A DNA stretch of 63,745 bases, counting the filler, from Collodictyon triciliatum (lineage: Eukaryota), in assembly GCA_043381765.1 (NCBI GenBank). It is 4 parts of 4 records of this genome, joined end to end, with 100 filler letters (N's around TTAATTAATTAA, not from the genome) between each part and the next. Parts side by side here need not be neighbours in the genome. Positions count along the whole stretch, not along the records: positions 1 to 26,488 come from JBHJMP010001468.1; positions 26,589 to 43,836 come from JBHJMP010001469.1; positions 43,937 to 61,161 come from JBHJMP010001470.1; positions 61,262 to 63,745 come from JBHJMP010001637.1. The stretch is one strand, 5' to 3'. The notes under the pieces were generated by a model. That model was not told the origin of the DNA. It was given only the letters and a program-made list of their open reading frames with translations, and made no database searches. The position numbers and the translations under genes were made by a program. Below, piece after piece: positions 1 to 63,745 of this stretch; the stretch's first letter is position 1, and every line of letters begins with the position of its first letter.

Positions 1-135
1 AGAAAAAAAAGAGAAAAAAAAGAGAAAAAAAAGAGAAAAAAAAGAGAAAAAAAGAGAAAAAGAGAAAAAGAGAAAAAGAGAAAAAGAGAAAAAGAGAAAA
101 AGAGAAAAAGAGAAAAAAAGAGAAAAAGAATAAGA
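1..135. repeat. A/G-rich microsatellite, (AAAAGAG)n-like
   Basis: Tandem aaaagag / aaaaaaaagag units at the window start. Confidence 0.9.
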
Positions 136-705
136 AACAAGAGAAGGCCCAAACCCAGGTAGATGCAGCTGCGTATTGCTGTGAAGGAGCTATGGCATAT
201 CCTGAAGTCGCCTGGGTTCTTGTTTACGCTGCGCCACATATAACCCGACTTCAGTTGAGGCTGATCATAGAAGGGAGCAGTTTTGCTCGCAGAGAAAGGA
301 ACAGCCTTTCAGGTTTGGCCTTCAAAGGAGAAAGTATAGCGGGCGGATCGTAGAATATACCACTGAAGAAAGGTGTCGATCTCGTCGTCGCAGGAATATC
401 GGATTTTGCTCCGCAGCTTCGAAACAAAGTCCAGCGTGGGTGTTTGCGGCTCGCTGCTCTCTTGCATGCTGGTGCCTAGCCATCATTACCATTAGCTCTA
501 TGCATCACACTCCCTCTTTCTTTCCTATTTTTATTCTTAAGAATACAAGAATATATAGAAAACAAAGAAATAAAGAAAAGCGCACGGCTTCTGTGTGGGA
601 ATTTCACGTTTGTGTTGAAGCTACCTCTTTTGAGGCCATCACGCGAAACGAGTTCTAATTTGAATCAAATCGTATTTTCGTTTCATTTCATTATACTTTT
701 GCCCG

Positions 706-797
706 GGACAAAGACAAAGACAAAGACAAAGACAAAGACAAAGCAGAGTGCGCTTTGCGTTTGCGTTTGCGTTTGCGTTTGCGTTTGCGTTTGCGTT
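706..797. repeat. Adjacent hexamer microsatellites (GACAAA)n and (GTTTGC)n
   Basis: Read directly; they explain the spurious TKTK/CVCV/RKRK ORFs. Confidence 0.9.
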
Positions 798-964
798 TCA
801 CTTTGATATCAGACGACGAGAGGTTGTGACAAAGGCGCAAGTATTGTGATGTGTTCGTAACCACGCAAGAGAGCCATCGGATTACCATGCGATTCATGTC
901 TTTCTTTGCGAGCTTCTCATTTCCAATACATCGTTTCATCTATTCGAGCATGAAAGCATATTTA

Positions 965-3900
965 TTAATCCAAGAGGGGATCTGTCAGCCTAGGCTGGGT
1001 CAAACCCTTCATCTGAACTAGCTTTTGTTTGATATCACCACCTTGAAAAATCGGAAAAACAAAAGCGACCGATGTAAAATAAAGCAGCCATGCCGAGTTA
1101 ATGCCGATGACAAGTATGGCGATCCAAGACTGAGAGCCGAACAAAGTCGACAGAAGCGATAGGAAAAATGAAATGAATATGATGTATAAACTGGACAGCT
1201 CCATTTGATTCTCGATTTTTGAGTTGTACGGCTGGTATTTCTTTTGCATCCAAATCGAACCCTGTATAATAATATTTTTGTTTATTTGTTAAAACTGTGT
1301 AATAATACGTGATGTAAAAGGAATTGGAACAAATATTGAATTTTAACCTGAATGACAACCACGAGGAGCGTAAAAAAAACGGATGGATTGGTATATGGAA
1401 TGACACTGAGGATAAAAGAGAAAACAAGACGACGCGCGATGATGACAAACTCCCAGTTCCTGTAAATCTAGATGAAATGAAGAAATAAAAATACTTTCAG
1501 TGACACTGGGATGATACTGCAACCATTATAAGTACTACCTCTTTGTATGGCAAGTATAAGAATCCATATCGCGCTCTTGGTTCGTATCCATGCCTTACTG
1601 ACATAATGCTTACTTTCCACCAGACGAAGACAGGTAAGGCAAGCAGGAATAGAATAAAGACAGGGACAGAGACAGCAAGAAGAGTTTTATACTCATACGA
1701 GGCCGGATTACATTGAATCCAAGGCTTGAAATTTAAATACCATCGATCTTCACCATCATCATAAACAGTACATCCAAAAACACCAAACACTTCTCGAGCA
1801 ACAGAGTAGTAAATGAAAAATAGAAGATTCAAAGTGATGAGCACCGCCTATTTTGGTATCAGCATAAGATTAATGAATTCTTGAATCGGTGCTATGGAAA
1901 GGACTGGTTTACGAAACCAAAGTATTTGATCGTTACCTTATTTTGATTGTGCCCGCGCCCAAAGTAGTACATTACAAAGCCCACACTGAGGAAAACAGGT
2001 ATTCTTACAAAACTTACAATTAGAGAGCTCAAGACACTATCAATTCCTAGGACACATGAAAGATTGGGGAATTGAATTGAGGCAGCTGATGACAGAGTGT
2101 CAATAAAGTTATTTGAGTCACTTGATTCATTGATTCCAGATGAAACAATCGAGAGCGTCTGCATATGAAACAGAATGATTCTTATCTTGGCTACAAAAAT
2201 TATGCAATTGTAAATAATCCCGTGATGAATTCTAATGTAAATTACAATTGAATTGTTCATAAAAGTATCTTCACAGATTGAAATGTAAAACCTTTATGCT
2301 CATACTGACCTGATTTTGAAGTTTCGGAGAAGTAGAGATACCCTATGAAAGCAGAAAATCCCATCACACCGATAATTAGGGTCGAATAAATCGCTTCGTC
2401 TTTGCACTCCACACACGATCTGCCTTGATTTCCATATCCTTTTTGGCATTTCGAGCATGCACGTCCCTGGTATCCATCTCTGCACAATTGGGTAATTTCA
2501 ACAGTGGTGTTTGAATTGGAGACTGTTTCAGGGACAAGTGTATCACATGACTTTGATAATGGGCATGGAAGAATCGATCTCAATCCAGCAACTTTTGGTG
2601 AAGCATGACAGTATCTCAAAGATGCTCCGTCTAGGCATTCACATTCTCTTGGGCATGGAATACAATTGTTTCCAAAACCAAAGTACCCAGGCAAGCATTT
2701 ACAAAATTCATAGTCATAATATTTTGGGTTTAAACTTATTTCTAATTTTATCAAACCCGAGCTTGAAATAATCGACGGACACAAGTAAGTTTTGGATTCA
2801 TTTTCCAAATTGAACGGTGCTGTGTAGCTCGTGAAATTGGGAAGAAAGTTGCCTGTTCCATGATTCATGGAGTTAATATCCAAACCTAGATATTCGAGTT
2901 TGGAAAACCCACTGTATGATTCAGGAATGTTTCCTCTAATCGGATTTCCAGAAAGTTCCAGAGAGGTCCATCTCAACAAATTAGTAAGCTCATCAAGTTT
3001 CGTTAAGCAGTTATTTCTCAAACTTAATTTTCTCAAATTGAAAACGAATCCGAATATTCTCCAATTTAATTCTCCGTAGAGTTTGTTGTCATCAATAAGA
3101 AGATTCTCATAAAAGTAAACAGTGCCTACAATTGGGACAATAAAGATGCTGACATCTCCTGAAAAGGAATTACTTCTCAAGTCTATTGTCATTAGATTTG
3201 GTAAAGACCAAAAACTATCAGATATGCTTCCAGAAAACCGATTATGAGATAAAGTCAAGGATTTTAATTCCGATAGCGTCTCAAAGAAATCTGGGATTGT
3301 TTCATTCATATCATTTCGAGACAAATCTATGTATTGGACGAGCGGAATATACAATTGACTGGATATAGGGCCCGTTATATTGTTCTCACTGACATCTAAT
3401 CTTGAAAGCATCGATAATTTGAAAGGAGGCAGATTTCCAGTAAAGTTGTTTCTAAATAGGACCATTTCTTTAAAATTTGAACACCTTTCGAAAGAAGGTA
3501 TCTGACCTCCAAGCTGATTTTCATAGACAGAAAACGATTCCATGAACTGCAGATTCGAAAAGTTTGGAACTGTGCCTATATAATTTCTTTATTGAATGAA
3601 CTTAAAGACATATTCTAATACATGAAAATTACCCGACAAAAGGTTTCTATCAAAATATATCCATTTTACTTCCGCAATACCATCGAAATTCGGAATGGTT
3701 CCTAATAGTCAGTTCATTGGTCTTGGTAAGTAAGACTATAGTGGAAAACAAAATGATTGTTTCATGGGTACCACCTCTCAATTTATTGCTGCTAAGGTAA
3801 ATCTCTTGAACAACTGGGATTCTATCGAAGTTTGGAGTGGAACCTATAAAAATACTCGAGCGTGAGTATTAAGTGCTATGATTCAAAATAGAAATAATGT

Positions 3901-5812
3901 AAACCGGTTAATTTGTTGCTGGATAAGTAGATCATTTTGACTTTTGGAACGCCACTGAAGTTAGGAATCGTTTCTAGATAAATTGAGCTGATAAAAAAAA
4001 ATGAAAGGTGCATATGATTCATTTTTGTAGTAAATATAACCACTAAGTTGATTGCTGCCTAGGTAAATCCATTCGACGATGGGAATATTCCTGAAGTTTG
4101 GTATAGTTCCTGGGTACTACGCTTAGAAATTATTCAAAGAAGGGAATTTGATTCAAAATTACCATTTAATTTATTTCTTGAAAGGTAAATCCTTTCAACA
4201 TCTGGAATGCCTACAAAGTCTGGAACACTCCCTTGAATAAAATAAATGTTTATAGAATCAATAAAAGAGTAGAAACATTCTTTTTTTTTTTATCTATTTA
4301 TCAAAATGTGCGCCTAATTCAAAATTTAGCAAATAATGAATGTCACCACTAAGGTTGTTGTTAAACAAATAAATCTCTTTGACTCTGAAAATATTCTTAA
4401 AGTCTGGAATAGTCCCTATGAGATACAAATGATTTTACTATAGCCTCAAGACAGCAAAACAGATGAGTTTACAATACCAGACTGATATATCAATATAATT
4501 ACCATTCAATTGATTGCTAATAAAATATATCAGCTTAATATTTGGAAGATTTGCAAAGTCAGGGACTGTGCCTTAAGTATAGCTCATTAGTATACTTCCT
4601 TCAATTAAAAATATTATATGATTCATCGTATTATATGGGAATAAAAAAGCTGAAGCTGAAATGGGCGAACAGAATTACCTGCTATTTTGCTTTCATAAAT
4701 TCCAATTTCTTCAACGGATACCAGACTCGAAAAATCAGGTAGTGTTCCTAAAATATGATTTAAATATTGGCGAAAGACTAATCCATATAATATTTTTGAT
4801 GTACCTGAGAGCTTTGCACTTGAGCCAATCGATAAAATTTTCAAAAAATAAAGCCCAGAAAAGTCGGGGATATAACCCTCCAGTTCATTTCTGTCTATTT
4901 CCAAATGCTGTAGTACAGGAATTTTTCGGAAGTCTGGAATGGTTCCAGTAATCATATTGAAATGAAAATCTAAGTACAATAAACTTGGAAAATTGAAGTC
5001 CACCAGTTTTCCGAAAATAAAATTAAAACTCAAGTCTAAGTCAGCCAAGTATGGAAACTGCTCGATAATGGTTGCAACAATTTCAATATCGCCGTGCGCA
5101 TTATTGTCATCCATCCGAATTGCGACAACAGGACATGTGTTTTCCTATTGGACAATTTTAAGGAGTAAAACATCGAATTTTTGAGTCAGTTTTCTCAATA
5201 CATGACAAAAAAAGAACAGAAAAAAAAACCTACCATGTATTCTTCATCCAAGCAATTTTTGTCACAATCAATCCCATACCAGTCGCATATGGGTATTGTT
5301 TCTTCCTTCCATCCACTAGTGTTAGACCACTTATCTCCGTTAGTTGCATCATAAAATTGAGTAAGAAGCTGAATTTGGGACGACTGATTGTGTTCGATTT
5401 TGTCATTCAGCTGAGGCGAGGCATCTAAATCGTCAAGCTTCACGCCCTTGGTCGTAAATTTACGGTATTTTGCATACGGTTTCTTATCTGCATTTGTTAT
5501 ATTTTCGGATTGTCTGCCTGCATTAACCCCACGGCCCAGGCTTGTGTAATGGGTTTGAGAATCGCGGGTGCGATGATTTGGCGAGTAATAAGAACGTTCT
5601 TCTAAAATTGGGAGGCATGTATCATCGTATAGTTCCAGTAGAATATGAAAAGCATCCTCCATTCTCATAGACTGAAGCTCGTGTCTTGTATACTGGCAGC
5701 TTGTTTGGAAAGGTATTTTAGTTATTTGAGCTTTTGTATTGGAGGAGTTATACCTTTCGAAAGATCGTGCTGGGATAGAAGCTGCCAGTATGAGGACCAC
5801 ACAAATGTGCAT
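965..5812 (-). CDS. LRR + Cys-rich + multi-pass transmembrane (GPCR/TRP-like) receptor, multi-exon, apparently intact
   Basis: Signal-like start MHICVVLILAAS; LRRNT cap (LTQFYDATNGDKWSNTSGW...CDWYGIDC); plant-type LRRs (LxxNxLxGxIP); Cys-rich CKCLPGYFG...C..C and CRDGYQGRACSKC; TM region with FGC...WYL...PWIQC, YGFLYLPYKE|IYRNWEF and QPY..ENQME. Hand splicing through GT-AG introns keeps frame to TAA at 965-967. Confidence 0.88.
3633..4747 (-). repeat. Array of eight 69-nt single-LRR exons (phase 1-1)
   Basis: Exons at 3633-3701, 3775-3843, 3905-3973, 4041-4109, 4163-4231, 4347-4415, 4503-4571 and 4679-4747. Each encodes one 23-aa LRR, e.g. GTIPNFDGIAEVKWIYFDRNLLS and GSTPNFDRIPVVQEIYLSSNKLR, bounded by AG| and |GT. 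Confidence 0.9.
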
Positions 5813-7226
5813 CTTAATTAGTCGATAGTGTCTACGTTGTTTGATAAAAAATTGTAAGACATACAAGTTTGAATATGGATTGTCTATGCATGACGAGCTT
5901 ATCTTAAGAATAATTGTAACGACAGCAGTGCCAAAATTTAAACCATGAAAGTGTAAGAATATGCCATCCCAGTGCATTGGGATGAGATAAACAATCTCTT
6001 GCTTTAAAATTTTAAATTTTCATGAATGTGCATGCATTATAGAAACTGCTTGGTTTATTTCATAGGAATCTTTTTTTCTTACTGACTACGTTGGTTAACC
6101 ATTTTTTTCGACATCAGAAAATCAAGGGGCTCTTGTGGTGGCGGGCTTATTTCACTGCGGTGGCTAATAATGGACTAGGCTGAAATAGGTCAAAATATCG
6201 CTGATGAATTCATTTTAAGATGGTGCGTTCAACATAACCAAAATTTTTTTTGTTCTATTCATCTCGATATTAAACACCTATTGACTTTCTAACTTTTTTT
6301 TTTTTTTGTGGTTGTTGATATACTGACAGTGATAAAATGTACCGAATTAATTTTTTTTATGCATAATCATGAATGTGTAGATATATTTTAAAGTTAAATT
6401 TGAATCATTTCTGCGGGCTTGTACGTTTTTTTTTTTTTTTTTTTAAAGAGACACAACCCAATACACGGTTTTTTAAAAAAAAATTCATATATTTTTGAGT
6501 TTTGCTCTCCTGATTGAGAGGGTGAGCATTGCTATGGGTTATTGAAAGTAAATGAGTATGCAACAATATATCCAAGGAGACGAAAATGTCAATCATTTAA
6601 ACAGGTGCGCTCGACATCATGAGTCGATTGAACAAAATATATGAAGTATGAACGAAATCGTCTCATAAGAATTAATTTAATACAATTTAGTTACATTTTA
6701 TCAATTAAAATAATATCTCTTGTATTAAAATTCTAAAGTAGTATGCGGAATAAGTCATTTCAGATGGTTGGTAGCCATATCTATTTGGAGGAAAGAGATC
6801 ATATCCAGCGCGATGCAGGACTCAAATGCATGAGTTCTTATGAATGGAATTTTATGTTAGAAGTATTCCAAAAAGCATGATGTTAATGAACAACAGACCA
6901 TACCATATTTTTGTCCTGCATAATCGATTTCATCAAATAAAGTGCACATTAGCAAACCAAAGCCAGTATCCCACCACCCTGCACAAAACTGAAAGGAATA
7001 ATAAAAAAAAATCAAATAAAGCACAAATTGTCAGGATACATTAGTGATTATTCAAAAATATAAAGGACATTCAGGATTCAAATAAATGTTGAAATATAGA
7101 CAGAAAATAATAAATAAACCAATATTCAGATAAATGGATAAAAATGTAAAAATAATATAAAATTCTACCCTGTGAGATTTTCCTTGCTTCGTATCATCAA
7201 CTCAAGAACTTTGCGTGTGGTTCTGA

Positions 7227-7845
7227 NNNNNNNNNNNNNNNNNNNNNNNNNNNNNNNNNNNNNNNNNNNNNNNNNNNNNNNNNNNNNNNNNNNNNNNNNN
7301 NNNNNNNNNNNNNNNNNNNNNNNNNNNNNNNNNNNNNNNNNNNNNNNNNNNNNNNNNNNNNNNNNNNNNNNNNNNNNNNNNNNNNNNNNNNNNNNNNNNN
7401 NNNNNNNNNNNNNNNNNNNNNNNNNNNNNNNNNNNNNNNNNNNNNNNNNNNNNNNNNNNNNNNNNNNNNNNNNNNNNNNNNNNNNNNNNNNNNNNNNNNN
7501 NNNNNNNNNNNNNNNNNNNNNNNNNNNNNNNNNNNNNNNNNNNNNNNNNNNNNNNNNNNNNNNNNNNNNNNNNNNNNNNNNNNNNNNNNNNNNNNNNNNN
7601 NNNNNNNNNNNNNNNNNNNNNNNNNNNNNNNNNNNNNNNNNNNNNNNNNNNNNNNNNNNNNNNNNNNNNNNNNNNNNNNNNNNNNNNNNNNNNNNNNNNN
7701 NNNNNNNNNNNNNNNNNNNNNNNNNNNNNNNNNNNNNNNNNNNNNNNNNNNNNNNNNNNNNNNNNNNNNNNNNNNNNNNNNNNNNNNNNNNNNNNNNNNN
7801 NNNNNNNNNNNNNNNNNNNNNNNNNNNNNNNNNNNNNNNNNNNNN
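7227..7845. other. Assembly gap (Ns)
   Basis: Run of N. Confidence 1.
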
Positions 7846-8199
7846 CAAAAACAGTCAGAGGCTACGGTGTGGTTTTCGTACCTTCGAACACGGTTTACAC
7901 TCAGAGCAGAACTTGCTGATCTGTGTGGCGTGGGCTGTTCTTGACTAGTGCAGGCCATGGAGTTCTTGTGGATGAGATTGTTCAAGGCGTTCTGGCGGCT
8001 CTGGAGCAGCAGCCTTGCCTTTTCATGGCCAAAAACTTGGTTGACAGCCACGATGAGCGATTTGTGGACTTTTGGCAATTGTTTTGGTTGAAGGCACAAA
8101 CGCGGCAAATCTGGAAGCAGAGCACCCACCCGTTTCTGGGTTTTACAGCCGGTCTTTTTTTATATGCGCAAGTTACCTTTAACTCCAAAACCCACAGGA

Positions 8200-9750
8200 T
8201 TTTTTCCACTTTATTCTATTCAAAGTGCAGCGAGGTTATGCCATACAAAGGGGCGGGATGGGAGCGCATGGCAGAGAGCAAACGCGAGTAGGAGAAGACA
8301 CTACCACGAAGCGGCTAAAGGAAAGAAATCAGTGATAGCGAGTTGGTCAGGCGGGCGACCCAACTGGTTGATTGGTTGCGTGGGTAGCAGGGGTTGGATA
8401 TGCTGTGGGAGATATCTTACGACACATTCCCACATCTCTCTTCGCTTGCGGTCAGAGTAGCGAAGAATACGAGCGTGTTTCAGCAGGCTGTTCAGGAAGC
8501 TGTATTGCACGAGGCTCTCCAGCCTGGATACATTGATTTCTCGTTCGGGTGAATCATTAAAGCGAGAGAATGCTCATACACTCCATAAGAACCACAGCAT
8601 ATGTCCCCTTGTGACTGTCCAGAGTATTCTAGAGTCGTGGGTCATTTGGTATTGTGCGCCAAAAAAAACAGGATGTCAGACGCGCTGAGACGGCTGGGAG
8701 CATAATCAAGCTCAGAGAGCATCTTGTGGGTAGATTCTGTCACTTTTTGAGCAAGAGAGCACTTCACAAATGTGTGTTCGATAAAGTCATCTCCACTATG
8801 GCATATTGTGCATTCTGGAGAGGTCGTTGCTGCATGGACTACGTGCGCACCTATCCACAGCTCTCTGTTGGAGATATTAAGAAGCAGGGCGCGGTGTTTC
8901 GGGAGTAACTGAGGTATACGGGCTTGCTTCCAGCTTTTGACTATCGGCGGGTCTATAATGCCTATGGTTTCGGCCCAGCGACTCATTTTCTACGGTTTGT
9001 AGGGATTCGGGCTGATGATTTTATATCGAAACAGCTTGGAATATGCCATGGCCCTCGAGAATTGCGGAGATTCGGGTGTAATGGACCGCCTTTGGTTCTT
9101 CAGGCGAAAGAAAAATGGCGACGGCGCTCCGTATGAGATGGGGCGTCGTGAGCGCCATTCCCGTTTGTTGTTCAGGACGGCTGTGGTTGGGGTTGCATTC
9201 GAGGAGTGAAATATCGTTGCATTTTTCGACGATGCAAAGCTCCCATCCTTTTGGAAAGCGACTTGTTGCAGGACGAAGGAGCTGTTTCCTTCTCTCGACT
9301 TGATGATACAGAAGCCTTTTGCTCTATCCCAGCAAATTTGGCCTGTACCCGCATGTAGTTGGGTAGACTCGCACATTTCACAGTTTTCATACAGAACCTT
9401 CCACCGCGCTAGTAGCGGCTCAGGATTATTTGGTGATGGTGACGGGATTCTGCTCTCACAGAGCTGTGCCTTGAAGTTCGGATATATGAGGTGATTAGAT
9501 GCCACATTCCACGCTGCCAAAATCCTTTCGGATGGGTAAGCATATCTGTCCACCGTCTCATCGTGAGCGATGTCCATGTAATACCAGGCGCTATGAGTCC
9601 CAGTCCTCCCTCCGTAGGTGGCTTAGAGAGCGTCTTGTTTTTGTATTTTTGATTATTCGTAGTGATGAAGTCGCGACTGATGTCTTACAGCTTCTTCAGC
9701 CTCTTGATATTCAGCAGAGTGCCTATAATATCGAAGAAAAATTTATTTAA
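8200..9750 (-). mobile_element. 5'-truncated, decayed non-LTR retrotransposon (L1/Tx1-like ORF2 C-terminal part, 3' UTR and A tail)
   Basis: Post-RT motif LSKPPTEGGLGLIAP (~9590-9635); zf-RVT-type CCHC finger CTICHSGDDFIEHTFVKC; WTVTRGHMLWFLW..FN tail motif; in-frame stops (8990, 8642) and frameshifts. The 3' end reads CTTTGAATAGAATAAAGTGGAAAAAA. No TSD found. Confidence 0.8.
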
Positions 9751-9944
9751 AAATCCTTTTTACCTGTGGTGGTAGGTGTAAAAAAAGATTCAAGATTTAT
9801 ACACGTCTGAGAGGAAAATTATCGGTGTTCTCTAAATGCTATTTCGCTATTCTTCTCTGCAAAAATATAATAGCAATTTATCCTATAATGAAACATTGTA
9901 GCTGAAATTATAGCTTCTTTAAGGCGAGTATGTTTTTTTGTATA

Positions 9945-9996
9945 AAATTTAGATTCATTGGGATCGAATAAAGGAATATATTAAATTTATTTTCAT
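9945..9996 (+). mobile_element. Micro-insertion of LINE 3' end (old copy)
   Basis: tgggatcgaataaaggaatatatt between aaatttagattcat (9945-9958) and aaatttattttcat (9983-9996), 12/14 match. Confidence 0.55.
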
Positions 9997-12900
9997 CGTT
10001 CTCAATTATGTTTGTATGCAATTATTGCCAGTCTATTTATCGCTATAAATCATATGTAATGATGTCTCTAACTTTTAAAATTATCAAAAGGACATGGAAA
10101 ATCAAAACAAGTGATATACAGTTGTTTGTGGATAGAGTTTGGAAAATCAGAAAATTAGTGAAATATTTCGCTTTATTCTTTTCTCTGATGATTTGCTTAA
10201 GTAAGATTAGAGGGCATTATCTTGATAAAAGTGTTTCTCATTTTTTCTCGATAGGCAGAGAAAACTTTTGTGTTAACGCCATTTCTCTCCAATGCTATTT
10301 TTATACTTTTTAAGATAGCTATGACCCCCCCCATATGTATGAAACCAGAAATAGGATTATGAATCCACTATTAAGTGCAACTATAGCATATGCTATCCAG
10401 TAGCTCCCTGGGGCCAGTTGTTGAACCAAGGCAGCAAAAAAGAAATATAGAGTAGTAGCCATGAATTAATTGATAGAGCGTCATCAGAACTGAGCAGATA
10501 TGGCTCGAATCTGTTCTGAAGAGTAATGGCTGACTAACATTGATAATTTAAAAAAATTTTAAACTATGTGCACACTTTTCTTCACAAAAATTGATAAGCT
10601 AGTTTTCAAAAAGAAACATACTAGGCGGTTTCCAACTTAATTTTAAAATTTAAAAAATTGTCCATGATTAATCTAAGAGTTCAAAAAATGACTCACTTGA
10701 ATCAGAACGAATATCACAAAATAAAGAATAGCTGGGATGTATACAGAACAACAAACGCGGTAAAACCAAACAGAATAGACTGAATCACTCGAAAAACTAC
10801 CCACCAGTCGTATCTCTGTATTGATAAAGAATATTTTTGGAAAATTTTTCAATGATATTCGATAAAAAAAATTGCAATAGTTACCTCTTCATATATTGCT
10901 GATATTCTATTTATTTGTATTTGACAAATAAGATCAAAATTTGACAGAGATAGGTCAAGCCCCCCTTCGTTTTCTTTGTTTGGTGTAGCATTTTCCGAAA
11001 GGTCGTTTGTTTCATCGCTCATGTGGTGGCTTGAAAATTTTGGGTTTCTTTTTGTTTGTTCCACGTGAATTTTATTATGTCGTCTGTCTTCTTGATTTAC
11101 ACTCGTTAGCTCAACATCCCTCGGTGTTACCTAGTTTAGAGTTGTCACATGTCTGAAAATAATCATACGTTTTTAATTTTTAAAAAGCAATAATACCCTT
11201 ATGATCGATATTGTCACCATAGAGCGATTTAACTCCTTGATATATCGAGACCTCTTCACTATTAGCCATACTAGTGACGTATACAATATCATGTATATGA
11301 GCCCTGGTAAGGCGGCAGCTAGCATCATCGCATAATCATGCGTTAATGGGCTGCATTGGACCCAAGGATAAGCGTTCACAAACCAAGATTCGAAACTTTT
11401 ATCATATAAAGTACATCCAAAAGTACTGATAACATCTTGTGTTACAGAAAAGTAGGTTGCCTCAAGAAAGATAAACATAACTGCGACTACCTAAATGAAT
11501 TCAAGTTCAATTTTAAACAATCAATCGGACAATATTTAGATGTATCATCGATAAAAGCGAACCTTCTTTACATTTTTCTTATCTTTCTTTGATTTGAATG
11601 TGCGAAATGCGAGGAATCCAATAAAAACAATGCACGGGATTCTACTTGAATTCAATAGAGATGTTATATGTGGATGATTTCCAACCATTCATTCTAAACT
11701 AGAAAGCCTCAAAGAAGCGATATTACCAATAAATCTTTCTGTGACACTAAAATCGGGCAGGGTAATAACACCTCCAAGTACTTGCAGAATTTGAGTGTAA
11801 AACAAAAAAATGTCTAGAGAGGCTGTTTCGTAGAAAATAATTGGCATATAAGACTTTTTTGAAACAAAATTAATTATATATTCTTTTTAATTTGTTAAAA
11901 TTTTACCTGATTGGCCCACCCCTTCAGAATTATTAGATCCATTTTGATTAACTGTCCCATCTTCCTGGGTATCTTCTCCTATCCATGCAACAAACACTTG
12001 CCAAAGTATGCCGATAGACAAAACAAACATAAATACAGCAATTCTAAAGAAAGAATAGTCCGCATTACATTCAACACAGACCCTGCTTTCAAATGCAAAG
12101 CCTTTCTCACAGGTAGAACACCCCTTCCAGTAGACCCATTTTTCCAGTCAAAGTCTTTTTCCCCACTCTTGATTGATATCCTTTGATACATATCTGTGCC
12201 TATTGAGTATTGACAAACCTCTGGATTGACACACAAAATCATATCCTGTATTTCGATTACAGAAGGCGTAAAAAAGCAATTTTTCAAGGAAACTCCATTA
12301 GTGCATTCACACTCTATGGGGCATCGACCACATTTATTTGAAAAATCCAAAGTATCCAGGCAAATATTTGCAAAATATGTACTCATAATATATTGGATTC
12401 AACCAAACTTCCATTCTTTGAGGCTCTGATTATGGATATGATAGAAGGGCTAATGTACGAATCTGATAAATTTTCCAAATTATACGGATCACCATATTGC
12501 ATAAATTTAGGAATGAACGATGCATTTTCATGAGTCATGTAAGTGTCTATGAGACCAAGATATTCCATTTTCGAAAAAAGATTGAAAGATTCTGGAATAA
12601 TTCTGATGATTGGATTTCCAGTCATATGGAGTCGATTCCATTTGAGCAAACTTGTCAGGGGTTCCAACCTTAGATATATTGTTGTTTTTCAAACTTACGG
12701 TATTCAAATTACGAATATTGTCGAAAATTCTCCGATTCAATTCTCCATTTAGGTAATTGTCATCCAAAATCAAGGTTTCGTACGTATAATTGTACACATC
12801 AGAGGCTAGTACGACAAATTCGCCTATATCACCCGCAAAAGAATTATTTCTCAAATCTATTGAAACAAGATTTTCAATATTCCAGAACTTATTCGGTTAG

Positions 12901-13340
12901 CTACCCGAAATGTTGTTGTGAGGTATAGAAATGGAATTTAACTTGTAAAGTTTCCCAAAATAAGAGAGAATTAACTCGCTTAAATTGTTTCTCGACAACT
13001 CTATGTACTCTAAAGAGGAAATATCCCAATCATCAGGAATCGATCCAGTAATTAAATTTTCACTAAAATCCAATTTCTTCAAATTTTTCAGCTTCAACCT
13101 GGGAAGCGAACCCGAAAAACTATTCCTGTAGATGAATATCTCAATCAAGCTTTCACACAGTTCGAAGTCAGGAATTTTTCCCTCTAAATTATTATCATAT
13201 GAAGAAAACGATTCCAGATATCCCAAGTTTCTGAAAGATGGCACATTTCCTGATAAAATGATGCATTTTTCGATTTTAAAAGATTTTAGTAGACAAGGCG
13301 TAAAAATCATGCACACAATTTGGTATTTGATATGAAAAAC

Positions 13341-15505
13341 CTGCTAGATTATTTCTGGATATATCCAGTTTCTCTAAATACAAATTTCCGTCAAAGTCAG
13401 GTATGCTTCCTATCAGTTGATAAATTCAGTCAATAATCAAAGAAAAATAAAAATTATGAAATAAACCAGTAAGATTTATTTTGTTGTCAACAAAAATATC
13501 TTCCACCAGAAGAATATAGCTAAAATTTGGTATTGTTCCTAAATATTGGATTAAATATGAAGTAAATAGTAAGCTGCATTTTTTTTATAATTTGACCAAC
13601 ATATGCAAAATAAATTAAGGAAAATGAAATCAAGCGAACCATATAGCCTGTTACTTGAAAATTTCATGAAATACAAATAGGAAAGGGAATCAAAATCTGG
13701 GATAGAACCTAATATATAAAATATGTTGAGAACGAGATGATGAACATTTTAAAGATAATATTTTTAAATTTCGAAAGATATGTGTTAAAAAATTTTCTTG
13801 AAAGTACAAATAAACCTTCCAAGTAGTTACTGGATAGAGTCATTACGATTATGTATGGGGTATTACCGAAGTTGGGTATCGTAACTTTTAGCAAGTGGGT
13901 TACTTTTTGAAATTGTGTGTTTCTTAGAGAATGGTTTATATTGAATTTTGATGAATAAAAGTACCGTTCAACATATTATTGTATACGTAAATTCCAAAAA
14001 ATTGGGGAGTGTTGGTAAAGTCCTGTATGGTTCCCTTGAAGGAGGGACTCTTTCAAAGTTGAAAAATTACGCAAATGAATTAAAATAATATACGACAAAA
14101 CTCCTCCTACCGCTGATGAAATTACCAGATAACCAAAGTCTATTCATATTATAGAAATTGGTAAAGTCGGGTATTGTTCCTGTAAGATTTAGAAATAATA
14201 AATAATAATTTTCATCGGTGATAAATTTCCTGAATCCAGAGACAAATACCTGTTATCATGTTGCTTTCAATTGAATTTTTCATTAATTTTGGTACGTAGG
14301 TAAAGTCTGGGATGGTTCCTATTTTTTTGATTTCATGCATGGATGGCAATTTTTTGATTTACTTTCAAATTATTATCATAGTTTTATGCTTCCGTGTATA
14401 ATATAATTTTTGCCTGTGATTGTATTGGCGGAAAGATAGACCGTATCAAGTAGAGGAATTTTTGAAAAATTAGTAATAGTCCCTGCAATAAACATTATGA
14501 AGATATTTAAACAATAATGGCAGAAAATAAAACCATTTTAATTTTAATTGTCACTCTACGTATTTAAATGATGTTCAAGTTACCATTTAAATCGTTCAAT
14601 AACAGGTTAAGAGTTTTCAATATAGAGATATACTTGAAGTCTGGAATACTTCCTAGAAGATTGAAGCACACGATAGGCAAGAAAAATTATATTCTTTCAT
14701 TATGACTGAATTTACTTCTATCTTATTAATGTGGGTCATCAATATTGATAGATTTATTTGCAAGCCAATATATGTTACTAAAAACCTGATAATCTGTTTC
14801 GGTGCATATATTCCAGAAACAATAGGTATATTTCCAAAATCTGGGACGGAGCCTAAAGAAAAATAGACAAACATATAAATTATATAGACACAGTAGTACA
14901 TCTGAAAGGTACTCAAATTAATCTGATAAAAATAATTCAACCAAAAATTCTGGTCTAATTGCAATAACCTGTAAGTCTATTCAAATAAAAATAAATAATC
15001 TCAATTTTTGGTATACTCAAAAAGTTAGGGACTGTTCCTATTGCACATGAATTATAAGGATTTTTAAGGCTAAATTATAAAAACTATAATAAATAATTTT
15101 AAAATTGAAGTCAAAACATCGTAAGCCCTTTCTTCATTATATAATACCAGATATCTTATTATCAAGTGTTGGTATCCAATACAGAAAAGGAGCATATCTG
15201 AAGTTCGGTATGGTTCCTATTTTTTTGGATTTTAAAGACCAAAATTTCATTTGTGTTCAAATAATTTGAGTAATTTATGAAATTGAATATTAGACAAACC
15301 AGATATTTGGTTGTTGGGTGAATCAAGCAGAATCATGCTCGGTAGATTTTTAAAATTAGGGATTTATCTATTTTATAATTTTATTTAGTATTAAGGTTTT
15401 TTATTTTGAATAAAGTTATAAACCTGAAATACTGACCAATGATGTATGTTTGGAAAATATGCAATATTTGTAGATTCGGGAGATTGAAAAAGTCTGGAAT
15501 ATCTC
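13341..15505 (-). repeat. Array of about 14 single-LRR exons (mostly 69 nt, phase 1-1)
   Basis: Exons starting near 13341, 13467 (72 nt), 13640, 13816, 13965, 14111, 14250, 14414 (GC donor), 14584, 14787, 14969, 15148, 15300 and 15424, e.g. GSIPDFDSLSYLYFMKFSSNRLY. About 10 remain in frame. Confidence 0.85.
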
Positions 15506-15997
15506 CTAGGCCATAATATATGTAATAAAGAAACTGTAATGAGCCACAATTCTTCAAATTTATACGTATTTTATATCAACATAAAATTTCAAACATTTGA
15601 ACTAAACCATATGAAAAAAAGTCTTACCTGTAATTTTGCTACTTAATCCTATGCACATCAGGGTAAGCTCTGGTTTTTTGAAAAATCAGGTTTGTACCCT
15701 CCAATGAATTTCCTTCTATGAATATAATTTGTGAATTCGGAATCCCAGAAAAATCTGGAATAGAACCGGTAATCTTGTTCAAAGAGACATCCAAGTATGT
15801 AAGAAACGGTAGGTTAAAGTCGGGGAGCGCCCCGTAAATAAAATTGTCGTATATTTTCACAGACAAGAGACGCGGGAAATATTCCAACGTATTTGATACT
15901 TCCCCTATATCCAGATAGATGGTTTCCAACCAACTTTATTTCAATTAATGAACAAGAGTTCTCCTGTTTATTTAATTTTTAAAAAAATATAGTATTT

Positions 15998-16045
15998 TTA
16001 TGATCAAATTTTTCCTTTATTCTATTCAAAAAAATTATGATCGAA
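15998..16045 (-). mobile_element. Micro-insertion of LINE 3' end with TSD, intronic
   Basis: tttttcctttattctattcaaaaaaa between ttatgatcaaa (15998-16008) and ttatgatcgaa (16035-16045). Confidence 0.7.
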
Positions 16046-17946
16046 AATAAAATAAAATATTGGACACTTAAAATTATATCTACATACATCCAACTGAGTT
16101 TTTGAACACTTTGAGTGGCAGTGTATCCCAAACCAATAACATATTAGAGTTTCATGACTTTTCCAACCCGAATTATTGAAGCAAAAGTCTCCAATCAGGA
16201 TTCTTTAAAGCTCATGCAATAATTCAAAAACACTTTTCGAGGTTTCGGATTTTTCTTTTACCCAGCTTGCGTCAGTGCTGTAAGTTAGGTCATTGGCTCC
16301 GATAAACTTCCTTTCAAACGAATTTTTCCATTCATCTTTGTGTAACAACTGGGCACCCAAGTGCGTCCTTGGGATCTGTGATCTGATTCTAAGACCCATC
16401 TCGGAATTCTCCAAGTATGTTCTTAGAATCAGTCCAAAGAACCACCGTGGACCGCTCCAGGAACGTTCTCAGAAACCTCCCCTGAACCCTTCGTCCAGGG
16501 GATATTTAATGAGTCTGTCGACTCTTTAATAGGTTGAGAATCATAAAGTAAGCCTGTAGCAGAATAAAAGGACATCCCCTTACACTTTGTCATGAAAATC
16601 ATATTTACTAAGACTTTTATGATTAAAATCATATGGGATAAATAATTTGTAGTATATTTAATCGATGCAGTAAATTTTATTACCTTCTTGACCTAAGTGG
16701 TCATGATTCTCATCGGAAGAAAGTAGACATGAATCCATGTAAAAATCCAGCAAAATTTTGAATGCCTTATCCGTATTCATGGATATAATTTCATTGCGAC
16801 TCAGCAAAGCATCTGAGACTTGAGTTGCCACTGAACGAAGATAAACCATTTTTTTTACTTTGAAAATCATAAAAAATTTGTGCTTTCTTAAATTATCTTT
16901 ACCTGTCATCCCTACACAAAATAGGACCAAAAAGAGACAAAAGAATCAATATGTTCCAAATATTCAATTTCCTCATCAAGGGGAAGTGTTGGCCAAGACA
17001 ATATCTATATTTGGCTAGGCATTACTATGCATAAATGATTTTTTTGCGTGTTTGATTATTTTTGACCCCGCATTTTTTTGATTTATCATGTGTCAAAGTT
17101 TTAGTAATTTTTAATGCACATTAGAATTATAACTGCATATTATAATAAATTCTTTTCAAAAGCAAAAGTTATTAGTGAAAACATCAGAAAGAGGATTATT
17201 GCAAAAGAAGGTCCTCGACATTTGGTTCACTTAAAATATTTGATAAAAAGCTCTAATCCTCTCAATTTTCTTTATTATTCATTGGTGATTTCAATAGTTA
17301 TGAATATTCTCCTCTTAAAAATGCAATAAATTAAATTATTTGAAGTTAAAAGAAAAGAAATTTTCTTTTTTCAGTGCGTCACGCTTTTTTAGAGTTATCT
17401 TGTATTTCGTAAATTATATTGGAAATATGAAAAATTAATGCTTACATCACATGCTAAAATTCTTACAACAAAAACTACGAGATGTTATGAAAGAGCTTAA
17501 ATTATCCATATAAAACACATAATACGCCTCCAGTTTTTAAAAAGGTCACAACTTGAACATTATATTATCATATATTCAAGAGAAGTGAAACTTCAATTAT
17601 TTCATGATTTTCCTATGATTTATATTGGAATAGAACTTGCCACTTTTTTCATCAAAATATCTTTAGAATAGCTAAACTTAGGTACCTAACATGTTGTAAT
17701 GAATTATTTATTTAATGGCCCAATATTTTGAGAGTGATAAGAAAATTATGGAATAAATATATTTTTGTTACAAATCATTTAGACTATTAATGTAAACTAT
17801 GAATGAAATAATGAATGATTATTCTATAATTCATAATTTCTCTCCTTGCATACAGACATACCGCATGACTTTTTTTTAAAAAAAAGGGAGCATACACCAT
17901 GATTAGCAGTTAGCAGATACTATTCACAAAACTATGCATATTTCAG

Positions 17947-18355
17947 ATGAAATTCAGAGGAATTTACTTCACAAAGCTGCTGTGAAATATTCAACACAGA
18001 AGGATGACAATTGTAAGGAAAAAGAAAGATTTTTCAAAATTTATAAAGCATAGTGGTATTGTATTTTCACAAGAATTTCTAATAAGGTATGTACATTTAA
18101 TTATTCGCCTTCGTAATTATCTATTCATATAAGGTGGTATGTCGATGTTGGCAAATCAGAATATGGAAAGTATGGTTGATAGACTAGACATTTCTACTTA
18201 TGGGTGCATGCAAGCCAATTTCTAGATATTTTATGATTTTTTTCCGATGCATATAAAATACATATTTCACTTCATATTTGAATTCAGTGTTTCGGGCTGG
18301 CAACAACATACCTATTTTAGAGCCAGTGAACAAGGGAGACTTATGTATATTCTAA
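17947..18355 (+). pseudogene. Possible decayed ankyrin-repeat gene fragment
   Basis: Exon-like pieces reading DEIQRNLLHKAA and GNNIPILEPVNKGDL resemble ankyrin consensus; frames are broken by stops. Confidence 0.25.
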
Positions 18356-18404
18356 GGAGAATTTAGTTGCTCTTCGAAAAATAAAAAATAAATAGAGCGA
18401 AATC

Positions 18405-18950
18405 TATGATGATGGTTGCTAAACTTCGCCTTGGTCCTATAATACAGGCCTAACACTCAGGCAAAAGGCGAAAGCACAGAAATCTATTCCTGATAATCGA
18501 CTACTTCACCTCCACCCAGCCCCAGGTAGTGTTCATGGAGACGAAGGCTAGCGAGTAAATGTCAAAACGTGCTATTGAGCGAACTTATAGAGAGAATTCT
18601 ATAGAAAAGAAAAGTCAAGGACTTTAGCGAATATATAGAGAAATAAAACGCATCAACAAAGGTCCGTCCTAAACCTTCCTGAGCACCACGTGATTCGCCC
18701 TACGTAACTTCTGCCTCGAACCATTTTTCAACGATTGGAGCCGCGCTCATGGCTGCTGGTCGGACGAGGTCAAGTCTAACTTCGGGCCAGCAAGGAGGGC
18801 AATCCGGCCGTCGTCTGGTTTTTACTGTGGATATGTGCGCCATTCACAAGATACTACCTTCTCGCAATAAAACATAACCGTCCTTCTTTGGCCTATTCAC
18901 AGAGAATCCAGCATATCGCAGGTCACGTCCGCGTCGTAATCGGTCACCCA
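18405..18950 (+). mobile_element. Possible decayed non-LTR retrotransposon fragment (post-RT region)
   Basis: GC-richer island; with frameshifts it reads AKLR-PWSYNTGLTLRQKAKA-NLFLII-DYF...IERIL*KRK, resembling the W....L[ST]L..K....N...Y / FLW pattern after L1/Tx1 RT domains. Confidence 0.4.
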
Positions 18951-19587
18951 ATCGCCATGCATATTGCAAGCATGTGTATATATTACCACCAATTCATATT
19001 TGAATTGGAAAATGATGTATCTTTGAATTAGTCGCGGTGGACTGAATACAAGAAAAATAAAATCATAAATTCCACATTAGAAATACAGTATTTTCATCAC
19101 GGTACAAAATTGGCCTTTCGTGTGGTCTTTTTTCGGCTTTCTCTTTGCCAACCAAACCGGCAGAACCAACTTGAAGGAAATCCGCGGCCGAAATCACTCG
19201 CGGCACGAAGGTTGGAAGGCGCGGAGCCCGAGTAGCGCGGCAAGGCAGAGTCAGTTGTGTGGAAACAAGAAAAAAAAAAAAAAAAAAAAAACAAACTCTG
19301 AAGTGGAACTGAGGCAGATGGAAAAGGAATGAAGGATAAGTAAATAAGTAAAAAAAAAAACAAATGTTGGTTCAACACACATAATCACACAAACAATCAC
19401 ACACACACACACAAAAAAAAAAGCAATAAAATAAAACAAAAGAAAAGAACAGGAAAAAAGCGAGGGGAAGTGCGACTCTCTTACTTCTGCGCAGCGTCAT
19501 TGGAAACCTGTGGCTATCTTCCACCTTGCTCGTTCCTCTCTTGACTCGATAAAATAGCAACGGTCTAGGAGCGAGCGGCTGCTTGGG

Positions 19588-26463
<6,876 letters not shown>

Positions 26464-26488
26464 AAAATACAATTTGCCCTTACCTTTC

Positions 26489-26588
26489 NNNNNNNNNNNN
26501 NNNNNNNNNNNNNNNNNNNNNNNNNNNNNNNNTTAATTAATTAANNNNNNNNNNNNNNNNNNNNNNNNNNNNNNNNNNNNNNNNNNNN
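26489..26588. other. Artificial 100-nt scaffold spacer N44-TTAATTAATTAA-N44
   Basis: Identical construct at 43837-43936 and 61162-61261; the 12-mer has stops in all six frames. Confidence 0.95.
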
Positions 26589-26693
26589 TTCTTCTTTCTA
26601 TTCTTCTTTCTATTCTTCTTTCTATTCTTCTTTCTATTCTTCTTTCTATTCTTCTTTCTATTCTTCTTTCTATTCTTCTTTCTATTCTTCTTT
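26589..26693. repeat. 12-mer tandem repeat (TTCTTCTTTCTA)n
   Basis: Read directly at the contig edge. Confidence 0.9.
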
Positions 26694-26766
26694 CTTATTC
26701 GATTTCTATCTTTTCTTATTCCGGCAATATGGAAGACATAAAGGGAGATACCATTCTGGACCAGCC

Positions 26767-31378
<4,612 letters not shown>

Positions 31379-31827
31379 GACGAGATAAACAAAGCGACCA
31401 CGCTCGGGAGTTGGGCGGATAAAGAACAATTTGTTTAGTTTCCAGAATTGGATAAATTCAGCACATGTTCAGCCTTGTTTCTGCCGTGTTCGATTCTGTC
31501 CACGATCGATCCTTCTATCCCCGCCGCGGGCGATCGGCATCTAGAGCAAAGACCAAAACAGACTCTCGTTGGGTTCGGCAATCCATTCGGCCAAGCAGCG
31601 GCTCGTGAAGAGGGTCTTGAGATATACCCATAAGGTTGCGATTGTAAAAACCTTCTGTCGAGAGAGCCACGAAGAATACTGACCCGAGCCCACTCTTGGT
31701 GCAGAAGTTTTTTTTTTTTTTTGTTGTTGTTGCTTTCTTTGTTTTGTTTTCTGAAGACTTCAAACCTAACAAGTTCGTTGTTAAGAAAGGAAGATATAGA
31801 AAGGCCAGCCTTTACCAAACCCACATC

Positions 31828-33176
31828 ATGTCGATCTTTGAATACAATGGAGCTGGAATGGTTGCCATGGCCGGAAAAGACTGTGTCGCGGTTGCTGCTG
31901 ATCGACGCTTTGGAAAAGAGCTCATGACCATCACGACAGACGCAGAGAAAGTCTTTAAAATCAACGACAGAGTCTTGTTTGGTCTGACTGGACTCCAAAC
32001 TGACGTCCTGACTTTGTAATAGCTTTATTGAGAAATATCTTTTTGCTTCCTTTACTTATTTTCCATACTTTTTAATTTTTGTAAAAAGTAAAATAACAAC
32101 TTTCGTAGTTACCTTCCTTTTGAACGAACCTTTTCTATATCGACCAAATGTCCAGAAACAAAAGCTTGGCTTTAAGAGGATACCTAACTATTCATGGAAC
32201 CCAAAAAAAAAAAACGACCACTAATATCTTTTTCTTAACTTTCTTTGCTTGTTACCCTTGCGAAACGAAGCTCCCAAAAAGTCAAGTTCAGAACAAACAT
32301 GTATAAGCTTCGTGAGGAGCGCGAAATCCGACCCTCAGTTTTTGGAAATCTTGTTACATCCATGCTATATGAGAAGAGGTTTATCAAAGGGCGTGTCCTA
32401 ACACTTCAATCAGAATAAGAAAATATTGCTTTGTATCGACATCATTTCTAGTTTTGTCTCTATGTATCTCCTTCTTCGTGCCCCCTTTTTTCTATGAACT
32501 CAACATGTATTTCAATAGGTTTGGGCCCTATTTCGTGTCCCCGATTGTTGCTGGATTAGAGCCCGACAACAAACCATTCATTTGTGAGTACGACAGCATC
32601 GGAGCCATCAACGTCACTAACGATTTTGTCGTCGGTGGAACTGCCACAGAGCAGCTCCTTGGTATGTGCGAATGCATCTGGAGACCTGACATGGTGCGTA
32701 CGTTCATGTGTATATTTGTGCGCAATTATTTCTTATCGCCATAGCCAGGATGACTCGCCTGATTTATTCGCTTTCTATGCGACCCTTTTGCTTTCTTTAA
32801 AATAGATAAATAAATCATTAGAACGCTGATGAGCTTTTTGAGGCTGTGTCCCAAGCCCTCCTGAACGCGACAGATCGCGATGCGTACAGTGGTTGGGGCG
32901 CAAATGTCTATGTCATGTATGTCTATATCCTAGCCTCCTTTTCCATCGCACAACTTTCGTAGCTAATATTTTATTTATTTATCTATTTATTATTTATTAT
33001 TTATTATTTATTTATTTGTCTTTCTTTATTTCTAGTATACTTTACCCTGCCTAAGAATAACAATTGATCGATGAATTAACTATTTTCCTCTTCTTTTATT
33101 CTTCTGCTTCTACTACTGCGATTGGAGTACCCCCAAGGGAATCACCGTCCGCCACCTCAAACAGCGCCAGGATTAA
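31828..33176 (+). CDS. PSMB3: 20S proteasome subunit beta type-3
   Basis: MSIFEYNGAGMVAMAGKDCVAVAADRRFG, GLTGLQTDV, YKLREEREI, LYEKRFGPYFVSPIVAGL, DFVVGGTATEQLLGMCE, DRDAYSGWGA, C-terminal RHLKQRQD*. Confidence 0.96.
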
Positions 33177-33571
33177 GAACACCAGCAAATCACACGAAAT
33201 ACAACCACATTCTCGGATAATTTTTCTATCTGCCTCTTCCCACCAAATAATGACTTAGCACTTGTACGCGCAACTCAAAAGGCTGCTGCCAGTATAGAAG
33301 GGTGGGGAGAAGAGAACACGCTTAATTGTGGTATTTTATGTTTTCTTTTTTTTTTTTATTCTTATTCCAGCAATAGACAAAGGAGGCAGGGGCTTATTTA
33401 TCAGAAGTGTGGGAGTCTATACAAGATAAAAAAAAGGCGCGTTTGCAGTATCGAAGCCAATCGTCCGCTCTGTGATTCGGTGCTATAGTCCTTGCTGTTA
33501 TTTCTTTTTCCTCTTTTTTCGTTTCATCCATTCACTTCTTGTGTCTGTCGCGGGGCAGTGGTGCAGATGAC

Positions 33572-34265
33572 TCAATGATCGAGCGGGATTTCCTTCATAT
33601 CGCGCAGGTAGTAACACGAGAGCTCCCCAAGGCTGCTGAGGATGAAAGTGGAGATGACGACAGTGACCCACCAGACCCAGTTTGTAGGGAACTTGTTCAT
33701 CACTGGGGGGGAAAAGGAGGTGGGATATTGCGTGAGGCATTCCTTTGTGATGATGGTGATGGTGATGGTGATGGTGATGGTGATGGTGATGGTGAAATAC
33801 CGATGCAGCTAATAGCAAAGTGGACAATCGCGATCGTGCACGCGTAGTCCCAAGACTTGCCCGTACTTTGCACAATAAAGTAAAACAAGGACGCAGCCAG
33901 GAGGAACGTGATTGTCAGGGTTAGCCAAGTCGCTGCGTGAAGGAAGGTGTATGCTATCAGAAGGAGACTGCTTTGAAGGGTCACAACTCCCGCCCAACCA
34001 TAAGGCAGAGTTTACGCGCAACAAAAGACAAGGCGATCAAGGCATCACAAAGCATCCAGGCGTGGGTGGGCATAGAAAAACCTATTTCGTGGTGATCTCC
34101 AAAGCCAAAGTGGTCAAAGTCGAAGGGCATCGTCCCGTCGATTGTGATGGAGAAGCAAGCACACAGGACAAAAGAAACCACGAAGTTGAGCGTGTAGAAG
34201 GAAGGGAAAAGTAGGCCCAGTTTCTTTAGGATCGTCTTTGTTTCGTCGTCGCTGACCTGGCCCAT
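33572..34265 (-). CDS. SYS1/TMEM244-family membrane protein (3 exons)
   Basis: Multi-TM protein with KSWDYACTIAIVHF, FPTNWVWW and LGELSCYYLRDMKEIPL, matching the SYS1 family pattern. Confidence 0.75.
33748..33794. repeat. (GATGGT)n hexamer repeat in an intron
   Basis: Read directly. Confidence 0.9.
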
Positions 34266-34872
34266 TCTTTGTAGAGTCTGTGGTGGTCGAGTGCGTGATT
34301 ATTCGCCTTGGAAACGCGGTGAGTGTGATCGTGGCGGTGAGGCTGTATGCTTGATCACGGCAGAAAAGGAGTACGCCTTTTGACGAGAGCAGGGTGTCTC
34401 TTGTGCAGACCAGTGGGGCTCTCTCGCCGAGCCTCTGATCAGGTCACACAAAAAAGAGTACAGAGAAAAACAGCACAAGACAATAAGATATGTTTACAAA
34501 AAGTGTGTGATCGAAGCATCCCGTTACTCAAAGTGCTTCTTATTCTTAGCCGTTTCACTGTCGTTGGTTTTTTTTTTCTTGGGGTTTTTTTACATGTATT
34601 GCTGTTTCAGTTCAAGATTTATTGGTTTTCTAGGTTGTCTGAGCAAAGGCTGTGTATGTATACTTGATTAACATGTGCAAATAGTCGGGGCTGTCATGAT
34701 ACCTCGTTTTCTTATTATTATTTTTTGTTTCTCATCTCCTTGCCACTCCTCCCAGGACGAGGCAGTTTGTTAGCGAAAGAAAAGGGAGAAAAAAAAACTA
34801 GGGTAATGTATCGAAAGAAAATGATAATATATAAAAAAAAATATATAATTCCCTAGTCACTTGTGCCGTGTA

Positions 34873-37800
34873 TCATTGCGGGTTTCTGGGTATGCGGTTG
34901 CACGCCTCTCCAAGAGCCCGGGCCATGTACACAGGAAGCCCGCTTCCCACCACGCGGTAGACTTCGTGTTCCCAGTCGGAAAGGGTTCCTTTGAAAGATG
35001 CCATAGGAGCCAACCATTGCTCCGGGATATGTTCCATCCCCATTCTCTGGGCGCAGTCGCTGAGTTTGAGCTTGCGTCCGTAGAATCTCGCAGCACGAGT
35101 CCCGTCAGGCAAGGGTGATTTGTTTTCCGTAGTCGTTATGTGCGGGCATATGCCAGGGTACGTCTTTGAGTACTTTCGCCAAACAGCAGGAGGCGGATAG
35201 CGTCCGCTAATCACTCTATTTCGATTCTGCCCAACTCCGTGTGGCCCTGGTATGAGATTCTGAATAAACTGCGCAGCGTTGTAAATATCCCCCCACTGGT
35301 TACTGCCTGACCCTGGAAATATTAACTTTGTAAGAGCATGCGATTCATGGGTTGTTCTTTCAAATAATAATGCGCAAATAGTAAAATATAATAATAATAG
35401 TAATAGTTATAATAATGGCATCAAATAAGGCTATTCCGATTCGTGAAAATGCACCTGGAACTGAGCCTGATTCAATCCACACAACCTTATCACGGTAGCG
35501 CGTAAGCAATTGAAGAGCCCAGCTGAGGATGTTCCCTTTATGGATGTTGTATCCGGCTCGAACAGAGGATGACTCTACCTGTTCGATAGGGGGCGAAATC
35601 CAGATGGCTTGAAATTGGTCGAAGCTTTGGATATTCCATATGTCATAAAGGTGGGTATTGCGAGAGCCGATGAAGCTGGACAGGTAGTGTGCCACCGGAT
35701 CGATTTCAAATCCAACACAATGATGACCTGCTTGCTCCAGACCCAACCGCGCATATCCAACCCCGTCAAAAAGTACAGCGACCGTCAAAGTTGGTCGCAA
35801 CCTGTGATAAATCCGTAAGTAACTCGATATATACGCGGAAGATAATGTATCGAATGATTTAATCTCAAAACAGAATAACCAAGTATAGAAAATATCATTT
35901 CATAATTCCTTTAGTGGGTAGACAAATAATATGTGTGATATAGTATTAAGGTCACCCTCTAAAAAGTGCAAAATCAGCATTTACACGGTATGCTCGGTCT
36001 TCGACCTACATAGCGCAGGACAATGTTATTAACTTTGGTAAACAACGACAAGAATTGAAACAGAAATAGAAGAAGTTGAGCTCTGCTGTTTGAGTGACTA
36101 AAAGAAACAATAAGAGGAGACTAATCATGCACATCCGAATGATGGAGATGGTTTGTTAGTATTCTCGCAGGCTGTTTGTGGGTGTGTGGATAGAGTATAG
36201 TGGTGTTGTTATTGTTTTACTAGAGGAACGTGATGTGCGCCTGATGAAGCAACAAGATGACTCGTATCGTATTCTTTCAGGGTAATACTTTCCCTAAAAT
36301 GATGTTTTAAAAAAATAGGAAGATCAGCTTCTCATTATTTATTTTTTTTTTTTTTGTAATGGCATAGACGAATATTTAAATTTTAACGAATGGATTTAAT
36401 TTGGCTTATTTCTATTTAAAAAAGTCCATGTGTACTTTTGCATATGTCAACCAAAATGCAGTCCAAAGTGCAATCAGTGATATATAATTGATAACTAAAT
36501 TATATATATAGATTTGGTAATACATTTTTCTTTTCGATTTTCTACCAGGACCATGGTGTTGCTCTGGATTAGGCCCACCTGTGTTGAATCTAAGATTTGC
36601 TCCAGGGTATCTGCAAAATCGTTAAGCGAAGTTATCCTCAATGCATTTTTTTTCTTCGAGGATGAAACTTTGTTATTTTGCATAAATTTATCGATTGAGA
36701 TTGGAATCCCCTTGTATCACATACTTTTCATGGTCGTGTAACCCAGTGGTTTCTGTCAAGCTGTTTTAATTAAATATATTTGATTTGTAATGACCATACC
36801 GTTCTCACAAGAATACAAATATATAATTTTGTAAAAATCATGGTTCGCCAATTTGCTGATAATTATGTGCATCCAAATATATCTTTCTTAGGAATGAGGG
36901 AGGAAGAAAGTTTTCATGTTTAGGACGATAAATCATATTGTTCTACTAACCAGTCATCTTGCTCAATAGTCCCACGCATGTGTGGCTCCCTTCTTGCTGG
37001 CCCCATACGCAGAGAAGTATCAATACCAGTCGAGAGTTTTTCTGAGCTATTCCCGTCTGACCCAACTATTGCAGAGCTTCCAGATGATTGCAAGACCAGT
37101 GTTGTGCTGACATCTGATTTCTTTGTCTGTAGAGAGCCTGACTTCGCCCCGTGCAATGAATCAGCTACTGTATCGTGTACTGATTCTGTAGAGAGAGGGG
37201 AAGATGATCGACCGATCACCCTCTCATCTAAACCACCCATACCCCTGGGTGGATGGGGACTTATTTGTGTAGGCATCGCAAACCCTGGCGATGGCCCGGT
37301 GGGATATGGCGTTTGGTAGCCTAAAGGGTATTCATTCCGGCCCCATGGATTCGTTGGTGTCATACCAAAAGGAGCTGGTTGGTATGCACCAGGATACATA
37401 CTGTGTGGGCATTTAAATAGTGCTTAATGTATATTGAAATGGGATATGAATTCGTTCTATGTATATTTTATTTTTCAGGAGCAAAACTCAGAGAATAACA
37501 AAATATAAATACTACATTTCTAAAATCTTTGCACACTACATAAATGAGATTTTGGGCAATATCATACACGGTAATAAGTTAATCAATGGGGAAAAAAAAA
37601 TACCCATAAGGATGTGTAGGGTGATGAACAGTGCCATGATGTGGGATGTACTGCATGTTACGCACTTGATTCTGTATAGGGGCTTCTTCATTTATCATGG
37701 ATAGAAGACTGTGTGCCAAAAAGGTGATGATTAAATTGATATATCGAATTTCAAATAGAGCATATGAATCCTCAAAGAGAACAAAAGAGACAATCGCCTG

Positions 37801-38649
37801 TTGTAATTGCGATAAACGATACAGTTGACATTATTGTTTTAGACTTAATGTGATGGAAATGGAACGATGATTGAAAAATAATATTGCATTCAAAATGAAC
37901 GCGAGAAAATGGACATATAAAGTACCTTTTGATGGATGGCAATTGAGGGTAATCAATTCCTTCAATCCTCGGAATCGGCCTATAACCATTCTCGATTATC
38001 CACATGTATTAATTTGTGAGATGGTACATTTGGTCGAGCATTCTATAATACAGAATTTAATCATAGAGAATTATTAGAATAACAACACAACAAACCGCAT
38101 CCAGCTCAGCTGATATGCTTCGTTGCAAACGTTGCGGAGCTCAGCCTCATGGACGCTTCCATCAAAAGTATAGCGATGCGGAGACTTTCCAGATCGGTGA
38201 GTCTCATTCTGACCTCCAGGGTTCAATGTTGTATCGGTGGCCGTATGTGAATACCCGGGCTTTGCATCAGCCAAGTCAATGACAGCGCTGGGAGGGTTTT
38301 CATGGGTATGTACATGTCCATGTACAAAGCTGCGTGCTTGAAATCCAGGGCTAGGATTGAAGGCAGGCTCCTGAATGACGCGCTCTGCTCCAGAGAGACG
38401 ATAATCTTGTGTGTTTAGTCCATAGCCGTTCGTGATATGTGGCTCTAGACACGCGCTGCTTTGGTTACTGTAGTACTGTGCTTGCTTTTGCTGCCTTTCG
38501 GCGTCACTGGCCATGATCGGTTCGACTCTGGTGCGGGGCGATTGGAGAATCTCGTGGGTGGTACTATGGCCGTGGCTTTGCGGTGGCGAGACAAGTGAGC
38601 TTGGATGAAGGTCGGCCAGGGGGGCAACGCAATTGCTTGAATGCAGCAT
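34873..38649 (-). CDS. Low-complexity N-terminus fused to a C5-cytosine DNA methyltransferase-fold domain with substituted catalytic residues
   Basis: Last two exons (35455-35801, 34873-35312) carry C5-MTase motifs in order: I VLFDGVG, II GFEID, III YDI, IV WISPPI (Cys absent), VI WIESG, VII YNAAQF, VIII QNRNR, IX RKLKLSDCAQRMG, X YRVVGSGLPVYMARALG. Upstream same-strand exons (38096-38649, ~37926-37979, ~37604-37708, ~36950-37400) splice in frame. The middle connecting exons are uncertain. Confidence 0.7.
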
Positions 38650-38650
38650 T

Positions 38651-38710
38651 ATCTTTGACGCGAAAAGCTTTGAATCGAATAAAGAGAGGAGTGATATTTG
38701 ACGCGAAAAG
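38651..38710 (+). mobile_element. Micro-insertion of LINE 3' end with TSD
   Basis: ctttgaatcgaataaagagaggagtg between atctttgacgcgaaaag (38651-38667) and atatttgacgcgaaaag (38694-38710), 16/17 match. Confidence 0.85.
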
Positions 38711-39231
38711 GAAAAGGAAAAGGAAAAGGAAAAGGAATAGAAAAACAAAACAACAAAACAACAAACTAACAAACCAACAGAAGAGCAGAAGAACACAAGA
38801 ACAGAAGAAAAGGAAAAAAGACGAAAAGGAGATAAGGAAAAGGGGGAAAGGGGAAAGATCCACCAATACAAGGACGTGCAATAGCTCTTTGGAGTTGTTG
38901 CCCATGAAAAAAGGACTTAAAGATGGCCCGATAATGGTTTGTGATCAGAGCTGGCTCTGGCTGTGGGTACGTAGAAGACGGAGAGGAAAGGGAAAGGGAA
39001 AGGAAAGGGCGATCCTGTCCTTTGGGCGCGGTGTCCACAGTCGCAGATTTATCGAAAGACATCCCACACATGCCATTCCCAAATTCTGCAAAGAATCGAA
39101 AAGAAAAGCCGCCAGACTAAATTGCCCACGGGCTGGGTTCGTCCGGCACAAGAAAATACAGCAAGGCAGATGAGAAGGCTGTAAGTAGATTGTAAGACAA
39201 TGCACATTTAATTGTGTGGGTGGGTGGGGGG

Positions 39232-39308
39232 TGATAAAATGGTATTTTTTTTTTTCCTTTATTCGATTCAAAGTGTAGCGAGGTTATGCCTGATGATAAA
39301 ATGGTATT
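39232..39308 (-). mobile_element. Micro-insertion of LINE 3' end (~47 bp) with perfect TSD
   Basis: T-run plus cctttattcgattcaaagtgtagcgaggttatgcc, nearly identical to LINE end 8209-8242, between two copies of tgataaaatggtatt (39232-39246, 39294-39308). Confidence 0.9.
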
Positions 39309-39551
39309 GATTGTTTGTGAACCAGTTGCTCCATATAGTTCCTTCGCCATGTTTCCAGCAGTACTCCTAGTTCTGACAACATCTGTTTCGCCGACCATTT
39401 AGCCCTCTAGTCGAACATCCAGCACGGTGACCTGTGGAGTCTAGTACCATATGTCCCCATGTTGCACGGAATTATATACAAAAATAACTAAATATCTGGT
39501 AACAGCTCTCCCATCTTCTTTTATAAAGTATATATATTTGGTTTTGTACTT

Positions 39552-39616
39552 ATTTCAATCTGCGCGAGATATTTTTTTTCCTTTATTCGATTCAAAGATT
39601 TCAATTTGCGCGAGAT
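39552..39616 (-). mobile_element. Micro-insertion of LINE 3' end (27 bp) with TSD
   Basis: attttttttcctttattcgattcaaag between atttcaatctgcgcgagat (39552-39570) and atttcaatttgcgcgagat (39598-39616), 18/19 match. Confidence 0.9.
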
Positions 39617-40431
39617 GAATGCTCTGGTCATGGTTTGCTGGCCACGTAAATATCATCAGGTATAGCTAAGTGCTATAGGCTAAAGTTTGGCTATTTAAAC
39701 ATCAGCACAAACTAATTCGCGATAGAAACATAAATTGAGAGTGGACATGGTCATTATGGCAGACATAAAAAAGCTACTGGCATCATGCAATTCTGCATGA
39801 GATATCGCGTTTATTATGGACAACAGGTACATAATGCGTAGTCATACGAGAACGAATCTTTTGATTGGGTTTTTTTTTTACAAAGGTATAGTGATGCTTG
39901 AAAAGATGGAGAAGACCCGTTTCTTTGCTATTATAGTTGATTTTTGAAGTTACCTCCGATGTCAAGAGTAAGAAGGAAGTCTAAAACATCCCCGTGTCTA
40001 AATTTTTCACATCTCTCACTTTGGTTTATTGAAAGAAAGTAGATACGCTAAAAAATGAAATAATCTCAATTGGCACTGATCAATTCCACTTATGATTGTT
40101 GTCTACCCTAATCTTTTGAATACAGATTATCAATATCGTGGGTAACTTCAACAAAATAATTACAATAATCCTATTTTGCTCTCGAGTTTCATCTCCTTCT
40201 GTTCTTAGCTGCATGACTGCCACTCCTTAATCTATGGAATTTATCGATATATTTAAATACTATTTAGCAGCCCCTTGGAATTATCAGGTATTCAAGCAGG
40301 ATGAAGAAAAGAGTTTGTGGTATTAATAAATAAAAATAATGCATTTCCCTTTATGGTAAGAATTATACATTAAAAAAAAAAGGGGGGGTTGGGGGGTTAT
40401 GATTTTTTCATTTATAATAGAACATGATATC

Positions 40432-41202
40432 TCAGATAAATAAAGCACATTTAGACAAATCCAACCTTTCAGGTCGCGACAACCACTGGATTGATGAACT
40501 GTACTCGGTATGCATTAAAATCGGAGCTGGGGCTGTTGGTTGCTCTGCCTGAGCGAACACTCGAGATGCTACATGGTCCCTTTCTGTACTCTGTGATAAT
40601 CTCCTCCTGAAAAACTGAAAGAACCGCCCAGCACGTATCAGCCGGGATGGCTTCCAAATAAATAGAAAAACTTTTGCATCTAACGAGCCTTGTGTCTCCG
40701 CGTCTGATTGCTCCGGGTGATTCTCTGCCACTTCGTGACTTCCAGGATTGGGTCCCTCTGATGGGCTGAAGCCTCTGCGATCGCCTTCGAGACCAAACCA
40801 GATTCGATTTAGGAATGATGCCACATCCGACGGAAGATATCGATTGATTCGGGATAAGGCCGGTCTGGTATGATTTTAACAATAGGCATGAGGGGAAGTC
40901 ATCACGCAGATTCTAAAACACATCTGCAAATAAGCGAATAAAAAGAAAAATAGAATAAAATATATATGCAAATACTAGACTAAAAAGTATTAGTATAATC
41001 TAATTTTATACCTGTACCTCATGAAGAAGCCCAACCCGTCTTTCACGATCCTCCCAATAAAGATATTGATCACCTCTGGGTGGTAGAGGTGGATATATTC
41101 GAGAATTGCTGTGAGGAATGACAGCAAAACAAAGCCCCATGCAGGGTAGTGGTCAATGACAGATTCTTGGGAGGAAGCGGAATTGGGGCTTAGATCAGAG
41201 TC
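40432..41202 (-). CDS. Hypothetical or decayed gene (exon-like blocks)
   Basis: Open exon-like block ~41018-41202 with AG/GT borders (DHYPAWGFVLLSFLTAILEYIHLYHPEV) and GC-richer ORFs at 40432-40880. I could not build a consistent splice model. Confidence 0.25.
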
Positions 41203-42491
41203 CTATTTTAAACCGGGTTGTTGAATACACAGCATGAATGAAAATAAGTGAATTCAAACTTTAAGATTATTGTAACTCGAGTCTCTGGGCAGGTATAACT
41301 CCCGTCATTAGCCTATAATGGCCCGTACAATTGCGCGACTTTTGGTTTTCAAGAGTAGCCTTGTTAAAGAATTGCAATATAAATTAATCCCATGTTTACC
41401 ATGGTATAAGCCATAGGCCAAAAAGAAGGCCTGAAGTTTTATCACTCGGCAGGAGCTTCGGGAGTGATGAGTGACCAAGCCAGCCGAGGCTTTGAGTTTA
41501 TTCGTGATCTTCAACGCTTTGAAGATTTAGTAGACCGCCTATTCAAACAGAATGTGACTGGTGATGGTAATAGAATGAATTGAGAGAATGGCCATCGGGG
41601 CCCTTAGCCAGCTCTTTCGACTAGCTTCCCAACGCTATTGTCTTCAGCAGCGGAAACTTAAGCCCCGCCCCACCACGACGCACTGGCAGCGCTGAGACAG
41701 GGAGGAGAAAAAACGCCAGAAGTGTGACACGCTTCGAAGAAGTCAACGCTGTCATCAAACCAAATAGTAATTTCCTAAATATGGAATTTATAGTTTTTGT
41801 ATTAACTTGTGATAAATCTAGTTTTCTTAAGACTATACAGCTAATAATTATATAATTTATACATATATATTGCAGAGCGTACGGAAACAGGTGATACGGT
41901 ACCTTAGACCTAATTCCACGCTACAGGCGGGGCACTAGCACCGTGGAACTGCAGTGGACGAATAAAACAAAATACAAAAATAGATATTTTCTATTCATTA
42001 TCAATCAAATTCAACATTAAAGGAAAATATTAACTTGTCACCCATAAGATGGAAAAAAAAACAGGGCAAAGCTGAAAGTCTCATATATATTAAAATTTTC
42101 GGCTCATATAAAGGCCATTTTTTTTCTAGGACTATTTATAGAGCGGAAAGGTAGGATATAAAAAAAAGTGGGGCAAATATATAGGAAACGCGAGGGACTT
42201 TGCGGGGGCCTTGGAAAATGAGAGAATCTCTCCCCAGCCGGGGTGTCCTATGGGCTCCAACCTACCAAGCCATATGCTTTTCTCCTGTGGGTTGGCAGGC
42301 GCGAAGGGCACACGATATATATTGAGACCCTTCGCTGCTTGGGTCGATGCCCACTGCTTGGTATCAGACACCAGACATCACCATCAGCACAACTAGCCCA
42401 CCAGGCGCGTGGCCACGCGTCCTGCACCTCAAATCCACCAGTCCCAGCCTGCTGGGTCGAGGCGAGCCAAGGACGGAGCCGCTTCCTTAGC

Positions 42492-42550
42492 CCTGATCAC
42501 AAACCTGATCACAAATCCGATCACAACCTGATCACATACCCGCACACAAA
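42492..42550. repeat. Imperfect 12-bp tandem repeat CCTGATCACAAA x4-5
   Basis: cctgatcacaaa cctgatcacaaa tccgatcacaa cctgatcacata cccgcacacaaa. Confidence 0.8.
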
Positions 42551-43155
42551 CCCTTCTAAATAGTCCTGACCGCACTACCCAACCCCCACCCCCTCCTCGT
42601 CAAACTCGATGGTGGAACACAACGTGTGTCCACCGGCGCACACTGCCCACGACCATTGCACAGTCGAACCACCCACACCTACCCACGCAAAGGAACCCTG
42701 CCACTAGCTCTTTATTGGGGTCCTTTCCACTGAAAAAATTGCCCGAGATCCTGAAGCCGGTTTCTCCCCGGAGGCAGCCTTAGTCCCTCTCTAATGCAAA
42801 GCCTGACACTAGAACCATTTCGCACGAAGCACCCCAAACTTCTGCTGAGCCTTCTCTGAACCCGTTTCGAACAACACCTCCCCCGACGAACCCCATGGCG
42901 ACTCCCAAAGTGCCTTCCCAGAAGGTCACTGCGGTAAGTGTTCACCTTCACATCACCCAAAACATGTTACGGTCACAGCGGCCCCGGATGAACGGAGTCG
43001 GACTTCTTGCAAGCCCCACATATCAATTCCGCATTAGGAAATTTTAAACTTCACAAATTTATTCCGCTTTTGGATAAATTTAAAATTGACCGTTTGTGCG
43101 ACCAGACAATTTTTATTCAATTGTCCAATCACCTGATGAATCTATTTTAACTTAG

Positions 43156-43836
43156 TGGATTGTGCTTGCCGTGGTTGGGATTCTCGTCTGCGCTGAAGTT
43201 GCGCGTGGGCAATGTACCGTACCCAGCGAGCAACCCTTCGGTCTTGTGCTGAACCCTGACCTCTCTGTCTCCATCTGCCTTGGCTCCACCATCAATCCGC
43301 AACCCCCTAGCATGGTGGCCTCTATCAACCAATGGCTCCCGGAGTACAACAACCCAGCCCCGGAGATAACCAGCACGAGCAATAATCCCAATCTCGTCTT
43401 CACGTCCACCAGTACCATCTACATCACCTTCATTACCGAAGGGGCTGGATACCGTAATTCGCTTGGATATTTCGTGTTCGATGCCAACCAGAACATCATC
43501 TCCAAGAACGTTGTTTTTCCGGATGCATCCAATGACCCAGCCACCCTCCAGACTGGTCAAACAGTCAAGATAGGGCCGTTCTCAGCCGGGCGAAGAGTTG
43601 GTTTCTTCCTGATTGCGAATGGGTTTACCAACAAGTTCTGGTCCACCGACCTATCCGGCTCTACCTATTACTCTATCTGGACAAAGAACCCAGACGGGAA
43701 GCAGCACATAGCAATGTTCACCGAAAGTACCTCTGGAAAAGTCCTCATCGGCTTTGAGGACTTGTACAACCTAGGAGATGGAGATTATAACGACGCCGTC
43801 TTCTTCGTTACAGTCGACGGTTCCATCGACAACAAC
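43156..43836 (+). CDS. Secreted DUF4114-domain protein, partial (first exon not located; cut by spacer)
   Basis: Signal-like WIVLAVVGILVCAEVARG; FITEGAGYRNSLGYF; VGFFLIANG; IGFEDL..GDGDYNDAVF, typical of DUF4114 / LruC-associated domains. Long intron-free stretch. Confidence 0.75.
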
Positions 43837-43936
43837 NNNNNNNNNNNNNNNNNNNNNNNNNNNNNNNNNNNNNNNNNNNNTTAATTAATTAANNNNNNNN
43901 NNNNNNNNNNNNNNNNNNNNNNNNNNNNNNNNNNNN
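43837..43936. other. Artificial scaffold spacer
   Basis: N44-TTAATTAATTAA-N44. Confidence 0.95.
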
Positions 43937-45395
43937 GTTTTTTGGCGAACAAGCTGGCTGCTGACTCTATAACTTTTTATTGGGTGATATTGACGTCTTA
44001 TTCTCACATTTTTTTTTTTTTTACATCTTTATCAAGGTCGGCCTTTCGCATGGGTGAAACTCTCCCTCCGCTTTTGCTGCTCTATATATTGTACTCTTTT
44101 CCCATGACACAAGGTCAACCGGGTACAGATCGGCAACAAAGCAATGCAAGTGGGTATGGTGCGCTAGGAAATGAAGCTCGGCCAAGTATTTGACAGGAAG
44201 GGACTTTATATTCCTATTATCCCACCGCTTTCTTCTCAACCTTAAAAAAAAAATCTCTGGTTTCGTGTGCGAGATTTAGAGATAAATTATTCGAGAATTT
44301 CGCTTTACAAGGCCGGTCGCTTTTATTTGTTGTCTTGGGTATGATGAATCTGAAAACAGATAGGATTGTTCTTTATTTTAAAAGGTGTATGCTCTATCAA
44401 AGTTGAAAGTAGCAGTAGGATTGTATTTTTATTATTTGGACTTTCTAGTGTAATAATATCAGAAAAATTGAGTGATTTTCCACGTTTATAGACATAGCTA
44501 AAACTACTTTTTTTTAATATCTCATAAATTTTCGTGGCATTGCGACCTGCAATTCTTATTCATGATTCCTTATGACTTATCTACAACAACTTGAGTTGAA
44601 TTGTTTACGTTTTTAAAAAAAAAAGTATTATTTCTAGTATTCTTTTCAATTTTGCGCGAAGTCGGATTATCACTGATACTGATATATGTGGTTAATGACG
44701 TTCTTTTCACATGTCTTCTTTTTTTTGACGAATTTTTTATTGCATCCATAATTGTTCTTCCCCTACATACCCGTATATGTCGCATTCGTCACATGTTTTG
44801 TTGATGATTAACATAAAAGGCCTTGTGGACTAATTATGAAGGATAGTTTCGTTACTGAGTTGGTTGGTTCATATCCAAAGTGTTAATCGCTCAAAACATC
44901 TGCGAAACTTTATCCTGTCCTGTAATTATAATTCATGAGATGTATTTCGTTTCAAGTTATACCAGTGATATGCCCAACTTTCTACACTCCATTTGACAAG
45001 GATACTTCTTTTTATTGGGAATATATACTACGACACTACAGAAAAAAGTGGCCGACTTCCTCTGTAATTCATGGGATTAATTTTGATGTAATTGCATTCA
45101 TATAGTTGTGTAGAAACGACTGGGGTGACTTGAGTGACTCGAAAGTAGAGAAGCCAAAAAAGAAGAATGGTACGCATTGAGCTAAAAAAAACTATGACTT
45201 AATTTTATTATATTTTTACCAAAAAAAAAAAATAATTATACAAACCCTTAAGCTCCTGAAGCCTTTGAGAAAATTTGTGCGTTTTCTGTTTTGTTCTGTT
45301 TTTCTTGGGATACTGGATTAAAATAAAAATGATTATGAAATTAATTGCCATTTATCGTAGACCGTGCACATTATGGCGTTGTTTGTCGAGGATGT

Positions 45396-45461
45396 AAATT
45401 GATTCAAACCGGTGGTCCTGCACAAAAGTTGAAAGGAAGAATAAAAAAAAATTGATTCAAA
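45396..45461 (+). mobile_element. 40-bp A-tailed insertion with perfect 13-bp TSD (different 3'-end family)
   Basis: ccggtggtcctgcacaaaagttgaaaggaagaataaaaaa between two copies of aaattgattcaaa (45396-45408, 45449-45461). Confidence 0.7.
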
Positions 45462-46406
45462 TCGAAGGGCCACGCCACCGATGTACCATATGTGTTGTAA
45501 TATCTTTAAAGAATTGAATAATCAAATATGTAATATTTATTGTTTTTTCTTTTTGTTTTTGAAAAAATAAGGCATGTTCATCAAAAGAAATTATGATTAG
45601 GATTTCAAGCTTTGCTCAGTATGTTTTTGCAAGGAAATACATACAAACCACGCGTTTGACCTGCGGGAAACTCCAACTGCTGTGTGGACTCCAACAGAGA
45701 GAATCGGTAAATATCAAAGAAATTGACTAGAATGCGTTCGTATACAAAGATTTTGCGTTTCGTATTTGTAAGTTAGAATAAACTGGATGAACCATATCAG
45801 AAGAACATAGCCTTACCAATATATATTGATGCATATTAATGGTGATTCTCAGTCACGATAATACACGAGCCATCGCCACAAATGATATCAGAACTGCAAG
45901 TATTTATATCATTTGATGTGATTCTCTTTCGTTCTGATTGTTGTTATCCTCCCCATGCCATGACTATTGGCTGTCGGGCAATCCCCTCGGACATAACTAT
46001 ATGCGTATGCAGAACAGCTGCGCATATATTCATCACTTATTGCTATTGATAGAGTAGAACCAAGACATAACTGCCGATGCCTCCCCTTATCCTACACTTG
46101 TCAATAAAAACACACACCCCTGCCAGATGCAGCAGATGCAAAGGCCTCGAGATACAGGAAGAAAGCAAGCTGCGCCCATGAACTTCCACATATGGAATTT
46201 TTCCACAACAGCGCATGACCACAGTCCCGCTAAGCCATAGCCCCTCACCGCTACGGAGTCGCTCGCGCATCTGCATCAACTTGCCTCTGGCTGTCGTGTC
46301 TATCGTGTACCCTATATATCAACGCCATTCCAAGGTACGCCGACTTATATAAGCGCAGTTGGTCGCCAAATATCTGCTCGGCTCGTGCTGGCAATTTTCA
46401 TATTAA

Positions 46407-47129
<723 letters not shown>

Positions 47130-47396
47130 TGAATAAATCCGCCCCACTCGCCCACACACCCGTTGTCCAGTTTGGCATCCACCTGGCGCGCCCTTGTCCA
47201 GACTCCGAAGACGCCCTGCTTCGTTGCAAGGCTGAGGACTTGGACCGGGGCGGGTTGGAGTCAGGGCCGCCCCTCTTTGTTTGTCTTGGATGTACTTTAT
47301 ATGTGCCACAGCCGAGGCCGCCTGCCCTGCTTGTGCTATTTGGTATGGCTTTGTGGCTGCCTCGTGAGGAGGCCGAGCCGCTCTGCCCAGAGGTGA

Positions 47397-50220
47397 TTAA
47401 TCAAGGGATGAATCGGTGGAGAGGCAGTGTGACGGAACGGACTTACCACTCAGAAACCCTTTGCCAAAGAAGTGTGTCTCAGGAGCGTACAGGCTTTCCA
47501 GGTCTCCCTTGCGCCGGTTCTGCAACATCAGCTGCAGCTCTGACCTTTGGGGAGGAATCAAAAGTGAATCTGTGTCCGTCGCCCCTCCACAGTCTGTATT
47601 AGGTACGGAATTACGAATCTGAGTCACAGAGGAGAGGTTCAAGGCGGCTTCGTTACGTGGCTCTGGAGTCCATCCGGCACTCTGGTCTGTGGAGAAGTCG
47701 GCGGATTTCTTGCTCGTCTTTTCTGTCCAGACCCTGCACGCAAACGACAGTGACCTGAAGCATGCCCACGGCCTTCTCTTCTTTTTTTTTTTCTCGCTCC
47801 ACAAAGGACTGCTGCTTACCTGTACTAATTTCGACCCAGCTTCCAAGTCGTTTTGCCACGCACCAAGTAGCTGCATCTCTGGCACGGATATGTCTGTGTA
47901 ATTCCGCGTTTGTGTACTCTGCACATGGCCGAAAGAAAAAGTAAAAGGAAATTTACCAAAAAAAAAAAAAAAAAGCCAGATGACTTTGGTAACTGGTTCA
48001 AACAACGGTGAAGTATGTTACTCAGCCGCGTCTCTGGCTGGAATTCTTTCTTATGGTTCTTGATGTTCAGATTAAACCAAGAAGCAAGGGATGCACCCAG
48101 TAAGCCATTCATTTTGCTTATTGGATAGTAGCTTGCTCACCATCCCAAACTTGTAAGTCAGGAATATCGAAATCCCGTAAGGGTCTGAGTCCACGAGACA
48201 TCCGACAGGTAAGCGCAAAATGGTGCTCAATTTACTGGCAAAAATGCGCGTAGCGATGTCTGGCTGTCCTTTCCCCTGTACCCCACAAGTAGAAGAATAA
48301 TAATGATAGTCGTATTCAGTGGACAGTCACCCGGACTAAACGATGGTATTCACAATTCAAATATATCATTATGTTCACTTTCTTTTTTTTTTTTAATGGC
48401 TAGGAAACATATCTGGCGATAATCAAAACCTTTCTGTATGGAAACAAGAACAACATACCGTCAAGATGATACAATTATACTCTGTATGAAAGTTTTCTCC
48501 GGCCATTTTTTGCAGGACTGCGTCCTTTTCAACGATCAAAATAAATTTCGCTTGCGAACGAACGTCTGTAGTCAAATATAATTTATGAGCATGATATATA
48601 CGATTTTGCTGTTGTCCTGGAGTTCGCCCCGCATGTGAGGTGCATGTCATTACCCACCGGCATCTTGTTCGGTATGAGAGTCATTACCATCTCAAGAACG
48701 AAACAAAAAAATAATAATGAATATCCTACCCGTAATATGGTGAGCATCCGAAGGTATAATCCAACCCTGAAATTGAACCCCGGCAATCATTAGCACATCC
48801 TGTTTTATGTTGAATTTTTTTTATTATTATTTAAATGATATTAACCTTTGCGCCCATGTCACCGATGTCGATGAGCTTGCCGTTTAAAATAACAGAAAAA
48901 TTTCCCACGATGCGTCCTTTTGTCCCTGTGAGCTGGATGGGTACAGATATTTTATTCATATGGGATACTTATGCTTATGTTTTCCGGTTTATCATGGTCA
49001 ATAAATGAGCGTGAAGAAGACTCACTATTCCCAATTCGTATGGAAACTTGCCTCCGAGTATACTAGTGAGTAATTTTCATCAAATTTTATGTTTGAGCAA
49101 CAAAAAAAAAAGGGTGGATAAAGAGTGGATAAAGTGATGGTGACATAAGTACTCCTTGGAACATTTTTCATATAAATTATCTTCATTAATTGTTTGTAAT
49201 ATCGTGGTCTTCTATCAAGAAAATGCCCTCATTACTGCAGAATGTTAACCACGCACTATAATTGAAATATCGTTGGATTAACTTTTCTTTTTCTTTTTGT
49301 TTTTTATTGGATTTATAGGGAAAAGTAAATTAATCTAAAACTCAAAAATATATATCCCTGTGTCGTGTTCTCATGTCAATAGAGCCTGTCAAGCACAAAA
49401 CTCATCATTCGGATTAACTTATGTGACTATTCATCGTATGATTAAAAATCCATTATGAACCAATACCGTATCGATGATCCTCTCTGACGGAAATAACTGC
49501 TTGTGGGAATAGGCCAGCGAGCGCTTCGTGATGTACTTTCGTTGTTGGCTCAGCTCGTGCGCTACGTCCAATATCTTTGCAAATATCGAGTTAAAGTACG
49601 AGCGGGAAAAAAAAAAGGAGGAATAATAGAACAGATATAAGGGTGTCTGTTTTCTGTATGTTTCCTTTTGTTATTCTAGCTATCAGCTTTATAGAAGAAA
49701 GGCCGGTAAACGAATGTCAATATGACAACTCATCGAAACAACTACCTTCAAATATCGAGAACTCGACTGTCTGAAAAAATAGTGCTGGGCTCTATGTAAA
49801 CCGTTAGTTTAGTACAGCAATTTGCTGGGCCTTCCCCAGAACGGCACCTGAAATTGAAAAACACTTTGTGCAAGGAAACTCTTCCTCTTCTGCTGATAGC
49901 ACAACTTACATAGTCTTTTGGAACTTTTCTTTCATGGGGAGCAGGCCACGGCTCTTTGTTACCAAACCTGTCGCTGGGCGTGCCCTAGTGTGCTCTGCCA
50001 CGCATTCCATTATCACAAGAACAAGTTGCTCGATTCTATCCTGTGTGATTGGTGTCTCTGTATCCATCTGGGCGATGCTCTTTACTTCTGCGTCATTCAT
50101 GATATTAGGGAAAAAGAAAAGAAAAGAAAAGAAAAGGGGTTAGGGTCATCAGAGAGCGGTTGATGCGCCTTTCTTCGAGACTGCAGCGTAGATAGTTGTG
50201 TTGACAAAGTCCTTCTGGCA
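47397..50220 (-). CDS. Spo11 / topoisomerase VI subunit A homolog (multi-exon; start uncertain)
   Basis: Exons give ITKRSLAY (catalytic Tyr position), ELGI|LTGTKGRIVG, AKFILIVEKDAV, CIILT|GKGQPDIATR, LVDSDPYGISIFLTYKFG (TOPRIM DxD) and ELQLMLQNRRKGDLESL. Confidence 0.85.
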
Positions 50221-50833
50221 TACATTTATCTTGCATTCCTCCTCTGCTTTTATCCTCTGTTGGGTTGCCGGGATACCCGGCACACTAAGCGGGCGGACAA
50301 ACATTCCATTTCTCATTTGTCGCTCAGCCTCACCCTTGTTTGGTGGAAGTAGATAAGCCTAAGCCAGGGAAAGCACGCAGCAATTTATAGGGCGCCCACG
50401 CACTGGGGAGTCTCAGAGTGGCTTTTATCCAGGGATGCATCACGAAAAGTCGTCGGGGAGAAAGCGGCGACTTGTCTCTTGTTCCCGTATCCGGAAGGCT
50501 GGCGAGGGTAGCTCCAGTCCGTGTTCACAAGAAGCTCGCCCATGTATGGTATGTCTACGCTGTCTGTCGCGCCCTGCTGGGCGTTGGGCTCATCGCAAAG
50601 CCGAAAGCAAAAGGGATTATCGGCAAAAAAATGGAGATGGAGATGAGAACAGGCAAAGAGCGAAAGCAACACCAGGTGAAGGGCTGCAGATCGAACTGAC
50701 ACATGAATAGTGAGCGCATATACAAGCATCAGAGGTCAATAGAAAAGGCGGCGTGTTTGCTACTGGGTGGGTGGAAAGGAACAGCGCTTCTAACCGCCCC
50801 TTTCCGCGGACAGGGTTTTATTTGGCGATGCGT

Positions 50834-53611
50834 CTAGTTGTGCTTGGTGACCTTATAGGTGATGCCCAGATCCGCTCCACGGACGGTGCCTTCGTAGTTG
50901 AGGAGAATGTCCTGCGCAAACTCTTCGACTCCCGGATACGGCGCATTCTTTGCTGCCTCGGTCTCCTGGTCGACCTTCTCGCGGATGGTGCGCTCGATGG
51001 CCTGTGAAGAAGGGAGGACGTTCACCAGCTCAGTGAGAAGAGCAAAAAGCAGGCGCGAAAGATAGACAAGGGCGTATAACCAATCTCTGGGTTGGGGAAT
51101 GAAACCTTAATCTCTTCCTCTGTCTGGAATCCGTTCTTGAGGAGAAGACCCTTGACATAGGAAATCGGGTCGCTGTTCTGGCGCATGGAGTTGACCTCAT
51201 CGCGGGTGCGATAGGTGGTTCCAGGGTCGCTCATGGAGTGTCCTGAGTGTGATTGAGTGATTGAGTGATTGAGTGATTGTGTGATGAAGTGATGAAGTGA
51301 TGAAGTGATTGTGTGATTGTGTGATTGTGTGATTGTGTGATTGTGTGATTGTGTGATGAATTAAGTGATGAAGCGGAAAAAAAATTAGGAAACCCATTCA
51401 CCTTGGTAACGGTAGGTGTTCATTTCCATGATGATTGGGCCGTGTTCGCGGGCATAGTTGGCAGCGAAACGGGTTCCCTCACGCACAGCAAAGACGTCCA
51501 TACCATCAATCTAGTAGCATGTTTAGACAGTCAGGAGCAAGAATAAGATTGACGAGATGATGATTTCTGTTCCAATATGTTTTGCTTCGTACGAGATAGA
51601 CCAATAAGTAGGCCGGCCAAAAATAAGACAAAGAAATATCTCATGTAACAAAAGACACCTTGATGCCAGGAATGTATTCTCCTCTCTTGTAGAAGTTTCC
51701 GTGGGCAGCAGCACGGGAGACAGATGTTCCCATTCCGTAGCGGTTGTTCTCGCAGACATAGACAACTGGCAGCTTCCACAACTTGGCCATGTTGTAGGCT
51801 TCGAAAATTTGACCCTGTAATGATGACAAAATTAGTGAAGGTGTCTCGATGTATGACTTTGTAACTACAGGGCACTCGAGGGACTTACATTCATCGGGAT
51901 GACAACTAATGTATGTTTAAAAAAAATAATCAAAAAATAGGTAATGTACCTGGTTAGCAGCTCCATCTCCATAGAAGGTCAGGCAAACACCTCCAGTCTT
52001 GCGGTATTTGCATCCGAAGGCGATACTGTATATGTAGACATGGGTAAATACGAGCAAGTTCTATTGTCAATTACCATAAGTAACAAGATATAGTTGGTTG
52101 GCTCCATTTTATGTACAAATATTCGAGAGCAAATGCTTGTACACAGACTACAAATAGGAGGAATAGCCCTTTTGATATGTCACAATCATCATATGTTTAT
52201 ATGTAGAAGTCTAACTAAGGAGGAAAACAAGGACAAACCCCGTTCCCAAAGGTCCCTGTGCGCCAACGATTCCGTGACCGCCCCAGAATCCCTTCTCAGG
52301 AAGGTACATGTGCATGGAGCCACCCTAGTTAGATGATAACGAGTGATGTAGAGTAGAATGATAGTGTTCATTGATCAGAATGAAATGATAGAGAAGGATG
52401 AGGCAGTGGTGGCCATCTGTATGCTGTAATATTTTTAGATGATTTCTTTGTTGCCAGACAAGTGAGGCAGAAATGAGCTACGAACCTTTCCGCGTGAGCA
52501 GCCAGTGACGCGACCCATCAGCTCGGCCAGAATGCGCTCTCCGCTGTCCCCGCAGACAATTTGGTGGGCATGGTCACGATAGGCAGTGATCATGTGGTCG
52601 ACCGGCTTCAAGGCAGCCTTGGCTCCGACTGCGACAGCCTCCTGCAAGGATTCAGAACCACAACAAAAATATGATAATTAAATAAGTGGGTTAACTGAGG
52701 GAGCAATAAGACGTGCATGATCTCATCCACAACTCTATGCAATATATATATATATATTATATTTTAAAGCAGGCAAATGGAGGGCCATGATAAAGTGATA
52801 ATTGTGAAAGGCAGTAGAAAGGCGGGCTAATTGTAGAATAGGAAGAGAGTCTCTCATCCCCGACGAACTTGGAGAAGGGGGAACAAGATGGAGTAGAGCA
52901 TCGTACCTGACCGATGTACAAGTGGCAGAAGCCGCGGATGAACTTGGCTTTGTAGAGGTTGTCCGAGGCTGTTTCAATGCGGCGGATATAGGTCATTGTC
53001 TTGAAGTAGTCGAGAAGCTCATCTTTGTTGGTCTCGGTCTGTGTAGGCAGCTGGGACTCGTCCAACAGGTGAGTCTCGTACGGAGTCTGGCGTCCAGGCG
53101 AATGAGAAGCAAAAAAGAAAAAGAACAACAAAGGGTGAGAGGTGTTTGGGATGGAAAATAAGCCTTTTTCAAAGGCAGGCACGGTACGATACTGCTTATC
53201 TCTAGGCCTGCTCATTGGATCGAGTGGGGAATAGGCAAGAAGTGCGAGATAATAGGTGAGATTTGTACAATGTGGGGGGTTGTTTGTGGAAAATAGAGTA
53301 AAGGAACATAAAGTATAAAACAAAAAGAGGAGACGAGAGCTCTTACAGTGATGGGCACAGTGATGTTCCCTGAAGTTGTGTATGCGCGGACGGCAACGGT
53401 TGCCTGCGATTGGGATGATCGGTAGCTGTCAGTCAGTTGGCAAGGAGAAAGAGAGTTGATCTGGTTGTTTGTCTTGGTAGAGAGACACTCGCCAAGTGAC
53501 TTTTGCATGTTCCTTTCTTCGTTTTGTTTTTGTTTTTGTTTCGTTTTGCAGGAAGGTGGGGTCATGTCGAACCTTTTGGACGTTGCCGAAAATTCGGGTG
53601 GCGATCATCAT
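50834..53611 (-). CDS. PDHA1: Pyruvate dehydrogenase E1 alpha subunit, mitochondrial
   Basis: [96 protein letters not shown]; presequence-like [13 protein letters not shown]. Confidence 0.96.
51246..51357. repeat. Compound octamer repeat GTGATTGA / GTGATGAA / GTGATTGT in a PDHA1 intron
   Basis: Read directly. Confidence 0.9.
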
Positions 53612-54389
53612 ACTAGTGGCTGTCAATATATTCGTCTAGGTTGACCTGTGAGGCGAAGGATTAAGCTTTGTGAATTGTGTGAGGCTGGCAAGTCGTGAGA
53701 GTGAAACGGGCTGTGCAGGAAAACTCTCATGCTTTACAAAACAGGCTTCCTGGGCTGGAAAGAAGCAGCAGAGTAGGGGCAGGAGGGGTAAGACTAAAGG
53801 AAACAAGAAAGAGATGATCTTTTGTTGAGGATGCAGTCATGGGAAGAAAGACATCAACACTAAGAGCAGACAGCAGCTGTGCTATTGTTATGTTATGTTT
53901 GATTATCTCGCAATCTGCGTATAGAGTATGGCTGCACTCTAGCGTGAAGTGAGGTTGTCAGACTTCAAACTGAGGAACCCCGAGGGTCAGTGCTCCGAAC
54001 AACTGGGACAGTCCTCTTATTGGGGAAAAAAAGAAGGCAGAAGGGGAGGAAGAAAAAGAAGAAGAAAGAGGCCGTCTGTGCATATTCATGATGCAAGTGG
54101 ACAAAAAGCGAGTAGGTGGCAGTGGGAAACACAGAGGCAGCGATCGGCGGGAAAGAAGGTGGCCCAACAGGAGATTGCACAGGCCCCTCGCAGCTTGTGG
54201 AGACCGGCGCTTTTCTCAAAGGCTTTAACTCACAGCTGCGCAAATACCTCGCCAAATGGCTCCCCAATGCAAGAGAATGAAGAAGAAAAGACTTAAAGAG
54301 GTCAAGAGACAAAAGGCTTTGAAGAGAAAAAGAAAAAGAGGCTGTGGGTCTCTGTTTTTCCTTTCAGAATTCCTGCCTATTATTTTTCT

Positions 54390-54394
54390 TTTTT

Positions 54395-54460
<66 letters not shown>
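54390..54460. repeat. Poly-T tract
   Basis: About 60 consecutive T. Confidence 0.95.
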
Positions 54461-55095
54461 CCTTGTCGGCAGCGTTTTCCTGCTTCTCCTAAACTCTTGC
54501 GTGTTTGTCTCTGCGTCTTTCCCGACCTCCACCTCCTCTCTCATCGCTGCTCGGATCGCCACGAGTGTGGGCGTCTTCTTCAAGTATGTCGGACTCATCG
54601 TGCCGCTCCCCGCACCTGACACGACGCTCGCTTAAAAGCATTGTGCACAGGAATGGGCGCGTCTGCAAGCGAAGGGACATTTCTAGTCCGTTTTGGGTGG
54701 GACACAATCGAGGACACAGGTGAACACCTGCCTCGCCACAGAAGGGCAGCCACATGATTAATCCTAATCTGGAATTTCACTTCCAAGGGCGGTGCGCGGC
54801 GAGTCGGTCTAAGTAGCAGGGAGTGGCATGGGGCGCTGCGTATCTCTGAGCACGTGGTCAGCAGGGCCTCGCCTGCGCGCTATACCGCCAGGATACAAGT
54901 TGGGCAACAATCGCGTTTTGATGTTTGAGTTTGTGTTTGATGTTTTATTCATGGTTTTTTTTTCTTCTTTTTTTGATATGCAGTATAGTACGGAAGACGT
55001 TGACAAGTGTATGGACGAGGTGGCTTGTGGGGAGAATTGGGGAAGCCAGCGACAGAATGCAGACGGTGCGGGAGCGTGTGGTGAGCGTCGCCTGT

Positions 55096-57673
55096 CTAGA
55101 ACATTCCGCCCATGCCGCCCATACCGCCACCCATGGGCATCGGGGGCTCCTTGTCCTCCTTGGGCAGCTCGACGACGGCGGCCTCGGCGGTGATCATCAG
55201 GGAGCTGACACTGCACGACAAGCAAGCAACGTAAGTGGGTGTGTGAGTAGACACGGGATTGTGGTCGGCAAAACAAAAGGGCGCAGCAGCAGACGCCACA
55301 CACGCGGGAAAGCAGGGCGAGAGAGGATACTGTAAATGGTATGGGGTGGTGGTGGGGCGGCACCTTGTGGCGTCGAGCAGGGCGGTGCGGACGACCTTTG
55401 TGGGGTCGATGATGCCGGCCTTGAACATGTCGACGTACTCGTCGGTCTGGGCGTTGTAGCCGAGGGAGGCGGTGAGCTCCTCCACCTTGCCGACGACGAC
55501 GGCGCCCTCGACCCCGGCGTTGGAGGCGATGGTTGCGATGGGCACGCGCAGGGCGTTCTGCACGATGCGGATGCCGACGTCCTGGGACATGTTGGGGCCC
55601 TTTGTGTCCCGCAGGATGCGCGAGGCCCTCAGCAGCGCCACGCCACCTCCGGGCACAATGCCCTCCTCGACGGCGGCGCGTGTGGCGCACAGGGCGTCTG
55701 TGACGCGGTCCTTCTTCTCGTTCATCTCCACCTCCGAGGCTCCGCCCACCTTCAGCACCGCCACGCCGTGCGACAGCTTCGCCAGGCGCTCCTGCAGCTT
55801 CTCGCGCTCGTACTCGCTGGTCGTCTGTCCAATCAGGTCCCGCAGCAGCCCGCAGCGCTCCTCGATGGCCTTGCGGCCCCCGGCGCCTTCCATGATGATC
55901 GTGTCGTCCTTGGAGATCGAGATCTTCTTGGCGCTGCCCAGGATCTCGTCCAGATTCGGGTTGTCGGGGTGGTCCGGGTTGTTGGGGTCGCCCAGGCCGC
56001 CTTCCAGCTTCAGTCCCAGCTCGTCGCTCACCAGCTGTGAATTGTGTGCGAGGGCAAGTTAGTCGTGGGGCGAGACAAACACCTTATCTGTGGTTAGGCC
56101 GTGTGAATGTTTGGGTGTGCGTACCTGGCCGCCAGTGAGGATGGCAAGGTCCTCCAGTTGCGACTTGCGGTTGTCGCCAAAGCCAGGGGCCTTGACAGCA
56201 GCCACACGCACGATGCCGCGCAGCTTGTTGATGATCAGTGTGTTGAGTGCATCGCCCTCCACATCCTCGGCCACGATGACGAGCGGCTTGTTGATGCGCA
56301 CGATGTGGTTGAGAACTGGTGCCAGGTGCATGAAGGATGTCACCTTCTTGTCCACAAGCAACAACTTGGCGTCCTCAAACTCGGTCTTCTGAGTCTTGAC
56401 GTCGGTCAGGAAGTGGCGCGAAATGTAACCGCGGTCAAACTTCATGCCTTCGATCACCTCCAGTTCGTTGACGAGGGTCTTGCCTTCCTGTAGTGGGGGT
56501 TGGTGTGTTGTGGTGAGTGGTAAGCAACATTCTCGAGGGAGGGAGGGGGGTGGGTGGGTCACACGAAAGAGAGGCTGACATAGAGGATTGACGGAAGACA
56601 GCTACTTACTGCGACAGTGATGACGCCTTCCTTGCCGACCTTCTCCATGGCACTGGCGATGAGGTCTCCAATTTCAGCGTCAGAGTTTGCCGAGATGGTG
56701 GCAACCTTATGCGTTCAGATGGGTTATTTTAACTAAGAGCCTCAACGAGTTGCTACACCAGCCTCCAATGGTTCAAACTGTGCCTCCACATAGAATCCAA
56801 AGGGGTTTAAGGCTGATCATACCTGAGCAATCTCCTCACGGGTGGTGACGGTCTTCGTCATTTGACGGAGCTGGTCGACGACTTTCTGGACGGCGAAGTT
56901 CATGCCGCGGCGAATGTCCTCGGGGTTCATTCCGGCAGCGACAGCCTTGAAACCCTCCTGGCAGAGAGCCTGGGTAAGAACGGTAGCTGTGGTCGTTCCG
57001 TCTCCGGCAATGTCGTTGGTCTTCGAGGCGACCTGGCGAACAAGCTGGGCACCGAGGTTCTCATACTTGTCCTTCAGCTCGATATGCTTGGCGACTGTCA
57101 CACCGTCCTTGGTGATCTTTGGAGCTCCGAACGATTGTTCTAGGATGACATTTCTGCCCTGTGGGTGAGCGAGGTCACGTGAGTGAGTATAAGCCCAGGG
57201 CACATAGAGACCCTCTCAGGGCGGAGGTGGGTTAGCGGGCAGCGGACTTACCTTGGGCCCTAGTGTGACCTTGACTGCATTAGCGAGCTTGTCAACTCCT
57301 GCCAGCATTCCCTGGCGGGCGGCCATTCCGAAGCGGACGTCCTTGGCGGCGTAGAATCTCGCATTCTTCCGGAGCGTGGACTAAGAATCGTATTAAAGAA
57401 AGTTGTGGGTTAATACTTGTCCCCCGTAGGCGTGCTCTGTCACTCGGAATAGTTTCAGAGGGTGTTGGGAATATGGACTTCGTTTGTCGAAATCCTTCAG
57501 TGTAACTATGACTATATTGAACCACCATATGGTTTTGTCTGGCCAAAGTTTTTCATCACGAGGGCAATACGGGCATCGAGCACCGGGGTAAAAGTTTGTT
57601 TCTCAGTGTTCATAAAATGGTGACTTACAGTAAGTGGAGACGCCTTGTGCAGCATCGAACCAGAGCCCAGCAT
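55096..57673 (-). CDS. HSP60: Mitochondrial chaperonin Hsp60 (cpn60)
   Basis: Presequence ...[83 protein letters not shown]-terminal tail. Confidence 0.97.
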
Positions 57674-58491
57674 GCTGTAGCGAAGGTAGTGGTTAGTGGG
57701 ATAGAGTCTACATTGTTGTGCGCATATGGTGCTTCTAACTCTGTGGCCTGTGGGACTTGTGTTTTGCATTGGGGCCGCTCATTGCAGACCACACTTGCAT
57801 CCCTCGTCTTGTGCTTCGTCCTAGTCTTCCGTGGCGATTCGTGGTTGTCCATAGGGAAAGTCGCCGGCTCCTGAATAAAAACCACAGTGGCCTGAAGTTC
57901 TCGTTCCAAAGCTGGAAGCGACTATGACCCTTTGCACAAGCACTGTGCGTCATTAATTCCAGAATCTTCTGCTAGACCACAACCAGAAGGTGCTGGAACA
58001 TTCGCCATTCATCCACAAGCCCCAATTGGGTGCGAATTTGGGATATAATCTGGAAAATATAATGATATCATATTTGATTTATCTATTTGCGTTATATACA
58101 TTACTTATAATCAATATATATTGGATAATATTTATATCAATCAATTAATATGAAATTTGTTGCGATTCATCAAACATCTGGTGTGTTGTCGCTATTTACA
58201 TCTCGCAATGCGAAGTATGCCAAGATCGACAGATCTGATCCAAGTCGCAAGGGAGCACAGCGCCAAACAACTTTGCTCGGTGTCAAAGAGTCTCCCACAG
58301 CCGCCCAAGAAAAGATTCCTGATCTAAACTACGCTCGGGAAGCATTGCGATGTAAGGCAGAATCCTTAAATTCTTCCTCTTTATATTTCTTTCAATGATC
58401 GTTATGAAGCTGAGCCACCTTGTTTTCCCCATCTTTTTCCTTCTATTGGCTATTTCAACCTTTGAGCCTATATGATGTGGGTTTTAGAAAA

Positions 58492-60287
58492 ATGCTATGT
58501 CCAAAAACAAAATTCATTCACCGGAAATACAGGAGGAGGATTGGGTTTAGACATGCAATCTCTGTTACCGCAGTGTTTTTCTTCTTTTCCTTCGCTATGA
58601 CGGTGGTTAAAATTCTCAATATCATTTCGGTGCCTCTCGAATGTCCACCAACCCAAACATTTGTTTTAAATAATCAAGTATCCAAAGGACAAGATTTTGA
58701 GTATGGACCCAGGATCGATAACGTATTCAATTATTTTTAATTATTCTCTCGTCGACTTCACAATGGGTTTGATACGTGTCTATAATTATGGTTCAGCAAA
58801 ACCTTATGAATCTTTGTAACAGAACCAAATGGATAAAAGTATCGAAGCCTACATAGCGTTCCATAACACAGCTTTGCGGAGAGAAAACATATCGGACCTG
58901 CGATTTGTTGTTTATGTGGAGAATATTGGTGGAATAGGGAATCACTTCCTACCCATGGTCTCGACTTTAGCGTATGCAATGCTGACAAATAGGATATACC
59001 TACAGCACAAGGTTTGAACATTTTTTTTTAAATTTTTGAAGCATTACCCTCCCTTCCTTTGAATCGAATAAAGGATTTTTTTGAAGTATTCTTTTGAATG
59101 GTTCCATCTTAAGAAGATAAGATATTTCCAAAAAAAACAACAACAACAACTATCTAACCCAAGCAGTGTCTTATTATCTCAATGGACATGAAAGATTGCT
59201 TTCTACTCATCTTTTAGATTCATATTTTTTTTCAAAAGGTCAACGTGTCCGGGGCACCTATGTCCAGTCTATTCAAATCATCATTTAATACAGTTGAGTT
59301 AGAAGATGTTGCCAATAAGCTTAGGTGTGAAAGTTATATCTCGTCTGGGTGTCGTTTTCTTATCTTAGTTCTGCTTTACCCTTCTATGCATTCATTTTTT
59401 CTCGTAAATATAAAAAATAATTTTTTTTGTCATAAATAGACATAATACTAAATTTTTGATGTTGACTTTATCAATTTTTCAGAAGTTCACCACAAGAGAT
59501 TTTAATGGATTCGAATACACTTCACATATCACTGAGGCATAAATATTCAAACACCAGTTGGGAATTGGCGCATTGCCAGAATACTCTCAACGATACACAC
59601 CAATTCATCAAGTATTTTTCAAACCAGTACTTTCTTCCAACAATTACTCACAATCCACACTTCAAAGAGAAAGTGATGGAGTTATTTGGAGATAATTATT
59701 ATGAAGGCAACGTTGATTTGTATGGCCCCCTGTCAAGAATCTTATTTCAGCCCCTACCGTATGTTAAAAGTCTAGTGGACAACTTTGTTCGAAATCACTT
59801 TCGTAAGCACATGATTGGTGTTCAATTACGAAAAGAGTTTCTGAATTTCCAAGGATGGGATATATTATGGCTAAATGCAATTCAAAAAATTCGAGCACTC
59901 CAGTATCCGCAAGAAATCAATCCAAATGACATAGGAATCTTTCTAGCTAGTGACCATAATATCACCTTAATCGAGCAATTGTGGCCATCAGAGCACATTG
60001 TTTCGATAAAGAAACCACCAGGAAGGTCAAAAAAGGCACAGTTATATGCGGTGTTAGATATCCTCTTACTCTCGAAAACCAATAGCTTGATAATCACCGA
60101 ACATTCAACATTTGGAAGTAGTGCTGCAGGATTTGGTTCTATTACGCCTCTTGCTATGACAAGACAAGGGATGTGCAGGATATATCTAAATTCACAGCCT
60201 CATTGCCACTATTGTGAGTTTGTCAAAAAAACATCATGCTTTCATCCTTCTTACTGGTACTCCTTGGATAACATCATCGAAGGATAA
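58492..60287 (+). CDS. Type II membrane fucosyltransferase, GT37 (xyloglucan FUT)-like
   Basis: N-terminal basic stretch plus TM; GGIGNH..MVSTLAYAMLTNR; SNQYFLP; IGVQLR; FLASD; AVLDILLLSKTNSLIITEHSTFGSSAAGFG, matching the alpha-1,2/1,6/O-FucT superfamily motifs I-III. Confidence 0.75.
59033..59090 (+). mobile_element. Micro-insertion of LINE 3' end with TSD, intronic
   Basis: accctcccttcctttgaatcgaataaaggatt between tttttgaagcatt (59033-59045) and tttttgaagtatt (59078-59090). Confidence 0.8.
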
Positions 60288-60712
60288 CGGAAAAAAAAGG
60301 AGAAAATTTTGGATATTCTCTTAATATTTTCTTCGATTACAATTCTATGTGAAATCAAAGAGATAACCTAAGGGTCTTTATTTTTTCTTTTCGTTTTCAC
60401 GCCGGATATAATATCTTCTCTCTTCAGATTTGTTCAATAAAATCATCACCCGAATTGAAATTTGAAAAGTCCAAATGATGGAAGTTTAATTTCGAAATAT
60501 CCGGATAAAAATTGAAATGGGCTCATTGGATTACATATTGATAGAGAAACGCAATCGACGCAGAAAGCGATTAAAATTATCTCAAGAAGGTGCTGACCGA
60601 AAGTTAAAACTCTATTATGAAAATATTATTCTTAATTAATACCTGGACCTCTTATTTGTGGTTATCTGTAATAATGTTTGATTACCTGTAATTATTTCCT
60701 TCAATCACGAAG

Positions 60713-60796
60713 CCGCTCATAGCTCAGTTGGTAGAGCGGAGGACTGTAGTGTACAAAGTCATCCTTAGGTCACTGGTTCGATTCCGGTTGAGCGGA
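60713..60796 (+). tRNA. tRNA-Tyr(GTA) with 11-nt intron (60750-60760)
   Basis: Acceptor stem CCGCTCA/TGAGCGG with discriminator A; D arm GCTC/GAGC; anticodon arm GAGGA-CT-GTA-G[intron]A-TCCTT; T arm ACTGG-TTCGATT-CCGGT; downstream T-run terminator. Confidence 0.96.
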
Positions 60797-61044
60797 CTCT
60801 TTTTGCCTCTTTGGTGCATGATTCCGTTGCGTCAGATTAGGATTGAACCTTTTTTTCCCTCGTGTTTCATTCATTCGCTTTCCCTGCGATCAAACACCCA
60901 TTAAACACCTTGCCTCCGCAAATAACCAGCTCGAAGAACAACCATCGCCCGGCTGGACACAGTCCCCGCGTTGCGGTCTTTGAACTTGGTGTTAGACTCT
61001 GAATTTTTTTTGGCTTTAGCATAAACAAAAAACAAAAAAACAAA

Positions 61045-61161
61045 ACAAAACAAAAAAAAACCAAAAACCAATAAAACCAATAAAACCAATAAAACCAATA
61101 AAACCAATAAAACCAATAAAACCAATAAAACCAATAAAACCAATAAAACCAATAAAACCAA
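61045..61161. repeat. (AAAACCAAT)n 9-mer repeat at contig edge
   Basis: Read directly. Confidence 0.9.
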
Positions 61162-61261
61162 NNNNNNNNNNNNNNNNNNNNNNNNNNNNNNNNNNNNNNN
61201 NNNNNTTAATTAATTAANNNNNNNNNNNNNNNNNNNNNNNNNNNNNNNNNNNNNNNNNNNN
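61162..61261. other. Artificial scaffold spacer
   Basis: N44-TTAATTAATTAA-N44. Confidence 0.95.
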
Positions 61262-61385
61262 TTGTTTTATTGTTTTATTGTTTTATTGTTTTATTGTTTT
61301 ATTGTTTTATTGTTTTATTGTTTTATTGTTTTATTGTTTTATTGTTTTATTGTTTTATTGTTTTATTGTTTATTCGACTCAAAGT
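61262..61385 (-). repeat. (TTTTATTG)n array abutting a LINE 3'-end micro-copy
   Basis: Minus strand reads CTTTGAGTCGAATAAA-(CAATAAAA)n. Confidence 0.8.
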
Positions 61386-61961
61386 TTATTATTCTTTATT
61401 ATTCTTTTCTGTCCTTTTTCTTGCAAAGTCATATGCATTTTAAAATTATGTGAGTGTTAGCAATTCAATGATAAGCATGGTAGTATCACATCGCCACGCG
61501 TGATACCATATACCTATTTTTCCTTCTTTTTTATTCCTTTTTTTTTTTGAGATTTGATAATAAACACCATACCTCAACATACCAATATGTAATTCCTCAA
61601 GAAAAAGGTTCATCCAATCGAAATAGTAAACGCCATAGCACAACTACCGGATTTTTTTTAAAAAAAAAAAAACCTTGCAGAAAACTTGCGAGAAGAGAAA
61701 GCACCTGAAGTACTGATAACATGCTAATCTCTTACATAAACAATAATAAATCATGCGAATCTGACTTGCAGGAAGTAAAATTATGTGTGTTTATGCCATT
61801 ATTTGTAAACGAAAGGAATAGGAAATGGTAGTAAACTCCATTTAATATGAACATATTATGTAACCGTGCTCTCATCTTAATTCTTTTTATGAAAGAGGAT
61901 TTTCATGAAACCCACTCTGTAAAAATAAAAAAAGAGAACCTCCGAATCCAAGAAAGGAGCG

Positions 61962-63509
61962 ATGCCACCAGAGAAAGGGTTATCATCTCATAGATACTTC
62001 ACCAGGTCCAAGATTGAGAGCTATCGAGGGGCAGGTCTGTGGTGAAAGTGTTTTAGCTCAAAATATCCCCCTCTCCTTAAGCCTTTTTGGTTGGCTATCG
62101 GCATCTTCTGATTTTGACTATTACCTCGTGCAGCATCTACTTATTGAACAGTTTTCGCAGCTGCTGATTATGTTAAGATAAATTTGTTTTCCAGGTATAT
62201 TGCCATACACAATCCACGAAAACAAAGTTGTTTTTTTACTGGGACAAGAACTTCGCAGAGTGGGCTCCAGAAACATTCTAACTTACTGCTGGAGTGACTT
62301 TGGAGGACAGCGCGAAGCGATGGATGATGTACGTAGTGTGAAAAAAAATTGAAAAAAAAAGAGGAAGAAGAAATCCACTGAGATTTATGGACGGGAATCG
62401 ATAATCATATTTTTATGACATATGTTGTTATTCTAAAATATTATACATGGTATTTTAAAAAATATCATATAGGATGATTTCATATTGACAGCTGCTCGAG
62501 AATTCAGCGAAGAAACATTTGGCTTGTTCACAGGAAGTGGCATGAATGAAGAGACGGTGCAACTGTCCATCAACCACTTTGTAAAAGTTATTAAAGGAAG
62601 AGAAGGTTGCCGGGGTTTTTTAATCGACGTCCTTCTTTCTTTTTCCTTGCAGTTATCATGTATTTTTACGATTTCTGATGTGATATCTGCTTAAAAAATA
62701 GTGCAGCCCTTTATCACATTTGGCAAAAATAATCATACTTATCATTGTAATCCGATTTTTTTCCTTATTCGGTTCAAAGAATTATAATCCGATGTTAATG
62801 TGCATAATGTAGGCATACATGTTTTTAACAACAACGGGTACAAGATGATTCTAGTCCCAACCATTTACATCGACCCGTTTTTCTTGAAGGTTGATGTTTT
62901 ATTGTTGTTGTTATTCTTGCTTGGATAAAATATTGTGGGTTTACGTATGTGCATTTCGTTGAGGCCATTTCTATCATAACTCTTCATCTTTTCCTTGCGA
63001 CAAGAGTAGGTTGCTGCTCAATCAAAACATTTGATCACTTCCTATGAAAAGCGAGACCTTACCTGGTTCAATGCGTCTCAACTGCTGGCTTCGCTCAACA
63101 GATACAAAAAGAAACAAAGTCAAGTTCGTGTACTGAAAATAGATGATTTGCTTTTCTTTATAAAACTTGAAATGTTATCTGAATAAATACCAAAGGAATG
63201 GAAATGAATATTCATGGGTTTAATCAATCCTCTTTGCTGGTTTTCTGCGCATCAGTTTATTTGAGATTGATAGATGCAGTTATGGGTATCTGTCTTTTTC
63301 TTCCTTTTTTTTTTCTATGTTGACTTTACACATGCATATATATATTCTATTAGGAACCAAGACGTGGCTGGAAGCCCTTCAAGGTATTCGCCACGAATGT
63401 TTGGCGTTCCTTTGAGTGCATCGAAGAAACGATGCAGCTGTTCCCCAGATTTAGATACACCTTGCTGGATAATATCGCCGAGTTCGCTGCTGTAATCTCA
63501 TACGATTGA
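61962..63509 (+). CDS. Nudix hydrolase, multi-exon
   Basis: Spliced MPPEKG...YRGAG|ILPYT..FLLGQE...WSDFGGQREAMDD|DDFILTAAREFSEETFG (Nudix box GX5EX7REUXEEXG-like), later EKRDLTWF and LFPRF; stop TGA at 63507-63509. Confidence 0.8.
62744..62793 (-). mobile_element. Micro-insertion of LINE 3' end with TSD, intronic
   Basis: ttttttccttattcggttcaaaga between attgtaatccgat (62744-62756) and attataatccgat (62781-62793). Confidence 0.8.
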
Positions 63510-63648
63510 ATCGAATGCATGAATTATGTCAAACACTTGAATGTCATAACATATTTCATATTCCATCGCTGTAAGTAGAGAAAGAAAGGAGAGAAAGAAA
63601 TCATTGCTCGTCAATGATGCATTCCAAAAAAAATTGCTTGTTTAACTT

Positions 63649-63681
<33 letters not shown>

Positions 63682-63745
63682 CGAAGGAAAAAAAAAAGAA
63701 AAATTAAAAAAAAAAAAACCCCCGCAAAATAGTGCCCGACTAAAA

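Follow-up and report, generated by a model that had tools for sequence, protein, structure and literature searches.

Structure of gene 1 and its cassette array

The window analysed here is the whole 63.7-kb stretch of DNA, which contains a 15-exon LRR gene on the minus strand (gene 1) and a tandem paralogue adjacent to it. Other genes in the window encode ubiquitin-S27a, a DUF4114 protein and a chaperonin fragment. Gene 1 and its paralogue comprise the following features:

965..5812, minus strand: gene 1; 15 exons, 3717-nt CDS, 1238 aa, GT-AG at 14/14 introns, one open frame
5234..5812, minus strand: exon 1; start codon at 5812, hydrophobic N-terminus, then a region of no named domain, then LRRNT_2
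4805..5144, minus strand: exon 2; 340 nt, phase 1 at its end, first 4-5 LRRs, intronless
4679..4747, minus strand: cassette exon 1 (gene exon 3); 69 nt, phase 1-1, GTLPDFSSLVSVEEIGIYESKIA; degenerate, without Asn
4503..4571, minus strand: cassette exon 2 (gene exon 4); 69 nt, GTVPDFANLPNIKLIYFISNQLN; joined to gene exon 5 in an X1 contig
4347..4415, minus strand: cassette exon 3 (gene exon 5); 69 nt, GTIPDFKNIFRVKEIYLFNNNLS
4163..4231, minus strand: cassette exon 4 (gene exon 6); 69 nt, GSVPDFVGIPDVERIYLSRNKLN
4041..4109, minus strand: cassette exon 5 (gene exon 7); 69 nt, GTIPNFRNIPIVEWIYLGSNQLS
3905..3973, minus strand: cassette exon 6 (gene exon 8); 69 nt, ETIPNFSGVPKVKMIYLSSNKLT; split codon Glu instead of Gly
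3775..3843, minus strand: cassette exon 7 (gene exon 9); 69 nt, GSTPNFDRIPVVQEIYLSSNKLR
3633..3701, minus strand: cassette exon 8 (gene exon 10); 69 nt, GTIPNFDGIAEVKWIYFDRNLLS; joined to exon 11 in an X1 contig
2310..3575, minus strand: exon 11; 1266 nt, phase 1-1, ~10 more LRRs, Cys-rich stalk, first membrane helix
2190-1937, 1847-1539, 1467-1348 and 1261-965, minus strand: exons 12-15; multi-pass membrane module (hydropathy)
10650..16320, ends approximate, minus strand: tandem paralogue, a pseudogene, located by tblastn; gene 1's constant exons and 14 cassettes
13341-15505, minus strand: the 14 cassette exons of the paralogue; three of 68, 67 and 70 nt

We found that gene 1 contains a cassette array of eight consecutive 69-nt phase-1 exons (3633-4747, minus strand; exon model), and translation revealed one 23-residue plant-type LRR in each of them (8/8). 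All eight cassettes have an AG acceptor and a GT donor and follow the layout of 2 nt, 22 codons and 1 nt, the introns within the array are 53-115 nt long, and the introns bounding the cassettes are all in phase 1 (9/9). Exon 2 (5144-4805) is linked to exon 11 (3575-2310) through the eight cassettes, with the frame open over 1238 codons. The layout described in the initial annotation, with one LRR per exon and more LRRs of the same 23-aa type in the constant exons flanking the cassettes (exons 2 and 11, by translation), is confirmed, as all eight cassettes are 69 nt long and hold a single 23-aa repeat each. Its statement that all of them are split at the Gly codon applies to eight of the nine cassette-bounding junctions, the one at the exon at 3973 being Glu (G/AA). 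The framework GxxPxF..I.V..IYL..N.L and the variable residue pairs that it listed were found as stated, except that the first cassette is degenerate (IGIYESKIA, without the Asn). By arithmetic, any subset of the eight exons can be skipped in frame, as had been claimed.

We then scanned both strands of the whole window for open exons of 66-75 nt between AG and GT that carry the LRR motif, and recovered gene 1, the paralogue (13.1-15.0 kb) and two further, unrelated matches at ~28 kb. No LRR cassettes were found in the 63.7-kb window outside gene 1 and the tandem paralogue, and a VLR-like library of flanking donor cassettes was rejected on this ground. The paralogue has an in-frame TAA at ~12897-12899 and four frame changes in the stretch matching gene 1's single exon 11. 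The presence of 8 and 14 cassettes between the same constant exons indicates that cassette number changes over evolutionary time.

In the protein encoded by gene 1, a hydrophobic N-terminus is followed by LRRNT_2 and ~22 LRRs, then by a Cys-rich stalk and finally by a multi-pass membrane module. The hydrophobic N-terminus is a putative signal peptide, and the protein is probably located at the cell surface. Pfam was run on the seven constant-exon translations of gene 1, leaving out the eight cassette exons of 22-23 aa, and the ectodomain carries LRRNT_2 and LRR matches. The LRRNT_2 cap occupies residues 145-184 of the exon 1 product (PF08263, 23 bits against a cut-off of 20.7), and the LRRs of exon 2 include 22-24-aa GxIPDF repeats with matches to LRR_1, LRR_4 and LRR_8. 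Exon 11 matched LRR families and, weakly, DUF7630 (E 0.005); its Cys-rich stalk holds 14 Cys within residues 756-881, and it also encodes the first membrane helix (residues 886-906, hydropathy).

Membrane module and its family

Multiple hydrophobic segments lie within residues 886-1205, for which hydropathy suggests 8-9 helices. We detected no Pfam match to PF06011 on gene 1's own membrane exons 12-15. Among relatives, PF06011 'TRP' was present in 9 of 18 module homologues at E<=0.01 and in 3 of 22 longer relatives (P0055 at 31.3 bits against a cut-off of 28.5, P0011 and P0062 below cut-off), and in the nearest Atlas clusters (score 0.96) it was found in 12-25% of members. The membrane module of gene 1 may thus be a distant relative of PF06011 'TRP' of the fungal Flc/Pkd2 type, to which it is tied through its relatives. 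The closest library relatives of gene 1 are ~38% identical over ~1000 residues and have the same order of LRR, Cys-rich part and membrane module, and relatives of exon 13 fell into 63 clusters among 1.84 billion representatives, so that this family of LRR and membrane-module proteins is rare.

No kinase domain was matched by Pfam on the seven constant-exon translations of gene 1, no 7TM/GPCR domain on its constant exons, the 22 relatives or the module homologues, and no Roc or COR on the seven translations or the 22 relatives. We also modelled the fold of the module from the homologue P0016 with an 18-sequence alignment (pLDDT 80.6, pTM 0.74). Foldseek with this model found no PDB match at E<=0.001, GPCR chains appeared solely in non-significant Foldseek rows (E ~1), and the best VIA-align wide result (Hrd1, Z 8.0, rmsd 6.4) was within helical-bundle noise. 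The module profile retrieved designed helical proteins alone from PDB sequences (E 0.2), and a four-copy complex prediction scored 0.00, which speaks neither for nor against an oligomer. The part of exon 11 that encodes the Cys-rich stalk and the first helix returned no match in a word-index search; among metagenome contigs, the exon 13 profile gave no confirmed relative and the exon 11 profile one weak 1697-bp locus (L001). The initial annotation had proposed a GPCR/TRP-like membrane module rather than a kinase. Its choice of a membrane module agrees with the absence of kinase matches and with PF06011 in the relatives and Atlas neighbours, and its TRP-like part is supported through relatives (9/18 homologues; P0055 at 31.3 against 28.5 bits), whereas the GPCR part found no support, with no 7TM match in Pfam and no fold match above noise. 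Given that the PF06011 link runs through relatives and that no fold match rose above noise, a channel function would be an analogy only.

Transcript support and divergence of the cassettes

We compared the contigs of four runs (X1, X2, X3 and X14) with gene 1. Spliced forms in the contigs of X1 and X2 indicate that these runs, neither of which is recorded as RNA, contain RNA, and they confirmed six predicted introns (1262-1347, 1468-1538, 1848-1936, 2191-2309, 3576-3632 and 4416-4502). These include intron 11 and the introns among exons 12-15 (3/3), as well as two that border cassettes, namely 3576-3632 (exon 10 to 11) and 4416-4502 (exon 4 to 5). RNA contigs also span 2310-3574 of exon 11, and an 892-nt X2 contig spans four exons of gene 1 with 0 differences. 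In X1, a joint from 3574 to 3632 links exons 10 and 11, and a contig joins 4502 to 4414 and then continues with 19 nt that, apart from 2 mismatches, agree with the first bases of the following cassette. Short pieces 99-100% identical to gene 1 were recovered from X3 (freshwater/lake-water/subsurface metagenome class, small share), and the contigs of X14 gave no match to gene 1.

The cassette joints seen are 4-5, probably 5-6, and 10-11, all between neighbours, in low-depth contigs that leave most of the array uncovered. No skipping joint occurred in the X1/X2 contigs, which at their low depth drop rare forms and cover only a minor part of the array. In the sole isoform pair found for a relative, P0064 and P0066, the difference is a truncated C-terminus at a site matching the exon 12/13 boundary, with the LRR units unchanged. 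Most likely, all eight exons are spliced in successively in the main transcript. Dscam-like mutually exclusive exon choice was rejected, since one contig holds exons 4 and 5 and runs into exon-6-like sequence.

The cassette exons of gene 1 are 43-68% identical pairwise and, over all pairs, 45-70% identical to those of the paralogue, with no clear one-to-one partners. Comparison of these two loci revealed no mosaic pattern and no near-identical exons of the kind that mark exon-shuffling families such as ROCO and Tetrahymena group III, the maximum being 68% within gene 1 and 70% against the paralogue; the shuffling or recent exchange of cassettes envisaged earlier is not reflected in these values. 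Tandem Repeats Finder reported no tandem repeat at the DNA level. Direct repeats did not extend beyond the exons and a handful of splice-site bases, which indicates that the introns are mutually unrelated and were not copied from a mobile intron element. Third-codon-position identity was 0.40 within the gene 1 cassettes and 0.32 to those of the paralogue, against 0.28 expected from composition. This excess weakly supports an expansion within gene 1, and shared codon preference at conserved residues could also yield it; the excess of within- over between-gene cassette similarity was not significant (permutation, p = 0.08).

Variation of the concave face over a kept framework had been taken as a sign of diversification, yet it is true of any LRR array. 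Mean entropy across the eight cassettes was 1.65 bits at the five concave x positions and 1.82 bits at the eight other x positions, which does not support that claim. Concave position x5 is Tyr in seven of the eight cassettes and another concave position holds only E, K or Q, so that the cassettes would present rather similar surfaces. Compared with gene 1, the transcripts of a close relative showed 9 non-synonymous and 6 synonymous differences (15 coding and 1 intronic of 16 listed), with no excess of replacements in this very small sample. Third-position identity between cassettes (0.30-0.40, with 0.28 as the chance level) places synonymous sites close to saturation, so that dN/dS is not estimable from the window.

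Origin of the array and relation to known systems

The layout of the cassette array is of a kind already known, and on present evidence the array is what ordinary exon duplication would produce. We consider it likely that it reflects an old tandem exon duplication in an uncharacterised LRR-PF06011 family, with the cassettes mainly all included and with diversity that is evolutionary and does not come from combinatorial splicing. The cassettes make up the central part of the LRR ectodomain, and gene 1 is intact, expressed and codes for a large multi-pass glycoprotein, probably of the cell surface. The founder would have been a single exon between two phase-1 introns in the GxIP Gly codon, presumably duplicated in tandem long ago. 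The same GxIPxF repeats are intronless in exons 2 and 11, so that the introns mark an internal block, as expected for expansion of a one-exon unit. The phase-1 Gly-codon geometry would allow unequal crossing-over to add or remove whole repeats with frame and solenoid intact, and diversity would arise over evolutionary time through changes in cassette number and ordinary divergence of paralogues, not through combinatorial splicing in the cell. By analogy with the fungal PF06011 proteins, ligand binding may be coupled to an ion-flux or transport-like module.

Regulated or stochastic skipping of the same-phase 69-nt exons, the combinatorial receptor of the initial annotation, would instead generate, from one gene, ectodomains differing in length and surface. 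All eight cassettes preserve the frame and encode one structural repeat each, which is the precondition stated for human NLRs (PMC6642158), and brown-alga ROCO genes are reported with transcripts differing in their sets of LRR exons (PMC11378527). We nevertheless regard skipping as unlikely in gene 1, given that the X1/X2 joints are all neighbour-to-neighbour (in an array mostly without RNA cover), that the isoforms P0064/P0066 differ by truncation and not by LRR units, and that a Tyr in 7/8 cassettes and a second concave position limited to E/K/Q lead us to expect rather similar surfaces. Germline exon shuffling or gene conversion among paralogues, still active and under diversifying selection as proposed for Ectocarpus ROCO, would be consistent with 8 against 14 cassettes and one decayed copy, both typical of birth-and-death receptor families, and with an exon design, 2 + 3n + 1 and divided at the Gly codon, shared with the 72-bp exons of brown algae (PMC11378527, PMC3341825). 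This appears very unlikely, as near-identical exons and one-to-one or mosaic patterns are absent between the two loci (maximum 68% within and 70% between genes), the introns are unrelated to each other, the concave positions vary no more than other exposed ones, and the 9 non-synonymous against 6 synonymous differences to the close relative, a very small sample, contain no replacement excess.

That the array is no working feature, being a mis-modelled region or part of a dead gene, could be suggested by the adjacent pseudogene, but is scarcely conceivable with a 1238-codon frame unbroken over 15 exons and spliced RNA contigs identical or nearly so to gene 1 (0 differences in the 892-nt X2 contig). 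It is also quite improbable that gene 1 represents an undescribed class of protist receptor, in which a plant-type LRR solenoid, its length set by the cassette array, fused to a PF06011 module would let a ligand (prey, mate or pathogen) gate ion flux, with combinatorial skipping yielding a repertoire of ectodomains at one locus and with the 8- and 14-cassette paralogues as its evolutionary side. The old tandem duplication remains our preferred reading. If the module were a channel, gene 1 would be a simple fusion of a ligand sensor to a channel.

Gene 1 resembles plant LRR receptor kinases and RLPs in its LRRNT_2 cap and LxxLxLxxNxLxGxIP(xF) repeats, and a database search with the LRRs only gave plant RLKs and RLPs as best matches. 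A repeat-per-exon structure is also found in ERECTA. Unlike these plant proteins, gene 1 has neither a kinase nor a single-pass anchor, but a Cys-rich stalk and a multi-pass module. The membrane module of its family reaches PF06011 in relatives, not in gene 1's own exons, and fungal PF06011 proteins are not known to carry an LRR ectodomain. For A. nidulans TrpR, Cryptococcus and yeast Flc1 and S. pombe Pkd2, which belong to the latter, a putative role as calcium channel or regulator has been described (PMC8618638, PMC9600462). In the titles and abstracts of the literature searched on PF06011, DUF7630 and PF24633, we found no description of an LRR ectodomain with a PF06011-type module. By title, the PF06011 literature is mostly fungal or invertebrate-sensory.

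Repeat-per-exon LRR arrays of uniform phase are known from several lineages. In human NLRs, LRR exons show strict exon-repeat modularity and preserve the frame as in gene 1, with two LRRs per 171-bp exon in NLRP3; loss of a single exon by skipping leaves a shorter solenoid that stays folded, and exon 5 skipping was shown experimentally (PMC6642158). NLRs are cytosolic and have ribonuclease-inhibitor-type LRRs, in contrast to gene 1, in which skipping is unobserved. LRR genes of the protist Tetrahymena likewise carry equal-length exons, arrayed in tandem and in a single intron phase, exactly 90 bp and phase 2 in the source's numbering against 69 bp and phase 1 here, which have been explained by unequal crossing-over and exon duplication (PMC6564038). 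Such exons are found in thousands of young genes, many with recognisable intron/exon repeat units (PMC6564038), whereas the gene 1 type occurs at two loci in the window and its introns lack similarity. The brown-alga LRR-ROCO genes (Ectocarpus, Saccharina), through their type I LRR exons, share with gene 1 a fixed-length exon per LRR that starts at the GxxP Gly, a codon split into 2 nt, whole codons and 1 nt, uniform phase, and tandem arrays of varying copy number with pseudogenes in the family (PMC3341825, PMC11378527). Gene 1 differs from them in its exon of 69 nt (23 aa) instead of 72 nt (24 aa), in combining an extracellular LRR region, Cys-rich stalk and multi-pass module without a ROC-COR GTPase, and in having no near-identical shuffled exons and, under thin RNA cover, no splice variants seen. 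The exon design common to both raises the question of whether the LRR exon unit is of common descent or convergent. Overall, same-phase LRR exons of equal length are a recurrent eukaryotic route to evolvable recognition surfaces, and gene 1 adds a 69-bp version in a receptor architecture unlike the ROCO, NLR and kinase cases.

Cassette exons and protein architecture

Reverse-complement reading combined with a scan for AG...GT-bounded pieces located eight cassette exons on the minus strand, and seven further exons complete a 15-exon model running from 5812 to 965 (hereafter gene 1), with GT-AG ends at 14 of 14 introns and a single open frame of 1238 codons.

Cassette exons of gene 1 (its exons 3 to 10), each of exactly 69 nt, from the AG...GT scan
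4747-4679, minus strand, cassette exon 1
4571-4503, minus strand, cassette exon 2
4415-4347, minus strand, cassette exon 3
4231-4163, minus strand, cassette exon 4
4109-4041, minus strand, cassette exon 5
3973-3905, minus strand, cassette exon 6
3843-3775, minus strand, cassette exon 7
3701-3633, minus strand, cassette exon 8

All eight are in phase 1 at both ends (2 nt + 22 codons + 1 nt), the array introns measure 53-115 nt, and a both-strand scan of the whole window found such exons confined to gene 1 and its tandem paralogue, bar two unrelated matches. The 69-nt cassette array is confirmed, well beyond chance. The initial annotation had described all of these exons as split at a Gly codon; the eight exons and their uniform phase hold, but Gly occupies eight of the nine junctions, and the remaining one, where the exon at 3973 begins, holds Glu (split as G and AA). 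Each cassette encodes one 23-residue repeat, G-[TS]-[IVLT]-P-[DN]-F-x-x-[ILV]-x-x-[VI]-x-x-I-Y-[LFI]-x-x-N-x-L-x, degenerate in cassette 1 (4747-4679), and GxIPxF-type repeats continue without introns into exons 2 and 11, with about 22 LRRs counted by eye and motif. Pfam matches comprise LRRNT_2 in exon 1 (23 bits vs a cut-off of 20.7), LRR_1, LRR_4 and LRR_8 in exons 2 and 11, and a weak DUF7630 match on the Cys-rich stretch within exon 11; no significant Pfam match came from exons 12-15. The protein carries 15 N-glycosylation sequons within residues 1-880, 14 Cys between residues 756 and 881 and, after this Cys-rich part, eight to nine hydrophobic segments by hydropathy (residues 886-1205).

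Pairwise identity among the cassettes is 43-68%, and Tandem Repeats Finder detected no array. Direct repeats do not extend beyond the exons and a handful of bases at the splice sites, which indicates that the introns are unrelated. The cassettes are thus old copies, not recently shuffled, and the introns are not mobile-intron copies. LRR geometry allows the concave positions to be placed on LxxLxLxxN. Over the eight cassettes, their entropies were 1.41 (x2), 2.16 (x3), 0.54 (x5), 2.41 (x7) and 1.75 bits (x8), and the highest variability (3.0 bits) fell at a position outside the strand; x5 is Tyr in seven of eight cassettes and x2 is restricted to E, K or Q. The kept framework and varying concave face are therefore not supported as a sign of diversification: framework and exposed positions do differ as initially described, but in a way common to any LRR array, and the concave mean is 1.65 bits against 1.82 bits for the eight other x positions. 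If anything, the concave face is partly conserved.

The membrane module and its relatives

An exhaustive profile-free search of 1.84 billion cluster representatives returned only 63 relatives of exon 13 (103 aa). Full-length relatives, of which those at ~38% identity are represented by transcript-derived proteins, share ~30-39% identity with the spliced protein over ~900-1200 residues. They likewise have the LRRs ahead of the membrane module, with DUF7630 between the two in 5 of 22 scanned, and FG-GAP or NIDO domains N-terminal to the LRRs in some. Matches to PF06011 ('TRP') were found in three distant relatives, one of them (P0055) above the curated cut-off (31.3 vs 28.5), in 9 of 18 short module homologues at E<=0.01, and in 12-25% of the members of the closest clusters in the ESM Atlas (score 0.96). 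PMC8618638 and PMC9600462 describe PF06011 as a fungal family (Flc/Pkd2/TrpR) whose members are putative calcium channels. The module had been called GPCR/TRP-like rather than a kinase; the absence of a kinase domain is correct, and the relatives and Atlas clusters favour TRP-like in the narrow PF06011 sense, but not GPCR. Structure prediction, which had been suggested as a check, was run on the module of the homologue P0016 (pLDDT 80.6) and matched no solved fold above noise level, and a sequence profile of the module found no solved relative.

The highest exon 13 identity among the matches (59%) belongs to P0064, and a search with P0064 recovered P0066, from another transcript of the Trinity gene that yields P0064. 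These transcript-derived proteins are the same over 583 residues and then diverge where the exon 12/13 boundary of gene 1 aligns, as if a conserved intron had been retained in a relative's transcript.

Splicing, the tandem paralogue and the origin of the array

Two sequencing runs, X1 and X2, were recognised as holding RNA by their spliced forms, none of the runs listed being recorded as RNA. Their contigs lack the introns at 1262-1347, 1468-1538, 1848-1936, 2191-2309, 3576-3632 and 4416-4502 exactly as predicted, showing that gene 1 is expressed and spliced as modelled wherever RNA contigs cover it. An 892-nt X2 contig spans exons 15 to 12 with 0 differences from the window, and one X1 contig carries the exon 10-exon 11 joint. 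Another X1 contig holds the exon 4-exon 5 joint, followed by 19 nt that match the first bases of exon 6 except at two positions; its 4 differences inside exon 4 place it in a slightly divergent allele or strain. Contig differences from the window, which reflect a close relative, number 16, of which 15 are coding (9 non-synonymous, 6 synonymous); two fall in one cassette, one of them at a concave position, and this sample of 15, too small to show selection, holds no excess of replacements. At window 2668-2901, X1/X2 contigs also show a non-canonical joint from 2703 to 2881 (ends AA..TC, one side only 21 nt) and run into long loose ends at 2668 and 2901. The most likely source is transcription of other genes of the family that have the same conserved Cys-rich stretch, not a gene 1 splice.

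Similarity to the constant exons of gene 1 identified one further locus.

Tandem paralogue of gene 1
10650-16320 (approx 10.65-16.3 kb), minus strand, pseudogene

Constant exons of the paralogue match those of gene 1, with 48% identity in the first 198 residues aligned to exon 11, and the array is bounded at the same two places in both genes. Three paralogue cassettes have frame-breaking lengths (68, 67 and 70 nt), and the stretch matching the single exon 11 contains four frame changes and an in-frame TAA near 12897-12899; the paralogue is a pseudogene. One of its cassettes (14482-14414) has a GC donor and another (13538-13467) measures 72 nt.

Downstream of gene 1 lie adjacent hexamer runs, GCAAAC and GTCTTT in minus-strand reading (~715-805), and a long CT-rich (TTTTTCTC-like) microsatellite at the window start (1-130). 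Both LRR genes sit in the A+T-rich part (G+C ~0.29-0.36) of a window with very uneven G+C (2-kb bins), from 0.23 at 6-8 kb, a bin that includes a 619-base N gap (7227-7845), to 0.56 at 54-56 kb. Three pairs of N blocks, each block 44 bases long and 12 bases from its partner, recur at ~17.3 kb spacing (26489-26588, 43837-43936, 61162-61261) and coincide with the filler joints.

Other Pfam matches in the window
43156-43884, plus strand, DUF4114 domain
46407-47132, plus strand, ubiquitin-ribosomal S27a fusion
56059-56601, minus strand, TCP-1/cpn60 chaperonin fragment (weak)
59466-60287, plus strand, xyloglucan fucosyltransferase-like match (sub-threshold)

We consider it probable that the array arose by old tandem duplication in an expressed gene for an LRR/Cys-rich/PF06011-type membrane protein: an LRR exon bounded by phase-1 introns would have been duplicated long ago into eight cassettes, which would be spliced in constitutively as far as is visible. 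Combinatorial skipping of cassettes, as initially proposed, is unlikely, since every cassette joint in the contigs runs between neighbours (RNA covers only a minor part of the array, and rare forms are lost from contigs) and the P0064/P0066 isoforms differ by a C-terminal truncation, not by LRR units. Ongoing shuffling draws some support from the 14 cassettes of the paralogue (13341-15505) vs eight in gene 1, which show that cassette number is labile over evolutionary time, but we regard it as very unlikely given the age of the cassettes and their unrelated introns. The per-exon paralogue comparison, limited to this one pair, likewise revealed no recent exchange: cassettes are 45-70% identical between the genes, without one-to-one partners, and similarity within genes is only slightly above that between them (permutation p = 0.08). 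At third codon positions, the cassettes of gene 1 share an identity of 0.40 with one another and 0.32 with those of the paralogue, where chance alone would give 0.28, and synonymous sites between cassettes are too saturated for dN/dS.

Comparison with known repeat-per-exon systems

The brown-alga ROCO genes, as described in PMC3341825 and PMC11378527, give each LRR an exon of its own, 72 nt long and beginning at the GxxP Gly, with nt 3-71 as whole codons; the codon split is therefore the same as in gene 1. These genes are also reported to undergo exon shuffling and positive selection and to give alternative transcripts (PMC3341825; PMC11378527). In Tetrahymena, LRR exons of exactly 90 bp and one uniform intron phase are reported to number in the tens of thousands and are attributed to unequal crossing-over (PMC6564038). 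In human NLR genes, exons and LRRs are reported to correspond strictly as modules, and skipping has been proven for exon 5 of NLRP3 (PMC6642158). Gene 1 shares the layout of these three arrays with a 69-nt unit; unlike these known cases, its protein is without ROC-COR, NACHT or kinase domains, and the gene 1 findings include no shuffled exons of near identity, no signals of selection and no observed variants, the features notable in those systems. The exon layout of gene 1 is already known in kind, and its uncharacterised protein family is the more interesting lead.

What the first reader, a model, noticed from the sequence alone, without database searches (positions are those of the whole stretch)
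8200..62793. Dispersed family of ultra-short TSD-flanked retro-insertions made only of a LINE's last ~17-35 nt
Seen: the motif CTTTGAATCGAATAAAG plus a purine/A-rich tail recurs, exactly or with 1-3 changes, in both orientations at about 9960, 16010, 29152, 38668, 39250, 39575, 59055, 61370 and 62760. Seven of these nine sit between their own unique 11-19 bp direct repeats with 0-2 mismatches. The longest copy (39247-39293) matches about 34 nt of the 3' terminus of the L1/Tx1-like element at 8200-9750. All copies are intronic or intergenic. Established: unique TSDs plus a 3' tail are the hallmark of target-primed reverse transcription. Inference: this genome may carry thousands of 23-50 bp inserts (about one per 7 kb here), often breaking at nearly the same point (CTTTG). 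That would fit systematic abortion of reverse transcription (a host restriction or an RNA-structure block) or a dedicated tiny non-autonomous RNA template. Such elements are usually too short for standard repeat annotation.
Basis: partly seen in the sequence, partly recalled or inferred. Interest (0 to 1): 0.85.

Follow-up and report, generated by a model that had tools for sequence, protein, structure and literature searches.

The report
Tiny LINE-tail retro-insertions with duplications
A protist genome window carries nine independent insertions, each only about 21-50 bases long, made from the last 17-35 bases of one jumping gene (a LINE) plus a short tail, which looks like an unusually sharp, very early stop in the copy-and-paste reaction.

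Summary
The 17-mer CTTTGAATCGAATAAAG (up to 3 changes) occurs 10 times against 0.49 expected. One hit is the true 3' end of a decayed LINE of about 1.5 kb (8200 to about 9700, minus strand; zf-RVT domain). An independent metagenome contig (L013) is 96% identical to that LINE and ends at the same motif plus an A-run.

Five of the nine short copies have 13-19 bp target-site duplications. Only 13 of 900 AT-matched control positions score as well (binomial P about 7.5e-8). Two more are marginal, one is weak and one has none.

Lengths are peaked:
- five copies start at or within one base of the C of CTTTG
- three extend to about 25-35 nt
- none is detectably shorter
- none lies between 50 nt and 1.5 kb

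These are target-primed reverse-transcription products of one L1/Tx1-like LINE. A preferred 5' end sits 17 nt from the tail. Folding gives no support for an RNA-structure block. Genome-wide abundance and empty sites could not be tested: no genome is held, and no contig bridges a site. I rate this a new variant of a known kind, of moderate interest.

The parts
8200..9700 (-). Decayed, 5'-truncated long copy of the source LINE. The 3' end is the motif at 8209-8225 plus the tail at 8200-8208. The 3' UTR is about 430 nt. The C-terminal ORF2 piece with zf-RVT lies at 8642-8989. One in-frame stop sits at 8990-8992.
   Evidence: Pfam zf-RVT, E 7.1e-07. 96% identical over about 1070 nt to metagenome contig L013, with the same 3' end. 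Distant relatives have Exo_endo_phos + RVT_1 + zf-RVT. The 5' limit is approximate, and no TSD was found.
38651..38710 (+). Ultra-short copy. TSDs at 38651-38667 and 38694-38710 (17 bp, 1 mismatch). The insert at 38668-38693 is the 17-mer plus a 9-nt purine-rich, non-A tail. The 5' end is exactly at CTTTG, with no microhomology to the LINE.
   Evidence: TSD score 14; 7 of 900 AT-matched controls reach it.
39232..39308 (-). Longest short copy. TSDs at 39294-39308 and 39232-39246 (15 bp, 0 mismatches). The insert at 39247-39293 has 3 extra nt, about 34-35 nt of LINE 3' end, then G and an A-run.
   Evidence: (D10).
39552..39616 (-). Ultra-short copy. TSDs at 39598-39616 and 39552-39570 (19 bp, 1 mismatch). 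The insert at 39571-39597 is the 17-mer plus G, A8 and T. The 5' end is exactly at CTTTG.
59033..59090 (+). Short copy. TSDs at 59033-59045 and 59078-59090 (13 bp, 1 mismatch). The insert at 59046-59077 has an 11-nt 5' extension that only loosely resembles the LINE (possibly another subfamily; it is shared with 29156), then the 17-mer and GA.
62744..62793 (-). Ultra-short copy. TSDs at 62781-62793 and 62744-62756 (13 bp, 1 mismatch). The insert at 62757-62780 has 1 extra T, the 17-mer (2 changes) and an A-run.
15998..16045 (-). Ultra-short copy with a marginal TSD (11 bp, 1 mismatch; 16035-16045 and 15998-16008). The insert at 16009-16034 has TTT, the 17-mer (2 changes), then G and A5.
   Evidence: TSD score 8; 56 of 900 controls reach it.
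9941..9989 (+). Diverged copy (14 of 17 bases match) with a marginal TSD (11 bp, 1 mismatch). The core is at 9957-9973.
29156..29172 (-). Copy (16 of 17 bases match) with no recognisable TSD. Its 5' extension resembles that of 59057. A 13-14 nt direct repeat begins right after the motif and recurs about 346 nt downstream, after an A-run. This may be a later insertion into its tail; it is unresolved.
61264..61384 (-). Copy (15 of 17 bases match; core 61368-61384) whose tail is an (AATAAAAC)n microsatellite at 61264-61367. The repeat unit resembles the end of the motif. The TSD is not assessable.
   Evidence: (D4).
45399..45464 (+). A different ultra-short A-tailed insert of 40 nt (45412-45451), between 13-bp TSDs with 1 mismatch. 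Its core is not alignable to this LINE's tail.
   Evidence: Found by a motif-blind scan for an A-run followed by a TSD; aligned.

Best explanation
The nine short copies are independent, dead-on-arrival insertions. They were made by target-primed reverse transcription (TPRT) from RNA of one L1/Tx1-like LINE family, which has an APE-type endonuclease, an RT and a C-terminal zf-RVT domain. One decayed copy of about 1.5 kb lies at 8200 to about 9700.

Shown:
- The 17-mer plus a short G/A-rich tail is the exact 3' terminus of long copies.
- Each short copy has its own flanks, and mostly its own 13-19 bp TSD.
- Lengths are peaked. Five copies begin at or within one base of the C of CTTTG (17 nt from the tail). 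Three reach about 25-35 nt. None is detectably shorter. None lies between 50 nt and 1.5 kb.

Inferred:
- The 17-mer plus tail is the module that the element's RT holds and primes on. This would be 'stringent'-type 3'-tail recognition.
- Its 5' edge is a protein-defined boundary. One possibility is that cDNA synthesis stops there, because the initiating complex fails to switch to processive elongation. The other is that the template RNA ends there, having been trimmed down to the RT-protected 3' fragment.
- The end is then joined without microhomology, sometimes with 1-3 extra T-rich nucleotides.
For: - Motif enrichment: 10 hits against 0.49 expected.
- TSD enrichment: 5 of 9 copies score 10 or more, against 13 of 900 AT-matched controls; P about 7.5e-8.
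- A motif-blind scan for an A-run followed by a TSD finds 4 loci in the true geometry and 0 in the reversed-sequence control. Three of the 4 are this family.
- The motif is the 3' end of long copies. The window LINE and L013 are 96% identical over about 1070 nt, and both stop at the motif plus an A-run, after which the flanks differ.
- In runs X1, X3 and X6, 4, 2 and 9 contigs continue from position 39290 into LINE-body sequence, while the tail-side flanks all differ (table 7).
- Length distribution: blastn and tblastx of the LINE against the window find no other fragment. All 6 AATAAAGGA hits and all 6 CGAATAAAG hits lie inside known copies, so there is no shorter class.
- The junctions at CTTTG in 38668, 39581 and 62763 share no base with the LINE's upstream CA.
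- One X6 contig matches only as far as the 17-mer's 5' edge and then runs for 240 nt into unrelated sequence. This is another 17-nt-bounded copy at a different locus (table 7, place 39599).
- LINE class: the zf-RVT hit, and relatives with Exo_endo_phos + RVT_1 + zf-RVT.
- Strict 3'-tail recognition is established for many LINEs (PMC4176376, abstract) and occurs in some L1-clade lineages (PMC3472496, abstract and introduction).
Against: - The sample is nine copies in one window. Even so, the TSDs abut it directly in 3 copies.
- No stem-loop is predicted in or next to the 17-mer, whereas known stringent tails are stem-loops.
- Copies shorter than about 9 nt, or tail-only inserts, cannot be detected. 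An even shorter class is therefore not excluded.
- Among the loose ends shown for the public runs, contigs that go on into the LINE body (15) outnumber those that end inside the last 43 nt (4). That table keeps only the best-supported ends, and one run may be RNA, so it gives no ratio.
- No empty site, no RNA species and no enzyme data are available.
- A 40-nt TSD-flanked A-tailed insert with an unrelated core (45412-45451) suggests ultra-short products are not tied to this motif alone. That fits a generally abortive RT better than a motif-specific footprint.
Confidence: 0.7

Rival explanations
1. Host-made template fragments. LINE RNA is cut or degraded 5' to 3' by host decay or RNAi. Only the RT-bound last 17-35 nt survive and are copied to their end (run-off). 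The micro-inserts would then be a fossil record of restricted retrotransposition. This overlaps the main reading but puts the cause in the host rather than in the RT.
For: The 5' end is sharp, with no microhomology and with extra T residues at 62763 and 16015. In human L1 such junction features go with full-length (run-off) rather than truncated inserts (PMC11702581, passages). The size distribution is bimodal with nothing between 50 nt and 1.5 kb. No shorter class is seen.
Against: There is no RNA evidence at all. The one possibly-RNA run is held as contigs, which cannot show RNA ends. It is unknown whether so short a template can be used.
Confidence: 0.25
2. A dedicated tiny non-autonomous retroposon (a 'nano-SINE') with its own source gene, which borrows the LINE's tail.
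For: The 5' end recurs. 59057 and 29156 share a 5' extension (CCCTTC-like) that differs from the LINE sequence, hinting at a second source.
Against: 17 nt cannot carry a promoter. 39257 continues for about 17-18 nt into LINE-specific 3' UTR sequence. No longer non-LINE element with this tail exists in the window.
Confidence: 0.08
3. An RNA secondary structure just upstream of CTTTG blocks the RT.
For: A small hairpin (8225-8246) has its 3' base at the C of CTTTG.
Against: That hairpin is only -1.9 kcal/mol with z +0.4. The 146-nt 3' end has z -1.0. The 17-mer is unstructured. There is no covariation (only two sequences) and no Rfam family.
Confidence: 0.05
4. Not mobile at all: a chance or regulatory motif, or remnants left after internal deletion of longer copies.
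For: The motif contains AATAAA. Three copies lie within one intergenic stretch of 930 bp.
Against: The motif is enriched about 20-fold over shuffles. Unique TSDs abut the inserts directly. The tails vary, and the sequence is identical to the LINE terminus.
Confidence: 0.02

Closest known systems
5'-truncated ('dead-on-arrival') LINE copies made by TPRT, e.g. human L1
   Same: A 3' end plus A-tail between TSDs of about 13-19 bp, at independent loci. Most copies are truncated.
   Different: De novo human L1 inserts had a median of 712 bp, and truncated ones tended to use microhomology (PMC11702581, passages read). Here 9 of 10 copies are under 50 nt, with a peak at 17 nt, no intermediates and no microhomology at the peak.
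Truncated RTE elements with simple-repeat tails in Lepidoptera
   Same: Only the 3' end is inserted between TSDs, the tails can be simple repeats, and the copies are easily mistaken for something else (PMC2887409, abstract and discussion passages). Copy 61368 has an (AATAAAAC)n tail.
   Different: Those fragments still include the end of the RT coding region and have 6-12 bp TSDs. These contain only the last 4-9% of a 3' UTR of about 430 nt. The paper's supplementary tables were closed and may list shorter cases.
Stringent-type LINE 3'-tail recognition (zebrafish ZfL2, eel UnaL2; some L1-clade plant and algal LINEs)
   Same: A conserved, element-specific 3' terminal sequence is kept by all copies. 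This implies the RT needs it (PMC4176376, abstract; PMC3472496, abstract and introduction).
   Different: Known tails are stem-loops shared with partner SINEs. No stem-loop is predicted here and no SINE partner was found in the window.
SINEs
   Same: Short, non-coding, LINE-dependent, with TSDs.
   Different: No promoter-bearing head. The size is 21-50 nt, and the copies are collinear with the LINE's own 3' UTR.

Membership tests
Non-LTR retrotransposon (LINE), L1/Tx1-like group - the source element | Reverse transcriptase domain | tested here: inconclusive
   No RVT_1 hit in the five window ORFs scanned; the copy is 5'-truncated near the end of the RT. Distant full-length relatives of its C-terminal ORF (E 1.6e-05 to 4e-04) carry RVT_1.
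Non-LTR retrotransposon (LINE), L1/Tx1-like group - the source element | APE-type endonuclease | tested here: inconclusive
   Absent from the truncated window copy. Present (Exo_endo_phos) in relatives P0129, P0130 and P0131. TSDs of 13-19 bp fit staggered nicking.
Non-LTR retrotransposon (LINE), L1/Tx1-like group - the source element | C-terminal zinc-knuckle (zf-RVT) after the RT | tested here: met
   PF13966, E 7.1e-07, 30.2 bits against a cut-off of 27.5.
Non-LTR retrotransposon (LINE), L1/Tx1-like group - the source element | A-rich 3' tail and multi-copy dispersal | tested here: met
   The window copy and L013 end in A-runs. Many contigs with different flanks in three runs.
TPRT-derived insertion - the short copies | Unique target-site duplications directly flanking the insert | tested here: met
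   5 of 9 are strong, 2 marginal, 1 weak and 1 has none. 13 of 900 AT-matched controls score as well.
TPRT-derived insertion - the short copies | Collinear with the 3' end of the template, with a tail at the 3' side | tested here: met
TPRT-derived insertion - the short copies | Empty (pre-insertion) site alleles | not testable with these tools
   No contig in 4 runs bridges a site. No genome or population data are held.
SINE | Internal Pol III promoter or small-RNA-derived head | tested here: not met
   The inserts are 21-50 nt and consist only of LINE 3' UTR plus tail.
Stringent-type 3' tail | Conserved stem-loop in the tail | tested here: not met
   The 17-mer folds at 0 kcal/mol, and the 47-nt copy at -2.3 kcal/mol with z +0.35.
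Stringent-type 3' tail | The RT requires its cognate tail | not testable with these tools
   Needs a retrotransposition or binding assay.

The most novel reading that the evidence does not exclude
The 17-nt motif plus a short A/purine tail is a discrete minimal retrotransposition unit, the smallest retroposon-like insert family described. It would arise because the LINE RNA is trimmed by host decay or silencing down to the footprint of the bound RT, which then copies it to its end. The genome would then hold thousands of such scars: a countable in vivo record of the RT's RNA footprint and of restricted retrotransposition events, invisible to standard repeat annotation.
Probability: 0.25. Interest if true: 0.7.

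Novelty: new variant of a known kind. Interest (0 to 1): 0.5.

Why it matters
If the 17-nt peak holds genome-wide, three things follow. First, it gives a natural read-out of where TPRT fails, or where the template ends, right after initiation. That step is hard to observe in vivo. Second, it defines the minimal 3' module that an L1/Tx1-like RT uses. Third, it shows that LINE activity can leave many insertions too short for RepeatMasker-type annotation. Such insertions carry AATAAA and A-runs into promoters and introns, so retrotransposition rates and TE-derived sequence would be underestimated in such genomes.

Tried and rejected
- Whole-genome search: no genome is held.
- Earlier notes of this scan: none, either by place or by sequence.
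- Metagenome scan with an 18-mer: 48 loci, of which 47 are chance matches in unrelated DNA and only L013 is a true copy.
- Viral collection: 1 locus. Prokaryote genomes: 4 loci. All are chance matches inside unrelated sequence.
- Public runs: only small shares of the stretch are held. Laying four runs gave no contig across any insertion site, so there is no filled-versus-empty test. Parts without cover mean nothing.
- RNA structure and ribozyme ideas: no significant fold, and no Rfam family.
- TSD of the long copy: none found.
- Long-range scan for an A-run followed by a TSD (up to 4 kb): 4 hits against 4 in the reversed control, which is noise level.
- Organism identity: the HSP60 exon is only about 50% identical to plant CPN60. 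I left it as an unidentified freshwater protist.
- A possible target preference (TSDs starting ATC in 38668, 39581 and 62763) was not borne out by the flanks of other copies in the runs (table 7).
- Literature: four full-text searches found no description of LINE-tail-only families of 17-50 nt. Subscription journals and the closed supplements were not covered.
- A possible extra copy at 26695(-), next to an (AAAGAAGAATAG)n array, was rejected as ambiguous with the repeat itself.
Full report
**1. Observation**

The window is eukaryotic, with spliced genes, many microsatellites and 883 N. The 17-mer CTTTGAATCGAATAAAG, allowing up to 3 mismatches, occurs 10 times. Dinucleotide shuffles give 0.49 on average, and none of 100 reaches 10. 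Oriented on the motif strand, each copy is followed by G or A and usually a short A-run.

**2. Target-site duplications**

For each copy I searched for the best ungapped direct repeat. It had to end within 25 nt upstream of the core and start within 35 nt downstream. The score was length minus 3 per mismatch, with up to 2 mismatches. I compared the results with random positions in the same window.

| Copy | Score | TSD |
|---|---|---|
| 39581 | 16 | 19 bp, 1 mismatch |
| 39257 | 15 | 15 bp, 0 mismatches |
| 38668 | 14 | 17 bp, 1 mismatch |
| 59057 | 10 | 13 bp, 1 mismatch |
| 62763 | 10 | 13 bp, 1 mismatch (16 bp, 2 mismatches as scored) |
| 9957 | 8 | 11 bp, 1 mismatch |
| 16015 | 8 | 11 bp, 1 mismatch |
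| 61368 | 7 | 10 bp, 1 mismatch |
| 29156 | 3 | none |

The long LINE's own 3' end scores 2, as expected, because its 5' end is far away.

Of 1500 unmatched controls, about 0.7% score 10 or more. Of 900 AT-matched controls, 13 score 10 or more and 56 score 8 or more. The chance of 5 or more of 9 reaching 10 is about 7.5e-8. The TSD sequences are complex, not A/T runs.

A motif-blind scan looked for an A-run of 6 or more whose next 12 nt recur, with up to 1 mismatch, within 150 nt upstream. It finds 4 loci among 207 A-runs in the true geometry and 0 in the reversed-sequence control. Three of the four are 39257, 39581 and 62763.

**3. The source element**

The minus strand of 8642-8989 encodes a C-terminal zf-RVT domain (PF13966, E 7.1e-07). 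A full-library search with this 115-aa piece gives 11 hits at E up to 1e-3. One is 95% identical. Three are proteins of 1226-1275 aa that match at their C-termini. These three carry Exo_endo_phos and RVT_1, and two of them also carry zf-RVT. That is the L1/Tx1-like ORF2 layout. The window copy itself is 5'-truncated and decayed, with one in-frame stop. It has no RVT_1 hit and no recognisable TSD.

An exact-pattern scan of metagenome contigs returned 48 loci. Forty-seven are chance matches. One, L013 (1157 nt), is a second copy of this LINE. It is 96% identical over about 1070 nt. It is open where the window copy has its stop. It ends at the same motif followed by G and an A-run, after which the two flanks are unrelated.

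I laid four public runs on 37800-40300. Contigs that match the 43-nt tail copy at 39246-39290 continue beyond 39290 into sequence equal to the LINE body: 4 contigs in X1, 2 in X3 and 9 in X6. On the tail side every contig has a different flank (table 7). So the motif is the conserved 3' terminus of a multi-copy LINE.

Those runs are lake and freshwater metagenomes plus one coded organism. The host is probably a freshwater protist. I did not identify it.

**4. Size distribution**

blastn (word size 9) and tblastx of the LINE against the whole window find nothing beyond the 43-nt copy at 39250-39290 and a 24-nt match at 16009-16030.

The 5' ends, read against the LINE sequence, are as follows:
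- 38668 and 39581 begin exactly at the C of CTTTG, directly after the TSD.
- 62763 does the same after one extra T.
- 16015 begins there after TTT, with its C changed to T.
- 61368 begins there, next to unrelated A-rich DNA.
- 59057 and 29156 carry about 8-11 further nt. These resemble each other (CCCTTC-like) more than they resemble this LINE copy.
- 39257 carries about 17-18 further nt of LINE 3' UTR, plus 3 extra nt.
- 9957 is diverged.

Every occurrence in the window of the terminal 9-mers AATAAAGGA (6 of 6) and CGAATAAAG (6 of 6) lies inside an already known copy. No class with only 9-16 nt of the tail exists here. The distribution is therefore: none detectable below about 14 nt, a peak at 17, a few up to 35, nothing from 50 nt to 1.5 kb, and one long copy.

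A simple constant-rate fall-off of the RT would predict many shorter copies and some intermediate ones. One caveat is that the 17-mer was defined by what the copies share. But its 5' edge is set independently by the abutting TSDs in three copies.

In run X6, one contig matches only up to the 5' edge of the 17-mer at the 39581 copy and then continues for 240 nt into non-LINE sequence. Two X6 contigs and one X1 contig leave the LINE sequence inside the last 43 nt (table 7). Micro-copies therefore exist at other loci too. That table keeps only the best-supported ends, so it gives no frequencies.

**5. Mechanism**

Shown: TSDs of 13-19 bp, a 3' tail, collinearity with the template's 3' end, and unique flanks. 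These are the hallmarks of TPRT.

The junctions at the 17-nt peak share no base with the LINE's upstream CA, and two carry extra T residues. In experimentally induced human L1 insertions, junctions with little or no microhomology marked full-length (run-off) copies. Truncated ones tended to show microhomology-mediated joining, and the median insert was 712 bp (PMC11702581, passages read). By analogy, which is an inference, the RT here either reaches a real RNA 5' end at CTTTG or stops there in a way that leaves a clean end.

An RNA-structure block is not supported:
- the 146-nt 3' end folds with z -1.0
- the only hairpin touching the breakpoint (8225-8246) is -1.9 kcal/mol with z +0.4
- the 17-mer is unstructured
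- Rfam finds nothing

My preferred reading is that the 17-mer plus tail is the module the RT holds and primes on, and that its 5' edge is protein-defined. Cognate 3'-tail recognition is established for most LINEs (PMC4176376, abstract). It occurs in some L1-clade lineages of plants and green algae (PMC3472496, abstract and introduction).

Two explanations remain open. One is that the initiating complex fails to become processive. The other is that host decay trims the RNA to the protected fragment. The 40-nt TSD-flanked, A-tailed insert at 45412-45451 has a core that cannot be aligned to this tail. This hints that very short products are a general habit of the RT acting in this genome. The (AATAAAAC)n array that replaces the tail of copy 61368 has a unit resembling the motif's end. 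That fits reiterative copying at initiation, as described for repeat-tailed LINEs such as RTE (PMC2887409, passages).

**6. What could not be tested**

- Genome-wide number. The window's 9 copies in about 62.9 kb of non-N sequence give roughly one per 7 kb. But three sit within 930 bp and three within 3.7 kb, so extrapolation is unsafe.
- Empty sites.
- Any RNA species.

Supplementary files of the papers were closed. Additional file 4 of PMC2887409 and the supplementary tables of PMC3472496 may list very short fragments or L1-tail SINEs that bear on novelty.

**7. Verdict**

The feature is real, and it is the work of a known mechanism. The unusual parts are the extreme shortness, the sharp preferred 5' end and the missing middle of the size range. 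Four full-text searches found no description of such a family. I rate it a new variant of a known kind, with interest 0.5. That score is limited by the small sample and by the absence of genome-wide and RNA data.

Noticed in passing
45399-45464 (+): A 40-nt A-tailed insert between 13-bp direct repeats (1 mismatch). Its core does not align with the LINE tail. It may be another ultra-short retro-insertion from a different RNA.
   Followed up: partly
28796-29155 (-): A 13-14 nt direct repeat starts right after the motif of copy 29156 and recurs about 346 nt downstream, just after an A5 run. This may be a later insertion of about 332 nt into that copy's tail, which would explain its missing TSD. 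In the long-range scan such hits are at noise level.
   Followed up: partly
26589-26712: A (TTCTTCTTTCTA)n array next to an N gap ends in a TCGAATAAG-like stretch on the minus strand. It could be a microsatellite-tailed copy of the motif or just a degenerate repeat unit.
   Followed up: partly
38651-39616: Three of the nine copies, in both orientations, lie within 930 bp of one intergenic stretch between two expressed, spliced genes. This suggests a local insertion preference.
   Followed up: no
37979-38094 and 40048-40163: Contigs of run X6 skip 116 nt at each place. The ends read CT..AC on the plus strand, so these are GT..AG introns of minus-strand genes. Organism A is about 97-98% identical to the window in these exons.
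   Followed up: no
54809-57215 (-): A mitochondrial-type HSP60/CPN60 gene split by introns, about 50% identical to plant CPN60. A T-run of about 75 nt lies at 54380-54460.
   Followed up: partly
46407-46800 (+): A ubiquitin / ribosomal protein S27a fusion gene (Pfam ubiquitin, E 6e-32; Ribosomal_S27).
   Followed up: partly
2257-6019 (-) and 11979-13343 (-): Paralogous leucine-rich-repeat, cysteine-rich receptor-like genes (LRR_8, LRR_4). The LINE fragment and copy 9957 lie between them.
   Followed up: partly
43156-43839 (+): An ORF with a DUF4114 domain (E 1.2e-16) that runs into an N gap.
   Followed up: no
61028-61162 and 61264-61367: Two different 8-9 nt microsatellites, (AAAACCAAT)n and (GTTTTATT)n, either side of an N gap. 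The second is the tail of copy 61368.
   Followed up: no

Follow-up and report, generated by a model that had tools for sequence, protein, structure and literature searches.

DNMT3L is a catalytically inactive paralog that serves DNMT3A and DNMT3B, and it carries no cofactor motifs. Passages of Sarre et al. 2025 (PMC12344493) describe laterally acquired 'orphan' DNMTs of eukaryotes as lineage-restricted, outside DNMT1/2/3/5/6 and of prokaryotic or viral affinity. According to the same passages this set was gathered with PF00145 at E<1e-4, and bacterial N4-cytosine methyltransferases have been co-opted in bdelloid rotifers and Marchantia (PMC12344493). Here we describe a gene of Collodictyon triciliatum that is, in our view, probably a domesticated, phage-derived pseudo-methyltransferase, kept as a nuclear DNA-binding and possibly SAM-binding regulator.

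The gene lies on the minus strand at 34873..38649 of the window, by which we mean the whole stretch of 63,745 nucleotides that was analysed. It has 10 exons with a CDS of 2196 nt and encodes 731 aa in an open spliced frame, from the start ATG at 38649-38647 to the stop codon at 34875-34873, which is counted within the gene. The preliminary description had proposed an intron-split open frame with C5 methyltransferase motifs in canonical order at 34873-38649; this is exactly the CDS from ATG to stop, and the motifs lie where it had located them. All nine introns are bounded by GT..AG and are 114–230 nt long, with a GC content of 30% versus 50.5% in the CDS. Three runs were matched to the gene (shares of query words 0.19, 0.08 and 0.00), none of them on record as RNA. 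Runs X1 and X2 come from relatives about 97–98% identical to the gene, thus the RNA support stems from relatives and not from Collodictyon itself. We take their contigs to be cDNA because the joints are bounded by GT..AG; RNA status in the run records is a guess. A third run, X3, contained no contigs matching the gene.

The spliced X1 and X2 contigs bridge eight of the nine exon joints and define the limits of exons 1 and 5 to 8. Exons 1 and 2 are joined by one X1 contig (X1 record 2), and exons 3 to 10 are covered by a single spliced X1 contig of 1460 nt, which links the Pro-rich region with the methyltransferase domain. The joint of exons 2 and 3 is supported by matching loose ends on either side with no bridging contig, and the donor at 37925 is placed from these loose ends and a GT. 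In Diphylleia rotans the ortholog (P0002, 907 aa) has the same architecture, with the same fusion in one ORF of one transcript. The fusion, which had been proposed from the sequence, is therefore that of one gene and not of two.

Within the domain lies a spliceosomal intron of 142 nt (35313..35454, GT..AG), bridged by contigs from both X1 and X2. The domain is thus a resident part of a eukaryotic genome and no contaminant of phage origin. Bacterial or phage contamination, or a transposable element carrying its own methylase, is scarcely credible to us, even though the nearest relatives are phage genes and retrotransposons with captured DNMTs are mentioned in passages of PMC12344493. Eight further introns lie upstream, and the surrounding genes are ordinary eukaryotic ones (proteasome beta subunit at 31.6–32.7 kb, DUF4114-like at 43.1 kb; further along the joined stretch ubiquitin-S27a at 46.4 kb and HSP60 at 55–56 kb). 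No reverse transcriptase or integrase frame occurred among the ORFs of 110 aa or more in the interval 26–46 kb, and a tblastn search with P0002 found one copy only, with no paralog, active ones included, within the window.

The last ~260 aa form a compact C5 DNA methyltransferase domain with motifs I, II, III, IV, VI, VIII and X in canonical order. Exon 9 (35455..35801), recognised by matches to PF00145, phrog_363 and phages, encodes the N-terminal half with motif I LFDGVGY (aa 480–486; 35773-35753), motif II FEID (aa 501–504; 35710-35699), motif III YDIWN (35647-35633), motif IV SPPIEQ with Ile for Cys (aa 539–544; 35596-35579) and motif VI IESG (aa 579–582; 35476-35465). Exon 10 (34873..35312), which matches a phage gene and Diphylleia P0002, encodes the C-terminal half and the stop codon, with YNAAQF (35283-35266), motif VIII QNRNR (aa 614–618; 35229-35215), a short target-recognition segment ITTTENKSPLPDG (35139-35101) and motif X GSGLP (aa 708–712; 34947-34933), all on the minus strand.

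Alignment with 30 intact relatives revealed that the motifs are true counterparts of PPC, ENV, QxRxR and GN, with Ile542 (codon ATC) aligned to the invariant motif IV Cys. Phage and metagenome relatives have PPC/ENV/GN, the window protein PPI/ESG/GSG and Diphylleia PPI/ETG/GTG. In both latter proteins the catalytic loop contains no Cys, and motif VI has retained its Glu and lost Asn and Val. The motif X Asn is also missing from two Palpitomonas proteins, which have GSG and GTG. X1 and X2 list no differences at the motif codons, including Ile542. Among the 31 aligned non-eukaryotic rows (at least 200 aa, fragments set aside; 206–694 aa, mostly 227–305), motif IV P-C is present in 30 and motif VI E-N likewise in 30, and PPC and W[VI]EN occur in all 23 usable locus proteins, a set from which locus L006 (Brevibacillus) was left out. 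Conservation among 16 intact members reaches 90% or more in 44 columns, of which 34 are kept by the window protein and 37 by the Diphylleia protein. Seven changes are common to both and include Cys70, Ser74, Asn122, Val123 and Asn248, which belong to motifs IV, VI and X; Gly9, Gly16 and Gly21 of motif I, Glu28, Asp49, Gln148, Arg150 and Arg152 (P0007 numbering) are retained in both. Judged by this alignment, the hallmarks of an active enzyme, namely motif IV Cys, motif VI Asn-Val and motif X Asn, are replaced in both species. The preliminary description had read PI, ESG and GS next to preserved SAM motifs and QxRxR; the aligned relatives bear this out, and the loss of the Cys is conserved in orthologs (SPPIEQ, ETG and GTG in Diphylleia).

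In tblastn searches against phage genomes exon 9 (42% identity, E 1e-20) and exon 10 (43%, E 2e-27) match adjacent parts of one gene of Rhizobium phage RHph_N17, far beyond chance. The product of this gene (QIG73285, 238 aa, PF00145) carries SPPCQ, ENV, QNRSR and GNGVP. Over its full length the domain is 40–45% identical to phage and viral-contig enzymes such as this one, and the spliced domain aligns over residues 5–252 with 33–45% identity to 21 viral or bacterial locus proteins. Of 1.84 billion clusters, an exhaustive phmmer search matched no more than 48 at E<=1e-3. Two of them are repeat-summed artefacts: P0004 from Tuta absoluta (4171 aa), which gave no match with the full domain, and P0034 from Spirogloea (1343 aa), with seven repeats of 4.4 bits. 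The 46 credible clusters all belong to one small family whose members are compact and occur in phages, viral contigs, metagenomes and three eukaryotic clusters. None of the 24 of 48 clusters that were looked up is named DNMT1, DNMT2 or DNMT3. Search matches, sizes and motif pattern thus indirectly suggest that the closest relatives lie outside these clades, as had been proposed. IMG/VR viral contigs contained 193 relatives, and only three loci turned up when 185,579 species genomes were scanned with a single pattern. One relative, L015, is located on a viral contig of 408 kb, whose prokaryote-style ORFs are densely packed and overlap. Among them is a 3'-open frame at 4920-5612 that, recognised by eye, we take to be ThyX-like, and we read this contig as a jumbo phage. 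The relatives found are phages, so that of the bacterial, phage or giant-virus affinity first suggested the phage part stands and the giant-virus origin is rejected.

The fold was examined on an AF2 model of the Diphylleia ortholog's domain (pLDDT 88.5, pTM 0.87), which is 67% identical to that of the window. Best Foldseek matches of this model were M.HaeIII, DNMT2 and DNMT3, and VIA-align gave Z scores of 16.6–18.5 over 213–248 residues, with all 50 listed rows being DNA cytosine-C5 (carboxy)methyltransferases and Z of 17–18.5 to M.HhaI, M.HaeIII and DNMT1/3. The model accordingly predicts the two-lobed C5 methyltransferase fold, a Rossmann-type catalytic domain with a small target-recognition domain. 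These results show that the C-terminal ~260 aa descend from a compact (about 235–275 aa), phage-borne C5 methyltransferase family and, by the model of the ortholog, have kept its fold.

Profile searches place the domain at the edge of detection. With exons scored separately, exon 9 reached 16.9 bits (E 0.004) against Pfam PF00145, under the gathering cut-off of 22 bits, exon 10 had no Pfam match and P0002 did not match PF00145 at E<=0.01, whereas intact relatives scored above the cut-off (37.7–56.1 bits; P0001 56 bits). Exon 9 also matched phrog_363 in PHROGs (E 2.9e-8) and 30 of 30 matches in the ESM Atlas were PF00145 clusters. Exon 10 found nothing in NCBIfam, PADLOC or, by sequence, the PDB, and only noise at E>0.1 in PHROGs; the sole PDB sequence match of exon 9, a capsid at E 1.2, was taken as chance. 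A word-based homolog search with exon 9 against longer proteins found nothing, and in metagenome contigs exon 9 alone gave no relatives among 208 pattern matches. An alignment of the window and Diphylleia sequences found two distant loci there (31% and 46% identity), neither of them an ortholog. Since the changed domain falls under the Pfam threshold, it is invisible to the usual DNMT census, and a PF00145 filter at E<1e-4 misses both P0002 and exon 9 given the values above.

The domain is strongly conserved between the two species. Exon 10 is 66% identical to P0002 (E 5.5e-63), and per 50-aa block the identity is 48–74% in the domain versus 14–32% over most of the N-terminal region. Measured against this one ortholog, the apparently dead domain is shown to be the best conserved part of the protein. 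The window and Diphylleia sequences group with support of 100/100. The four eukaryotic rows (these two and two Palpitomonas proteins) were monophyletic with SH-aLRT 94 in a 58-row tree and 92 after the trait columns were dropped; the careful tree gave 82/97 for the eukaryotic clade, with one extra degenerate metagenome row inside. One eukaryotic clade inside the phage family is thus moderately supported by the sequences, and long-branch attraction may still contribute because support is moderate and two rows are long or partial. Literature searches on Diphylleia rotans and methyltransferase returned no title on DNA methylation, and those on inactive, laterally acquired cytosine methyltransferases in protists nothing on this compact family.

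It might be argued that the transferred methylase gene is dead and drifts, and that its transcription and open frame have survived by mere chance. The catalytic residues are indeed gone, a long stem branch (about 1.0 changes per column) leads to the window and Diphylleia proteins, and the ratio of changes against the close relatives X1 and X2 is not low: the 34 listed differences comprise 16 synonymous and 18 nonsynonymous ones (5:7 in the domain), small numbers which imply only moderate constraint. Such a decaying relic is nevertheless very improbable, since the 731 codons of the 10 exons form one uninterrupted frame, as do those of the 907-aa ortholog, splicing is precise, 34–37 of the 44 family-conserved columns are retained and the domain kept its identity between species whose N-terminal regions diverged.

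The N-terminal low-complexity region of ~470 aa, fused to the domain in one spliced mRNA, is rich in Ser, Pro, Gly, Thr and His (S 10.7%, P 9.6%, H 6.4%), in agreement with the Pro/Ser/His-rich region containing LPSIKSLL that had been noticed at the outset. Exon 1 (38096..38649, aa 1–185) comprises the start codon and a His/Ser/Pro-rich disordered region; it matches no Pfam family, and its opening M-x-H-x-S is aligned to the beginning of P0002. Exon 2 (37926..37979) and, according to the spliced frame, exon 3 (37604..37708) together encode YPQLPSIKSLL (aa 195–205; 37951..37702 across the intron), of which LPSIKSLL, first suggested to be a motif of transcription-regulator type, is aa 198–205. 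All 11 residues are identical in Diphylleia, amid a region otherwise only 14–32% identical; neither LPSIKSLL nor variants of it were found in the literature. In exon 4 (36951..37400, aa 239–388) a Pro/Gly-rich region precedes a Ser-rich block that is conserved, RSSSPLS...SGSLQTK (aa 302–345). Blocks aa 301–350 and 351–400 are 54% and 42% identical to P0002, and tblastn with P0002 matches 37225-36941 at 46% identity. The 36-nt exon 5 (36725..36760) completes a block REPxxRGTIxxDDCxTE (aa 375–391) that is conserved in P0002. Exon 6 (36524..36610) contains a basic patch GRKSKRK (aa 422–428; 36546-36526), a possible nuclear localisation signal with the counterpart KRGRKRG at the aligned place in Diphylleia. 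Exon 7 (36221..36293) and the 50-nt exon 8 (35956..36005) follow, the latter encoding VEDRxYRV, which is conserved in P0002, directly before the domain.

On these observations a compact phage-type cytosine methylase has entered a eukaryote genome, acquired spliceosomal introns, including one within the domain, and become fused to the ~470-aa region. Replacement of motif IV Cys by Ile and of the motif VI Asn-Val and motif X Asn would have abolished canonical C5 methylation, which we infer because the nucleophile is missing. The catalytic Cys has been lost and yet the domain is strongly conserved, thus it probably binds DNA or a cofactor instead of methylating. Motifs I–III, which form the cofactor pocket, survive together with the Glu of motif VI and with QxRxR, so that the domain is most likely a DNA-binding and possibly a SAM-binding module, in which QxRxR and the Glu might contact the flipped cytosine and the DNA. 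In M.HhaI the motif X Asn lines the cofactor pocket, and its loss might have weakened SAM binding too. The two Palpitomonas homologs apparently have no motifs I–IV, so that cofactor binding is not constant across the eukaryotic clade. The disordered N-terminus could provide nuclear delivery through the basic patch, and short conserved motifs such as YPQLPSIKSLL could link the protein to partners. From the sequence we infer a nuclear DNA- or SAM-binding role, in which the protein would regulate chromatin or transcription rather than catalyse a reaction.

A special case of such a pseudoenzyme would be a non-catalytic partner that binds an active cytosine methyltransferase of its own organism and regulates it. 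An intact fold and a conserved domain favour this, DNMT3A/B-DNMT3L complexes are among the structural matches, and according to parts of PMC2965745 inactive C5 methyltransferase paralogs can be required by active ones, as DRM3 is for DRM2. We consider this special case unlikely: no active paralog is present within the window, descent is from monomeric-looking phage enzymes and not from the DNMT3 clade, and, unlike in DNMT3L, motifs I–III are kept.

Alternatively, the protein could still be an enzyme, using its SAM pocket and base flipping for cysteine-free chemistry, for example on an exocyclic amino group, such as that of cytosine, or on an already modified base. Amino-methyltransferases carry (D/N/S)PP(Y/F), and SPPI-E occupies the place of this motif. 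Both orthologs have preserved motifs I–III, QxRxR and the Glu of motif VI, the Ile, Ser/Thr and Ser/Thr replacements are fixed in both without drift, and the C5 fold can support other transfers, since a C5-carboxymethyltransferase (8yf3) is among the matches. However, Ile lacks the aromatic ring by which the Y/F of amino-methyltransferases stack, and SPP is no newly evolved amino-methyltransferase motif because intact family members have it as an ancestral feature (ASPPCQ). The missing motif X Asn speaks against an optimised cofactor site, and the Palpitomonas relatives do not have the cofactor half. A surviving enzyme thus appears improbable, and we give quite little credence to the proposal that the SPP-I-E, E-S/T-G and G-S/T-G variant of the phage methylase scaffold is a live enzyme writing a DNA mark in CRuMs and possibly Cryptista. 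Were it true, deep-branching protists would carry a DNA mark made by an enzyme class undetected in Pfam-based surveys.

The regulator that we favour bears on surveys of eukaryotic DNA methylation machinery, which gather proteins with the PF00145 profile and assume them to be enzymes; genes such as this one escape them. Here a phage-type methylase has lost its catalytic residues, and yet selection has maintained it in no fewer than two members of one protist lineage that are only distantly related, with likely relatives in Palpitomonas. The shared eukaryotic clade would mean either a very old acquisition, before the split of CRuMs and Cryptista, or gene movement between eukaryotes. If SAM binding and cytosine flipping persist, the protein would be a natural case of a methylase turned into a DNA-binding module that senses sequence or cofactor. 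As a pseudoenzyme it would be of viral origin and have arisen independently of DNMT3L and DRM3.

Of the described systems, C5 methyltransferases of the RHph_N17 type are similar in whole-domain homology, motif order I–X, size and the very short target-recognition segment, and, as the Diphylleia ortholog model suggests, in fold. They keep PPC/ENV/GN and pass the Pfam cut-off, whereas the window protein has PPI/ESG/GSG and stays below it, and its gene differs in having introns, a 470-aa N-terminal extension and a location on a eukaryotic chromosome. Mammalian DNMT3L likewise combines a C5 methyltransferase fold without catalysis with selection for a regulatory role. The same is described for Arabidopsis DRM3 in parts of PMC2965745. 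Both are duplicates of resident DNMT3 or DRM genes acting on an active paralog, whereas the Collodictyon gene is of phage type with cofactor motifs kept. The orphan DNMTs, as far as the passages of PMC12344493 describe them, share lineage restriction and prokaryotic or viral affinity, but have few companion domains and are considered there as potentially active enzymes, whereas the window protein is fused and has lost catalytic residues. A similar recruitment of a prokaryote-type enzyme to eukaryotic chromatin, fused or adapted to the host, is portrayed there for the N4-cytosine methyltransferases of rotifers and Marchantia; these are active writers of a new mark, in contrast to the window protein with its missing catalytic residues.

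The preliminary description had placed an intron-split open frame at 34873-38649, and these coordinates match exactly one coding sequence, which runs on the minus strand from an ATG at 38649 to a stop codon at 34873-34875. Joining its ten exons yields an open frame of 2196 nt encoding 731 amino acids. Contigs of three public runs were compared with window positions 34800-38750. The contigs of X1 and X2, two runs containing close relatives, are 97-98% identical to the window and pass over eight segments, all of which start with GT and end with AG when read along the minus strand: 37980-38095, 37401-37603, 36761-36950, 36611-36724, 36294-36523, 36006-36220, 35802-35955 and 35313-35454, the last of which lies inside the methyltransferase (MTase)-like domain. 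At the ninth intron (37709-37925, minus strand) only loose contig ends were found, on both sides and matching each other's exon. The RNA status of both runs could only be guessed from their records; since the joints are GT..AG-bounded, we regard the contigs as spliced cDNA. The introns are 114-230 nt long with a GC content of 30%, compared to 50.5% for the coding sequence.

A single X1 contig of 1460 nt is continuous from exon 3 to exon 10, and exons 1 and 2 are joined by a second contig. The unbroken contig shows that the methylase-like domain is on the same mRNA as the Pro-rich region in a relative 97-98% identical to the window, and the fusion proposed earlier is thus confirmed: the domain is attached to a long disordered region and transcribed together with it. 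The same non-genomic tail was present on X1/X2 contig ends at 35002, 35575, 37116 and 38515. The consensus of the loose ends resembles, as far as we can judge, a template-switch adaptor, and we take the tail to be the complement of the template-switching cDNA adaptor. Several of the loose ends fall within exons, so that they cannot be read as transcription starts; one sits a single base ahead of Met46, the second in-frame ATG. Microsatellites of the (GGAAAA)n and (AACAA)n type are found at 38690-38830, immediately 5' of the start codon.

Contamination and transposon cargo were considered as sources of the gene and rejected, because the genes around it are of ordinary eukaryotic kinds, the ORFs of 110 aa or more in the 26-46 kb interval include neither a reverse transcriptase nor an integrase, and the window contains no second copy. 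Frames judged by eye resemble those of a leucine-rich-repeat/EGF-like receptor (2257-3588, minus strand), a proteasome beta subunit (31648-32744, plus strand), a secreted DUF4114-like protein (43156-43884, plus strand), a ubiquitin-ribosomal protein S27a fusion (46407-47132, plus strand) and mitochondrial HSP60 (55096-56058, minus strand; the frame matched PF00118 proteins). A trinucleotide repeat inside or beside a neighbouring gene (33498-33914) gives a run of 16 histidines in one frame and a (GD)n repeat on the opposite strand. The GC content of the window ranges from 23% to 56%, and N runs occur near 7.2-7.9 kb, 26.1-26.6 kb and 43.9 kb.

Profile searches detected the domain mainly through exon 9, which scored 16.9 bits against Pfam PF00145 (E 0.004), below the cut-off of 22, and matched NCBIfam dcm (TIGR00675; E 0.023), the PHROGs family phrog_363 'DNA methyltransferase' (E 2.9e-8) and PADLOC type II MTase models (E as low as 7e-7). 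Exon 10 had no match to PF00145, TIGR00675 or the PADLOC type II MTase models and nothing below E 0.1 in PHROGs. Among the nearest ESM Atlas clusters listed, 30 of 30 for exon 9 belonged to PF00145 and 27 of 30 for exon 10 to the PF00145 set. These searches with the window's own exons give a weak to moderate domain assignment. A tblastn search of phage genomes matched both exons to adjacent parts of one Rhizobium phage RHph_N17 gene, which encodes 238 aa (exon 9: 42% identity, E 1e-20; exon 10: 43%, E 2e-27), and we consider this match to a single gene the decisive sequence link. The phage protein contains SPPCQ, ENV, QNRSR and GNGVP and scores 56 bits against PF00145. At this phage locus (L001:1-3375; MN988530 41205-44860) its gene is located directly downstream of genes annotated as QueE, QueC, 6-pyruvoyl-tetrahydropterin synthase and GTP cyclohydrolase I. 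Since these belong to the 7-deazaguanine precursor pathway, RHph_N17 may use deazaguanine modification of its DNA alongside cytosine methylation.

An exhaustive phmmer search of 1.84 billion cluster representatives with exon 10 returned 48 proteins at E<=1e-3; two were discarded as repeat artefacts, and the remaining ones were short fragments or compact proteins, mostly of 227-305 aa. The 24 matches looked up comprised 19 unnamed metagenome/Logan/ENA/JGI entries, several of them labelled 'site-specific DNA-cytosine methylase', three eukaryotic clusters and the two artefacts. A pattern scan of IMG/VR viral contigs found 193 relatives, and about 21 of the 80 loci retained were full length. In 185,579 species-representative prokaryote genomes at least three loci were found, a lower bound because a single peptide pattern was used. 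Of the 23 usable locus proteins, 21 could be aligned with residues 5-252 of the spliced window domain, at 33-45% identity. A fold model was built for the domain of the ortholog from Diphylleia rotans, which is 67% identical to the window domain, using a 37-row alignment (pLDDT 88.5, pTM 0.87). Its top Foldseek matches were M.HaeIII, DNMT2, DNMT3A/B and M.HhaI, and all 50 VIA-align matches listed were DNA cytosine-C5 (carboxy)methyltransferases, with Z 16.6-18.5 over 213-248 residues. Its relatives and this predicted fold of the ortholog together identify the domain as a C5 methylase in both ancestry and structure. A compact C5 methylase domain of phage type, with an intron inside it, is resident in a eukaryote.

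The Diphylleia ortholog (P0002), a 907-aa transcript with the same architecture, was the top match of the exhaustive search (66% identity to exon 10, E 5.5e-63). Alignment with the intact phage and metagenome relatives, which have PPC in motif IV, ENV in motif VI and GN in motif X, bore out the substitutions reported for the window protein: SPPIEQ in motif IV (Ile542, codon ATC), IESG in motif VI and GSGLP in motif X, with the SAM motifs and QxRxR kept. Conservation of the cysteine loss in orthologs, named earlier as a check, was also found: Diphylleia has SPPIEQ (with ETG and GTGVP in motifs VI and X), and the X1/X2 contigs, for which 34 differences from the window are listed, show none at a catalytic-motif or cofactor-motif codon. 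The nucleophile and two further catalytic hallmarks have therefore been lost in at least two divergent orthologs. Among the 31 non-eukaryotic rows of the 37-row alignment, Pro-Cys of motif IV and Glu-Asn of motif VI are each present in 30 and Gly-Asn of motif X in 28, the exceptions being the degenerate proteins P0049 and P0038 as well as P0026 with GDG; PPC and W[VI]EN occur in all 23 usable locus proteins. P0049, a 243-aa metagenome protein from a 28-kb Logan contig, lacks PPC and has VERH for VENV and CTGNF for GNGVP. Two clusters from Palpitomonas bilix seem to lack motifs I-IV, motif IV region included, and have ESV or DGA in motif VI and GSG or GTG in motif X. The Palpitomonas proteins P0003/P0051/P0052 and P0009 seem to comprise no more than the part of the domain from motif VI to motif X, its C-terminal half, and are extended by low-complexity sequence rich in Gly/Arg or Lys/Glu; another C-terminal region, of about 200 aa, is present in P0009.

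From 44 columns conserved to at least 90% in 16 intact members, the window protein keeps 34 and the Diphylleia protein 37. Seven changes are common to both (Cys70, Ser74, Asn122, Val123, Pro146, Ala180 and Asn248, numbered after the reference protein P0007) and most of them fall in motifs IV, VI and X. Both proteins keep the motif I glycines, the Glu of motif II, the Asp of motif III, the Glu of motif VI and the Gln-x-Arg-x-Arg of motif VIII. In both, the loop that follows motif IV is free of cysteine. Our own reading is that the domain would be unable to methylate C5 and would be retained for DNA binding, possibly also for SAM binding. A retained but altered chemistry would be an unlikely alternative.

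Neutral decay would be another, very unlikely explanation for the loss of these residues, and the conservation pattern speaks against it. Compared in blocks of 50 aa, the window and Diphylleia proteins are 14-32% identical over the first 300 residues, 54% and 42% in residues 301-400, 14% in 401-450 and 64-74% through most of the domain, followed by 48% and 58% in the two blocks at its end. The X1/X2 contigs differ from the window by 16 synonymous and 18 nonsynonymous changes, five and seven of them in the domain; if about three quarters of the sites are nonsynonymous, the ratio is about 0.4, a crude value from small counts. The gene appears to be under selection as a domain, which is more conserved than the remaining protein. 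In both X1 and X2 the adjacent codons 619-621 (35215-35206), right after QNRNR, differ nonsynonymously from the window (V>L, I>M, S>R), a local cluster in the otherwise conserved flank of motif VIII. YPQLPSIKSLL stands out in the poorly conserved N-terminus, with 11 of 11 positions identical in Diphylleia, and a basic patch just upstream of the domain reads GRKSKRK in the window and KRGRKRG in Diphylleia. Retained for DNA binding, the protein would work in the nucleus with partners recruited by N-terminal motifs.

The nearest known relative of the gene is that of Diphylleia (CRuMs). In a careful tree (LG+C20 PMSF, 37 x 256, two Streptococcus-phage methylases as outgroup), the two are sisters (100/100), the stem that leads to them is long, at about 1.0 changes per column, and the four eukaryotic rows group with one degenerate metagenome row, P0049 (bootstrap/SH-aLRT 82/97). 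P0049 falls outside in both larger quick trees: once locus proteins from viruses and bacteria are included (58 x 245), the four eukaryotic rows alone form a clade (SH-aLRT 94), which remains (SH-aLRT 92) without the columns of motifs IV, VI and X, the variable segment and the shared insert (55 x 210). Fragments below 200 aa (or, among locus proteins, below 230 aa) were left out of the trees together with the two artefacts and the duplicate cluster members P0003, P0050 and P0051, as were the very long row P0043 from the two larger ones and the identical loci L016, L017 and L025 from the 55-row tree. Since two eukaryotic rows are partial or long, the eukaryotic clade may partly be a product of long-branch attraction. 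The family backbone is unresolved, and thus no donor can be named.

DNMT3L is an inactive DNMT paralog. The protein might likewise be a partner of an active enzyme, as in a DNMT3L- or DRM3-like system. DRM3 is a further inactive DNMT paralog (PMC2965745), and passages of PMC12344493 describe 'orphan' eukaryotic DNMTs of foreign origin, for which the census filter given there is PF00145 at E<1e-4. P0002 (no PF00145 match at E<=0.01) and exon 9 (E 0.004) would both fail this filter. Our literature search brought up no report of a conserved member of the family that derives from phages and lacks the cysteine. Inactive DNMT paralogs and eukaryotic DNMTs of foreign origin are thus already known, and we rate a conserved phage-derived member without the cysteine as a new variation.
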